DNA of 63,979 bases, counting the filler, from Malassezia furfur (taxonomy: Eukaryota): assembly GCA_052055015.1 (NCBI GenBank). It is 17 parts of 17 records of this genome, joined end to end, with 100 filler letters (N's around TTAATTAATTAA, not from the genome) between each part and the next. Parts side by side here need not be neighbours in the genome. Positions count along the whole stretch, not along the records: positions 1 to 3,776 come from JBQJIT010000730.1; positions 3,877 to 7,623 come from JBQJIT010000731.1; positions 7,724 to 11,468 come from JBQJIT010000732.1; positions 11,569 to 15,311 come from JBQJIT010000733.1; positions 15,412 to 19,151 come from JBQJIT010000734.1; positions 19,252 to 22,986 come from JBQJIT010000735.1; positions 23,087 to 26,820 come from JBQJIT010000736.1; positions 26,921 to 30,626 come from JBQJIT010000737.1; 9 more parts are not named here. One strand, given 5' to 3'. The notes beneath the pieces are model-generated. The model saw only the letters and a list, made by a program, of their open reading frames with translations, did no database searches and was not told where the DNA came from. Each line of letters starts with the position of its first letter. Positions within the stretch are counted from its first letter, which is position 1. The translations under genes were made by a program, and so were the position numbers. Below, piece after piece: positions 1-63,979 of this stretch.

Positions 1-1855
1 GCGGCCCGACGGTGCGCCGGCCGCGGAGCCGCGCGACGACTTGCGCAACTTGAGGAGACCGAGTGCGTCGCGCAGCGGCCCGTCATCGGTGTTCTGTGCA
101 TCCTGCCGCCAGCCGCGCGAGAAGCTGCGCAGGCCGACACTCGGCGTGCGCTGCCCCGGCGAGGTGGGGCCCGACGTGGGCGTAAACGGCTCGCGGCAGT
201 ACTCGTCGACGATCATGGTTGGCGATGCGACGCCGTACGTCTCGTCGTCCGACGCGTCTTTCCAGATCGGCGGCAAATCGACGTCCATGCCGTGCGTGTC
301 GGCGGCGCTCTGCTCGCCGAGGTCGACGTCGTCCTCGTCGTCAAAGGTGATGTCGCTCCCAATGATGTGGTGTCCAGTGCGCTTCTCCGACGTGCGGCGG
401 CGCGTGCTTGTCGAGCGCTGGCTCCCGCTCGTAGAGCGTTTCTTGTGCTCGAGGATGGGCGCGAGTGCGTGCCCGATGTTGATGGCACCCGCGAGCGGCA
501 GTGCCGAGTCGTGCTGGAGGTCGTGGTGGTGGACACGGTGCGAGGACGCGTGCGCGTCGTGGTGGCCGTGCGGCTCGTCGGCACCCGGCGCAAACTTGAT
601 GGTCGTATGTGTCGCGGGCGAGCCGGGCGCGCTGTTCGTCGGCGTGTACGACACGGGCCGGTCGTAGAGCTGGTAGCGCTGCACTTCGCCGCCCATGCCG
701 TCCTCGTCGTCGTCGCAGCGGCGCTGCGAGCGGGCGCGGCGCGTGCTGTTGGCGCGCAGGATGCTGCCGACGATGCCCATGCCGCCTCGGACGGTGTCCA
801 TGCCCGGGTCCTCGATGTGTGTGATCTCTTCGCTCTTTTCCGGCTCGTGCGGCAGTTGGGTCATGCGCACCAGGATGGACGACTTGCGGTCGTCGCCCGG
901 CTGCTCCTTGAGTTCCTGCGGGTCCATCTTGCTGAGCTGGAGCAGGACGATGCCCGAGCAGATCACAAAGAAGCCGAACACGATGGTGACGATCGTTGCG
1001 GCGCTCGCGCGCATGCCCTGCGACAGGATGATGGAGGTGATGATGGTCGCGGCGGTGAACATCACGTAGTACGTCGGCGTGACCGCGGCGGTGTTGAACA
1101 GCTCGAGCGCCTTGTTGAGGTAGTTGATCTCGACGAGGAGCGTGACGATGATGAAGCCGAGGAGGAAGTAGGTGAACCAGTAGGTAAACTGGTTCCTCCC
1201 GCGGATCGACAGGATGATGGCTGCGCCGAGCCCGCTCGTTACGCTTACGCTCAGTCCGCCGATCACGGAGCACACGGTGATGTAGACGAGCATCGTCTTC
1301 TTGCCATACCGCGGCGCGACAAGGAAGATGAGCACGAGGGCCGCCACCACACAGATGCCGAGCCAGGTGAGGAAGCCCGGCGCGATGAACAGCTTCTCGT
1401 ACTCGCGGATGTTGCCGCTGGTTTTTTGCTCGGGCGCATTCACCGCGATGATCACCGAGCCGACGATGCACAGGAAGCAGCCGACCTTGCCAAAGAGCGT
1501 CAGGCACTCTTTCAGGAAGATGGACGACAGGACGGCGCACACGACGACCGACAGTGCGCCCATTGGCGTGACAAGCACCGCATCGGCGAATGCGTACGCA
1601 ACAAAGTTGAGCACCTCACCGAGCACCATGATGATCATCCCTGTCCACCACATCGGGCTCTTGAGGTACGCATGCGACTCGCCCGCGGTCGTCTCGTACT
1701 TGCGCTGCGCCGACAGCAGTCCCTTTTTTTTGAACACGAACGACGAGCCGATGAACACGCCACTCAGCACAGCGAGCCCCTGTGTGAGCAATGCAACGTA
1801 CCAGTCCCACATACTTGAACCCTGGGGGGTTGCTCTCTGGATCCGTCAACGACAT
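1..1855 (-). CDS. NIPA/DUF803 magnesium transporter family protein; 3' end runs off the window; 22-nt intron 1780-1801
   Basis: Splicing GTACGT..CTCAC.ACAG joins KYVGL to GLAVLSGVFIGSSFVFKKKGLL. Downstream WWTGMIIMVLGEVLNFVAYAFADAVLVTPMGALSVV and ALELFNTAAVTPTYYV are NIPA hallmarks. The ORF track misses it because there is no stop in the window. Confidence 0.9.
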
Positions 1856-1938
1856 GCCCCCCAGTCCAGTGTGTTGTGGTGGGGGTGCACGCGCCGCGCC
1901 CTAGCCACGTGCGCGAGGGGACACTTGCCCCCGGCCCC

Positions 1939-3776
1939 ATGGACGAGCCGCCGCGGCCCCCCGCGGCGCCGCACGCGGATGCAGGCATCATTGAACAGCG
2001 CGTGGCGCGCACCATGGACGACGGGCAGTCCTTGCAGGACATAACGCCGTGGCAGGCGCCGCCGTCCGACGCGCCCGCGCCGCCCGACACGCCTGGGCGG
2101 GACGCTGGCGGAAGTGGGAGCAAGTCCCGCTCGCTCAACCCGCTGCACCTCTTTCGCGCGCCGTCACTGCGGCGCAGCAAGGCCCAGGACACCCCGGCAG
2201 AGATGGAAGGGAGCGAGCGCAAGTGGCGCCCCTTTCGCGCGTCGTCGTCCACGCGCGACGTCGACACACGCAGCATCGACAGCGAGCGCGGCGCCGGCGC
2301 GCGGCGCCTGCGCGCCTGGCTGCACCCCCGCGGCACCACCAACGACGACGAGCTGCTTGCGACGTCGCCCAAGAGCTTGTCGCGCATCGCGTCGCGCGAG
2401 TCCTCCGTCGGCGACGTCGACGCGCCTGGCATGGCGCAGACGCCGACCCCGGCGCTCGGCGTCGCGCTCGACACCAACTTTGACCGGCTTGATGACATCG
2501 TGGACATGCGGCGCGCACGCGGGGTGCCGTACGAGCAGAGCATCTCGCCGACGCAGACCGACGTGTCGCCGACACGCACCGGCTCGCCGCTCGCACGGAC
2601 GGCGTCGCCGCTGCTCGTGACGCAATCGCCGCGCCTGCGCTCGCGCTGGTCGACCGACTCGGATACGCCGCGCGTGGTGTATCCACAGCGCTCATCGAGC
2701 AGTCAACGCAACTCGAGCGCGGGCCCCGACGTGTGGGAGTGGCGCGTGCGCAATGCGCTGGGCGCCGACGCCGGCCGCCGCGACAGCGCCGGGTCGTACA
2801 TGACGATCGACTCGCTGCGCTCCGATGCGAGCCACGCGCGCGCCGACGAGATGCGTCCGGCGCCCGCGATTCCCGATGCCGTGCCGCGCCTGCGTGCGGA
2901 TGCGAGCCGCTCGACGTGGGCGGCGCCGGACTCGTGGGCGGTGCGGCCGCAGGACGAGGCCCAGAGCTCGCTGCGCAACGTCGGCGGCGAGTACGTCGAC
3001 GGCGACGACGACGCGAATGGCACATTGCCGGGGCGGCACGCGATCGAGCGCAGCGATACCGACTCGTCGATACCGACGTCGATCATCGTGTACGACCACC
3101 ACCGCAGCGAGACGCCGTCGTCGCCCGGCAGCCAAACGGCCAGCGGCGCGGCATGGGCCGACGAGCCGCACCGCCGCTCGTGGCTCTTCCCCGGGCGGCG
3201 CAGCAGCAAGCTCGATGCGCTGTTTGCCCCCGAGCTCGCCACCTCGTCGCACACCCGCACGCGGAGCGCCGACGAGACGACCTGGTCGTCGATTGAGGAG
3301 CCCGCGACGCGTCCGCATGCGCACACCCACACACACACCCATGCACACGCACATGCACACGCACACGCGCACGCGCACCCCACACCGTCGCCGCCGCGGT
3401 ACCTGCACCCGTCGATGCACACGCACGCGCACCATGCGGCGCGGCGCATCCACCGCCACGTTGTGCATTCGCCGCACCTGCCCTTCCGCCGGTTTGTGCG
3501 GCGCGCCGAGGCGCCGGTGCGCAGCGAGCCGGTGCACGACGCGGACGTCGATGCGCCGGCGCCGCGCGCGACGGCATGGCACTTTTCGACGCGCCGGCGC
3601 GGCGAGACGGCGGCGATCGAGGCGGATGCGACGCCCGTGCCGATGCACCACCCCGAGCCGCTCGCCGAGACGGCGGTGCCGCTGCACGCGGGCCACGCAA
3701 ACTGCTTTCTGCGCATCTATTTGCAGGACGACACGTTCCTGCGCATCTCGTGTGCGCTCGAGACGACCGTCGCCGA
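1939..3776 (+). CDS. CYR1: Adenylate cyclase, N-terminal part (G-alpha-binding motif and start of Ras-association domain), truncated at contig end
   Basis: LDTNFDRLDDIVD, WAAPDSWAV and LRIYLQDDTFLRISCALETTV match conserved N-terminal motifs of fungal adenylate cyclases. Confidence 0.75.
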
Positions 3777-3876
3777 NNNNNNNNNNNNNNNNNNNNNNNN
3801 NNNNNNNNNNNNNNNNNNNNTTAATTAATTAANNNNNNNNNNNNNNNNNNNNNNNNNNNNNNNNNNNNNNNNNNNN
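3777..3876. other. Artificial contig spacer (N44-TTAATTAATTAA-N44, stops in all six frames); first of 16
   Basis: Identical 100-nt spacers also start at 7624, 11469, 15312, 19152, 22987, 26821, 30627, 34432, 38227, 42018, 45804, 49583, 53361, 57124 and 60883. Lengths of the complete contigs fall monotonically from 3747 to 3659 nt. Confidence 0.99.
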
Positions 3877-4566
3877 TCTGCACAATGCTCGGCTTGATCC
3901 GCGCGAGCTGGAAGAGCGTCTGGAAAATCTGGGGGTCGTACACGTCTGGTGGGGGGTCAGCATCGCACCTCGAGCGCCAGAATACGTACTGCTCAGGCCA
4001 ATTTGGCGCACCAGACCCGTGTCTACGAGTGCCTCGAGCACACGCCATGCCTCAAGCGTGCTCTGCAGCGTGGGCATCGGCGAGTGCAGCAGGTAGCTGT
4101 CAATGTACACGGCATGCGCCGGCGGCGGCGACGGCACCTTGTCGCGGTTCCCACGCGCAGTCACGGCGTACTTGGCCACGAGCTCGGTCACCGACGGGAT
4201 CGTCTGCTCGGGGTGCAAGTTGGCGAGACTCGCCTGGAACGACGCACACACCTGCTCGGCGACCGGTGCCTGCACGTCGTACGGCACATAGCCGGTCGTG
4301 TCCTGCCCAGACACCGGCGTAAACTTGGTCTGGAGCCACACGTCGCCGCGCACGAGCCCAAGCTGCGCACACGCCTGGTACACGCCCTTGCCGACCAGGT
4401 CTTCGCGGTAGTGCTTGCGCTGCGCCGCGGTGTCGACGCCGCGGAAGCCCTGGAGGAAGGCGGTAAAGACAAGATCCGCGGTGCGTGTATCCTTCCACGC
4501 AGTCCCATACAGGATCGGTGGCATGCTTTTCAACGCCATGCTCCGCTCCGCCGCCTTGCCCGACAT
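3877..4566 (-). CDS. Aldo/keto reductase, 3' truncated; 44-nt intron 3946-3989
   Basis: Motifs ILYGTAWK, GFRGVDTAAQRKHYRE, LQTKFT and IDSYLLHSP; LVRQIGLSN(VYD) is restored by splicing. Confidence 0.85.
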
Positions 4567-4646
4567 CGTAGGCGTGCCGAAGCGCGGAAGACGTGCGCTT
4601 TGTCCGTCCGTGCGAATGACGTGCTGCGTGACAATGCTGATGTAAT

Positions 4647-7571
4647 CTACGTCTTGGTGAACCAGCGCGTGGTCTGCCGCCTGAGCCAATATACAAGGAA
4701 CCCGACGAAGCGGAAGGCGGCCATCTGCGGTGAGCAAGCGGGGGCACGTACCCCAAACGTGGACCAGAGGATCACTTTGAAATAGATCTGCTGGTTGTGC
4801 TGGCCCTGCGTAGCCTCGTCGTCCAGTTTTTCTCTCGGATGATAGTCGTACAGATTCATAATCACGGCCACCAGGGCCGCGTTCGTCAGCAGCCACAGCG
4901 TCACGAGACGCGTACGGAAGGTGCGGTTGCTGTCGTCGATGGTCGGGCGGTCGACGGTGCGTTCGTAATGGTACGGCTTGATCGCCCGGTCCACCACGCC
5001 GCGGAAGCGCTCGTCCAGGTCCTCTTGGTCGTACGCAAGCTCCTCGACAACGGCGTTCGCGTTGGCGTTGGTCGATTTGCGCTTCGCGAGGTCGACCGTG
5101 GGCAACGCGTCCGCCTTGTCGGAGCCCTTGGTGCCCCAGCTGACGTCGTGCAGGTTGCAAAAGGCGTACACGTTAATCACGTTGACAAACGACGGCGCGA
5201 CCCAAAAGTACTGCACCGAGCTCGTGAGCATGTGCCACGGGTCCGCATACAGCAGCGACGACACCAGATAGATGCCAAACATGGCCGCAAGCGATGCAAT
5301 CAGCACCGCGGTCGTGTTGGAAAAGATGATCTCCGCGTAGCTCTTGTCCGCCGTATGCATGCTCAGCAGCGAGCGCACCGTGAGCCAGAGCGATATGCAC
5401 AGCACGTACGAGCCCAGCACGCCAAACACGACAATCGACAGGACGTACGCGACGCGCTCCGCCTTGGGCCGGTTGCCGAGCGCAAGCACAAACTGGAGCG
5501 CGAGCATGAAGCCGTACACCCACATGAGCACCAGGTTGATCCAGTGGAACGCGATCAGCCACGTGTCGCCGTACTCGCGCAGCAGCACGTTGGGCAGGTA
5601 CTGGATGATGATGGCAAACGTGAGCCACAGATTGCCGAGCGCGAACCAGGAAAAGATGAGCTGACACAGGTTGTAGAGCGCCTGAAGGTGGAAGCCCAGC
5701 ATGCGCAGCACCCCGTGCCGGCTGCGGTAGATGCGGTAAAAGTGCACGAGCGAGTAGATCGACGCGGCAAAGCTGCCGTTGAGCCACCGCCGCCGCTGCG
5801 AGATAAGCTCGGCGGTTTTCTCGGGCACGTCCGTCTCGGCCTTGCTCGGCTTGACGTACGACAGCACCCAGCGGTCGCCGGCCTTGGCCACAAGCTCAAA
5901 GCACAGGATTCGGTCCTCGGCGAGGAACATGTTTTTGCGGAAGATGTTCATCTGGTTCATGCCCTTGCGGCCCAGCCGCTCGGCCATGGTGTGGTCGCCG
6001 TGGAAGTACTGCTGCAGCGGGCGCCCACAGATCGCCCGGTAGCGGTACGCACTAAACGCGCCGGGCAGCACACTGACGTACCCAAACGTCGACTCGAGCG
6101 GCTTGTCGAGGATGTTGCTGATCTTGTACTCGAAGTTCTGCGCAGCAACCAGCGGATTGAGCAGCTTGACGCCATGGTCGGTCATGACGTGGATCTCGCC
6201 GCACGCGCCGCCCAGGTGCGGGTTGTTGTAGAACGCTTCCCACAGATAGTACAGCGAGCGGTGCCCGGGCTTGGTCCCGACGTCGATCAGCACCACCACC
6301 TCGGGCTGGAGCATGGCGCCGATCGCATTGAAGACCCACCGGTGGCTGTTGATCTTTTTCGAGTTCTTCTGTTTCAGGCAAAAGATGGTCTGCACCGGCA
6401 CCAGGTTCTGGTCGCTCCCCTCCACGGGCTGCACGAGCTTCGGCGTGGAGTCGACCGCGACCTGCGTTGTGTACTCAAACAGGTGCGCGACGGTCTCCTG
6501 GTCGTCGACCTTGCGCTTCATGATCCCGTCCTGGTACACGCCCATCGTCGCGAGCACATCGAGCGTCTCCTTGTCGCACGGATCGATCCCGTCGTACACG
6601 AGGACCACGACGATCCGCTGCCACGGCGGCTGGCCCTCTTCGGCCGTGTGCCGCCAGTACTTGGACCACTTGTTCTTGCAGATCTCGCGGATGTTTTGCA
6701 TCACGCCGTACAGCGTGCGCGTAAGAAGCTTGCGGTCCTCGTTGTAGTAGGTGAGCGTAATGAGCAGCTCGGTCGCGCGCCCGTAGTCGGACGAGGCGCG
6801 CAGGCCCCACCCGTTGTCGCGCGTAAACTCGTCGGGGTCGCACGTCACCGCCGAGTAGCGCATATGCGTAAACTCCTTCGGCTGCCCCTCTGCACGGTAC
6901 TTGGCCTCTACCGCATTGGCCACGGGCGACGGCACGGGGTAGTCGACGATCCAGTTGCTCCCGTGCAGCTCGACCTGGCGCATGTGCCCGTGCGACGGCG
7001 GCTGCTGCCGCGCTGCCCAGCCGCGCTGGCTCATCTGGTCGTCGGCCTGCAAGTCGATCATCGACGCACTCGGGCGGTGCACACCAAAGTCGGCGTGCAC
7101 GTCGGGGAAGCTCAGTGAGCTCGCGCTGTCAAACTTGCCGTGCAGCGGCACTTGCAGCTCGTCGTCGCTCCGCATGTGCGACAGCGACGCGAGGGGGTCG
7201 GTCGTGTCGTAGGCCTGCACGTACTGCGGCTCGTGCAGCTCGCTGGCGGTGTGCCCCGCGTCGGACGGCGCTTCGAGATACTGGTCGACCAGCGCATGGT
7301 GCGCGTCCGTCGTTGCGCTCGTGTTGGTGAAAATACGCGGCTGGCCAGGCACCATGTCCTGAGGGTACAGCGGCTGCGGCGCCGCTGCAGCGCCGCCCCA
7401 CCCCGCCTGGTAGCGTGCCTGCTGCGCGGCCGAGGTTGGAGGGTATGCGGGAGCCACAGACACCTGTGGGGGTGCCACAGATACCTGTGGGGGTGCCTCG
7501 GGCACCTCGTCGTCCGTATGGGGCACACTCGCATACCGGCGCGCTGCCGGAAGCGCTCGCGGGCCTCGCAT
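4647..7571 (-). CDS. Chitin synthase, division 1 (probably class III); probable 27-nt in-frame intron 4725-4751
   Basis: EFTHMRYSAVTCDPD, QNFEYKISNILDKPLES, VLPGAFSAYRY, LAEDRIL and QRRRW motifs plus C-terminal TM helices. DYPVPS and DGIDPCDK suggest class III. Start codon uncertain. Confidence 0.95.
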   Translation of the reverse strand: MRGPRALPAARRYASVPHTDDEVPEAPPQVSVAPPQVSVAPAYPPTSAAQQARYQAGWGGAAAAPQPLYPQDMVPGQPRIFTNTSATTDAHHALVDQYLEAPSDAGHTASELHEPQYVQAYDTTDPLASLSHMRSDDELQVPLHGKFDSASSLSFPDVHADFGVHRPSASMIDLQADDQMSQRGWAARQQPPSHGHMRQVELHGSNWIVDYPVPSPVANAVEAKYRAEGQPKEFTHMRYSAVTCDPDEFTRDNGWGLRASSDYGRATELLITLTYYNEDRKLLTRTLYGVMQNIREICKNKWSKYWRHTAEEGQPPWQRIVVVLVYDGIDPCDKETLDVLATMGVYQDGIMKRKVDDQETVAHLFEYTTQVAVDSTPKLVQPVEGSDQNLVPVQTIFCLKQKNSKKINSHRWVFNAIGAMLQPEVVVLIDVGTKPGHRSLYYLWEAFYNNPHLGGACGEIHVMTDHGVKLLNPLVAAQNFEYKISNILDKPLESTFGYVSVLPGAFSAYRYRAICGRPLQQYFHGDHTMAERLGRKGMNQMNIFRKNMFLAEDRILCFELVAKAGDRWVLSYVKPSKAETDVPEKTAELISQRRRWLNGSFAASIYSLVHFYRIYRSRHGVLRMLGFHLQALYNLCQLIFSWFALGNLWLTFAIIIQYLPNVLLREYGDTWLIAFHWINLVLMWVYGFMLALQFVLALGNRPKAERVAYVLSIVVFGVLGSYVLCISLWLTVRSLLSMHTADKSYAEIIFSNTTAVLIASLAAMFGIYLVSSLLYADPWHMLTSSVQYFWVAPSFVNVINVYAFCNLHDVSWGTKGSDKADALPTVDLAKRKSTNANANAVVEELAYDQEDLDERFRGVVDRAIKPYHYERTVDRPTIDDSNRTFRTRLVTLWLLTNAALVAVIMNLYDYHPREKLDDEATQGQHNQQIYFKVILWSTFGVRAPACSPQMAAFRFVGFLVYWLRRQTTRWFTKT

Positions 7572-8196
7572 CCCACCGTGCGGCACAAAGAAGAACACTG
7601 ACGGCCACGGACGCACTCCACACNNNNNNNNNNNNNNNNNNNNNNNNNNNNNNNNNNNNNNNNNNNNTTAATTAATTAANNNNNNNNNNNNNNNNNNNNN
7701 NNNNNNNNNNNNNNNNNNNNNNNCGTGCTTGGCACACGGCGCGGCCCGCGACGCAGCTCGCCCTCCGCACGGCACACGGTGCGTGCGCGGCTGTCGGCGT
7801 TTGCGATGTCGACCGACGACGGAGCGCGGCGCCCGACGCAGGGCAAGGGCGCGGCCGGGGCCGAGCGTGTGCGCGATGCGTCGATTCTCCGAGAGCTAAA
7901 CGATCTACGAGCGATGCCGCGCGTCGAGAGCAGCCGGACGATGTATGCGACGTCACACGCGACGGTCGCGAGCGACCTTGCGCACGCGCGGCCGTCTGCG
8001 GCGGCGTACAAGACGGATGCGAGCCAGTATTATATATAGTTGTGAAGCGGCCAGGGCGGCCTCTCCCCCCAAGGGCCCGTGGGCCGGGCGGCCCGGTCGG
8101 CCCGATCGCGGGCTGCGCGCCCGATCTGCTCGGCAGCGGCGTGCAGTGGGTGGCTTCCCCGCCAGCGGTCACGCGCGGCGAAGCGATGGCGCCGTG

Positions 8197-9573
8197 ATGG
8201 ACGCGAGCGGCCCCCCCAACGAGATGGGCGCGCGCGAGTGTGCGGAGGATGCGGCCCTGGCTGCGCCTGCCGCGGCCGAGCATGCGCGCTCGCCGGCGAG
8301 CGCCGACGCGGCTCCTGCAGCGTGGGCGACGGCGTCGTGTGCGTACGAAGGCACCGGGTCCGAAGACGAGGCGCCGACGGCGCTTGCGCACGACGCGCAT
8401 GCGGCAGCGGTGCACCTGGATGTGCCCGGTGTGGCGCCTGCGACGCTGGCGTTTGCGAACGTGTACAACAACGACGCGTCGTCGATCCGCGAAGTCGTGC
8501 TCCATAACCCCACCGAGGGCGCGTGCAGTGTGACGCTGCACGGCGCGCCCGGCGTGCGGTGGACGCAGCTGCGTGCGCAGAACGCGGCGCCGAGCACGCC
8601 GCTGTGGGCGGCGTCCGAGGCGACGAACACGGTCGCGTGGGTGCGTGCCGACGGCCTGTCGCCGGCGCACCTGCGTGCGATGCGGCACATGGCCGCGAAC
8701 CTCGAGACGGTGACGCGGCTGACGCTGGTGCCGCACGAGCGGCGTGTGCTGTACGTCGAGGTGCGTGTGCGCGACGTGGCGGCCCAGGCGCAGCGCGAGA
8801 TCGGCACGGAGCTCGTGCACCTGCGCACGGCGCTCGGCGTCGAGGTCGACGGGCACACCACGGCGCTGCCCGTGCACATCAGCACGGCGGCGGTGGACGT
8901 GACGCTAGCGCTCGCGCACCCCCCCGCGCCGCCCGTGGAGGGCGAGCGTGCGGAGCGCGCGGAGCGTGCGGCGACGTCGGGGCGCGAGCGGACGCTGGTG
9001 CTCGACGTGGGCGATGTGGTGGTGGGCGAGTCGGTGTCGCGCACGCTGCACCTGACGAACCGCTCGGCGATCGAGTGCTTTGCGCAGTTCCAGCGGCAGG
9101 ACGAGGACGCGGAGGACGCGCGCGACCCGCTGGTGCACGTCGTCGACCTGGCCGACGGGCGGGCGCTGCCGCTCGTGGCGGCGCCGAAGGCGAGCACGGC
9201 GTATGCGCCCGTGCCGCTGGCCGCGCACGCCACGCGCACGCTCGCGGTGGTGCTGGAGCCGCGCGCGCCGTGTGCGAACTACGAGCAGGCGCTGACGCTG
9301 GTGAATCTGCACGCGCAGAGCGAGTCGGTGCGCGTGCTGATCCGCGCCAACATCCTCGGCGCGACGTCCGACGAGGCGCTCGCGATCCTCAACGCGTGCC
9401 CGCTCGACTTTGGCGACTGCTGCGGCGGGCAGTGGACGCGGCAGCTGCTCATCCTCAAGAACACGGCGGACGTGCCGCTCGACGTGCGCTTCCAGGCGGA
9501 CAAGGACGTCGAGGTCACGTTCCAGCTCGCGGACCTCGCGCAGGCGCGCGACACGACCGACGACGACGCCGAG
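8197..9573 (+). CDS. N-terminal fragment of a large hypothetical protein with Ig-like (PapD/ASH-like) repeats, copy A
   Basis: Repeated LDxGD...L.L.N patterns (LDVGDVVVGESVSRTLHLTN, LDFGDCCGGQWTRQLLILKN). Translation past about 9573 is antisense read-through of the other arm. Confidence 0.6.
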
Positions 9574-10995
9574 CGGCACGTCGTCCTCGCCCGAGTCCAC
9601 GTCGGGCGTGCCGGGCCCCTCGCCGTCGTCGTCGGTCGTGTCGCGCGCCTGCGCCAGGTCCGCGAGCTGGAACGTGACTTCCACGTCCTTGTCCGCCTGG
9701 AAGCGCACGTCGAGCGGCACGTCCGCGGTGTTCTTCAGAATGAGCAGCTGCCGCGTCCACTGCCCGCCGCAGCAGTCGCCAAAGTCGAGCGGGCACGCGT
9801 TGAGGATCGCGAGCGCCTCGTCGGACGTCGCGCCGAGGATGTTCGCCCGGATCAGCACACGCACCGACTCGCTCTGCGCGTGCAGATTCACCAGCGTGAG
9901 CGTCTGCTCGTAGTTCGCGCACGGCGCCCGCGGCTCCAGCACCACCGCAAGCGTGCGCGTCGCGTGCGCCGCGAGCGGCACCGGCGCATACGCCGTGCTC
10001 GCCTTCGGCGCGGCCACCAGCGGCAGCGCACGCCCGTCGGCCAGGTCGACGACGTGCACGCGCGGGTCGCGCGCGTCCTCCGCGTCGTCGTCCTGCCGCT
10101 GGAACTGCGCAAAGCACTCGATCGCCGAGCGGTTCGTCAGGTGCAGCGTGCGCGACACCGACTCGCCCACCACCACATCGCCCACGTCGAGCACCAGCGT
10201 CCGCTCGCGCCCCGACGTCGCCGCACGCTCCGCACGCTCCGCGCGCTCGCCCTCCACGGGCGGCGCGGGGGGGTGCGCGAGCGCTAGCGTCACGTCCACC
10301 GCCGCCGTGCTGATGTGCACGGGCAGCGCCGTGGTGTGCCCGTCGACCTCGACGCCGAGCGCCGTGCGCAGGTGCACGAGCTCCGTGCCGATCTCGCGCT
10401 GCGCCTGGGCCGCCACGTCGCGCACACGCACCTCGACGTACAGCACACGCCGCTCGTGCGGCACCAGCGTCAGCCGCGTCACCGTCTCGAGGTTCGCGGC
10501 CATGTGCCGCATCGCACGCAGGTGCGCCGGCGACAGGCCGTCGGCACGCACCCACGCGACCGTGTTCGTCGCCTCGGACGCCGCCCACAGCGGCGTGCTC
10601 GGCGCCGCGTTCTGCGCACGCAGCTGCGTCCACCGCACGCCGGGCGCGCCGTGCAGCGTCACACTGCACGCGCCCTCGGTGGGGTTATGGAGCACGACTT
10701 CGCGGATCGACGACGCGTCGTTGTTGTACACGTTCGCAAACGCCAGCGTCGCAGGCGCCACACCGGGCACATCCAGGTGCACCGCTGCCGCATGCGCGTC
10801 GTGCGCAAGCGCCGTCGGCGCCTCGTCTTCGGACCCGGTGCCTTCGTACGCACACGACGCCGTCGCCCACGCTGCAGGAGCCGCGTCGGCGCTCGCCGGC
10901 GAGCGCGCATGCTCGGCCGCGGCAGGCGCAGCCAGGGCCGCATCCTCCGCACACTCGCGCGCGCCCATCTCGTTGGGGGGGCCGCTCGCGTCCAT
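9569..10995 (-). CDS. Same hypothetical Ig-like repeat protein fragment, copy B (slightly diverged)
   Basis: Mirror of 8197-9573 with few amino-acid changes (E/D, L/R, A/T, A/G); continues through the spacer as DDDGEGPGTPDVDSGEDDVPL. Confidence 0.6.
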
Positions 10996-11603
10996 CACGG
11001 CGCCATCGCTTCGCCGCGCGTGACCGCTGGCGGGGAAGCCACCCACTGCACGCCGCTGCCGAGCAGATCGGGCGCGCAGCCCGCGATCGGGCCGACCGGG
11101 CCGCCCGGCCCACGGGCCCTTGGGGGGAGAGGCCGCCCTGGCCGCTTCACAACTATATATAATACTGGCTCGCATCCGTCTTGTACGCCGCCGCAGACGG
11201 CCGCGCGTGCGCAAGGTCGCTCGCGACCGTCGCGTGTGACGTCGCATACATCGTCCGGCTGCTCTCGACGCGCGGCATCGCTCGTAGATCGTTTAGCTCT
11301 CGGAGAATCGACGCATCGCGCACACGCTCGGCCCCGGCCGCGCCCTTGCCCTGCGTCGGGCGCCGCGCTCCGTCGTCGGTCGACATCGCAAACGCCGACA
11401 GCCGCGCACGCACCGTGTGCCGTGCGGAGGGCGAGCTGCGTCGCGGGCCGCGCCGTGTGCCAAGCACGNNNNNNNNNNNNNNNNNNNNNNNNNNNNNNNN
11501 NNNNNNNNNNNNTTAATTAATTAANNNNNNNNNNNNNNNNNNNNNNNNNNNNNNNNNNNNNNNNNNNNGCGCCGCGGCCGTGCCCCGCTGACTCAGCAGG
11601 AAC

Positions 11604-12728
11604 ATGGTGTGGACGCTGGGCGCGCGCGCGCTGGCGACGCAGGCGGCGCCGCGGGTGCGGCCCGCGCGCACGTCGCAGCGCGTTCGTGCGCTCGTGGCAC
11701 TGTCGTGTGCAGGTGCCGGCGCGGCGTACTGGCTGCGTCGCAACGACGCACCACCCTTACCGCAGCCGACGCGGTATGCCGAGCTGACGGTGGAAGAAAG
11801 CGTGCGTCTGCCGCGTCAAGCCGCAGACGCGTTCGACCCAAACGAGGCACCTGTGCATCGCCTGCTGCGAGTACGTGCAGGTGGAGAGCTCGGTGTGGAT
11901 AGCACTGGTTTGGTCGACGATGTCGCGCGGCGCTTGGCCATCTATGCATATTACATCAAGGAGCCGTCGCTACAGGTCGAGCGTGCCTACACCCCCGTCG
12001 AGATGCTCGCGCGGGCGGATCCCAGCACAGTATCGTTTGTTGTGAAGCGGTACGCAGATGGCGAGATGTCGCGTTACCTGCACCGTCTGCGCCCATCGTC
12101 GCCCCTGTCGCTCCGGGGTCCAGTGCCGACGTGGGAGCTGGGCACAGCGCCGGTTCCTGCGGAAATTGTTCTTGTACGTGACGCACTGACGTAGCTCGTT
12201 GCCGGTACGGGTGTAAGCACCGCGGTGCAACTCCTGTCGAACGTGCATGCAGGTGCCGCCGCGTCCGTTCCCCGCCTCACTGTCCTGTACGCCGCCCAGT
12301 CGCTCGACACGCTCGAGATGGTGCCCGAGCTCGCGGCGCTCCAGCGCGCACACCCCAATGTGCGTGTCGGCCTATGGGTCGAGCGCCTTGCCGCGCAACA
12401 TGGCACGGTCGCAGCGCTCGACGGCCCGCCTGTGCCTGCCGAAGTGCAGGCGGAGCGCCGCGCGTGGTGGTGGCCAGCGTCGCCGACGCACTTCCGGCTG
12501 CACCTCGCTAGCGGCGATGTACTGCCGCTCGCGCTGGGCCGCATCAATGCGGCCGATCTGCGTGCGTGGAGTGCGCCAGCCGCCGACCGACTGGTGCTTG
12601 TGTGTGGACCCGACGGGTTTGTGCGGACTATGGCAGGCGACAAGGGCCGCGATCTGGTGTCGCAAGGCCCACTGCGGGGGTTGCTCGCCGAGCTGGGGTA
12701 TCGGCCCGAACAGGTAGTCAAGCTTTAG
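11604..12728 (+). CDS. CYC2: Mitochondrial FAD/NAD(P)-binding oxidoreductase (cytochrome b5 reductase/Cyc2-like); 21-nt intron 12174-12194
   Basis: ERAYTP, VKRYADGEMSRYLH, LRGP, spliced EIVL-LVAGTGV, LVCGPDGF and QGPLRGLLAELGY. Start could lie further upstream. Confidence 0.75.
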
Positions 12729-15037
12729 CGAAGCGCAAGGCCGCGTACGTGCTGCACCTCATTCGGCGTAAGCTGCCACGAGATGCCGAGCGCCGAGCCG
12801 GCCTCGTACGCGTCCTCGTCGTCGTCCCGGTTCAGCACAAAGGCGATCTGCTGCAGCCGTACAAACCGGTCGCGCGCGCCCCAAGGCGCGTCGGCGGTGA
12901 CGAGCGCAAGCATCGCACGTACATCCTTGTCGAAACGCAGCGCACCGAGCTCAGTGAAGCGCGACGCGAGCACCGCGCGCTCGAGAGGCATCAGCACGGC
13001 GTCGAGCGTGTGGAGGAAGAGCAGCGCATAGTTCGCCTCGGTAAGCAGCGCACGATAGCCCGGGAGCAAGGCATCCAGGTGCGTTTGGAGCCGTTTGGCC
13101 GCGCGGTTCTCGTCTTCTGCACGTGCGTAGGCGGTCTCGTCGAGGTCGTACACGAGCTCGGGCAGCACCTCAGCCAGCAGCGCCTGGACGCGTGGCTCAA
13201 CGAGCGTCGTGTACAGCTCCTCCATCTCAAACTGCAGCGCGGAACGCAGCTTGGGCACGAGCGTACCAATGCGACTCAGCGTATCCTGCACCGAGGCAAG
13301 CTCGCTCGTCGTCGAGACGTCCGCGTCGTTGCCGAGTGGCTGCTCGCTATAGTACTGCGCGAGGAACGTTCGGTCGTGCAGGTCCTGCAGCATGCGCTCC
13401 GTATAGGCAGCCGACACGTCGAGCACGTTGAGGTACACGGCCATGGTCATCTTGACTTCGCGTGCGGCTGCGATGCGCCGCGGCCCCTCGACGAGGCGCG
13501 GCACGTTGAGTGTGCGGCGACAGCTGTCCATACGCAACACCACGACGTCGGCATACTCGGTGTCGAGCAGGCCGAGCACGTCGTCGACAATGCGCTCGAC
13601 GGCAGGCACGCACGAAGTGCTCAGCGTACGCGTAAGCACGGTCCGTACCACGAAGAAGAGGTCGTCCGGCATTGAGCTCGTGAGCGGCCGCGCCTCAAGG
13701 TCCGCCGTGTCGAGAGCATGCGCCTTTTCCAGGCCGGCGCGCAGCGCATAGCGCTGGAGCGGCACAAATGCATCCATGCGTATCGCCTCGATGCGTGGCA
13801 CAAGAGATGCGCGGGCTTCGCGGTGCGCCGCTGCATCGAGCTCAGCGGGGCTCGTATGCAGCGCATTGTGCAGAAACTGCACAAACAACGCCCATTGTGC
13901 CGAGACGTGCGCGAGCTCGGTGAGGAGCACGTCGACAGCGCCTGCATCGGGGCGGTCGGGCGCGGGCGCCGCACTCGGCACATTGGGCGTGCTGGGTCGC
14001 GTAAGCGCAAACGGCATAGCACGGTCTTTGCCTGTGCCCTCGTCCGTGCCAAAGATGCGCCCGGGTGTGTACGGCGTGGCACGCACCGCGTCTACGACAG
14101 TGAAGCGAGCTGACGCACATGCCTTCACAAGACGTGCGCGCGAGCGGCGCTCGTCCAGCACGTCGAGAATTTGCGTTCCCAGGCGCGTCCATTCCGCACT
14201 GAGGCCCGGCAAGACACCCTGGACAAACCCGGGGTGCTCTTCCACGCTAAAGAGGCGGTCGACCACCGGCTGGTGCTCATGAATAAAGACAGCAAGGTTG
14301 TCAAACAATGTGGCCCACAGCGCGCTGTAGTACGGCGCGGCAGGCGGCGGGGCGAGCAGTTTTTCCTGAATCGGCTTGCCCTGTGCATGCACGAGCTGGG
14401 TCGCGAGTGCCGTGTACGCGGCGATCCCTTCGTCGTGTGCGTGGACCACGCTAAACAGCGAGAGAAAGCGTGTGGCCTGCGCCTCATCCCGGTCTTCGGT
14501 CGCGTAGTGCACAAACTGGTGTCGTAGCGCGGTGAGGAGGCGCGCGCGCAGCGCTGCGATGGTGGTCGGCGCATCCTCGGGGAGTGCCGCGGTCGGTGCA
14601 GTGTGCTGCGCAAATGTGCTATGCACCACCGCGGGGTCGACAGCAAGCGCCGTCGCACAGTGCGCCGCGGCGGCGTCCCAGTCGTGCCGGTCGAGGGCGT
14701 CAGCGAGCGCAGCGCACGCCTCTTTGAGTTCGATCACAGCGCGGCACCAGTCGATTGCGTGCTTTACACGCTTTCTCTCTTCGTGGATGTCGTGCAAGTC
14801 GGCATGCAACTGCGCGGCAGTCGCGGCCGTGGTGTGCAACCGCGCAGCGACGTCGTCGGCGTCGTGCGCAGCCCGCGTGAGGTGCGGCTGCACGACATGC
14901 GCCACGTCCGCATCTGCGTGTGTCAGTGTGTCGGTGGCGCGTGCGAGAAGCGCGTCGATGCGCGTGGTGCGCGCCGCCTCCTCGGCGTCAAGCGCGTCGA
15001 GCGCGCGCCGGACGTCGGCGGCCTCCACGAGCGCCAT
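12725..15037 (-). CDS. COG4: Conserved oligomeric Golgi complex subunit 4
   Basis: N-terminal coiled coil, SSMPDDLFFVVR, and C-terminal RFTELGALRFDKDVR..RDRFVRLQQI..WQLTPNEV typical of COG4. Confidence 0.88.
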   Translation of the reverse strand: MALVEAADVRRALDALDAEEAARTTRIDALLARATDTLTHADADVAHVVQPHLTRAAHDADDVAARLHTTAATAAQLHADLHDIHEERKRVKHAIDWCRAVIELKEACAALADALDRHDWDAAAAHCATALAVDPAVVHSTFAQHTAPTAALPEDAPTTIAALRARLLTALRHQFVHYATEDRDEAQATRFLSLFSVVHAHDEGIAAYTALATQLVHAQGKPIQEKLLAPPPAAPYYSALWATLFDNLAVFIHEHQPVVDRLFSVEEHPGFVQGVLPGLSAEWTRLGTQILDVLDERRSRARLVKACASARFTVVDAVRATPYTPGRIFGTDEGTGKDRAMPFALTRPSTPNVPSAAPAPDRPDAGAVDVLLTELAHVSAQWALFVQFLHNALHTSPAELDAAAHREARASLVPRIEAIRMDAFVPLQRYALRAGLEKAHALDTADLEARPLTSSMPDDLFFVVRTVLTRTLSTSCVPAVERIVDDVLGLLDTEYADVVVLRMDSCRRTLNVPRLVEGPRRIAAAREVKMTMAVYLNVLDVSAAYTERMLQDLHDRTFLAQYYSEQPLGNDADVSTTSELASVQDTLSRIGTLVPKLRSALQFEMEELYTTLVEPRVQALLAEVLPELVYDLDETAYARAEDENRAAKRLQTHLDALLPGYRALLTEANYALLFLHTLDAVLMPLERAVLASRFTELGALRFDKDVRAMLALVTADAPWGARDRFVRLQQIAFVLNRDDDEDAYEAGSALGISWQLTPNEVQHVRGLALR

Positions 15038-15082
15038 CGTCGTTGCGTGCTGCCACGTGGCGGAACGCGCAGACACACCACG

Positions 15083-15311
15083 ATGTGGACGACCAAGCTG
15101 CTGCACGACAAGGTGGTGCTCGTAACCGGTGCATCGTCGGGCATCGGCGCAGCGACTGCGACGCTATTTGCGCGTGCCGGTGCCAATGTTGTGCTCACCG
15201 CGCGCCGTGCCGATAAGCTTGCGGAGGTGTGCCGGGCGTGCGAGGAGGCGAACCGTGCGGGCCAGACGGGCAAGGGCGGGCGCTACGCGGCCGTGTCGCT
15301 CGACATGACCA
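15083..15311 (+). CDS. Short-chain dehydrogenase/reductase, N-terminal fragment
   Basis: Rossmann motif VVLVTGASSGIG followed by VVLTARRADKL. Confidence 0.85.
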
Positions 15312-15411
15312 NNNNNNNNNNNNNNNNNNNNNNNNNNNNNNNNNNNNNNNNNNNNTTAATTAATTAANNNNNNNNNNNNNNNNNNNNNNNNNNNNNNNNN
15401 NNNNNNNNNNN

Positions 15412-18400
15412 TGGAGCGCACGCACACCGACGCGCTCGACGCGCTGCGCGCGAAGCACACGGCGGCGCTCGACGAGGCTGCCCAGGAGCACCGCGCCGCG
15501 CTCGAGCAGCAGGCGGCGCAGCACGACGCGGCGCTTGCGGCGCTCAAAAAGGAGCACACCGAGGCGCTGCAGCACAAGGACGACGAGCACGCGGATGTGC
15601 TCGAGTCGCTTATGAAGGAGCACCTCGATGTGGTCGCGCGCAAGGCGCGTGAGCACGACGCGGCGCTCGCGAGCCAGGGCGAGGCGCACGACCAGGCGGT
15701 GGCCTCGCTGCGCTCCGAGCACGCCGAGGCGATCGGCGCCAAGGAGCGTGCGCATGCCGAGGCGCTCACCGAGAAGGACCGCGCGCACTCCACGGCGCTC
15801 GACTCGCTGCAGCGCGAGCACGACGAGGCGCGTGCGGTGCTCGCGCAGGAGCACGACGAGGCGCGTGCGGCACTCACGAAGGAGTACGAGGAGGCGACGG
15901 CATCGCTCCGCAAAGAGCATGCCGACGCGCTTGCCGCGAGCGAGCAAAAGGCCACGGCAACGCTCGACGCGCTCAAGAAGGAGCACGACGCGGCGCGTGC
16001 AGCGCTCGCGAAGAAGCACGCGGATGCGATCAGCGCCCGGGACACGGAGCATGCGGCGGCGCTCGACGCCGCGCGCAAAGAGCACGCGGCCGCGCTCGAC
16101 GCCCTCCGCGCGGAGCACGCCGCGGCGCTCGATGCCGCGCAAAAGGAGCACGCCGCGGCGCTCGCGCGGCAGCACACCGAGCACACCGCGGCGCTCGACG
16201 CCGTGCACAAGAAGCACCACGAGGCGCTCACCGGCAAAGAGAGCGAGCACGCCAAGATCCTCGACGCGCTCAAGCGCGACCACAAGAAGGCGCTCACCAA
16301 GAAGGACGGCAAGCACACCAAGGCGCTCGACGCGCTCAAGCAGGAGCACGCCGACGCGCTCGCGAAGAAGGATACGGAGCACGCCGAGGCGCATGCGGCG
16401 CTGCAAAAGGGCCGCGACGAGCACCGCACGGCGCTCGATGCGCTCCAGAAGGAGCACGCCGAGGCGCTTGCCGCGCGCGAGCAGCAGCACACTGCGGCGC
16501 TCGACGCGCTCAAGAAGGAGCACACGGCGGTGCTCGAGAAGAGCGCCAGCGAGCACGGCGGATCGCTCGCGGCGCTCCAGCAGGAGCGCGAGGCGGAGCG
16601 CGCCCGCCGCGACGCGGAGCACCGTGCGGCGCTCGACGCGCTCGAGAAGAAGCACGCCGAGGCGCTCGCGGCGCATGCGCAGGAGCGCGCAGCGGCGCAC
16701 GACTCGCTCAAGGAGGAGCATGCCGCGGCGCTTGCGCAGCGCGAGACGGAGCTCGCCGCGGCGCGCGAGGCGCTCCAGAAGGAGCACGCCGAGGCGCTTG
16801 CGCACGCGCAGCGCGAGCATACGGAGGCGATGGACACTCTACGTACGTCGCACGCCGAGGCGCTTGCGGACGCCGAGCGCGGGCGCTCCGAGGCGCTCGA
16901 TGCGCTCCGCAGCGAGCACGGCGAGGCGCTTGCCGAGCGCGAGCGTCAGCACGCCGCGGCACTCGATGCGCTCCGCAAGGAGCACACCGACGCCCACGCC
17001 GGCACACAGAGCGAGCACGCCGCGGCGCTCGCGCGGCAGGAGGCGGCGCACGCCGAGGCGCAAGAGGCGCTGCGCACTCAGCACGCCGCGGCACTCGCCG
17101 AAAAGCACGGCGAGCACACCAAGGCGGTCGATGCGCTCAAGAAGGCGCACGCCGATGCGCTTGCGCGCAAGGATGCCGAAGCTGCCGACGCCGTCGACGC
17201 CGCGCAGAAGCCGCACCTCGAGACGCTGCAGCGCACGCGCGCCGAGCACGACGCGGCGCTCGCCGACGCCAAAGCCGAGCACGATGCGGCGCTCGCCAAG
17301 GCGCGCGAGGAGCACGCCAAGGCGCTCGACGGTGCGCACACGGAGCGCTCGGCGGCGCTCGACGCGCTCAAGAAGGAGCACACCGAGGCGCTTGCCAAAG
17401 CACACACCGAGCGCGACAGCGGCCTCGAAGCGCTCCGCAAGGAGCACGCCGCGGCGCTGTCCAAGGCGCAAACGGAGCGCGACGCCGGCCTCGAAGCGCT
17501 GCGCAGCGAGCACGGCGAAGTCCTCGACGCGCTCAAGAAGGAGCACGGCGAGGCTCTGTCGAAGGCGCACGCCGAGCGCTCGGCGGCGCTCGAGGCGCTC
17601 CGCACGGAGCACGGCGGGGCGCTCGACGCCCTGCAGAAGGAGCACGGCGACGCGCTGGCCAAGGCGCTCGCCGAGCGCGACGAGGCACTCGCAGCGCTCC
17701 GCAAGGAGCACGCCGACGCTCTCGCCGCGGCGCGCGCCGAGCGCGATGCGGCGCTCTCGTCTGGCAAGGCCGAGCACGGCGCGGCGCTCGAGGCGCTCCG
17801 CAGGGAGCATGCCGAGGCGCTCGCCAGCACACACGCGGAGCACGGCGCAGTCCTCGAGGCCCTGCGGAAGGACCACGACGAGGCGCTCGCCAATGCACAG
17901 GCCGAGCGCGACGAGGCGCTCGCGGCCCTTGGCAAGGAGCGCGACGAGGTGCTGTCCAGCCGGCAGGCCGAGCACGGCGCCGTCTTGGATGCACTCCGCG
18001 CGGCGCACGACGAGGCGCTCGCCGAGGCCCGGGCGGAGCGCGACGCGGCGCTGGAGGCGCTCCGCACGGAGCATGCCGACGCGCTCGCTGGCGCACAGAC
18101 GGAGCACAGCGCCGCGGTCGAGGCGCTCCGCAAGGAGCACACCGACGCCCTCGCGCATGCGCAGGCGGCGCGCGCCACCTCGCTCGAGGCCCTGCACAAG
18201 GAGCACACCGACGCGCTGGCCCAGTCGCAGGCGGAGCGTGACGCAGCGCTCGAGGCGCTCCGCAAGGAGCACGCCGCAGCGCTCGCGCACGCCGAGGCGG
18301 AACATGCGTCGGCACTCGCCGAGCACACACGCACGCACGCCGAGGCGCTCGACGCGCTCCGCAGCGAGTACGCGGACCAGGACCGCACGCACGCCACGGC

Positions 18401-19151
18401 GCGTGCCGACCTCGAGAAGGCGCACACCGATGCGCTCGCGCAGCAGTCCACCGAGCACGCCGCGGCGCTCGGCGCGCTGCAGGAGGAGCATGCGCGCGTG
18501 CTTGCGCAGCTCTCGAGCGAGCAGCAGGCGCGGCTCGAGGCGGCGCTCGCCGACAAGGCCGCCGAGAGCCAGGCGATGCTTGCGCAGGCGCAAAAGGAGC
18601 GCGACGCGGCGCTCGCCGAGCAGGCGGACGGCCATGCGTCGGCGCTCGACGCGCTGCGTGCCGAGCTCACGCAGGCGCGCGAGCAGCATGCCTCGGAACG
18701 TGCGGCGCTCGCCGCCGAGCAGGACGCGCTCCTCGACGCGCTCAAGACGGAGCACGAGGAGGTCTACGCCGGGCTCGAGGGCAAGTACGCCGCGGAGATC
18801 GAGGCGCTGCGTGCGCAGCACGCCGAGTCGATCCGGGGGCAGGACGCCCTGCTCGACGCGCTCAAGGAGGAGCACGAGGACGTGTTTGCGGGGATGCAGG
18901 CGACGCTCGGTGCGGAGCTCGACGCACTGCGGCAGTCGCACGCCTCCGAACTCGCCGAGCTGCGCAGCGCCCACGCCGCCGAGGCGGAGCGCACGCGCGC
19001 CGAACACGCCCGAAGCACGCGCACGCGCGCCGAACACACTCGAGGCACCTGCGCTCGCACCGAACACGCCCGAAGCACCCGCGCTCGCGCCCCACACGCC
19101 CAAGGCGCCCGCACTCGCGCCCCGCACGCCCGAGGCGCCTGCGGCGTCGCC
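15412..19151 (+). CDS. Very long Ala/Glu/His-rich 11-residue-repeat helical protein, open at both contig ends
   Basis: Frame open from 15414 to the contig end with dozens of EHAAALDALRK-type units and strong codon bias. Confidence 0.85.
18990..19145 (+). repeat. 27-bp tandem repeat, about 5 degenerate copies (APNTPEAPAL-like in the shifted frame)
   Basis: Units like gcgccgaacacgcccgaagca recur every 27 nt. Confidence 0.75.
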
Positions 19152-19251
19152 NNNNNNNNNNNNNNNNNNNNNNNNNNNNNNNNNNNNNNNNNNNNTTAAT
19201 TAATTAANNNNNNNNNNNNNNNNNNNNNNNNNNNNNNNNNNNNNNNNNNNN

Positions 19252-19445
19252 AGTGAATACCTGATATCAAAAATGCATAGTCATTGCGTCTACGTGGGCC
19301 GAGCGAGATGAAAAGATTCGGGTCACTACCGTTGAACCCAAACAGGTATGCGTCATGCTCAGCCGTAGGTGCGCACAGCTCGGCCAATGCATGAGAATGC
19401 CCGGTACAGCCACGGCATCGGAGCTGGTAGGGAGTTTGGGTTGGG
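19252..19445 (-). CDS. Possible Yippee/Mis18-family zinc-binding protein fragment; 5' exon structure unresolved
   Basis: Frame reads YQLRCRGC...DAYLF...N...LGPRRRN...LISGIH, resembling the yippee pattern CxxC...AYLF..N...GP...R.L.TG.H. Confidence 0.4.
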
Positions 19446-19639
19446 CTGTTTCGCGCTGCGCCGCGTCGCTTCGTGCCATGTTGGTCCCCTCATGCACGCG
19501 CCCTCCTGATGCATGGCGCTGCGGGTTCCACCAACTTGGCACGACCCCCTACGCAATGCACCTGCTGTGACAGCTCGTGCGCTGGCCACCTGCTTCGTTT
19601 CGCACGCGATCATAGCTCTGTGGTCTATGGGTATCCGAG

Positions 19640-20279
19640 CTAATCCTCGTCCGAATCGGCCATCACCATGGCTGTTGTCAGTCGCATAACCTACCGTCGT
19701 CGTCGTCTTCTTCCTCGTTGTTGTTGGTCTGCTTCGCATCCGACTCGGTGCGTTGCGTCTTAGCCGGCCGTGCCTCCTCCGCAACGGGCGCCGCACCGGT
19801 CGGCGCATCTTCGCGCGCGCGCTTCTTGTCCTGCCCCTCGGCGTCCGCCTGCGCGTGCGAGTAGGTGACCTTGGTCGTTGGCTGCAACGTGCCCTCGCTG
19901 ATCCGGCTCAGCCGGCCGGGGTTGAGCAGCGCCTCTTCGCCGTGTTCCTGCACGAGCGATGCGTAGGATTTCTTGCGCGCATACTCGATCACCTGGGTCA
20001 GTCACCGAACACGCACAAGAGGCTTATCGTAGAACTCGAACCCATCGAGGCCGCGCAACGCCGATGTTGCGCTCTGCATGTCGCGAAACACGACGAATGC
20101 CTGTCCACGCATGCCTGGCGCGCGCGTCGCGACGACGTCCAGCACTTTGCCATAGCTGCCAAACAAATCGTAGAGTTGGGCGCGGAGTTCTGCGTAAGCG
20201 GTGTGTACGTACCCTCCTTCTTCACCTTGGTGTTGATGTTCTTGACATACACCGACGCGCTCGGTGTTCCGCTCGGCAT
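19640..20279 (-). CDS. U2 snRNP B''/U1A-family RRM protein; introns 20190-20212 (23 nt), 19993-20016 (24 nt), 19672-19694 (23 nt)
   Basis: Spliced product VYVKNINTKVKKEELRAQLYDLFGSYGKVLDVVA..MRGQAFVVF..FYDKPLVIEYARKKS is the U1A/U2B'' signature. The third intron is less certain. Confidence 0.9.
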
Positions 20280-20398
20280 CGCAGCGGCGGGCGCGAAGCA
20301 GTCGGACGAAAACCACGTGGCGGGCGTCGCGTGGAGGGCGACCGGGGTGCGCACAGGCGGTGCGTCGTGCCTTGTCGTGCGTGCACGGAGACGGAGCA

Positions 20399-22986
20399 AT
20401 GACTTCGCCTGCGCAGCTCGAGATTGGGTACCATCCGACATTTGCGTCGTCATTCTGGACGTATCCCGACTATCGCACGGGTGCGACGGTGCTCTATACG
20501 CACATCCAAGATGGGCTCGACGAGAACGACGAGGTGCTGGCGCTCTTCAAGCACCGGGCCGAGGTCGAGCGCGAGGCGGCGCGCCTGCTCGGCCACATCC
20601 CCGAGCCAGTGCACACATCCAATCCGTTGTTTAGCGGCGCCTCGTCGAGTGCGCGCGGCGGCATCCAAAGCAATGCGACGCCGTCCGCCCGTGCGTTGCG
20701 CCTGCTCGTGAGCGAATTTGCGACGAGCCAGGCGGACAGCCGCCTGCGCGCCGCAAAGCAGATGGAAGCCACGATCGTGCGCCCATTCTCCGATTGGGTC
20801 ATTGCACATGCTGAGCGTGTGCAGGAGAGCTACGATAAAGTGGACGAAGCGCTGAGCGCGATGGAGAAGCAGGACGCCGAGGTCACTCGACTACGCACGG
20901 CGTACGAGACCAAGTGCCGCCTGGCCGACGAGGCCGAGGACGATGCGCGGTTTGCGCCGGGTGCACACACCAGTGCGACGCCGCCGCATGCCGTGGACGA
21001 CGTCACGAGCAGCACGCGCCGCTTGTCGCTCAGCCCGCGCAAGGAAGAGGGCGGGGCGGAGAGCGAGGCGCCGCTCGACCCCCACCGCCTGCAGCGTCGC
21101 GAGACGCTGCGGCAGCAGTTCGGCTTCAAGCAGCGCCGTGCCGACGACGCCAGCGAGAAGCCTGCGGCGCCCGCCGAGTCCGAGGCGCCGGCACCGGCGC
21201 CTGGTCTACAGCGCTCGTCGAGCCGCCTGTCGACCTACCTCACGCGCGCGGTCGGTAAGATGGGCGAGTCGCCGACGCTGGCGCAGGTGCGGGCGGCAGT
21301 GAGCGGGCTGGCGGACCCGCGGCACGTCCGCCTGCGCCGGGACGCCGAGGTCGCCGAGCAGCTGTACCAGGAGGCCGTCGCGCAGTTGGACGCGCTGCGG
21401 TGCCGTGCGGAGCAGGTGCTCTTCCACCAGTACCATAACCTGCAGCGCTGGGAGAGCGACCGCGTGACGGCGCTGCAGCGCGTTGTGCACGCGTACAACC
21501 GCGCGATGGCGCCTGAGGAAGAGGACGGCAAGGCGTCGATGGAGCGCACGGCGCTGTTGGCGGCACGGCTGCAGCCGACGACGCATGTGCAGTTCCTCAT
21601 GAACGAGTACAAGACGGGCCCCTTCCGCCCCGCGCCCGTCGTCTTCCACCCGTACTACCACGACGACCTGAACGCCGTTGCGGGCGTCGCGCGGGCCGGC
21701 TTCGGTATGGACCTCGTGTCGACGGCCAAAGGTACGGCGCTTGCCGCACAAGAGTCGCAGCAGCAAACGGGCCAGCCGGGCAGCGTGCTTGCGATGCCGA
21801 CGCTCCCGCCCGTGCTGCACGCGCTGCTCTCGGCGCTGCAGCGCTCGTATGCGGACCGTGCGCGGTGGATCCCCTCGGGGGCGACCGAGGCGCCGGCGGC
21901 CGTCATCCACGCGGAAAAGCGGCGCATCTGGCTGTACGATGTGCCGCTGCATGTGACGCACGCACTGCGTGCGCGGCTTATTGCGCACGCAAGCGCACAG
22001 GGCGCGCAGAGCGAGCTGGGCGCCGATGAACTGCTCGACACCATCGATGCGCCCGTGCTGGCGGCCACCGTGAAGCTGTGGGCACTCGAGCTCGACACGC
22101 CCCTGCTCCCGTACAGCTTCTGGGACGAGATTGCCGAGATCTACGACGCGGCCGACATCCGGTTCGAGGCGCAGCGCGCGCAGCCGGACGCGGACCCTGC
22201 GCTGATCTCCACGCCGATCATCCAGGGCCTGCACAGCGTGCTGGCGCGCCTGCCCAAGCTGCATCTCGCGTGCCTGGACGCATGGATTGCCCACCTGTAC
22301 AAACTTATCAAGGACACGCCCACCGACGAAGATCCGCACATCTACACGGCCAAGCTTGGCCTGTCGCTTGGGCGCTCCATCCTGCGCCCGAGTGCCGACC
22401 GGCCGAGTACGGTGTACGCCAAGTACCCCACACTGCTGGTCAAGGACTTTGTCGAGCACTACGAAGAGCTTTTCCCGCCGCTCATGCACGCCAAGGCCAA
22501 GGAGTCGGATATGAAGGCGCTCAGTCCCTTCCGCAACGTGCCCATCCGTCGCCGCGCGAGCCTCGTGGACCAGCGCATCTCGCGCAGCTCCCTGCAGAGC
22601 ACCGACGTGCCCACCGACGGTCTCCGCCGCCGCGCCGCGCAGTACGAGCAGCTGCATGGCGCCCGCTCGCCGCTCCGTCGGCACTCCTCGTTGTCGTACC
22701 GCCCGACACAGGGCGCCGAGCGCGCGGCACGGACCTCGCGCAACTTTTCTGCGCACGCAAGCTTGCAAGAGGTGCCGAGCGTGCCCGAGGCACCGAGCGA
22801 GTCGCCAACTGACCCGGCGCCGCCTGTCGTGCCGCCGTCCACAGAGGCGCCCGCGGCGATGCCTCACGATACGGCGGCGCCCGCAAATGAGGTGCCGACG
22901 ACACAGCCCAGCTTGGTGTCCGACGGCAAGCACGAGGCGGCGCCCGCACCGGCCTCGCCGCTCGCTGCGCCGTCGCCCGGGCCCGC
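20399..22986 (+). CDS. F-BAR/FCH plus RhoGAP domain protein (Rgd2/Rga8-like), 3' truncated
   Basis: FASSFWTYPDYRTGATVLY FCH start; RRIWLYDVPL and VLAATVKLWALELDTPLL RhoGAP motifs. Confidence 0.85.
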
Positions 22987-23086
22987 NNNNNNNNNNNNNN
23001 NNNNNNNNNNNNNNNNNNNNNNNNNNNNNNTTAATTAATTAANNNNNNNNNNNNNNNNNNNNNNNNNNNNNNNNNNNNNNNNNNNN

Positions 23087-25173
23087 CACGGCCACGACGG
23101 CGACCATGGCGTGGATGCCGGCACGAGCGGCGCAGCGGTACCGGCGCCGTCGTGCCGCGCACCCACCGCCGCGTTCGCCGGCGTGAGCGTACTCGGCTCT
23201 GGACGATCACGCTGCGTGTCCATCGCGTACATCGCCATCGCGACGGGGTCGTCGACCTCGTCCGCGGCCACATACACCACGTGGCCGTCGCGCGTGTGCG
23301 TCTGCAGCCGTCCGTGCGCGGCCAGGGCCTCGGCATCCGCACGCAGGTCCACACACCGCGCCGCATCCTCCGACACGCCGTGCACGCCGTGCGCCGGCTG
23401 CATCGCAGCACGCAGCGGCTCGAGCGCACCGAGGTCCGCGTCCTCCGGCAGGTGCCGCACGGCGCCGTGCGTGTCGTTGGGAAGCAGGTTGACGGCATCC
23501 GCGTACGTCGCCCACAGTGCATGTACACGCCCAGGCACGCTTGCGTACACGGCCGCAATGCGCGCGCGCCCGTCGGTATCGAGCGTGCCGAGGCCGAGCG
23601 CGTGCAGCTGTGCCTGGGCCGCGGCGCTCTGGGCGACGCACGCATCGAGCGTCGCGGCCTGCACACGCATCCACTTGCTGGCGATGCGCAGCGCGGGCAG
23701 GAGCCGCGCGAGGCCCGTGCGCCGCTCGGTGCCGAGCTCGTGCCGCGCGAGCGCCCACAGCGCGGCGAGCAGGCCGACAAGGTGCAGCGTACGCAGCGTC
23801 TGCGCCGCCGTATCGACGAGGCGTGCCGCGTCGGCGGCGACGGCGCCGGTGCTCAGCGGCGCGCGCGCTCGCCGCGCCTCACCCGCAGGGGCCTCGGCAC
23901 CGAGCCACACGGCGCATTGCGCAGACACCACCAAGCGCAGGTAGTCGGCGGCCCGCAGGCGCTGTGTCTCGGCGAGCGTCAAGAGGTGCCGCGTCAGGGC
24001 GTCGCTGACGAGCGCGGCGCAATCGAGCTCGGCGCGCTGCGCGAGCATCGCGTGCAGCAGCACCGCGGCATCGAGCCACTCGGCCTCGGACGCCCACGGC
24101 ACGCCGATCATGGGCAATGGCGCGCGGGCAGCTGCCGTGTCGACGAGCGCCGCGTGCCGCCACGCACGCAGCGCTTCGGTGCGCACCGCCGAGCCGTCCC
24201 ATGCGTGCAGCGCCTTGTCGAGCAGCTTATCGAGGTTCGTGCGCGCATGTGCAAATGGCACAGCAACGCATAGCGCGCGGTAGTACTGGTAAGCGGCGCC
24301 GAGCGTATCGCCCATGCACGTCGCTACGACTGCCAGCTGGTTCGCCGGATTGCCGTGGTCGAGCAGGAGGAGTTGCGCCTCGTGGTACAGCGCAAGTGCG
24401 CGCGTGTAGTCCGGTGCGCGTGGTTTGGCGTGCTGCATGCGTCGCGCCGCGAGTGCCGTCGGGACTGCCGTGTACTGCTCGCGGTAGCGCACGAGGTCGC
24501 CGCAGAAGGTGAGGATGCGCTGCAGCGTCTCGAGCAGCTGGTGGTGCTGCTCGGCATACAGCGGCTCGGCGTACGGCGCGAGACCTAGCGCGCCGCTCGA
24601 ATCGTCGCCTTGCGTGCCGCCTGCGCCGCGCTGCCGCTCTGTGTCGGTGTCGCGCAGGTGCAGACGGTGCAGCACGGGGCGTGCGTCACGCATGGCAAAT
24701 ACACGCACGAGCTGCACCGCAAGACGCTCCCAGGACACGAGCTCGGCATCGAGGAAGCGCCGAAAGTCGCGCCGCGCCCGCTCCCACTCGTGCATCTTGG
24801 CGCTGCGACGCTCGCTCTTGGGCGCCGCGCCGCGCTTCGAGGGGGCGTGCGGGGCGTCCTTTTCGAGACGCGCGATCTGCTCGCGGAACGCGGCAATCAC
24901 GACGTACGTGGTGTGGTTCCAAGCGAGCACATCTGCATTGCGCGCCTCGCGAGCCCACGGGCACGTAAACAGCAGGGACACGTAGGTGCGGCGCAGGGAG
25001 TCGCGTGCCAGCTGCACCTCCATGTCGAACGGCGCGGGCCCCGGGCGCGCGGTGCCGGTCTGTGTAAAGCGCAGCACTGAGTCGAAGCGCTGCTTCTGTA
25101 CAAGCGCATCGTGACGGAGCTGCGCGGCGCGCGCCGCGTCCGCCTCCGCCGCGTCGCTCTGCGGCGCGTGCAT
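23087..25173 (-). CDS. Est1/SMG5-7 (Ebs1-like) TPR-domain protein, 3' truncated
   Basis: GDLVRYRE, YHEAQLLLLDHGNPANQLAVVA and YQYYRALCVAVPFAHARTNL match the EST1 DNA/RNA-binding domain. Confidence 0.85.
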
Positions 25174-25280
25174 GTGCTGCGAAGAAGCCACACACGCCCC
25201 CGCGCGCCTCCACTACCACGTGACGCGCATTTTTTTGTGCGCGGTGCGAGAGCTCCCGGACTTCGCGAGCGGCGTCGGCG

Positions 25281-26820
25281 ATGTCGGACCCCTTCTTCCA
25301 GAAGAAGCGCAAGCGCGGCGCAGAGACGCGCAAGCGCGCGGCGCCCGCGCGCAGAGAGCATGAAGAGTCGGATGGAGAGGACGCGATGGGCGCGTTCGAC
25401 GACTTGGACCTGACGCACCGCTTCGACGACGCGAGCGACGACGAGGGCGCCGCGGTTGCCGAGACCCCAGCAGAGGCCAAGGTGCGCCTTGCGCGGCTCT
25501 ATCTCGAGGGCCTGCGTGACAAGGAGGAGGATGCAGACCTGCTGGAGGGCGCAGATGCCGCGGCCGCCGATCGCGAAAACATCGCGGCGCGCCTGCAAAA
25601 GGACGTGCAAGAGGCGGGCGGGCGTGTCCATGTGTTTGTCGCCCAGCGTTTACGTGCACCGGCAGCCGACGACATGCTGGCTCTGCACGGCCACCGCCTC
25701 GCGGTTACGGCAGCGCGCACAAGTGCGCGGAGCCCGTACCTCTTTTCCGCGGACAAGCAGGGGCGTATCGTGCAGTGGCGCCTGCGCGACGGGTGCCAGG
25801 TATGCGTCGTGCCGCGCCGCGCCGCGCACGCGAGCGAAGTGCATGCGGCGTCGCGCACGAGTGGCGCGGCACGCCGCCGCGAGCGCGAGCGGCGGCCGGG
25901 CAGCGCCTTCCAGGGCACACTGGCGCTCGGCGAGAACGAGGGACACAACGCCGAGGTGTATGCGCTCGCCGTGAGCGACGACGGCGCCCACCTTGTGTCT
26001 GGCGGGGGTGACCGCCGCATTGGCGTGTGGCGTGTGGGCGAGGCCGGCTCGCCATTACGCTGGGTGCGGGCGCTCACCGGGCACAAGGACGCGATCCGTG
26101 GCCTGGCGTTCCGTGGTGAGACACTCGAGCTGTTTAGTGCGTCGCTCGACCGCACCGTGAAGCTGTTTGACGTGTCGCAGCTGAGCTACATCGAGACACT
26201 CTTTGGGCACCAGGAGGCGATCGAGGATCTGAGCTGCCTGCGTGCGGAGCGCGCCGTGACCGCCGGCGGGCGCGAGCGGACGTGCCGGCTGTGGAAGATC
26301 CGCGAAGAGAGCCAGCTCGTGTTCCGCGGCGGAACGCGCAGCAAGGTGCAGGCGCTGCTCGAGGGCGGCGACCTGATTGATACCCATGACCAGAACGAGG
26401 TGCACGAAGGCAGCCTCGACTGCGTCGCGATGATTGACGACCACCACTTCGTGAGTGGCAGTGATGCCGGCACCCTGTCGCTTTGGTCGATCGCCAAGAA
26501 GAAGCCGCTCTTTTCGCTGCCTGCCGCGCACGGCTTCGACGTACGCACGAGCGAGACCGAGGGCGTGCAGCGCCGTGCACGCTACATCACGAGCGTCGCA
26601 GCACTGCCGTACGGCGACGTGTTTGCATCAGGGTCGTGGGACGGCGAAATCCGCGTGTGGGCACTGGACGCATCGCTGCAGCGCTTCGCGCCGCTCTTTA
26701 CCATTCCCGCGCACGGCGTCGTCAACTCGCTGCAGCTCGTCACGCCCACGATCGAACGCGCAGACGATTACCCGGTGTACCCGGGGCGTTGGCGGCGGCG
26801 CGGCGGCCTCGGCGCGCCGC
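25281..26820 (+). CDS. RRP9: U3 snoRNP WD40 protein Rrp9, 3' truncated
   Basis: MSDPFF start, ETPAEAKVRLARLYLE, SYIETLFGHQ, LWKIREESQLVFRGG and WSIAKKKPLF. Confidence 0.93.
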
Positions 26821-26920
26821 NNNNNNNNNNNNNNNNNNNNNNNNNNNNNNNNNNNNNNNNNNNNTTAATTAATTAANNNNNNNNNNNNNNNNNNNNNNNN
26901 NNNNNNNNNNNNNNNNNNNN

Positions 26921-27485
26921 CGCTGCGGCCCCGGCCGAGTCGAGCCCTGCCCCGGCTGAATCGAGCCCCGCCCCGGCCGCGAGCCCTGCCTCGGACGCGG
27001 CGCTCCCCAACCAGAAGATTGTGCGCAACATTGACTGCTCGTCCACCTTCAACCAGACCGGTGGTCTTACTGTAACGGTCAACGACGCCGACCCTCAGGC
27101 GGTCCAGATCTCGGAGAACAACGAGCTTGTCACTGGCGATGAGGCGGTGCAGCTCGTCTTCTCCGAGTGCGCCTCGTCGATCATGGGCACGAACGGCACC
27201 GGCGCCATCCACTTTGGTCTGCTGTCGCCCTCGGACGCTGTCAAGGACACGTGTGTTCGCATTGCTGCGCTCGCCCAGCCCGACCAGCACTTCACGACGG
27301 AGAACTGCTCTATGGCGGATGACTCGTCGCAGATGACGCAGTTCTGGCAGCTCGACGCCGACAAGAAGACCCTCAACTTTGTCGGCCGTATCGGTGGCGC
27401 GAACCCTTACGCGCTCGGCGTGACGGACAACTTCATCACGGCGTCTCCCAACGGCACTGCCGGCACGATCCTCAACCTCCAGTAA
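26921..27485 (+). CDS. Hypothetical, probably extracellular protein: APAESS linker repeats followed by a Cys-containing beta-rich (ricin-B-like?) domain; 5' truncated
   Basis: Frame open from 26922 with strong codon bias; C-x..C pairs and a QFWQ motif. Confidence 0.6.
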
Positions 27486-27570
27486 ATGTCTCGCGTTGTG
27501 TGTTGTTCATTCTTTGTGAATGACCCGTAGTCTATGTTCCATGTTGCAGCCTATCCCCGTCGTTACCAAC

Positions 27571-28937
27571 CTAATCAAAGGGAATTCGTCGCAATGGTTT
27601 GGCCGGACCGCGCTTGGCCTTCTCGGCGGCGGCAAAGGCGCTAGGGATCGGGATGCCACAGCAGTCGCCCCACCCGGCCGCCTGGCCCTCGCCATGACCA
27701 TGACCATGGCCGTGTCCACATGCAGGGCCATGCGCGTGGCCATTCGCGCCCGCCACATCCGCTTCGGTGGGAGTAGAAGCGGCGGCGTCGAGCTCGTGGG
27801 TATGCGTGTGGTCCGCCTCGTCCTCTGGCACGCCGAAGTCGAGCAGGGTACCGAAGAAAATGTGCTGGGCGATGGGTAGCTTAAGCAGCACCTCGCTGCG
27901 GTACATCTTCGCCATGCCCTCGTTGACTTTGGACCATGTCTTGACACTCGAGATGTCGTCGAGCATGGGCGAGTGCCACCGTAGCGACTCGGTTTTGACA
28001 GCGTTGATGGACTGGATGCAGGAAAAGTACATGTACTTGGGCGCGTTGTCGTCCACCAACTCTTCGTCGTGGATGCTGCTGGGGCGCAAGAAGCGGTGGT
28101 TGTACAGCTGCGACGAGCCAAAGAGGAAAGGCAAAAAGTGGTAGTCGTCCAAACCCCACACACCGTGGCTGCCCGCGGGCTCGAGCCAGTATTCAGCCTC
28201 AATAACGCGCATCAGCTCAATGTACTGCCAGAAGATGCGCAGCACTAGCGCCGGCGCATCGCGTGGCAGCTCCAGGATGCCAAGCTTGACGAGGAGCAGC
28301 AGCCAGCACAAAAAGTTGAGTTCCATGCCGCTGCCATAGTCGATGCGGCCCGCGTTGCCCCAGCTCTCCTGCAAGTAGATGGCGAGCTCGTCGCGCGCGC
28401 GACGGTGCTGTGTTGCGCCAGGCTCCGTTTCGCGCAGGCTGGGGAAGAGCTGCAGGAGGCCGTCGATGGCATGCTGCAGCTTGGTGTAGAAGGTACGGAA
28501 CTCGGGGTTGCCGAAGCGTGATGTGGATGCCGCTGTGGTGCTCCGTGGTGTGTCTTTCACGATCTGGGCTACGCGCGCAAGGATCTCGTGGATGGTTTTT
28601 ACCGCCTGCGTGAGTAGGCGCGACGTACCTCGCTTTCTTCCACATCATCCTTCAAAGAGCGGTCCCGCGCGCCGTCATTCAGTGCGCGGAGCATACCCAA
28701 AATCTCGGCAAACGCGGGAGACGCCTGGAAGCGGTCCATGTCTTCGGGCGCCACGATGCGCTTGTGCGGAATGCGTGGCGCCCACTGAGGGTGCATGACG
28801 ACCACCGGGGGCGCAGCACCCTTGAACGGGTCCTTGGGCCCAGGAGCAGTCGGTTGGGGCGCCGGAGGCGCGGGTATCTCTTCGGTGCGCTTGCTGCGTA
28901 GCTTGTTGGCCAGTGCCACACGCGCGTCTTCTTGCAT
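27571..28937 (-). CDS. RRD2: PP2A phosphatase activator (PTPA) Rrd2/Ypa2; 23-nt intron 28606-28628
   Basis: SRFGNPEFR, SWGNAGRIDYGSGMELNF, YWLEPAGSHGVWGLDDYHFLPFLFGS, LRWHSPMLDDIS and C-terminal IPFD. Confidence 0.92.
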
Positions 28938-29009
28938 GGTGTCGTCTGGGGCAAAGCTCCACATGGAAATGCGGCGAATTAGGCCGGGCCGTGCGCGCGT
29001 GCTTCTTCG

Positions 29010-30551
29010 ATGGCGCCCGACGCACTCACCGAGGTGTGTGACGAGGTGGTCGCGCGCTACCTTGCGCACCAAGGACACACGCACGTCCTCGAGGCATTTC
29101 AACAGGCCGTAAAACGCAATGATCTGTCCACTGAGCAGTTTAAGGATGTTGCGCGCGACTTGCGTACGCTCGTCGAGCAGAGCCAGTCGATAGCGTCGGC
29201 ACAGGCGCTCTCGCGTCTGCAGCTCGAAGAGACGGACGCAGACGACCTCGATGGTATTGTGGCCAATGCACAGGCTGCAGACCAAGCGGAGTACACGCTC
29301 GACAAGACCATCGAGCATCTGCACCACTCGAATCTGCTCTCGATTCGAGCCGTGCAGGTGCCCGAGCGCAGCGGCTCAGCGTGGACGCTGCGCGAGGGTG
29401 TCGCGACGACGGGCGCCGACAAGCTGATCGTGTTCAGCGATCCGCACTCGGGCGAGGTCCTTGCGATCCTCGACAAGCCGAGTCAGCCGACGCCGAGCGG
29501 CGCCGTCGGCCACGACTCGGCGGTGCTGGATGTGTCCCAGAACCCAAAGCATCCGCGGTACGTGGCATCGGCGGGTATGGATGGCCGCGTGGTGGTGTGG
29601 GACTTGGTAGGTCGCGCAACTTGACTCACACAGCACATCGCACAACCTGTGCAGACGCTCAAGGAACACGCGCGCTTTGTCGTGCGCGTCGCCCACAGCC
29701 CATGCGGCACGTTTCTCGCCTCGGCGGGGTACGATAAGAAGGTGGTTGTGTACCGTGTGACGCGCCAGAGCGACGAGCTGATGTACGCCAAGGTGCACGA
29801 GATTGTGCTTGGGGCGAACCCCGAGGCACTGGTGTTTGTGGTTGGGCCGAGTGCACCGCCTGCGCCCGGGCACGAGTTGGGTGTGCCGCGCCGCGCATGG
29901 CTCGTGTTCACCGAGCGCGGCCACGTTGACCTAACGTACGTGGCACTGCCCGCGCCGGATCTCGAGGAAGGCGCGGCACCCGACTTTACGACTGTCAAGT
30001 ACAACACGAATCCGGACCCCGACGACCACCATGCGGGCTACTCGCTGCTGGACCTGTCGCTGCACCCGTCCGGGCACTACATCTGTGCGCAGACGGGCGA
30101 CCATGCGGCGCTGCAGCGTGAGTCGCCGACGGGCCAGCCGGTATCGATTGGGGGAACCACGCTCGGCGATACGCTCTCGCGTCTCCTGGTGCTGCCTCTT
30201 TTTTCGTCGTTCCGGCGGCTCACGCTATGGACCGAGGCGCCCTCATCGACGTTCTCGAACCCGCGGCACGCGTGGCGTACCGAGGGCGATGCAGCGTGGG
30301 TCACCGGCGAGGACGGCGTGCTGCGCCTCGTTGGGGTCGACGGCGAGCTCAAGGCGCGTGTGCCGGCGCATGGGCAGCTGCGGCCGATCGACTCGACGTC
30401 GCAGCGCGCGCGCGATGCGGCCGCGGCTGCGGCGTGGGTGCGTGGCGGAAACACGGTGATTAAAGGCGTAGCGGTCTTGCCCGACGGCGGCGTGGCAAGC
30501 TGTGGCTTTGACCGCACGGTGCGCGTGCTACGGCCTAGCGCGTCTTCATAG
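29010..30551 (+). CDS. LisH-like plus WD40-repeat protein; 27-nt intron 29607-29633
   Basis: VVARYLAHQGHTHVLEAF, GH..SAGMDGRVVVWD, LASAGYDKKV and SCGFDRTVRV; splicing joins ORFs 29010 and 29649 in frame. Confidence 0.8.
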
Positions 30552-30571
30552 GTGACTCTGCAGCCTGCTGC

Positions 30572-30573
<2 letters not shown>

Positions 30574-30626
<53 letters not shown>
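30574..30626 (+). repeat. Poly(T) tract of 53 nt at the contig end
   Basis: Read directly from the sequence. Confidence 0.95.
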
Positions 30627-30726
30627 NNNNNNNNNNNNNNNNNNNNNNNNNNNNNNNNNNNNNNNNNNNNTTAATTAATTAANNNNNNNNNNNNNNNNNN
30701 NNNNNNNNNNNNNNNNNNNNNNNNNN

Positions 30727-32257
30727 CCCGCCCGTGGCGCCGCCGACGCCCGGCGTCGTGCGCAGCAGCTCGCGGCGCGCGACGGTGCAGTCCAAAATCA
30801 AGACACAGACCAAGCTGCAAGAGGCCGAGGAGCGCCGTGCATCGGTCCGCGCGCGGCCTGTGCGCAAGCGTGCCAAGTTTTTGACGCAGGACGCGCTCAT
30901 CTCCGAGGCACTCGAGACCGAGGAGGAAAACATCCAGAGTTTGCACCGCTTCCTGGCCCAGGAAGAGGAGCGAAAGGCACGCCAGCGCGCCTCGGGGAAA
31001 AAGGGGATCGAAGGGCCCTTTTTGCGCTGGGTCAGTGTGGGCCTGTCGCAGAGCGTGTTTACGATCCGCGCGCAGCAAAAGGAGGCCGAAGCGCGCGCGG
31101 CCGCTGCCGCACGCGCTGAGCAGGCCGAGCGCGAGCGTGTGCAGGCCGAAAAGGAGCAAGCAGAGCGTGAGGCCGCCCAGGCACAGGCCGAACGCGAGGC
31201 GGCTGCCTCTGGCGAGATTGTCCCTAAGACAGGGGAGGCCGGCGTGCCTGGCGAAGCGACGAGCGATGCAGCAGGCGCGCCGGCGGTTTCGGCAGAAGCG
31301 GCACCCGGAGCGGCGGTGGCCGCCGGGATGGCGGCTCCCGAAGCAGCAGGCGCCAGTGCGACTGCCCCCGAGGCGGCCGCTCCCGCGGCGTCTGCCCCTC
31401 AGGCTGCCGCTCCAGCAGTGACTGCCCCTGAGGCGGGTGCTCCGGCAGCGACTGTCCCCGAGGCGGCCGCTCCGGCGGCGACTGCTCCGGCGGCTGCCCC
31501 CGAGGCGGCTGCTCTGGCGGCGGCTGCCCCCCAGACGTCAGCGCCATCCGCTCCATCCGACACTGCGTCGCCTGCACCGGCGTCGGCGCCCGAGCCGCTG
31601 GCGCCCGCACAGTCCGCAGTCGGGCCGTCTCAAGCCGAGGCGCCCGCCACGGGCTTGGCAGGCCCGTCGGAGGCCAAAGTTTCGGCCTCCCCCGCATCGA
31701 CGCCGGCGCCACAGGCCGAGACGGTGTCCGGGACGCCTGCCTCACCACGATCCGCATCGCCCATGCCGTCGACGGGCCCAGCCGAGACATCGGCTGGGGC
31801 GCACGACCCGTCCGATGCGGCAGAGACAGGGGCAGCGGCGCCCGACACGCCATCGGTGCCCGCCGAGCCGCTGGACTACGACGTGACGGCCCGTACGCTG
31901 TTGTCGCTGTGCAATCTTGCGCCCAACACGACGTGGCCCGAGGAGTTTCGGCTGCTCCTCGGCGACCACTGCGAGTGGGACCGGCTGCCGGTTGTGCCCT
32001 CGCGCAATCGGCCGTTCCGTCCGCGGCAAAGTACGTGCGTGATCACCGGTCTGCCGGCGCGCTACCGCGACCCGGTGACGGGCGTGGCGTATGCGACCAA
32101 AGAGGCGTTCCATACGCTGCGCCGCGTGCTGCACAACGAGTACCGCTGGACGGGGTCGGAGACGCGCACCCTGCCCATGTCGACGGGCTGCTACGTAGCG
32201 CGTATGGACGATGCGGGCGCGGCAGGTGTGTTTGCCGAGGCGCAGCGCCGTACATAG
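30727..32257 (+). CDS. VPS72: SWR1 complex subunit Vps72/Swc2/YL1, 5' truncated
   Basis: LTQDALISEALETEEEN and the YL1_C motif CVITGLPARYRDPVTGVAYATKEAF, separated by an Ala/Pro-rich insert. Confidence 0.85.
31327..31530 (+). repeat. 30-bp coding minisatellite (TAPEAAAPAA-like units) in VPS72
   Basis: About 6 degenerate copies of actgcccccgaggcggccgctcc. Confidence 0.7.
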
Positions 32258-32739
32258 ATCATGATACCCTGTAGAGAGCGAGACTGTCGCTAGGCACGAT
32301 GTGGGTGCGGCGCGCCAAGCTGCGCCGAAGTGCGTGCACTGCGGGGTGCATTGCTAGGCCGTGTGCCTGACACGGCTGTCTGTGGGTGTGCCGAGTACGC
32401 AGCGAGGTGCATCCAGTCTATCAAGCTACAAGGGTGCGCGGCGCGAGACCTGTGCGGCCGGCGCTCCGCTGGACCGTGCGAGACTTACGCGCGCGGTGCG
32501 ACGGCCGCCGTACGGCGGCTCCAACGCGACCGGCGAGGCGCCTGCGTATACGTGTGAATGATAGCTGATCTCCCCACATCTCCCCACACCCCTGCCTGAG
32601 TGGCCTGATGTGGGACCTGTGCGTGTGCCGCACGGCCCCTCACGGCCCCCACGGCGTGGTGCGATCGATAGGAGCGTGGGGTCGTCCCGTGTGGGGCCGT
32701 GATGCATCGCACCCATTTTGCGGAGGGCCCGTTCCCAGT

Positions 32740-33140
32740 CACGTCACTTTACGCGGTGCGCGACGTGTCGCAGTGACACTGCACGCAAGTACGTCGCGAT
32801 CGATTGATGCGTTGCGCGCTCGGCCCAGCTGCATCCCGGCGCGGTGCGCCCTGGCGCGGATTGGCCTAGGGGGCGCGCGGCGTGGCGCGGCGCGACGCGT
32901 CGGTAGAGCCTCGAAGCGCGTCGCGGCGCCAGGTGATTGGTGTGAGCGATCGCGGTTCCGCCAAATGGGCGAATCAGACGCGCACATCGCCACGCGGTTC
33001 ACGCTGATTTAAATGGCACGCGCGCGCCGACGCGTTGCCGGCCGACGGGTTGCCACCGCGTGCGACGGGCGACTCTGAACGTATATATTCTGCGCGTCGC
33101 GACCCGACCCAACCATCCACCAACCGCGCTCTTCCCTGCC
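32740..33140 (+). promoter_or_regulatory. RNR2 promoter with MCB-like ACGCGT boxes (32895, 33030), inverted CCAAT boxes and TATATA (about 33082)
   Basis: Motifs read directly. MCB control of fungal RNR genes is established, but CG-rich hexamers are common in this genome. Confidence 0.45.
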
Positions 33141-34319
33141 ATGTCTGTGACCGCGACTCCCTCGAAGAAGGTTGCTGAGAGCTTTTCCAAGATTGACATG
33201 AGTGCCTCGCCTACGAAGAAGGAGCAGGCGAAGGCTGCCGGCGTGAAGGAGGAGGAGGAGACCGAGGTCGTCTCGGCGAACCCCGACGAGGTGTACGGCA
33301 AGTTTGTGGGTGAGGTGGACATGGACGAGGAGGACGAGCCGCTGCTGGTCGAGAACAAGCGCCGCTTTGTCCTGTTTCCCATCCGCTACCACGAGATTTG
33401 GCAAATGTACAAGAAGGCCGAGGCGTCGTTCTGGACCGCCGAGGAGATTGACCTGTCCAAGGACCTGCACGACTGGGACAACCGCCTGAACGACAACGAG
33501 CGCCACTTTATTAGCCACGTCCTTGCGTTCTTTGCGGCATCGGACGGGATTGTCAACGAGAACCTTTTGGAACGCTTTAGCTCCGAGGTGCAGGCCGCCG
33601 AGGCGCGCTGCTTTTACGGTTTCCAGATCATGATTGAGAACATCCACTCGGAGACCTACTCGCTGCTCATTGACACGTACATCCGCGAGCCGGAGCAGCG
33701 CGACTTTTTGTTCAATGCGATTGAGACGATCCCGGTGGTGAAGCAGAAGGCCGAGTGGGCGCTGCGCTGGATCAGCGACCGCCGTGCGTCGTTCTCGGAG
33801 CGCCTTGTGGCGTTTGCCGCCGTGGAGGGCATCTTCTTCTCGGGCTCGTTTGCCTCGATCTTCTGGCTGAAGAAGCGCGGTCTGATGCCCGGCCTGTCGT
33901 TCTCGAACGAGCTCATCTCGCGTGACGAGGGTCTGCACACCGACTTTGCGTGCCTGCTGTTTGGCCACCTCAAGAAGCGCGCGCACCCCGACACGGTGAA
34001 CCGCATCATTACCGAGGCGGTGGCGATTGAGCAAGACTTCCTTTCCGACGCGCTGCCCGTGTCGCTGATTGGCATGAATGCGCGCCTGATGTGCCAGTAC
34101 ATTGAGTTTGTGGCGGACCGCCTGCTCGTGGCGCTGGGCAACCCGAAGCACTACAACGCGACGAACCCCTTCGACTTTATGGAGAATATTTCGCTGCAGG
34201 GCAAGTCGAACTTTTTCGAGCGCAAGGTCGGCGACTATGCCAAGGCCGGCGTCGCGCGGCCCGACGAGGAAGAGGCGCAGCAGGCCTCGCACTCCTTCTC
34301 GCTCGAGGAGGACTTTTAA
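33141..34319 (+). CDS. RNR2: Ribonucleotide reductase small subunit
   Basis: [50 protein letters not shown] and C-terminal FSLEEDF. Confidence 0.98.
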
Positions 34320-34531
34320 TTTGCTGTACTGGGCTATACATGACGATAGATTTGATGCATACGAGATTCCCGAACATGGCTCCTACGGCGCGCGAGCGAC
34401 AGCGGCCGGGTGCGGCGCGCGGCGCGGCGCGNNNNNNNNNNNNNNNNNNNNNNNNNNNNNNNNNNNNNNNNNNNNTTAATTAATTAANNNNNNNNNNNNN
34501 NNNNNNNNNNNNNNNNNNNNNNNNNNNNNNN

Positions 34532-35096
34532 ACAGCGACACGATATAGTTGCCGTGGTTCGACATCTGCGGGGGGTGCGGCATCGGGATGGAGCCCTTCT
34601 CGGTGAGGAACACCATCTGGTCCTGCGTCGCCTCTTGGTTCAGCGGCGCGCCCTTTTCCTTCCAGTCGGGGATGAGCTCGTTGAGCGCGCGCGGCTCAAT
34701 CACCGCGCCCGACAGGATATGATTCCCGACCTCGGCGCCCTTCTCCAGTACCACAACACGGATCTCCTCGCCCTTGGCCTCGGCGAGCTGCTTGATTTTG
34801 ATCGCAGCGCTCAGACCCGCGGGGCCGGCACCGACAATGAGCACATCGACCTCGTCAACGACGCGCTCCTCAGCCTCGGGCATCGCGTCCTCCTCCTGCG
34901 TCTCCTCCTCACGGAGAGCCGAGTTGCTGTGGAAAGTGCGCGCACGCATCGCCCACGCCGCGGGGACCGGCGCCGCGCACGCACCCTTCGGCAGCAGCGC
35001 ACGGCCCTGCGCGGCGCCGAGCTTTCCAAGAGTGGCACGCTGCCTAGCGGCAGACGTGCGTGCAATGCGAGCGAACTGTCGAGCCAGCAAGACCAT
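34532..35096 (-). CDS. CIR2: Electron transfer flavoprotein-ubiquinone oxidoreductase, 5' part
   Basis: Mitochondrial presequence, [35 protein letters not shown] and [13 protein letters not shown]. Confidence 0.93.
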
Positions 35097-35758
35097 CCTG
35101 CTTTCTCGAAACTCGCTAGGATGCGGAGAAGAGCCCGCCGAGGGCGCGCACTTAACCGGTACGGGCGCACCTCCATTCGATTTCCGCCCAATCACTGCAC
35201 GGCTATAAACAATCCACCCGTAGCGTCCCTAAGTCGGCCGAGTGCGTCCCCGCTGACAAACCGGGGGACGGCCGCAGCACCCAGGGACGGAGGCACCCTA
35301 AAAACGCGCGCGCATGCGGCGAAGATCTGCACCGTAGATCTGCAAGCCTGCAGAAGAAGCCCTGCAGCTGTTTGCATCGCAGCACAGGCCCCAAGCACAG
35401 AACAACACACACCCACACACACACGCAGACACAATGAGATAGTATATCGTATTCATCAAATTTCCAGTTACCATAACTCGTATAAACACCATTGCCTAGC
35501 AGGCCAATGGGTCCCTAAAAAAAAGTATGCGCTTTAACAATGCTCCTCGGCGCACCAGCACAAGAGGAGCAGAAAGTAGATCAGAAATCGAAATTGTAAA
35601 ACATTTTTGGGATGCGATGTACATCGATAACATATCCGATGTACTCATGCCCTGTCATAAAAGATCAACGAAGCCAGTCGTGATCCTTTTCCCTTTTTGT
35701 ACCACTCTTGACGTTTCATAGCAGTAAAAAGAAAGAGCGTTTATCATGGACAACCCAT

Positions 35759-36166
35759 TTAGTTGATGAAGCTCCACTCGATGGGGAACACACCCTCGTC
35801 GAGGTTGCCGTCAGTCAGGGCCGAGAAGAGACCCTTGCTGAGGTCGAGCGAGCCCCAGTTGCACTCGGGGCACGAGTCAGCAACGACAGCGTGCACAACC
35901 TTGTTGTTGTTCTTGTTGGTGATGCGAAGGAGACGGCCGCAGTGCTCGCTGACGGCGTCGAGGTTGCCGTACTGGGGGGCGTTCAGGGCGACGATGTGGT
36001 CGGCGTTGGTGCTCCACCAACCACAGTTGCCCTCGCTCACACCAGCCGAGTACCAGGTAGCGCGACCGGAGTTGACACCGTCACGCGACTCGACCTTGGG
36101 GGCGGGGGCGGCAGACACAGAGGCGACGGCGGCCACGGCAAGAAGGATAGCACGAGAGAAGAACAT
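35759..36166 (-). CDS. Secreted RlpA-like double-psi beta-barrel (barwin/expansin-like) protein, 135 aa
   Basis: Signal peptide, SGRATWY..GNCG, IVALN, CGR and VADSCPECNWGSLDLS..F. Confidence 0.9.
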   Translation of the reverse strand: MFFSRAILLAVAAVASVSAAPAPKVESRDGVNSGRATWYSAGVSEGNCGWWSTNADHIVALNAPQYGNLDAVSEHCGRLLRITNKNNNKVVHAVVADSCPECNWGSLDLSKGLFSALTDGNLDEGVFPIEWSFIN

Positions 36167-36283
36167 TGTAATGGATATGGTATTGAAGAGGTGTGGAAAG
36201 GGAAAAGTAGTCTTGAGGGCCGTGCCTTGAGGAGTGCCTTGAGAGAGGGGTTGTTGGATTTGGGATGAGGCACAAGGGTCCTC

Positions 36284-36291
36284 CTTATATA
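36284..36291 (-). promoter_or_regulatory. TATA box (TATATAAG) upstream of the DPBB gene
   Basis: About 120 bp upstream of the ATG and followed by a pyrimidine-rich leader. Confidence 0.55.
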
Positions 36292-36862
36292 GGTTATGGC
36301 TATCTTGTGAGCCCGACCCTCATCTGCAGGCAACCTTGAAATGAAGATCTACGTAAGCTGTGAAAAAGTGTACCTGTCGAAAATGGGGTGCCCCCGAATT
36401 TCTGTCAAGACGTGGGCAGCCGGCCAGTAATATCTATTCGCGAGATGGCACATCCCTAGGATTTTCGCCGGAAACGAGTTCAATGTGGGATTACCAACGA
36501 TGATCCGCCGATAGATGATTTGGGGCCAATCAAAATGCGCCCATTCCCGCTACCGCAGAAAAGAAGGTCGTCGGGGACGCTCTTTTCACGCATGCTGATC
36601 TGGCAAAATGAAGCAACAATCACCTACATCTGGCCAATTGCGGCGATCAGTGGGAATCCCCTCTTTTGGGAGAAGTTTAATGGATGAGTCAGCCGCCGCT
36701 GTAGTGCATCGAGCGAGTACCCCAGCGAGGCGACGATCAACCCCGGAAAATTTTCCAGGGTGTTGCGCCCTTTCAGCTGCCCTGCTGACGAGCGCTGACT
36801 GAGGCTGACTAAGACTGCGGTACTGCGGTGCGGCCGACGGCTGCCAACGTGCGCGCACCAGC

Positions 36863-37392
36863 ATGACGCCGACGGACGCGCTCAAGCCAGCGATCGCGAA
36901 ATTCCAAGAGGCGCAGTCACGTATGTAGGAGGCACGCGAGGGCGGAGGCTGACGCCGCGTGCACAGAGTTTGAGACCGTCGTCGATTTGCAGCAGCAGCT
37001 GCTCTCGCAGCTCTCGGAGAACCAGCAGGTGCAGCAGGTAGGTTGCGCGTCGTGAACGCGGTGCTGACCGCCGTGCAGGAGTTTGCGCGCTCCGGCCCCG
37101 ATACGCGCGTGTACAAGCGTGCGGGACCTGTTCTGCTCCCGCAAGACTTCCAGGAGGCGAGCGACAATGTGACGAAGCGCATCGAGTTCATCCAGACGGA
37201 GCTGTACGTCTTGCTACCCCGCATGCGCGGGGTGCAGTGCTGACCGTGTGTGCAGGCAGCGCGTCGAGAAGCAGATCGCGACGCTCAGTGCGAACCGCGA
37301 CGCGATCAAGGAAGAGGTAGGTGCGCGCCCCCCGGGTGCTGACGCAGATTCTCGCGGCGCAGCAGCGTGCCCCGGCGTCGTCGCGGGGCTAA
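36863..37392 (+). CDS. YKE2: Prefoldin subunit 6; introns 36921-36966, 37038-37078, 37204-37255, 37317-37347
   Basis: Spliced protein QQLLSQLSENQQVQQEF..VYKRAGPVLLPQDFQEASDNVTKRIEFIQTEL; all four introns are GT..CTGAC..CAG. Confidence 0.9.
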
Positions 37393-37431
37393 GATACCCA
37401 GGCTCGTTCGTAGGCTCGTGTCGTGGCTATG

Positions 37432-38226
37432 CTACATGGCGTGTGCGCGCATGCGCGCGATTTCCGCGCGCACCTCGTCGCGGTTCGTGCGCAGGGACTG
37501 GACGTCGTCCAGGTTGCGTGCCTTGACGGCCTCGGCGAGGTATGCGCTGAGGAGCGCCTCCTGCTCGGTGAGCACCGCGAGGGCGTTGCTGTCTGCGGCG
37601 GACTCGGCCGGGCGCGAGGGGGCCGGCGCGCGCTCCGTGCGGGGCGCGGCGAGGTTCGGCAGGCTCTGTAGCGGAAACATGTTTTTCTGCAAAAAGAGCG
37701 TGGCGCGGGTGTAGATGGCGCGCTGCAGACGCTCCTGCGCCGGCGACGCGCGGCGGTCGACGGTGGGCGGCAGGTCGCGCAGCTTGCGTGCGAGCTGGTC
37801 GTACCGCGTGAAGCGCACGAGCAGCTCCTTGCGCGCCTGTGCGGCATCGGCCTGCAACGCGCGGCTGTCCTGCATCGACGACGCGAGCGTCGCGTTGGCG
37901 TCCTTTTTCTGCAGGCCGAGGAGCATCTCGTGGAACTCGGGGAGCGCCTCGTTGATCTCGCGCTGGAGCTGCTGCAGCGCGCGGTAGTGCACGAGGAGCG
38001 GCTGCGGCGCCTGCGACGCGGAGCGGTAGCTGATCCGCAAAAGCACCGCGTGGCAGTCGCGGCAGAAGCGGATCGTGCGGTCCTCGGCCTGCTCGTAGTG
38101 GCGCACCTCGGCCGCGGGCGCGTCGGGCGGCGGGCGCGGCGGCAGGGGATGCACCGCGTACGTGTCCGGCTCGACGACGAGGCGCGCGCTGCACGGCTCG
38201 TGCGCCTCGGCCGGCGGCGCGTCGCC
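37432..38226 (-). CDS. PEP7: Pep7/Vac1 (rabenosyn-like FYVE protein), C-terminal part
   Basis: IRFCRDC ends a FYVE domain; EQEALLSAYLAEAVKARNLDDVQSLRTN matches the C-terminal Rbsn motif. Confidence 0.8.
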   Translation of the reverse strand, partial: GDAPPAEAHEPCSARLVVEPDTYAVHPLPPRPPPDAPAAEVRHYEQAEDRTIRFCRDCHAVLLRISYRSASQAPQPLLVHYRALQQLQREINEALPEFHEMLLGLQKKDANATLASSMQDSRALQADAAQARKELLVRFTRYDQLARKLRDLPPTVDRRASPAQERLQRAIYTRATLFLQKNMFPLQSLPNLAAPRTERAPAPSRPAESAADSNALAVLTEQEALLSAYLAEAVKARNLDDVQSLRTNRDEVRAEIARMRAHAM

Positions 38227-38326
38227 NNNNNNNNNNNNNNNNNNNNNNNNNNNNNNNNNNNNNNNNNNNNTTAATTAATTAANNNNNNNNNNNNNNNNNN
38301 NNNNNNNNNNNNNNNNNNNNNNNNNN

Positions 38327-41300
38327 CGCAGCCGACCAAGTCGGACCACGGCCGGCGCGCCAGTGCGCACCAGCCGCCTGCGGCGCAGGGCAGCAGCAAC
38401 GGCACGACGAGCGAGCCGGCGCCGCGCAGCGCGTCGAGCCGGCGGAACAGCGGGAGTGCGCTGCCGCCCTTCTTCAAGCCGCTGCAGCCGATGCCCCCGG
38501 CCGGCTCGCCGCACAACGCCGACGCCGGGCGCATGCCGACGCCGCATCTGCTGCGCGACGCCAAGGCGACGACGCCCGCGAGCATCATCTCGGACCTGGC
38601 GACGAAGCAGCACCCGTCGACCTCGGCGACGCCCGCGTTCCAGGAGCAGAACCCGTTCGGTGCCGGGTCGGTGACGCCAGCGCCGCCCGGGCAGGTTGGG
38701 CGGGGCCATCCGACGCCGCTGCTGATCGACCGCCCCGAGCTGGCGTCCGGGTGGTCCGGCGCGCAGGACGACGAGGACGGCGCGCTGCGTGCGGTGCCCG
38801 AGCACCTTGCGTCGCGCCGTGGGCGGGCCGGGAGCCCCGCGCAGACGAGCAGTGCGCCGGCGCAGATCGGCGGGGGCGTGGCGGAAGTCGAGTCGCCGCA
38901 CGACCCGCTCGACGACGGGGCGGCGCCCGTGGCCGAGGAGCGCGACGGGGCGCCGCCGTCGGGCGGTGCGCATGACGACAAGGACGCGGTGCGTTCGCGG
39001 CGTGCGCGGCGCTACCGCCTGGACAGCGTGAGCGAAACGACCGCGTCGGGCACGATGCAGCGGCGCGGCTCGCAGCTGCGGCACTCGTCGCTGCGGGGCC
39101 ACCCGAAGCGATCGTCGAGCTCGTCGCACGTGCCGCTGGTGGATGAGGCAGAGGGGGAGCGGCCGTACACGTTTGTGCCGAACCCTGGGGCGAACTACGG
39201 CCTGATCAACGCGGTGAACAGCGTGGGCGACGACCTGTTCCCCAGCGGCAAGATGTACATTGGCACGCTCGGCATCGAGATGGACTGGGTGCCGGCGTCG
39301 CTGCGCCACGACATTGATGTGCGCGCGCGCGCGGAGCGCGAGTGTGTGCCCGTGTGGCTGACGGACGAGGACTACGTGAACAGCTACCACCACTACTGCA
39401 AGCAGATCCTCTGGCCGACGTTCCACTACACGCTGCCGAACGCGCAGGGCCTGGCGACCGAGGACCGGGCGTTCCGCGCGTACGTGGAGGTGAACCGGCG
39501 GTTTGCGGAGCGGATCGTCGAGGTGTACGAGGAGGGCGACGTGGTGTGGGTGCAGGACTACCACCTGCTGCTCGTGCCGCACATGGTGCGCGAGCGGCTG
39601 CCGCGTGCGTCGATCGGGCTGTTTGTGCACATTGCGTTCCCCTCGAGCGAGATCTTCCGGTGCCTGAGCACGCGCGAGGAGCTGCTGCGCGGCATGCTCG
39701 GCGCGGACCTGATCGGCTTCCAGACGCACAACTTCTGCCGGCACTTCCGGCAGACGATCAGCCGCATCCTGCAGCTCGAGACGACGCCGCGCGGCATCCA
39801 GCTGCGCCGCGCGTTTGTCACCGTGGCGCCCTTCCCGATCGGGATCGACGTGCACAGCCTGAACCGCAAGCGCGAGCACCCCGACGTGCACGAGTGGGTC
39901 GAGCGCCTGCACGAGCGCTTCGCGGGCAAGCACGTGATTGTGGGCCGCGACAAGCTCGACTGGATCAAGGGCGTGCGCGAGAAGCTGCTCGCGTTCGAGG
40001 TGTTCCTCGACGAGCACCCCGAGTGGGTCGGGCGCGTGGTACTGGTGCAGGTGGCGCTCGCCACCGTGCAGGAGAACCGCGAGGTGGGCGAGGCGACCGA
40101 CATTGTCGCGCGCATCAACCGCAAGCACAGCTCGCTCACCTACCAGCCCGTCGTGTTTTTGCACGTGCAGGAGCTCACCTTTTCGCAGTACCTCGCGCTG
40201 CTCACGATGGCCGACGTGTTCCTCGCGACGAGCCTGCGCGAGGGCATGAACCTCACGTCGCACGAGTACGTCATTGCGCAGGAGTCGCGCAAGCGGCCGC
40301 TCATCCTCTCCGAGTTCACCGGGACGTATGCGGCGCTGCGCGCGTGCATCGGCATCAACCCGTGGAACACGCGCCAGGTGTCGAGCGCGATCCACCAGGC
40401 GCTCACCATGCCGCAGAAGGAGCGCGAGCAGCGCTGGTACGACCTGCACCGCACCGTCGTGACGCAGACCGCGCAGCACTGGATCACCTCGGTGCTGAGC
40501 CAGCTCGAGCGCGCGCACCAGCGCCAGCCGAGCGTCGACAAGGTGTTTATCCCGCGCCTGGAGATTGCGCAGCTCGCGTCCGAGTGGCGCGCGTCGCGCT
40601 CGCGCCTGCTCCTCGTCGACCTCGAGGGGACGCTGGTGGAGGAGGATGCGGGGCACCTGCACCGCCACGGCTTCCACCCCACGCCGCACCTCGTCGACCT
40701 GCTGCGGCGCCTCGCGGCAGACACGCGCAACTACGTGTACGTGCTGAGCGGGCAGGGCACACACACGCTGCAGCGCCTCGCCGACGACGTGCCGCAGGTG
40801 GGCATCGTCGCCGAGAACGGGTGCTTTGTGCAGCACTGCAACCAGCGCGACTGGCACTCGCTCGTCGACGGCTTCAACCTGGAGTGGCGCACACCCGTGC
40901 TCGAGATCCTCGACTACTTCACCGAGCGCACGCCGGGCTCCTGGGTCGAGGAGCACCGCGCGTCGGTGACGTGGCACTTTGGCGAGCGCAGCCGCGACTC
41001 GACCGCCGCCGAGCGGCAGTGGGCGCGGCGGCAGGCGGCCGAGGTGCAGAGTCTGATCTACGACTCGCTCGGCGAGCGCTTCTCGCTGCGCATCGTGCAC
41101 GGCCGCGCGTGCTTCACCATCATGCCCAAGAACGTCAGCCGCACCACCGCCGTGCAGTACCTCTTGTCGCTCGACGGGATGGGCGCGCTGCCGACGCGCC
41201 ACGCCGACGCCGACACCGACGCCGACGCCGACGACACGCAAAAGGGCATGTTCACGTTTGTGCTGCAGATCGGCACCGACGAGCGCCTCGTCGCCTACCT

Positions 41301-41481
41301 GAACCAGCTCGACCTCGGGTTTGCGCCGCGCACGTGCATCGCCTCGGAGAGCGCGCGCCCCAGCTCGGACGCGTCCTACCACCTGGCGCCCGGCGCGGAC
41401 GTCCAGGGGGCACTCGAGGAGATTGTCGATCTGCGCCTGCGCGACCTCAAGTGGGGCGGACCCGCGACGCACGATGTATAG
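38327..41481 (+). CDS. Trehalose-6-phosphate synthase/phosphatase complex subunit (GT20 plus HAD), probably regulatory Tps3/Tsl1 type; 5' truncated
   Basis: YCKQILWPTFHY, WVQDYHLLLVP, FVHIAFPSSE and REGMNL. HAD motif I reads DLEGT rather than DxDGT. Confidence 0.88.
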
Positions 41482-41486
41482 ATATG

Positions 41487-42017
41487 CTACAGAACACGAC
41501 GGTCGGTCATCACGCGCATGATGCACCCCGTGCCGGCGACCTGCGTGAGCTTCTCGTGCCAGAGCAGCAGCACGGCGCAGTTGATGCCCTCGGCCGCGCC
41601 CGCGCGCGTGCCGCCGAGCGCAAGGCCCTTGTACAGGTACTTCATCAGCGTCTCGCGCTGCGCGAGGTTGAGCGTGCGCAGTGCCGCGGGGATGTCGGTC
41701 GAGCGCGTGGCGTTCAGCGTCTCGAGCAGGAGCGCGAACGTGACACGCTTCGCCTCCTCGGCGTGGTGCCCGCTCGGCGCGTCGTCGAGGATCGCGGCGA
41801 GGGCGCCGGCGGTGTCGTTGCTGCCGGGTGAGCATCGAGGGGGGCGGTGCGGGGGGCCATACGTACCTCGCGAGGCGCGTGCGCACGCCGCTCTGCTTCT
41901 GCTGTGCAATCTGGAGGAGCTCTGCGGCCGAGTGCGGGTCCTCAATCGCGAGGTCCGCGGCGGTCAGCGGCTCCTCGTCCCACTGGTCCACGTCCAGCGC
42001 GCGAAAGTCGCTGCTCA
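41487..42017 (-). CDS. ARC15: Arp2/3 complex subunit 5 (ARPC5); 46-nt intron 41821-41866; extreme 5' end missing
   Basis: FRALDVDQWDEE, LMKYLYKGL, LLLWHEKL and GTGCIMRVMTDRR. Confidence 0.92.
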
Positions 42018-42117
42018 NNNNNNNNNNNNNNNNNNNNNNNNNNNNNNNNNNNNNNNNNNNNTTAATTAATTAANNNNNNNNNNNNNNNNNNNNNNNNNNN
42101 NNNNNNNNNNNNNNNNN

Positions 42118-43070
42118 CTCCCGCTCCGCGCGTACAGCGTGAGCGAGGCGAGCGCGTCGCACCCGCCCACGAGCTCCGCGACGCGCGCAAAGAACGGCGC
42201 GACGTCCTCGGCGCGCCCGGGGTAGGTCAGCGTCAGCGCACGCACGCCGCGCGTGTACGGCGCGAGCTGCGCGAGCGCCTCGGGCGGCATCCCGACGCCC
42301 TCGAGCGCAAGCGTGTCGAGCGCGCCGGCCTGCGCAAGGCGCACGACCCCCGGGCCGTGCACGTTCTTGCATCCTACGAGCGTGAGGCGCCGCAGCCGCG
42401 CCGAGGCGGCGAGCGTCTCGAGCAGCGCGTCGGTAATCAGCGCGGAATTCTGCATCCGTCAGTAGGCACACACGCACCATGCACAGCACACTGAGCGCCT
42501 CGAGCGGCGCGGCGCGCTCCACGATCGCCGCGAGGTGCTGCACCAAACTCCGGTCCGGCAGCACGACGTGCAGCTCACGCACGCCCGGCGGGAGGCGCGC
42601 GGCGAGCAGATCGGGCGACCACAGCCGGCTGTTCCCGGTGATCTCGAGCTTGCGCAGCTCGTGCAGGTGCGCAAACATGGTATCGAGCAGGCGGTCGTTC
42701 AGACTGCCGTCGCGCGTCCAGCACAGCTCGCGCAGGTGCACGGCGGCATGCAGCGTGCGCACGATCTGCTCCTCGAGCTGCTCGAGCTGCTCGGCAGGCA
42801 GCCCAAACGGGTACACGCGGAGCTCTGGCGTGAGTGTGCGCACGACGTACCCAGGATCCGCACCATCCGCGCGAGGTGCGGCGCGTCGGCGAGCGTGCGG
42901 AACACGCGGATCACGCGCAGGTGGTCGCGCAGCCACAGCCGCTCGTACAGCCGCGGCGTCGCCCACGCGCCCCACACGCGCGACACACGGCAGCACGCCG
43001 CGAGGTCGCCGACGCGCCACGCCAGCGCATCCAGCACGCCAGGCACCAGCTCGCACGGCCACTCGCGCAT
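42118..43070 (-). CDS. F-box/LRR-like protein, 3' truncated; introns 42825-42850 (26 nt) and 42450-42477 (28 nt)
   Basis: F-box WPCELVPGVL..LAACCRVSRVW..ATPRLY followed by LRR-like LRRLTLVGC; splicing joins three ORF-track frames. Confidence 0.75.
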
Positions 43071-43118
43071 GGTGCGTGGGCGTCACGTGACGGCCTCCTC
43101 TCTGCACTTGCTCCGACG

Positions 43119-43928
43119 ATGGACGTGGGACGCGGTGCGTGGAGCGCACTGCGTGCGCTGTGCACGCCCATGCGCGCGGCGGTGCGCACCTATGCGACGG
43201 CGCCGCCGCCGAAGCCCGTCAAGATCAAGGTGCCCAAGGTGCTCCCGTACCAGCAGACGCGCAAGCAGCTGGGCGACCGCAAGGTGTACCTCTACTCCAA
43301 GTACGAGCGCCTCCTGCGCGAGAGCGAGCTCGTGATCCTCTTTGAGGCGGAGAACCTGAGCGTGCCGCTCATGCAGAACGTGCGCAAGCAGATGCACTCG
43401 ATTCCGTTCCCGGCCGAGGACCAGGCCCGCCTCGACGCACTCAACGACGGCGCGTGGACCCTGCCGCCCACCGCGCTCACCACCGCCCGCACGGGCATCC
43501 TGCGCCCCGTGTGCCGCAACGACACGGCCGAGTGCGTGCAGCAGCTCCAGCCGTACCTGCGTGGGCAGATCGTCATGCTCACCACGCGTGTGCTCTCGCC
43601 CGAGTACATCGGCAAGGTGCTCCGCGCGATGGAGCGGCCCGTCAAGCAGGCACGCGACGCGATCGACCCGCAAAGCGGGAAAAAGGAGCCGCGCCTCGCG
43701 CCCGTCGCCGCCGTGATTGAGCGGCGCAAGATGGTCGATGCGTCCGGCCTCCCGGCGCTCACCAAGCTGCCGAGCCTCCCCGTGCTCCAGGCGCAGCTCG
43801 TGGGCCTCCTGTCGATGCCTGCACAGCAGCTCGCAGGGATCCTGTCGCAGGCGGGTGGCGGCGAGCTCGCCGCAACGCTCGATGCACGCCGCCGCGACCT
43901 CGAAAAGGGCGGGCAGGACAGTGCGTAG
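43119..43928 (+). CDS. MRPL11: Mitochondrial ribosomal protein uL10m-like
   Basis: Presequence ending RTYAT, RKVYLYSKY, and C-terminal LTKLPSLPVLQAQLVGLLSMPA L10 motif. Confidence 0.75.
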   Translation: MDVGRGAWSALRALCTPMRAAVRTYATAPPPKPVKIKVPKVLPYQQTRKQLGDRKVYLYSKYERLLRESELVILFEAENLSVPLMQNVRKQMHSIPFPAEDQARLDALNDGAWTLPPTALTTARTGILRPVCRNDTAECVQQLQPYLRGQIVMLTTRVLSPEYIGKVLRAMERPVKQARDAIDPQSGKKEPRLAPVAAVIERRKMVDASGLPALTKLPSLPVLQAQLVGLLSMPAQQLAGILSQAGGGELAATLDARRRDLEKGGQDSA

Positions 43929-44089
43929 TGCACTTGATATACCTCTGCATAGACGCCGTAGCGTGCAAGGCGCCCGCGCGGCACAGGCCGCCGTGGGATG
44001 CGCGCTGGACCACTGCCACGCCCTCGCGCTCGCCGCGCCCTCGCGCAGCGCTCACCCATCATCCTCCGCCCTCCGCGCACCTCCACACG

Positions 44090-45803
44090 ATGGGCGTCCC
44101 TGGCCTGTGGCCGGCGCTCGCGGGCGCGGGCGTCGACCGCACGCTCGCCGAGCTCGCGTGGGCGCATTGGGACGCGCCAGGCGGCACCCACGCCCCACTG
44201 CGGCTCGGCATCGACGCGTCGCTGTGGCTCTTCCACGCGCGCAAGGCGCAGGGCGGCAGGAACCCCGCACTGCGCGCCCTCTTTTTCCGGCTCGCGCGGC
44301 TCCTGCGCCTGCCCGTCGTGCCCGTGTTTGTGCTAGATGGCGCACATAGGCCCGCGTTCAAGCGCGACGCGGCCGTGTACACGGGCACGCACGCGATCCA
44401 GGCGCAATTCTGTGCGATGCTCGATGCCTTCCGTTTCCCGCACTGGACGGCGCCGGGCGAGGCCGAGGCGGAGCTCGCGTGGATGAACCGCGCGGGCCTC
44501 CTCGACGCCGTGCTCACGGATGACGTCGATGCACTGCTGTTTGGCGCGCGTGTCGTCGTGCGTAACCACGCATGGCGCGACGACGACGCTATGGATGGCA
44601 CCGACGACGACGACGACGCCATTGTCCGCGCCGCCGTGTACGATACGCGCCGTGGAACCTGGGCGCTCAACGCCGACGGCATGGTGCTGGTCGCTGTGCT
44701 TGCCGGTGCCGACTACGATACCCGCGGCATGCTGCACTGCGGCGTCAAAACCGCCGTAGGACTTGCCGAAGCCGGACTCGGCGCGCGGCTCTTGCGCGGT
44801 TTTCGCGACGCGTACGACGCCGAGCGAGACGCGACACACCCGTCCGCGGCATGGACGACTCACGTCTCGGCGTGGCGCGTCGAGCTGTGTCGCGAGCTCG
44901 CGACCAACGCGAGCGGCCGTCTGCCGCGGCGCATGCCGAAGCTGGCCTCGGACGTCGCGCCCGATTTCCTGTGTTCCGCCGAGGCGCGGCGTGTGCTGGC
45001 AAGCTACGTGTGGCCCCATACCTCGGAGCGCGACCCTGCGCGTGCCGTGGATGCACGGCGTGTGTGCACCGGTGCACCAGTCGACCTCGGCGGTCTCGCG
45101 GCGGTAGTGGCCGCCCACTTTCAGTGGACGTCGGCGACGCTGGCGCAGCGGTTCGTGCGGCTCGTGTTCCCGGGTGTGCTGGTACAGGAGCTGCAGCGGC
45201 ATGCACAGACGCACGACGACGCACGTCCGGAGGCATGCGCTGCGGCCTCCGCGCGCCCAACGCGGGGCGCCGTCGCCACGAGTCCATCCAAGGGCCGGCG
45301 CACCGCGCCGAGTCCGACGACGTCGCCCATGCGCGAAATTACCGCATACTTTGCGCGCATACAGGCGCACTCGCCGCCTCGGGCACGGCGCTCCTCGCGC
45401 GTGCTTCAGGCACACGCGACGCGCACGACGTCGGTCGGCACCGAGGTGCGTGTGTCGTACGACCCCGGCGCCTACCTCGCCCAGCTGCCTGGCGCGGTGT
45501 CGGCCGATGTGCAGCGTGTGTGGGTACCTGAGCGCCTGCTGCTTGCAGCTGGTACGCCGGAGCGTGCCGTGTACCGTACATACGAGGCGCAGCAGCGCCG
45601 CAAGCTCGCGTCGCCGAGCAAAAAGGCGCGCGCCGCCGACCAGCCGGCGCTCACCGCATTTTTCCAGGTGCAAAAAGGGGGTACCAGCGCGGGGCGCAAA
45701 GAGGCAGCGCGCGCCGGTGCACCGCAGGACATGGCGGTGCGGGCGGGTGCGGGCGCAGGCAAGGGGCCGCTGTCTGTGGCGCCCGCGCCGTCTGCAGCGC
45801 CAT
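44090..45803 (+). CDS. XPG/Rad2-family nuclease (Yen1/GEN1-like), 3' truncated
   Basis: MGVPGLW, LGIDASLW, PVFVLDG, APGEAEAELA, TDDVDALLFGA, GADY..G..CG and a PIP-like QPALTAFF. Confidence 0.88.
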
Positions 45804-45903
45804 NNNNNNNNNNNNNNNNNNNNNNNNNNNNNNNNNNNNNNNNNNNNTTAATTAATTAANNNNNNNNNNNNNNNNNNNNNNNNNNNNNNNNNNNNNNNNN
45901 NNN

Positions 45904-46067
45904 CCACGGCTGGTCGTCGAGCGCGTACGCGGACGACGGCGGGGCCTCGTCGGCGGCGTCGGCCGGGGCAGGAGGCAGCTCGCGCTCCTCGGACCAGCGC
46001 CGCGGCTGCAGCGGCGCAATCGGGACCTGCGTCGGCACCAGCGGCGCAATAGGGATGCGATGCGCCT

Positions 46068-46104
<37 letters not shown>

Positions 46105-47244
46105 ATCCTCCGGCTGCACCTCGTCCGGTACATGGTCCAACGACCCATTGCTCCGCGCAAGGGCCTCGTCGTACGCGGTGCGCGCCGATGCATCGTACGC
46201 TTCGTCGTCGTCGTCGTCGTCGTCGTCATGCACAAGCGCGCGCCAATGGCGCTCCTCGATGGGGGAGTCGGCCCACGAGTCGTCCGAGTCCGCGTCCTGC
46301 TGCTCGGCGGCGGCGGCAGCGGCAAGCGCCGCCTCGTACCGGCTTTGGGGCGGCGGCGGGAGCTCTGGCGGGGCCTGCGACGCCGTGCTCGACACCGTAA
46401 AGCTGCTCGACGAGGACGGCGAGTCGGGCTCAGCGTGGGCGCGGGGCGAGGTCGTAGGCAGCTGCGTAGGCGACAAGGCGCGCTCGTCTTGCAAAAACGG
46501 GTTCAGTGAAGGGCCCTGCCTTGCATCCGCCACCGGCTGCGGCGTCGGGGCGGCCGGCGGATCGTAGGGGTTCGGGAAACTCGACTGCCGCTCAGGCGCG
46601 GGCGGTGCGGGCGCCGGCACCGGCTCCGCCGGCGTCGGGAGCGATGGCAGCGGCGAGCGCATCGATTCGCGTGGTGTATACGACGGCGGAGGGCCCGGGT
46701 CGGCAGGCTCGCGCGCGCGGTTGCTCGACGAGGCGGCAGCCGCATGCGCCGCAGACGTGGCGCTGGAGCGTGCGGAGCCGCTGCCGCTCGGCGCGTCGAG
46801 CCACAGCAGCGATTCTTCGGCATTCATGTCGACCGTTGACCGCCGCTGTGGCTGCACCGGCTCGCGGAACTCGCGGAACTGCATGGCCGCCTCGTGCTCG
46901 CGGCGCGACTGCTCGAGGATTTCCATCTCGAGAAGCGCCTGGCGCTGCAGCTCCGCCTCGCGGCGGCGCGCCTCTTGCCGCGACTGTTCAAGCGCCTTGC
47001 GTTCCTGCAAGAGCGCCTGCTGCTCTTGCTCGCGGCGGCGCGACTCTTCGTCGCGCGACGCGGCGAGGGCCGCCTGCAGCGCCTCTTGTTCCTCGCGGCG
47101 CGCGCGATCCTTGGCCTCGGCCTCTAGGGCGAGCGACTCGCGGATCGCACGGCTCAGCTCCTCGTCTTCGTCCTCAGCCGGCGGCGCGTGCGGCTCGGCG
47201 CGCGCCGCAGGCGGGTCGTACGGGTTCGGGAACGCGTCGCTCAT
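45904..47244 (-). CDS. UIM-containing, Pro-rich protein with NPF/NPY motifs, 3' truncated
   Basis: UIMs EDEELSRAIRESL and EQEALQAALAASR; FPNPYDPP occurs twice; LNPF once. Confidence 0.65.
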
Positions 47245-47298
47245 CGGCACCGACGCACCGCGCGGGGGAACCTCCACCCTGGTTTGCGCCTCCCGGGG

Positions 47299-48282
47299 AT
47301 GGGCGCCGAAGCGGCGCGCCGCATCGAGCGCGTGGTGTACGACGGGTACGACATCCGTGCCTGGTACACGAGCCCCTACCCACTCCATGAGGAGCTCAAC
47401 CAGGCGACGCTGTACGTCTGCCCGGGCTGCTTCAAGTACATGACCACGCCGGCGACGCTGCAGGCGCACCGGCGCACCTGCGCCTTTCGGCACCCACCCG
47501 GCCGCCGCGTGTACCAGCGCGGGGCACACATCATCTGGGAGGTGGACGGGGCGCAGGAAAAGCTCTATGTACAGAACCTGTGCTTGTTTGGCAAGCTGTT
47601 TATCGACCACAAGACGGTCTACTTTGACGTGGAGCCGTTTGTGTGCTATGTGCTGACCGATGCAACGAGCCAGTTTGACCACGTCCTCGGCTTCTTTTCC
47701 AAGGAAAAGGTGTCGTACGACGACTACAACCTCGCGTGCATCGTCGTCTTCCCGCCGTACCAGCGCAAGGGGTATGGCACACTGCTCATGGAATATAGCT
47801 ACTACCTCTCGCGCAGCGCCGCGGTCGCTGGCACGCCGGAACGCCCGCTTTCGGCGCTCGGCCTGCGCGGCTACGTGGCGTTCTGGACGGCGCAGGTGGT
47901 GCGCACGCTGCAGCTGGCATACACGCCCACGGCGCCCGCCGCGCCGCGCCAACGGGCGATGCTCGCTGGCACACCCGTACCGCCTGCCGCCGGTCCGCCC
48001 AAGCGGCGCAAGACGGTACGTGGCTGGGCCGGTGAGGTGGTCAAGGACACGCCGGCCGCGGTGGAGGCGCCGCCTTTGCCGCCGCTGCCGCCCACGACGA
48101 CGCTCGAGCGGTTGGCGGCCGCCGCCGGGCTACGCGTCGACGACACGACGCTCGGCCTTGCGCACGCCGGCCTGCTCGCCGAGCGCGACGGCCGCCTGCA
48201 CCTTTCGTACGCGGCCATTGAGGCGGCAGCGCAGCGCCTTCGTCTCAAGCCGGCCATCTTAGACGAGGCCTACTTGCTATAG
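47299..48282 (+). CDS. MYST-family histone acetyltransferase without chromodomain (Sas2-like)
   Basis: WYTSPYP, C2HC finger, QNLCLFGKLFIDHKT, GFFSKEK, PYQRKGYG and GTPERPLS. Confidence 0.92.
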   Translation: MGAEAARRIERVVYDGYDIRAWYTSPYPLHEELNQATLYVCPGCFKYMTTPATLQAHRRTCAFRHPPGRRVYQRGAHIIWEVDGAQEKLYVQNLCLFGKLFIDHKTVYFDVEPFVCYVLTDATSQFDHVLGFFSKEKVSYDDYNLACIVVFPPYQRKGYGTLLMEYSYYLSRSAAVAGTPERPLSALGLRGYVAFWTAQVVRTLQLAYTPTAPAAPRQRAMLAGTPVPPAAGPPKRRKTVRGWAGEVVKDTPAAVEAPPLPPLPPTTTLERLAAAAGLRVDDTTLGLAHAGLLAERDGRLHLSYAAIEAAAQRLRLKPAILDEAYLL

Positions 48283-49420
48283 GGTATCCTGGTGCTCTCC
48301 TCCCAGCTGGAAGCGGCGCTTTTGCCGTGCGTGTGTGCGGCCTACGCGTCCGGACCGTGAAGATGGCGCGCTCCGGATCGCGACATGCCGCGATTTCCGG
48401 GTATAGGGCGAAAGGGTGTGGTTGGCCTTGAGCAGCTCGGCGAGATGGCCCGCAATGTCCATGTTCTCGAAGCGCGGCTCTGCGCGCGAGCGCAGCGGCG
48501 TGCCGATCGGCATCTGGGGCGCACGCACGCGGCTCGTCGCATGGAAGGTGCGCGCCTTGCCCGAGGCCGTCGGCGGCGCAAACAAATCCGCGAGACCATG
48601 CGGACTGTTTTCCGACGCAAGCCGCGCGAGGCCGCTGGGGTGCGACGGCGCGCGCGGCAACGCGTCATCAATCGACAGCATCGACAGCGGCTCCTCTACG
48701 CCGTCGTTCCACCCGGGCGCAGGCGCGGGCGTGCGCGCTTCGGGCGCGCGCGCTTGGCCCTTGTCCTCCTTGGGTGGAGGCACATTCGTGCGCAGCCAGT
48801 CCTGGCTGAGCCGGTGGATGATCGACGGGAGGTCTTCGCGGAACATTTCGCGCAGCTGCGCCTCGATCTCTTCCTGTAGATACTTTTGGATGACGCCCAC
48901 GCTGTCAAACGTCGACGACACCCGCACGCTCTCGAGTGGATCGTTCTTGAATACGAGCGTGACGCCCTTGCTGCGCGATACGGCGAGCACGACAATGGCA
49001 CGCAGGCGCACGTCGGAGAGGCGCACGCGCATCGGTACGGTCAGCGGACTCGCGGCAAACAGCATGCCGCGCTGCGCGGCCGGCGACGAAAACAGACCCA
49101 TCCCGGGCTCGTTGGGTCGTGCAAGCGGATTCGCCTGCACCTGCGTGGACAGCTCGAGGTACGCGTCGCCGGCGTACATCAGCTTGAAAATGCCGCGGAA
49201 TCGCTCGCGGCTCAGGTCGCCAATTTCGAGAATCTCGAGCTCGGGCGGCTGCGTGAGCGGCCGAGATACGTACCACCGTGCCCATGTTGAGCTCCTTTAC
49301 CTGGATGTCGCCGGCGATGACTTTGGGTTTGGGGCCGCGGTTCAGTGCGACGTTCAATGTGGATATGGCATTCTCGTAGAAGTGGCCCGAGAACGTCGGC
49401 CACGCAAAGTTGAACGACAT
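48277..49420 (-). CDS. MDM34: ERMES subunit Mdm34; 25-nt intron 49249-49273
   Basis: MSFNFAW, spliced LNMGTV-PPELEILEIGDL, LVFKNDPLESVRVSSTFDS and LPSIIHRLS. Confidence 0.93.
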
Positions 49421-49682
49421 GCGCGCAACGCACGCCCCGAATCGAGGTCGCTACGAACGTTACACGTGACCGTGGCGGGGATGGGAGGGGATGCGGCGCT
49501 TCGGCATGAAGATGGACGACGCCGGCTCGGGCGCGGGGCGTTTTTGTACACGGGCGGGTGACGAGGCAGAGGATGCGGGTGGNNNNNNNNNNNNNNNNNN
49601 NNNNNNNNNNNNNNNNNNNNNNNNNNTTAATTAATTAANNNNNNNNNNNNNNNNNNNNNNNNNNNNNNNNNNNNNNNNNNNN

Positions 49683-52651
49683 CCCCAGCGCTGGATGCCG
49701 CGCAGCAGCACACGCAGGTCGCGCTCCTTGAGCTCGAGCGAGCGCTGCCCCTGCGTCTTGCGCACCGCCGCCTTTTTCGCCGGCTTGGCCTCCACCTCGT
49801 CGTCGGCCTCGGCGGCGCTGGCCGTGGCGCTGGCGCTGGCGCTCGCGACGGCCGCACGCCGGCGCGACGACGACGCGGCGATTGCGCTCTCGACCGCGCG
49901 CTGGCGCTCCTCCTCCTCGGCCTTGACGCGCTCCTCCACCGGGATGATGTCGTCCCAGGAGACGTCGTCCGCCTTGAAGTCTTGCACCTGCGCAAACTGC
50001 TGCAGGAAGCCCTCACCACCCGACGAGGTGGTGTTGTTCTCGACCTCGGTCTCGCGCGCCTCGGCGTGCGTGAGGATCTCGTCGAGGTCCATCTCGTCGA
50101 GCTTCTTCTGCTGGCCGGCCTCGTTGTCGCTCTTGAACATGCTCTGGGCGCCAAACTTGAGGATCGCCCCCAGCTCCTCGCGCGAGAAGTTCTGCGAGTT
50201 TTTGTTGAGCGCGTTCGGCGCAAAGTTGGTGCCCGAGGTGTCCATCTGGTGGATGATGGCGTACTCGAGCACCATCTTGCGCTTGGCGCGCTCCAGCACA
50301 TCCTCCTCGACCGTGCCCTTGGTGAGGAAGCGGAAGACGCTCACGTGGAACTTGCTGTTCAGGCGGTGCGCGCGCGACATGGCCTGCAAGTCGTTCTGCG
50401 GGTTCCAGTCGCTGTCGAAGATGACCACCGTGTCGGCTGTCTCGAGGTTGATGCCGAGGCCACCGGCGCGCGTCGACAGCAGGAAGCAAAAGTCGGGCGA
50501 GTTGGGCGCGTTGAAGTGGTCGATCGCGCGGTTGCGCGTCTCGGAGGAGACGGTGCCGTCGAGGCGCTGGTGCACGTAGCCACGCAGCGACAGGTAGTCC
50601 GAGAGGATGTCGAGCATACGCACCATCTGGCTGAAGATGAGCACGCGGTGGCCGTTGGCCTTGAGCCGCGCGAGCAGCTTGTCAAGCAGCACCATCTTGC
50701 CCGAGTGCATAATCAGGCCGCGCAGCGTCTCCTCGCGGCTCTGCGACGGGGCCTCGGCGCCGTCGAACAGGTACGGGTGGTTCGACGCCTTCTTGAGCTC
50801 GATCGCAATGTTCAGCAGGGAGAACTGGGTGGAGGTTGCGCCGCTGAGCAGCGCATAGTTGCGCGTGAGAATCGCCTTGTACATGCGCTGCTGCATCGCC
50901 GACATCTCGACGCGGAGGATCTGCTCCGACTTGGTCGGGAGCTCCTTGACGACGTCGCGCTTGAGGCGGCGGAGCATGACGTTCTCGAGGCGCTGGTGCA
51001 GCTCCTGGATCTTGGCCTGGTCGACGCTGTTGATGTCAAAGTCGCTCTCCAGGTCAAACTGGTCAGGGCGCAGGAAGTGCAGCAGCGCCGTGAGCTCCTT
51101 GACGTTGTTCTGCAGCGGCGTGCCGGTGATGAGAAGCTTGCCCGCGCAGTGGAAGGAGTAGAGCGCTTCGTACAGCTGCGACTCGGCGTTCTTCAGGCGG
51201 TGCGCCTCGTCCACCGCAAGGAACTGCCACTTGATCGGCTGCAGCTCCGCACGGTCCTTCAGAATGAACTCGTAGGTAGTGAGCAGCACATTGATGCGCA
51301 TCTTGCGCACCGGGCCAAACTCGTACTCGCGGATCACTTCGCGGCTGCGCGAGTTGCCCATGTACGCAATCACATTCATGTCCGGCGCCCAGTGCTCAAA
51401 CTGCGCCTGCCACGCGGGCAGCGTCGAGAGCGGCACGACGACCAGCATCGGGCCGTACTGGTAGCAGGAGTGGAAGAGGTACGAGAGGAAGGCCACCGTC
51501 TGCACCGTCTTGCCGAGACCCATCTCGTCGGCAAGGATCCCGTTCTCGTTCTTGCTCCAGAGGTACGCGAGCCAGTTGAGGCCGGTCATCTGGAAGTCCT
51601 TGAGCGTGCCGTGGTCGCCGATGTACTTGGGTTGCTCCGTCATGCGCACGTACGGCGGCCGCCCGCGCGAAAACGTCTCGCTGCGGCTCGGCACCGTGAC
51701 CGCCGTGGCGCGCCGCAGGTAGGCATCGATCGCAGGGCGCGCAATCGGCCCAATCTCCTCTTCCGACTCCCACGAGCAGTCCGCGTAGCTCAGGCCCTTC
51801 CACTTGCACAAAAAGGCCAGGTGGGGGTACGGCACGTCCTTCGTCGGCGCATTGTCGCGCTGCGCAATCACGCGCTCCACCGTGCGGTACGAGGCAAGCA
51901 GCTCGCGCTGCCGCTCGCGCTGGATCTGCAGCGTCTCGAGGTCTTCGCGCGTCGCTTCGGGGTTCGTCGAGATGTCGTGGATCGGCTGCCAGACGCTCTT
52001 GATGTAGTTGTTCACGCGCTTGAAGCCAGGGAAGCGCTTCAGGAAGTCGTACAGCTCGTGCGTGTCGTGGAGGTGTGAGTAGCCCTTCCACTTGATCACG
52101 AAACGCATGTTCTCCATGGGGACGTCTTCGGGGTCGTCGAGGTGCGCCTCATCCCGCTCGTGCCCAAACACGCCCTCGATCTGGTCCTCTTCGGTGTCCA
52201 CGACGGGGGCGGCGGCCGCCTCGACGCGGTCCTCAAAGGGGTCGTCTTCGTCGCTGATCTCGTGGTAGTCCTCGGTATAGTTGGTCACTTTGCGCCCGTT
52301 CCGGCTCGACATGCGCACGGCCATGCCCCACTCGCTCTGCTCGGGCGCACTGCGTCGGCGGCGCTTTGCAGGGAACGCGTCGTCGTCGTCGTCGTCGTCG
52401 TCACCGTCGGCGTCGTCGCTCGCGTCGTCACTTGGCACAGCGTCGCTCGTCGCGCGCTCCTCCTCGCTCGCGTCGCTCTGTGCGTAGGAGCGGCGCGCCG
52501 GCGCACGTCCCGAGCGGCGCAGACCGTACAGGTCTGGGTTGTTTTCCGCGTCGATGAGCTCCTGACGCGCGTGTCGTCGCGACTCAGAGGAGGTAGCCGC
52601 GGCGACCGGGGTCGGGGTGCGGTGCTCCTCCGCGCCGTGCCCCACATCCAT
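49683..52651 (-). CDS. CHD1: Chromodomain helicase Chd1, 3' truncated; start uncertain (frame open to 53131)
   Basis: Tandem chromodomains, [27 protein letters not shown] and [18 protein letters not shown]. Confidence 0.96.
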
Positions 52652-53256
52652 CTCACTCGGGCCTGCAGGCGCTGGAGGGTCAGTGGGCCGTACGTACACG
52701 CCATTCTCGCCCACGCCCGTGGTCGTCGTCGTTCGCGCCGAAAACGTCGTGCCGAGCACGCCGAATTCCACGTGGGATGCGCTGCTCGCTATCCGCCGGC
52801 GCGCGTTCGCTACCTGCCTCTCGGCCGCAGCCGTGCCCAATCCGATCTGGAGTGGATCGGGCGCGGCGGGCGGCGCCCCACCGCACGGGGTGGGCGCGTG
52901 CGCGGCGCCGCAAGGACCGACGGCGCGGACGAGGATGGGATGGATGCGGCGGTGTTTTCCGCGGCGAGGCACTGCGCCGTGGTGCAGACCGCCTGCAGGG
53001 TCTATGTAGGTAGGTAGGGAGAGTGGGAAGGTAGGCAGGCCTGTGCACGAGGAGTGCCTATGGGTCTCGGTGTGTTCTTTTTTTCTTGCGTGTGCCAGCG
53101 GGCGCCAGCGGCCGTGGCTCGTGCCCGACACGGCGGTGCCAACGCGAGTGGGGCCGGGGGGACGCCGCGTACGAGGCGGTGAGCGGTGCGCCGGTGCGGT
53201 GTCTGCGTCGCCTCCACACGCTCCCGATGCCCAGATCGGCCGAGCGACCCCCCACC

Positions 53257-53360
53257 ATGGTAGGTCGTGGAGACTGACGGCAGTCGAATACCTTGCGGCC
53301 GTACCTGGAGTGCGTGCGTGCGTCGCTCACGGCGGCGCTCACGCTGCAAGACTTCTCGTC
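53257..53360 (+). CDS. ARC19: Arp2/3 complex subunit 4 (ARPC4), 5' end; first coding exon is only ATG, followed by a 24-nt intron 53260-53283
   Basis: Spliced [26 protein letters not shown] is the conserved ARPC4 N-terminus. Confidence 0.88.
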
Positions 53361-53523
53361 NNNNNNNNNNNNNNNNNNNNNNNNNNNNNNNNNNNNNNNN
53401 NNNNTTAATTAATTAANNNNNNNNNNNNNNNNNNNNNNNNNNNNNNNNNNNNNNNNNNNNCGCGAGGAAGTGCCACGTGCTTCCGAACCGCCGTCGCGGA
53501 CGTGGCTCGCAGGCGTGTGGAAG

Positions 53524-55171
53524 ATGACGGCGAACGACGTGCTGAGTGATGCCATCGCCGCACGCAAGCTCACCGAGGAGCCGCTGCTCGCGCCGCCCGC
53601 GGATGCGCCCCCCGCGGACGCCGCGCCGGCGCCCGAGCCGGCGCCCAAGGAGGTCGAGCACAACTTGCCCCGTGCCATCGAGCAGTTCCAGCAGCCGGTA
53701 CGTGCGCCCACCGCTTACTCCAGTGGCTTTCAGGCGAGGCACCAACACTCCGCCTGTGCGCGGTGCGCATCCAGGGACTGCGCAACGTGCGCCCGTCGTT
53801 CCTCGCGGGCCTGTGCCGCCCGTACGTCGACGCAAGCAGCGGCGTCACACCGTTCAGCGCGTGGTGGTACGGCGAGCGCGCGTCGCACGCGCTCCCGGGC
53901 GAGCCCACGACGTTCAAGTCGCTGCTCGACATCACGACCGCGCTCGGCGGCGACCTCGCGCGCCTCGACCTGGTGCGCGACATTGCCGCGAGCCTCGAGC
54001 CGTCGCAGATGTCGAGCGGCCATCCGGAAGAGGACGTGGACCTCGTGCTGCGCGTGCAGCCCGCCAAGCGCTTCTTCCTCAAAACCAACACGAGCGTCGG
54101 GCAAAGCGAGGGCACCGCGTCGATCCAGGGCAAGGTGCGCAACGTGTTTGGCGGCGCCGAAACGCTCGAGGGCAGTGCCACGCTCGGTACCCGCACACGG
54201 CACGCGTACAACGCCGTGTTTTCCACGCCCGTGCTCGCGTCGCCCGACGTGTGGGCGAATGTGTCGGCGCTCGCGCAGCACCGCGACTTGACCGGCTACC
54301 TGAGTGCACACGAGGGACTGCATACACTGCGTGCCGCTTGCATGGTACGTGCGCCCGACTGACCGCAGATGTTGGGCCAAGACGGCATGCGCAACGAGCT
54401 CGCCTACGAGGCGAGCCACCGCCACTTTCACCACCTGCTGCCGCGGGCCTCGGTCGCGTACGTCGGCACTCGCTGACTCCAGGATAAGGCGTCTTGCGAA
54501 GCCCTCGTTCAAGTCTGCCCTGACGTACTCGGCGGAGCTCGATACCCGCGACGACCCTTTTATGACGACCACCGGGAGCTACTGGCGCGGCATGCTGGAG
54601 TATGCGGGCCTCGGCGGCGACACGTCGTTTGTCAAGTCCGAAGGCTATGCTACGGTCGCGCGCGCCTTTGGCCAAGGCTGGGCCTGGTCGGTCGGCGCGC
54701 GTGCGGGGTGGATGCACACGCTCGACGGGCGGCCCGCGTGCCTGAGTGACCGCTTCATGCTCGGTGGGCCGACGGACGTGCGCATGTTCCGCCTCAACTC
54801 GCTCGGGCCCCGCGAGGCGTACGACTCGCTCGGCGGCGACGCCTACTGGGCTGCGGGCGCCTCGCTCCTCGCCCCCATCCCGGCGCGCGCCGACTGGCCG
54901 CTCAAGCTGCACGCGTTCGCGAACGCCGGCCAGCTGACGCAGGCACAGAGCTGTACGTTCCTGCGCGCGCCGCGCACTGACCACAGACCTACCGGGCACG
55001 CCCGCGTCCTATACCGAGCTCTTGCAGCCGTCTGCATCGATGGGCCTCGGCCTGCTCTTCCAGCAGGGCCCGGTGCGCCTCGAGCTCAACTTCGGCCTGC
55101 CCGTGCTCGCGCGCCGCTCCGACGGCACGCGCAAGGGCCTCCAGTTTGGCATCGGCCTCGAGTTCCTGTAG
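53524..55171 (+). CDS. SAM50: Sam50/Tob55 (Omp85 family); introns 53698-53723, 54345-54368, 54458-54482, 54953-54986
   Basis: RNVFGGAETL, DRFMLGGPTDVRMF, LGGDAYW, RLELNFGLP and terminal GLQFGIGLEFL after splicing. Confidence 0.92.
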
Positions 55172-55252
55172 CACGCACCATGCCACGTGGCTTACATAAC
55201 GTACCCCGATGGCGGGGCTGGTCACGCCCTGCTCGCGGCCGCGACAGCCAAG

Positions 55253-56983
55253 ATGGCCGACCGCGCACCCCCGAAAGCGTACAGCAATGCTCCGGCAAAG
55301 TACAGCCAGAACGGCGCAGCGGCCGCACACACCAAGCAGAGCAGTCCGTCGCAGGACGCGCTCATGTACCCCGCGCTGCACCTGTACCCGCTGAACGACA
55401 CGTTTGTGCCGAAGCAGATCAACCTCGCCCCGCCCAGCGCGCAGAACCGCGTCAAGATCGGCCGGTACTCGAACGCAAAGTCGGTGCCGAACCCGCTGAA
55501 CGGCTACTTTGACAGCAAGGTACTCTCGCGCGCGCACGCCGAAGTGTGGAGCGAGAACGACAAGGTGTACATCAAGGACGTCAAGTCGTCCAACGGCACC
55601 TTTGTCAATGGCACGCGCCTATCGCCCGAGTCGCAAGAGTCGGAGCCGTATGTACTGCATACGGACGACGTGGTGGACTTCGGGATCGACATCCTCACGG
55701 ACGACAACAAGGAGATCCTGCACCACCGCGTCGCCTGCCGCGTCTTCTTGGTGATGACGCCCGAGGACGCGCTGAAGCTGCGCAACGACTTCACCAGCCT
55801 GTACCGCGGCGGCGTGCCGGGTGGCGCGCTCGGCAACGCAGGCATCTGCCCGGGCGCCGAGGGCGGCCTGCGCCGCGGCAAGCCAGGCGTCAACTTTGAC
55901 CACGTCATTTTCCGGCTGCAGAACGAGCTGCAGAAGAGCAAGATGGTCGGCACCGAGCTCTCATCGCTCAGCAGCACCATCCAAAACATCCACGAGACGC
56001 TCGGCGGCGGCGCCGCGCCCACGCAGAACGCGCCGTATCCGCAGCTCGTCCCGCCCCAAGGGGCGTCGCAGCCGCCTGCCAAGGATAGCAGCGAGACACG
56101 CAGTGTGGACGCGGCTGCCTTTGTCTCGCTCGAGGCGCAGCTCAGCAGCACGCACGCCATGCTCGCGAGCCATGTCGAGCGCATCAAGGGCCTCGAAACC
56201 ACGCTGGCCACCTACGAACACGTCTCGGACGAAGTCGCAAACTTGAAGCAGCAGCTCGAAGATACCAAACGCGGCCTCAACCTGCCTACGGACAACGAGA
56301 AGACGAACGCGTGGCTCGCCTACGGGCTGCCATCGCGCGTGCGCCGCGCCGACGACGACGACGCGGCCAGCATCACCAGCGTGGAAACCGCCACACCCGA
56401 TGCTCCCCAGGAGACGTCCCGCGACGACGCATCCCATCACGATACACCGATCGACGAGCCGACACGCGAAGCGCCGGCACCCCCTGCCCAGGACGAGACG
56501 CGCGTCACTCAGGAGGAACACGCGGCACTGCTGGCCCGCGTCGAGGCGCTCGAGCAGCGCCTGAGCGAACGCGAAGCGTCTGATCCGTCGTCGCGCATCG
56601 CATCGCTCGCCGAGCGCCTCGCCCGCCTCGAAAACAATCTGCAATCCCGCGAGGCCACCGAGACCGCCGCCGTGTCGCACGAGCAGCAAGAGTGGCGCCG
56701 CACGCTCGAGCAGCAGTGGGACGCCCATGCGCGGCACTGGGCGCAAGAGGAGGCCAAGATCAAGTCGGTGCTGGACACATGGAGCAACCCGAGCACGCCG
56801 CGTGTCGCATCCACCGAGCGCCTCGGTGCGCCCATGCCGGAAAAGGAGTGGTCTACGGTGCACGAGTCCAAGGCGTCGATGCCGCACCGCCCTACTGCGC
56901 CAGCGGACTCGACGAACTTGTGGATGACGCTCGGACTGACCTTTGCGATCTGCTCAAGTCTCGTGGCGCTGCTGCGAAGCTAG
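55253..56983 (+). CDS. FHA-domain, coiled-coil, tail-anchored protein (Far9/Far10/Vps64, SLMAP-like STRIPAK subunit)
   Basis: KIGR..NGYFDSKVLSRAHAEVW..IKDVKSSNGTFVNG and a hydrophobic C-terminal helix. Confidence 0.88.
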   Translation: MADRAPPKAYSNAPAKYSQNGAAAAHTKQSSPSQDALMYPALHLYPLNDTFVPKQINLAPPSAQNRVKIGRYSNAKSVPNPLNGYFDSKVLSRAHAEVWSENDKVYIKDVKSSNGTFVNGTRLSPESQESEPYVLHTDDVVDFGIDILTDDNKEILHHRVACRVFLVMTPEDALKLRNDFTSLYRGGVPGGALGNAGICPGAEGGLRRGKPGVNFDHVIFRLQNELQKSKMVGTELSSLSSTIQNIHETLGGGAAPTQNAPYPQLVPPQGASQPPAKDSSETRSVDAAAFVSLEAQLSSTHAMLASHVERIKGLETTLATYEHVSDEVANLKQQLEDTKRGLNLPTDNEKTNAWLAYGLPSRVRRADDDDAASITSVETATPDAPQETSRDDASHHDTPIDEPTREAPAPPAQDETRVTQEEHAALLARVEALEQRLSEREASDPSSRIASLAERLARLENNLQSREATETAAVSHEQQEWRRTLEQQWDAHARHWAQEEAKIKSVLDTWSNPSTPRVASTERLGAPMPEKEWSTVHESKASMPHRPTAPADSTNLWMTLGLTFAICSSLVALLRS

Positions 56984-57039
56984 CGTGCGAGACGCGCGCC
57001 CGTTTTCTATCCACTGTATTATGTATGTAGCATCCGGAG

Positions 57040-57065
57040 CACACACACACACACACACACACACA
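57040..57065. repeat. (CA)13 microsatellite
   Basis: Read directly from the sequence. Confidence 0.9.
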
Positions 57066-57223
57066 TGCCCTGGCCTGGTCGGGAATAAGATATTTTGGTC
57101 GTGGCTACAGACAGACCAGCGACNNNNNNNNNNNNNNNNNNNNNNNNNNNNNNNNNNNNNNNNNNNNTTAATTAATTAANNNNNNNNNNNNNNNNNNNNN
57201 NNNNNNNNNNNNNNNNNNNNNNN

Positions 57224-60200
57224 AGCGCAAGCGCCAGCTCGAGGCGCACGCCGCCGAGCTCGCCAAGGCGCGCGCCGAGACGCGCGCGGCCGAGGAGCGC
57301 CTGCGCGCCCTTGCCGAGGACGCGGCGCGGCGCGAGCAGGCGGAGCGCGAGCGGGCCATGGCGCGTCTTGTGCCGGGCCTCGTGGCGCAGTGTGCCGGCG
57401 TGCTGGCGCGCAAGGCGCACGACGCACGCACCGCGCAGCTCCGGCGGCACGCGTCCGCGCTCGTGCCGCTGCAGGCGCACGCGCGCGGGGCGCTGGTGCG
57501 CCGTGCCCAGCGCGAGGAGCGCGCGCGGTGGGCGAGTGCGCACGACGTCGCGGCGCTCGTGGCGCTGCAGGCGGCGCTGCGTGGCGAGCTCTTCCGCCGT
57601 GCCTTTTTCCAGCAGTTCGAGGCGCTGGACGCCGCGGAGCTGGGCACCGTCGGCTTCCAGGCGCACGCGCGCGGCGCACTCGCGCGGCGGCGCATCTTTG
57701 CGGTGCTGCTCGGCGCCGAGCGGCGCACCGAGGTGTATGTGCGGATGCAGGCGTGTGTGCGCACGGTGCTTGCGCAGCAGCGCCTGTTGCAGCGCGTGCA
57801 GGCGCTGCGCAGCGACATGGACGCCGTCGCGCACTTCCAGGCGCACGCACGCGGCGCGCTGGCGCGGCGGCGGCACCAGGCGCAGCAGCGGGCGCTTGCG
57901 CGCGTTGAGGTGGTGCGGGGTGTGCAGCAGATGCAGACGTCGCTGCGCGCCGCGCTGCAGCGGCGCAAGCACCACGAGCTGCGCAAAGAGATGCGCTACG
58001 TGCAGCCGGACGTGACGCGCATGCAGGCGGCGATCCGCGGCGCGCTGGTGCGCGCCGAGTTCCGGTGGTGGGCGCAGCACCTCGTGCAGAGCGAGCCGGT
58101 CGCGGTGCACCTGCAGGCGCTGGTGCGCGGCACGCTGGCGCGCCGCGCCTTCCGGCGCGCCTACGGCCACTACTTTGCGCACATGCGCGACGTGATCACC
58201 GTGCAGAGCGTCGTGCGCGCGCACCTGCAGGGCGCGCACTACCGCGCGCTGCGCACGGACCACCCGCCGCTGTCGGCGGTGCGGGCGTTTGCGCACCTGC
58301 TCGACGCGAACCACGGCGAGTTTGCCGAGGAGGTGGCCGTGGAGCAGCTGCGCACGCAGATCGTCGCGCGCATCCAGCAGAACAAGGCGACCGAGGCGAT
58401 GGTCGCCGAGCTCGAGACCAAGAACGCCATCCTGATCCGCAACAAGATGGGCATCGAGGAGGCCGCCAAGGAGCGCACCGAGCGCGGGCTGCTCGGCCAC
58501 GCGACGCACCGCGCCTCGGTGCTCGCCGAGGCACGCGACCCCTTCTCCGAGCACGCGCAGGACCGCCCGACCGCGCGGCGGCGCGAGCTGTACCAGGGCC
58601 TGTTTTACCTGCTGCAGACGCGCCCCGCGTACCTCGCCAAGCTCGTGGTGCTCACCACGGCGTCCACGACGCTCCCCGACGCGGACCGCGCGCAGTTCGA
58701 GCAGACCGTGCTGCTCCTGTTCAACTACGCACAGCAGCCGCGCGAAGAGTACTGGCTCCTGCGCCTCCTCCAGCGCGCGCTGCACGAGCACCTGCACGGC
58801 GCGCCGAGCCTCGACGCGTTTGTCACGTGCGACGCCGCGTTCCAGAAGCGCGTGGTGCACTACTCCAAGGGCGTGCGCGAGCGCGCCTACCTCGCGCAGC
58901 TCCTCGGCCCGCTCGTCCAGCACGTCGCAAGCGACGCGCAGCTCGACCTCGAGACCGACCCGAGCGTGCTGTACCGCCAGAACTATGCGCGCGAGCACGC
59001 CGCGACGGGCGCAGCGCCCGCGCGCGCGCCCGACGCCGACTTTGACACGGCACTGAACGACGCGGCGACGCGCACCCTGTTCATCCGGCACCTCCAGGCG
59101 CTCCGCACGTGCACCGAGCAGTTCCTCGGCGCGCTGCGCACCACGGCGTCGGCGATGCCGTACGGCATGCGCTACGTCGCGCGCGAGTTGGCGCGCGCGC
59201 TCGCGGTGCGCTTCCCCGACGCGTCCCACGACGCGGTGCTGCGCGCGGTGGGCGAGGTGATGTACTACCGCTACATCCACCCCGCGGTGCTCGCGCCCGA
59301 GAGCGTGCTCGACGCATGCCCGGTGCTCGATGCGGTGCCGCGGCGCAACCTCGCGGTGATCAGCCAAATGATGCTGCAGCTTGCGCGCGGCACGCCGTTT
59401 GGCGACGACGAGGTGCGCCTCCAGCCGCTGAACGAGTACGTGCTGCAGGCCGCGCCGCGCTTCCAGCGCTGGATGCAGGAGCTGATCGACTCGTGCGTCG
59501 ACCCCGAGCTGCACTTTGGCGTGGACGAGTACACGGACGCGGCGAGCGTGCACAAGCCGCTCATCTACATCTCGCCCAACGAGATCTACGCGGTGCACCA
59601 GCTGCTGTGCAACAACCTCGCGAGCCTCGTCGAGGGCACCGACGACCCGCTCGCGCAGCTCCTTGCCGAGCTCGGCCCGCCGCCCGTCGCGGCCAGCGCC
59701 GAGCTCGAGGCCGCGCGCCAGGCGGAGGTCGCCCTGGAGCTCACCCCCGAGCTCGCGGGGATGCGCGACCCGGACGCCGAGGCCAAGAGCCTGTTTGTCG
59801 AGACCAAGCGCCTCGTGCTCGCCGTGCTCAAGGTGCAGACCGCGCCGGACCTCCTTGCGCTCTTCCTCGCACCCGTCACCGAGAAGGACGAGGCGCACTG
59901 GGACGCGCTCCTCGCCGCACCCGCCGCCCAGCCGCTGGCCGACATGCACGAGCTGTCGTTTGCGGAACTGAAGGCCACCGCCCTCGAGAACCTCGTGCGC
60001 CTCGAGCAGATGGGCCGCGTGCGCCGCAGCGACGCATTCCAGGCGATGCTCGACGCGCTCGCCCTCGACATCCGCACGCGCCACCGCCGGCGCCACGCGC
60101 GCCGCGCCGAGCAGCAGATGCTCACCACGACGCTGCACAAGCTGCACGAGCGCGACGCGTTTATGCGCACGCAGATCGCCGAGTACCAGCGGTATGCGGA

Positions 60201-60606
60201 CCAAACGATGAAGACGATGCCGCGCCGGGGGCACACGTTCACGATGCCCTTTACGCGGCAGTACTTCCACCGGCGCAGCCTCAAGGCCGCCGGCGTGCTG
60301 CCCAAGTTCGGCTCGTACAAGTACACGGCGCGCCGCCTGATGGACAAGGGCATCCTCGTCGCCATCGACGCGCCAGAAAACATGCACGTCGACCAGGTGA
60401 CGGTCACCGTGTCCAGCGACGAGCTCGGCGTGTTCCTGCTCGAGGCCGCCGTGTCCCACGTCCCGGCGGGCTCCTCCAAGGTGCGCATCGAAGAGCTGCT
60501 CGAGGCCCAGTACAACGGCCACCAGACCATTGCCATCCTGGACCGCGCGCTGATTTTCGACGTGAACCAGTTGGTGCAGTGGATCAACAAGAAGTTCTAT
60601 GCGTAG
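57224..60606 (+). CDS. IQG1: IQGAP-family protein (IQ repeats, RasGAP, RasGAP_C), 5' truncated
   Basis: Many [LFM]QAxxRG repeats, LFYLLQTRPAYLAKL, MPYGMRY, YYRYIHPA, PKFGSYKYTA and terminal KKFY. Confidence 0.95.
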
Positions 60607-60649
60607 CGATACCCTCCCTAGTTCTCTCCTCCCTTGGTTGCCCGCACGC

Positions 60650-60882
60650 TCAGATCGCCTTGTCGCCGATCGTGGCGCGGATGTCGGTGCGCAGCGTCGC
60701 GAGCTCCGCGTCGCGCGCCGCACGCTCTTCGGCGCGCGCCAGCCAGTTCCACGCAAGCGCCAGCGCAAAGTAGGTCACGGTGCTGTACGCAAGCACCCAC
60801 GCCATGGGCGCCATCACCTCGCCGTACACCAGCCGGTGCTTGCTGGGGCGCCGCGCACCGCCGTAGCCGCCAGGCGCACCGC
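60650..60882 (-). CDS. Small single-TM mitochondrial protein, Ina17-like, 5' truncated
   Basis: Reads ..HRLVYGEVMAPMAWVLAYSTVTYFALALAWNWLARAEERAARDAELATLRTDI..* (TM plus short coiled coil); absent from the ORF track. Confidence 0.5.
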
Positions 60883-60982
60883 NNNNNNNNNNNNNNNNNN
60901 NNNNNNNNNNNNNNNNNNNNNNNNNNTTAATTAATTAANNNNNNNNNNNNNNNNNNNNNNNNNNNNNNNNNNNNNNNNNNNN

Positions 60983-62252
60983 AGAGCCGGCCAAGTCGAC
61001 TGCGCCGACCGAGGCGGCCGGCTCTGCAGCGCCGGTGCCGCTGGTCGCCGTCGAGACGCCGACCGAGGAGCGCAAGGAGCCGCCGCTCGCGGTGTCGACG
61101 TCGCCCGAGGCGCCCAACCACGCGACGCCGTCGCCCGTGCAGCCGCTCACGAGCGTGCCGGACGTGCAACTGTGGAAGCTCAAGTGTTCGATCCCTGCGC
61201 ACTTTGACTCGGTGCGGGCGGTGGTGTTTGACTACAACGCAGACCGTCTGTATACGGCCTCGGACGATGCGACCATCAAGCACTGGAGCATCAAAAACGA
61301 GTCCGAGGGCATGTCTGCCGACTTGCTCTCGACGCTCCGTGGCCACGAGGCGGGCGTCACCTGCCTTGCGCTGTCCAAGGAGCGCCGGGTGCTGTACAGC
61401 GGCAGCTTGGACGCCACGGTGCGCGCGTGGACGCTGCCGGCGCCCGGCGAGGCCGCGGAGCCGAGCACGAGCACCGTGCTGGCCACCGTACCCAAGGCCG
61501 CATGGGGCTTGGCCCTCTTCCCCTACGGCGGCCAGGACGATGCGCTGCTCGGCAGCGTGTCGGCCGATGGCTCGGTGCGGCTGTGGTGGACGGACAGCGA
61601 GAGAAACGAAAAGCTGCACCTCAGCTGGGACTACTTTGGCACCGATCCCAGCGTTGAGACGCTCGAGGAGCGTGCACAGATGGGCACTCTGCCCGTCCCC
61701 ACGTCGATCACGGCGGTGCCTGCGAGCCTGCGCGTGTGCGCCGTGAGCTTCTCGAACGGCGTGGTGAAGACGTTTTCGCTGGAGACCGGGCAGGAGCTCA
61801 AGCGGCTCGTGTCGGGGACCTTGGCGAGCGCCGAGTGTGCGAACAAGCACGCCAACATGGTGGTCGCGCATCCGACGCTGCCGCTCGTGGCGACCGCGCA
61901 AGAGAACAGCTATATCCACATGTACGATGTGATGACGGGCGCGTGCACCATGTCGCTGCACGCGCACGGCGACAGTGTGTCGTGCATCGACATTGACCCG
62001 TCCGGCCTGACGCTGGTGAGCGGCAGCCACGACTGCACGGTGCGCTTCTGGGACATTGGGAGTCCCGAGTCGCGCGACGGCGCCGAGCCGGGCGCGCTGC
62101 ACGCGTCGCAGTCGCACTCGGCCGTGTGCTTCCAAGAGATCCGGCCGCACGAGGTCAAGGCGAACGAGGGGGTGCTGTCGGTCGTATACCATGCCTCGGC
62201 GCCGCTCGTCGCTACCGCTGGCGCGGACGGCTCAGTACGATTGTTCGGATAA
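60983..62252 (+). CDS. Striatin/Far8-family WD40 C-terminus, 5' truncated
   Basis: HFDSVRAV..TASDDATIKHW, VVAHPTLPL, LVSGSHDCTVRFW and HEVKANEGVLSVVYH..ATAGADGSV. Confidence 0.85.
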
Positions 62253-62328
62253 CTGCGTAGTAAAAACATAATTGTCTCTTACGAGACACTCTTCTCTGAT
62301 CATGATTGTCATCCTTACTGCAGGGACC

Positions 62329-62359
<31 letters not shown>

Positions 62360-62745
62360 TTCGTATGCTACCCGAAGGTGCACAAGCCTATGTGCTGAGC
62401 GCGGGTCGCTCGTTGGGATTTTGGGCGCGAATCACCGACCGAGCAAATTTGGCCGTTGCGTGTGTCGGCTGACTAACTTGACCCGCGGCGTGCGATTGGC
62501 AGGACGGGCCGGCCGCGGGGGTCGGCACGCTTACCAAGCTGCAGGGGCACGCGGCGCGAGGGGCGGACAGGTGGGCGCGCGCCGACGGCGCCTTTTTTCC
62601 GCGTCGAGCAAACTTCCAGGTCGCCCTGCGCCAGCGAGCTTTGGCACCGCGTGCATTGACGGTTTCTACGTTGTGCCGAATCTTTGGTCTGCCCCACGCG
62701 GGGGTTCGTGAGTGAAAGCCAAGGCGGTACGCGAACACGGGCACC

Positions 62746-63979
62746 ATGCCCGACCAAGACCTCTTACAGTCGTTCGACTCCCTTCACGTCGGGCGCGCGA
62801 CGTCGCCGGCCGCGCCCCACGCCGAGGGCCGCGCAAAGGACCTGTCCTTTGCGCCCAACAGCGCCCCACTCGACGCCCCGGTCTCCTTTTCTCCCTTCCA
62901 CCAGCCGCGCACGCTGCCGACGGCGCCCGAGGGCGGTGCGCCGAACCTGTACGCGTCGCGCTTCCAGCACCTGTTCGCGAACGGCGTGGGCCCCGTCGAC
63001 AGTGGCGCACACGCCGACGCAGAGGCATTTGCACAGACGGGCCTCGCGCCACCCGCCACGTCCGAGCTGGGCGTGAATGCGGGCTTTGACGCGGCGCCTG
63101 GCGCGGCGCCCGGCGGGCGCGCCGGGGTGCCGTTCTTCTCACACACGTGGGCGGCGCCGAACGCGGCGGCGCCCGGCGTGTCGTTTGGCGCGCCCGGCTC
63201 GGACCGCAGCGGCGCACTGCCTGCGTCGAGTGCACTGCCTGCGCCACTGCAGCTCGGATCGGGCCCCATCCGCTTTGGGTCGCAGCTGCCGAGTGCGCCG
63301 GCGCCTAGCAGCGGCGAGAGCGACATCATCCCAACAGCGATCGTGATCAAAAACATCCCCTTTAACATCAAGCGCGAGCAGCTTTTGCATGTCATTGTAC
63401 GTCGGGTTGACTAACGCAGCGTGATCTGGGCATTCCTGTGCCATACGCCTTCAACTACCACTTTGACCAGGGCATCTTCCGCGGCCTGGCGTTTGCCAAC
63501 TTCCACTCGCCCGCCGAGGCGAGCGAGGTGGTCTCTGCGCTCAACGGGCTCGACGTCAGCGGGCGCAAGCTGCGGGTCGAGTACAAAAAGGTGCTGCAGG
63601 CCGGCGAGAAGGAGCGCATCGAGAAGGAAAAGGCGATCAAGCGCATGCAGATGCCGCACGGCGGCGACAAGGAGCGCAAGAAGGACAAGGCACTCGCGCC
63701 CGAGCTCGCGCACCTCCCGCCGCTCAGCGTGTCGCCTGTGCCGCGGCGCATGGCGTCGCCCAACTCGGTGCTGCTCAACGGCCTGTCGCCGCCGTCGAGC
63801 ACCGCGTCTGTGTCGCCCAACGCACACAAGGAGGGCAAGGGCGGCGCCGACATGGGCGCGAGCGGCGCGCACGTCCCGTCCTTCCCGCGTCCGCACGAGG
63901 CGCTGAACGACGCGCCGCTCGACCTGAACGACGCCGAGACGCTCGAGATCTACTCGCGCGTGCTCCTCTTCCGGGACGA
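62746..63979 (+). CDS. PIN4: RRM(-R3H) RNA-binding protein Pin4/Cip2, 3' end runs off the window; 23-nt intron 63397-63419
   Basis: IPTAIVIKNIPF, PYAFNYHFDQGIFRGLAFANF, GRKLRVEYKKVL and DLNDAETLEIYSR. Confidence 0.88.

Follow-up and report, generated by a model that had tools for sequence, protein, structure and literature searches.

Introns of only 21–28 nt were reported in the first-pass annotation of a stretch of DNA from the skin yeast Malassezia furfur, which raised the question whether such elements are really removed from the genes that carry them, and whether their size calls for an unusual spliceosome. The stretch considered here (the window; 63,979 nt, 66% GC) consists of 17 contigs of 3.0–3.8 kb each, joined by N44-TTAATTAATTAA-N44 spacers; it is not a contiguous locus, and its introns therefore sample scattered genes. 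A protein encoded in the window is 99% identical to its NCBI M. furfur CBS14141 counterpart. Judging from sequence, the elements are very probably ordinary U2-type (GT-AG) introns of M. furfur or a very close relative, and are no shorter than is usual in the genus.

All 16 intervals listed in the first-pass annotation were found exactly where it had placed them, seven on the plus and nine on the minus strand (Table 1). As it had claimed, each one carries a donor of the form GT[AG][CG]GT (GTACGT, GTAGGT or GTGCGT), a CTNAC branch motif (CTGAC, CTCAC, CTTAC or CTAAC) and a YAG acceptor 1–5 nt further on (CAG in 15 introns, TAG in one). The donor hexamer is separated from the branch motif by 6–12 nt. 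The predicted branch A, assigned by motif, is located at intron position 16–22 and lies 5 nt from the 3' end in eight introns, 6 nt in seven and 9 nt in one. With just 1, 2 or 5 nt between CTNAC and YAG, there is no space for a pyrimidine tract. Together with seven additional introns (the 34-nt intron of Sam50, four in a prefoldin-like gene, one in ARPC5 and one in an aldo-keto-reductase-like gene), the supported set comprises 23 introns (median 26 nt, shortest 21 nt). GTACGT is the donor in 15 of these 23, the branch motif is CTGAC or CTCAC in 20, and the acceptor is CAG in 22.

Table 1. Introns and related features of the window, with the basis of each call.
Feature	Length (nt)	Position	Strand	Basis and remarks
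NIPA-type Mg transporter intron	22	1780-1801	-	After an 18-codon first exon (tiny for the frame test)
Aldo-keto-reductase-like gene (presumed) intron	44	3946-3989	-	Motif scan; frame-consistent, spliced frame
Class I-III chitin synthase intron	27	4725-4751	-	Near 3' end of gene; 3n, no in-frame stop
Cytochrome-b5-reductase-like intron	21	12174-12194	+	Shortest; in-frame TAG; between FAD- and NAD-binding domains
U1A/U2B''-type RRM gene intron 3	23	19672-19694	-	Spliced C-terminus AMxMxDSDE[DE] as in NCBI M. vespertilionis P0113
U1A/U2B''-type RRM gene intron 2	24	19993-20016	-	In-frame TGA; frame-consistent
U1A/U2B''-type RRM gene intron 1	23	20190-20212	-	Homologue match; frame-consistent
PTPA (phosphotyrosyl phosphatase activator) intron	23	28606-28628	-	Frame-consistent
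WD-repeat protein intron	27	29607-29633	+	In-frame TGA; between two WD40 repeats; frame-consistent, coding scores positive on both sides
Prefoldin-subunit-like gene (presumed) intron	46	36921-36966	+	Scan
Prefoldin-subunit-like gene (presumed) intron	41	37038-37078	+	Scan
Prefoldin-subunit-like gene (presumed) intron	52	37204-37255	+	Scan
Prefoldin-subunit-like gene (presumed) intron	31	37317-37347	+	Scan
ARPC5 (p16-Arc) intron	46	41821-41866	-	Scan; spliced frame, Pfam P16-Arc match
Leucine-rich-repeat (LRR) protein intron	28	42450-42477	-	Frame-consistent; coding scores 17.7, 10.9
Same LRR gene, second intron	26	42825-42850	-	Frame-consistent; coding scores 21.0, 22.3
Mdm34-type gene intron	25	49249-49273	-	After codon 49; frame-consistent; coding scores 10.6, 19.6
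Intron-like motif	26	52672-52697	-	17th strict match, within open CHD1 frame
ARPC4 (Arp2/3 p20) intron	24	53260-53283	+	In-frame TGA; directly 3' of ATG
Sam50 intron 1	26	53698-53723	+	Model equals NCBI M. furfur P0001 over the junction; no gap against 8 orthologues
Sam50 intron 2	24	54345-54368	+	In-frame TGA; P0001 and 8-orthologue alignment
Sam50 intron 3	25	54458-54482	+	P0001 and 8-orthologue alignment
Sam50 intron 4	34	54953-54986	+	Motif scan; absent from first-pass list
U6 snRNA gene		62277-62381	-	Rfam RF00026, full model; 77.8 bits (gathering score 44)
RNA-binding protein intron	23	63397-63419	+	Inside RRM; frame-consistent; coding scores 18.3, 18.5

To judge how often such a combination of signals arises by chance, we scanned both strands with a strict pattern (GT[AG][ACG]GT..CTNAC..YAG). 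At lengths of ≤45 nt this gave 21 matches, compared to 2.9 ± 1.9 (maximum 9) in 50 second-order Markov simulations and 2 in the reversed sequence. At ≤28 nt there were 17 matches, compared to 1.2 ± 1.2 (maximum 5) in 200 simulations, so that the elements are about 14-fold commoner than chance. The 17th of these matches lies in CHD1, whose Pfam domains are continuous in one open reading frame, and cutting it out breaks that frame. Most likely this site arose by chance or is unproductive, and it corresponds to about the single chance match expected. A perfect motif can thus sit in an exon, and the motif by itself is insufficient. In the frame test, 13 of the 16 introns joined the top-scoring coding frames of their two flanks (by chance about 1 in 3), and the remaining three have one coding flank that is very short or low-scoring.

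Exact removal of the elements restores conserved protein sequence, as had been proposed from the sequence for most of them: 11 of the 16 junctions are correct to the residue when compared with homologues, solved structures or Pfam coordinates, and for the other five (29607, 42450, 42825, 49249 and 63397) the support consists of reading frame and domain logic. For Sam50, the M. furfur protein at NCBI corresponds to a gene from which four such introns have already been taken out, and agreement with it and with the orthologues requires that intron 4 is among those cut out. Insertions of nine residues at intron 2 and eight residues at intron 3 are seen in P0002, a gene call that was left unspliced and comes from another Malassezia-like source. 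In the U1A/U2B''-type gene (slashes mark junctions), the first junction, MPSGTPSASVYVKNINTKVKKE/ELRAQLYD, agrees with NCBI M. yamatoensis P0112, and the second, DKPL/VIEY, shows no gap with respect to P0112 and P0113. Read-through is seen as VRAHRLTQ in P0110 and VRAALTQ in P0111 at intron 2, and as insertions in P0112, P0110 and P0111 at intron 3. The spliced cytochrome-b5-reductase-like model aligns with P0109 without a gap, and P0107 and NCBI M. brasiliensis P0108 have a seven-residue VRxxLTQ insertion at this site; FAD_binding_6 lies in exon 1 and NAD_binding_1 starts from the second residue of exon 2 (Pfam).

The spliced NIPA N-terminus reads ..NPPGFKYVGL/GLAVLSG, with [IV]G[ILVM] directly preceding the same point in 35 of the 36 top homologues, and the Pfam NIPA match begins with the first residue of exon 2. 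Exon 1 of PTPA ends at position 47 of its Pfam profile and exon 2 begins at 48. In ARPC4, exon 2 (SNTLRPYL...) aligns with residues 2–26 of S. pombe ARPC4 (3dwl_F), and residue 1 must therefore come from the ATG 5' of the donor. For the WD-repeat protein, one WD40 repeat ends with exon 1 and the next starts three residues into exon 2 (Pfam), and in the gene at 63397 exon 2 covers positions 36–70 of the RRM_1 profile from 17 residues into its sequence, so that about 18 RRM_1 positions would fall to the last part of exon 1, which carries IVIKNIP; this junction fits within one residue. Cutting out both LRR introns yields an open frame of 303 residues. The spliced Mdm34-type frame has 382 residues, and the Atlas feature search names its exon 2 Mdm34 with a score of 0.96; a search for a solved homologue of this protein found none. 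Finally, removal of all four introns at 36921-37347 leaves a single open frame in what we take to be a prefoldin-subunit-like gene; the gene at 3946-3989 was likewise named aldo-keto-reductase-like from our reading of the sequence.

Could the true introns be longer, with the short GT..AG intervals being parts of them delimited by more distant donors or acceptors? GT/AG pairs that keep the frame do exist close to several sites, for example with lengths of 39 nt (29595-29633), 34 nt (49240-49273) and 31 nt (54458-54488). However, the longer candidates lack a branch motif near the acceptor or a consensus donor. At 11 junctions the homologues align without a gap precisely at the short boundaries, whereas the longer forms would delete conserved residues; the 39-nt form, for instance, would cost a WD40 repeat its WD dipeptide. 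We therefore consider longer introns exceedingly improbable.

It is also very improbable that some elements are never, or not always, removed and represent chance motifs or in-frame coding insertions. This possibility chiefly concerns the chitin synthase element, which leaves the frame open when retained, and it draws on the ∼1.2 chance matches expected at ≤28 nt, the one decoy in CHD1, and the presence of such insertions in database proteins of related species. Yet the CHD1 motif already uses up the single expected chance match, and retention would truncate the protein at an in-frame stop in five of the 16 introns and shift the frame in ten, such that read-through is harmful to the frame in 15 of 16. 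Comparison with a solved Candida enzyme (7stl_A), which lacks the nine residues, showed a nine-residue gap opposite the 27-nt element, and once these residues were cut out the two sequences aligned, in a transmembrane helix, without a gap. The public annotations of sister species read through some 3n introns as "VR..LTQ" insertions, and V-R...L-T-Q is the translation expected from GTNCGN...CTNACNCAG, which points to unremoved introns in gene calls rather than real peptides. A retained isoform of the stop-free, frame-keeping chitin synthase intron is conceivable.

How would such introns be recognized? They contain little beyond three signals: a near-invariant donor (GTACGT > GTAGGT > GTGCGT), 6–12 free bases, CTNAC, then 1–2 bases (once 5) and CAG. 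The donor would be read by U1/U6 and CTNAC by U2, after which the first AG past the branch may simply be taken, because it is only 5–6 nt away and neither a pyrimidine tract nor long-range 3' site recognition would be needed. The strong, almost yeast-like consensus could make up for the other information that is missing. We also considered an early spliceosome that may have been modified or reduced to accommodate both donor and branch recognition in 16–22 nt, as opposed to a standard spliceosome that merely tolerates these introns; it might, for example, have lost or altered the U2AF/Mud2-type recognition of the 3' site, or bridge U1 and U2 differently. Such modification would be in line with the cramped spacing described above, in which a pyrimidine tract cannot fit, with signals that vary far less than those of most intron-rich fungi, and with candidate motifs of mostly 40–60 nt in non-Malassezia metagenome contigs whose chitin synthases are 51–77% identical. 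The two spliceosome parts encoded in the window argue against it. A reduced U6 snRNA had been suggested as something to look for, but the U6 gene is canonical, with the ACAGAGA box and AGC triad intact and a T5 run ∼20 nt downstream, and the U1A/U2B''-type protein is full-length with a complete RRM; neither showed any sign of reduction. In addition, a functional canonical spliceosome has been reported in lineages with 15–27-nt introns, such as Stentor and myxozoans, in the account of PMC13644364. A modified spliceosome thus seems unlikely to us.

The finding of ordinary but very short introns is correct and not new, as RNA-seq and proteomics had already documented introns of such lengths in the genus. 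M. sympodialis was reported to have 5350 introns averaging 30 bp, with 99% RNA-seq support, in an annotation that is also supported by peptides (PMC5389616), M. restricta introns average 37.2 bp with a median of 30.0 bp (PMC9241646), and a review ascribes 'very short introns' to the genus (PMC7426719). The M. restricta annotators used min_intron_len = 15 (PMC6473144), and Malassezia annotation needed the minimum intron length lowered to 10–20 (PMC5389616; PMC9241646; PMC6473144). The view that Malassezia introns are short therefore stands, while the first-pass suggestion that these sizes are more typical of other lineages does not, as 21–28 nt is not exceptional next to a genus mean or median of 30 bp. 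The phenomenon is the same in M. sympodialis and M. restricta (PMC5389616; PMC9241646; PMC6473144), whose accounts, in the passages compared here, give lengths but no donor, branch and acceptor spacing of the kind described for the window.

Among other lineages, P. tetraurelia introns are ∼25 nt on average (PMC8997360; PMC5014332) and those of Stentor 15–16 nt (PMC13644364). Paramecium and other ciliates share the length class, a canonical spliceosome and the lack of space for a pyrimidine tract. Ciliate introns are AT-rich, whereas those of the window have 64% GC and a strict CTNAC set 5–6 nt from the 3' end; moreover, the Malassezia host is a culturable, transformable yeast. In Giardia and Trichomonas, a very short spacer of constant length separates the branch motif from the AG, and branch and 3' site form one composite signal. 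These organisms have a handful of introns, generally not so short overall, and the fixed short spacing is likewise seen in the window, as 5–6 nt in introns of ∼24 nt. Typical basidiomycetes such as Cryptococcus neoformans share GT-AG boundaries, a GTNNGT donor, a CTNAC-like branch and an intron-definition gene organization, but their introns are 2–3 times longer, and the candidate motifs in the chitin-synthase relatives mentioned above are mostly of 40–60 nt; the C. neoformans mean of 63 bp was termed 'relatively short' (PMC8476143). Microsporidia, dicyemids and myxozoans also have introns of <30 nt, in reduced or compact genomes, and microsporidia have very few introns, reportedly poorly spliced (median ∼25%), in contrast to the thousands in Malassezia, 99% of which are RNA-seq supported in M. 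sympodialis. The list of lineages with sub-30-bp introns in the 2026 paper behind this account of microsporidia, dicyemids and myxozoans (PMC13644364) does not include Malassezia.

Two further points seem to have been less noticed. Six of the 16 introns have a 3n length, and five of these six contain an in-frame stop, with the chitin synthase intron as the exception. Jaillon et al. are said to have described in 2008 how Paramecium 3n introns are policed by in-frame stops, which the window resembles. The second point is the read-through in sister-species annotations: the first-pass annotation had cautioned that gene-finder defaults can miss introns of this size, and the insertions in database proteins of relatives bear this out.

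The 16 very short introns that the first-pass annotation had claimed, cited here by their start positions, all read as claimed, with 7 on the plus strand and 9 on the minus strand. The claimed signals were likewise present: a GTACGT, GTAGGT or GTGCGT donor, a CTNAC branch motif, and a YAG that follows the branch motif after 1, 2 or 5 bases, a spacing too tight for a pyrimidine tract. Four versions of the branch motif occurred (CTGAC, CTCAC, CTTAC and CTAAC), the A falling at intron positions 16-22, and the distance from this A to the 3' end was 5 nt in eight introns, 6 nt in seven and 9 nt in one. To see how often such a combination arises by chance, we compared the window with simulated sequences. 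A strict form of the pattern, limited to 45 nt, matched 21 times over both strands versus 2.9 ± 1.9 matches in 50 second-order Markov simulations, and only 2 times in the reversed sequence. With a limit of 28 nt there were 17 matches versus 1.2 ± 1.2 in 200 simulations. The seventeenth of these, a perfect 26-nt GTACGT..CTGAC..CAG, lies inside an uninterrupted CHD1 frame that its removal would shift, and it may be either a chance match (about one is predicted) or a site of unproductive splicing.

Beyond those of the first-pass annotation, seven extra introns with the same signals were found (see the table), among them the fourth in the Sam50 gene. The resulting 23 supported introns range from 21 to 52 nt (median 26), and with 16 of them at 28 nt or below, shortness is the rule within the window. 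A relaxed GT..AG scan up to 400 nt yielded in-frame combinations by the hundred and became informative only once these were filtered; nothing above 52 nt in the filtered list was a convincing intron. All 23 supported introns, the 16 claimed ones included, have a GT[AG][CGT]GT donor, and all 23 have a CTNAC branch motif, by which the branch A was assigned. GTACGT accounts for 15 of the 23 donors, CTGAC or CTCAC for 20 of the branch motifs, and CAG for 22 of the 3' ends, the last one being TAG. Over this larger set, 5-14 nt separate the branch A from the 3' end. Intron GC content is 64%, near the genome average.

Extra introns and other features of the window for which full coordinates are given
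Feature	Coordinates	Strand	Remark
Extra intron	3946-3989	-	same signals
Contig resembling its own reverse complement	7724-11468		centre near 9596
Intron of cytochrome-b5-reductase-like gene	12174-12194		21 nt
Open frame filling a whole contig	15414-19151	+	1246 residues
Extra intron	36921-36966	+	same signals
Extra intron	37038-37078	+	same signals
Extra intron	37204-37255	+	same signals
Extra intron	37317-37347	+	same signals
Extra intron	41821-41866	-	same signals
Mdm34-type stretch, compared with the ESM Atlas	48280-49248	-	
Seventeenth strict match	52672-52697	-	26 nt, inside CHD1 frame
Intron directly after ATG	53260-53283		
N-terminal stretch of Sam50	53524-53640	+	
Sam50 intron 1	53698-53723	+	
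Sam50 intron 2	54345-54368	+	
Sam50 intron 3	54458-54482	+	
Sam50 intron 4 (extra intron)	54953-54986	+	34 nt, same signals
U6 snRNA gene	62277-62381	-	

Evidence that these elements are removed came from three independent lines of sequence analysis, namely a codon-usage frame test, the consequences of retention, and checks of the junctions against relatives. The frame test was trained on 8,961 codons from Pfam-supported exons; a test by ORF length alone was dropped in its favor, because at 66% GC (the value over the whole window) it was too ambiguous. In 13 of the 16 claimed introns the splice joined the best-scoring upstream and downstream frames, where chance predicts about 1 in 3. In the three failures (1780, 4725 and 19672), the coding sequence that flanks the intron on one side is either very short or scores weakly. 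As to retention, the length of 10 of the 16 is not a multiple of three, and five of the six that do have such a length (3n introns) carry an in-frame stop. The claim that removal restores conserved protein was borne out to the exact residue at 11 of the 16 junctions by homologues, solved structures or Pfam. At the remaining five (29607, 42450, 42825, 49249 and 63397) the joined frames are consistent and coding scores are positive to either side of the intron, and these junctions make sense in terms of domains: adjacent WD40 repeats, a 303-residue LRR frame, the Mdm34 N-terminus and a restored RRM. Among these, the LRR gene gave weak Pfam hints (E 0.03-0.3), and exon 1 of the RRM gene (63397) on its own gave no Pfam match, its junction being fixed to within one residue. 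For the Mdm34 gene (49249) neither a solved homologue of either exon nor a Pfam match was found; its name is supported and its junction is placed by frame. Thymidylate synthase matches to the Mdm34 exons were discarded as noise (E ~0.1).

Removing the four introns of Sam50 gave the NCBI M. furfur protein (P0001) from model residue 36 on, and the spliced product showed no gap at any junction versus eight orthologues. Upstream of that residue, the N-terminal stretch reads MTANDVLSDAIAARKLT... versus MPSPHASSPRS... in P0001; the frame used here agrees with M. yamatoensis and Malassezia sp. (MSANDVLSDAIAARKLT / MNANDMLSS), and the mismatch points to a possible indel between strains, or else a start or frame error in the P0001 annotation. 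With its three introns removed, the U1A/U2B''-type gene matched M. yamatoensis and M. vespertilionis proteins over the RRM and the conserved acidic C-terminus. The 21-nt intron separates the FAD-binding domain from the NAD-binding domain in the cytochrome-b5-reductase-like gene, at a place where a more distant homologue (P0109) is ungapped, and since it ends in an in-frame TAG, the NAD-binding half can be made only after splicing. In the chitin synthase gene, the stop-free 27-nt element at 4725 corresponds to a 9-residue gap relative to the solved Candida chitin synthase (7stl_A), and the last helix aligns ungapped once the element is taken out. The 22-nt intron of the NIPA gene (1780) joins ..FKYVGL to GLAVLSG, and [IV]G[ILVM] stands directly before the junction in 35 of the 36 top homologues. 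In PTPA (28606), the junction falls between Pfam profile positions 47 (end of exon 1) and 48 (start of exon 2). Finally, the intron at 53260 directly follows an ATG, and the sequence behind the intron, SNTLRPYL..., pairs with S. pombe ARPC4 (3dwl_F) over residues 2-26; because this alignment starts at residue 2, the lone ATG before the intron is the start codon.

Gene finders had been expected to miss such introns, and several public proteins do indeed read them through. Insertions of 7-9 residues were found exactly at tiny-intron positions in two cytochrome-b5-reductase-like homologues (P0107 and P0108), three U1A/U2B''-type homologues (P0110, P0111 and P0112) and an unspliced Sam50 gene call (P0002); three of the six are NCBI annotations, and several of the read-through proteins are gene calls derived from metagenomes. 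At the site of the 21-nt intron, P0108, the M. brasiliensis entry of NCBI, reads VRGPLTQ, and P0107 reads VRAALTQ. The site of U1A intron 2 holds VRAHRLTQ and VRAALTQ in the two proteins P0110 and P0111, the site of U1A intron 3 holds GTCKILT in the NCBI M. yamatoensis protein P0112, and P0002 has insertions at the positions of Sam50 introns 2, 3 and 4. As GTNCGN...CTNACNCAG translated in phase 0 gives V-R...L-T-Q, we infer that the database insertions are probably unremoved 3n introns at conserved positions. Two further gene calls differ from the models used here. The NCBI M. vespertilionis protein P0113 misses 9 residues beside U1A intron 1, and the ESM Atlas protein of Mdm34 type begins at exon 2 residue 24, read as Met. 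The latter is another gene call, one without the 49-codon first exon upstream of the 25-nt intron.

We next considered these introns against the known record. The first-pass annotation had likened their sizes to those of ciliates, nucleomorphs and microsporidia and had seen in them the window's best candidate for an under-described system. According to four sources (PMC5389616, PMC9241646, PMC6473144, PMC7426719), 21-28 nt is the bulk of the known distribution in the genus and not an outlier. The M. sympodialis report describes a curated annotation with 5,350 introns of mean 30 bp, 99% of them supported by RNA-seq, an earlier homology-based annotation with 3,462 introns of mean 65 bp, and an intron-length plot in Supplementary Figure S8 (PMC5389616). 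In other reports, M. restricta introns have an average/median of 37.2/30.0 bp (PMC9241646, Table 1), this species was annotated with min_intron_len = 15 (PMC6473144), and a review mentions "very short introns" in Malassezia genes (PMC7426719). The tiny introns of this genome are real, very short, normal for the genus and already documented. As far as the available text goes, they have been little noticed in the recent intron-length literature (PMC13644364, PMC8476143). A 2026 paper on sub-30-bp introns gives ciliates, microsporidia and dicyemids as the exceptions, with Malassezia unlisted (PMC13644364). A 2021 fungal intron survey takes C. neoformans, at 63 bp, as an example of short introns and counts M. 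sympodialis as intron-poor (PMC8476143). Among the literature matches listed, with subscription journals outside the scope, there was no description of Malassezia donor-branch-acceptor spacing or splicing mechanism, which is not proof of absence. A metagenome search for further Malassezia DNA returned 11 loci that encode chitin synthases of 51-77% identity and have 45-59% GC, none of them Malassezia. Their candidate donor/branch/acceptor motifs, unvalidated and offering a rough contrast, were mostly 40-60 nt, which suggests that the very short length class may be specific to Malassezia among these relatives.

The signals stand at fixed spacing, and their precise removal restores protein sequence. 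Most likely, the introns are standard U2-type introns compressed to their signals. From general splicing knowledge, the donor would be read by U1 and then by U6, and CTNAC would be read by SF1/U2. The first AG, 5-6 nt past the branch A, would then be chosen by proximity, leaving pyrimidine-tract recognition without a substrate, and the unusually strict consensus might give the specificity that length and auxiliary elements give elsewhere. A possible modification of the early complex would make room for U1 and U2 at a distance of 6-12 nt, in line with the streamlined spliceosome that the first-pass annotation proposed. The spliceosome parts in the window consist of a U6 gene and the U1A/U2B''-type protein only, and no U1 gene was found there. 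The U6 snRNA gene scores 77.8 bits in Rfam and has the canonical ACAGAGA and AGC, no intron, and a T5 terminator ~20 nt downstream; it is placed between the WD40 gene and the RRM gene. The U1A/U2B''-type protein has an intact RRM and shows no reduction, and its own gene carries three tiny introns.

A separate feature concerns the 3n introns, which make up 6 of the 23 supported introns, a share at which depletion is not detectable. In-frame stops are present in those at 12174, 19993, 29607, 53260 and 54345, the exception being 4725. This five out of six compares with 6 of 30 frames (20%) of the ten non-3n short introns (binomial P = 0.0016, from a small sample with non-independent frames). The stops are supplied by the branch TGA, a TAG acceptor or an additional upstream TGAC; in introns whose CTGAC has its TGA in another frame, the TAG acceptor (12174) or the additional TGAC (19993 and 29607) takes this role. 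In Paramecium, tiny introns are policed by translation, and the stop excess in the 3n introns of the window resembles this. With six introns here, stops selected to police 3n introns in Malassezia are a lead, not a result. Malassezia and ciliate introns share the same length class, but the signals are much sharper in Malassezia. A reading that goes further, and that we consider rather unlikely, is that Malassezia would be an overlooked, genetically tractable fungal Paramecium, combining a ~20-nt composite intron signal with a different early assembly and stop-policed retention of 3n introns. The composite signal would consist of the donor hexamer, 6-12 nt, CTNAC, 1-2 nt and CAG, and early assembly would differ from the yeast/human model by having no U2AF-type pyrimidine-tract step and by U1 and U2 nearly touching.

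The main value of these findings is a practical annotation warning. Many aligners and gene finders have a default minimum above 21-28 nt, and annotation of Malassezia genomes and skin metagenomes consequently needs a minimum of ~15. If the read-through is true, public Malassezia proteomes would hold spurious 7-9-residue 'VR..LTQ' insertions and truncated genes at missed introns, and surveys calling M. sympodialis 'intron-poor' would rest on such annotations. How a spliceosome assembles on an intron that barely exceeds its three signals is a question addressed mostly by ciliate work, and Malassezia, as a culturable and transformable yeast, offers a tractable system for minimal introns.

With regard to the material itself, the 17 contigs run from 3,776 down to 2,997 bases, sorted by falling length, with spacers N44-TTAATTAATTAA-N44 at 3777-3876, 7624-7723, ... 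60883-60982. They are draft-assembly contigs and neighboring pieces are unlinked in the genome, so that the introns sample scattered genes. Pfam identified typical fungal housekeeping genes (chitin synthase, COG4, PTPA, ribonucleotide reductase small subunit, trehalose-phosphate synthase, CHD1-type SNF2, IQGAP, Sam50, ARPC5, MYST acetyltransferase and a NIPA transporter). The assignment of the host to Malassezia stood up, as the longest exon of Sam50 shares 99% identity with CBS14141_000662, an M. furfur protein of NCBI, and the next best named matches are congeners (M. yamatoensis, Malassezia sp., M. pachydermatis and M. cuniculi), followed by other Ustilaginomycotina; two other genes had their best matches in M. 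brasiliensis, M. yamatoensis and M. vespertilionis. Side observations concern two contigs. One of them matches itself in reverse complement with 98% identity: its arms are identical over their outer 1.2 kb, and all 38 mismatch pairs fall within the inner 650 bases, many at multiples-of-3 spacing. The pattern suggests two copies or alleles of a coding sequence that have diverged and stand head to head, through either a genuine inverted duplication or a chimeric assembly. The other is filled by a single open frame that has no Pfam match and whose product is highly repetitive, Ala/Glu/Leu/His-rich and of coiled-coil look (EH..AL..).
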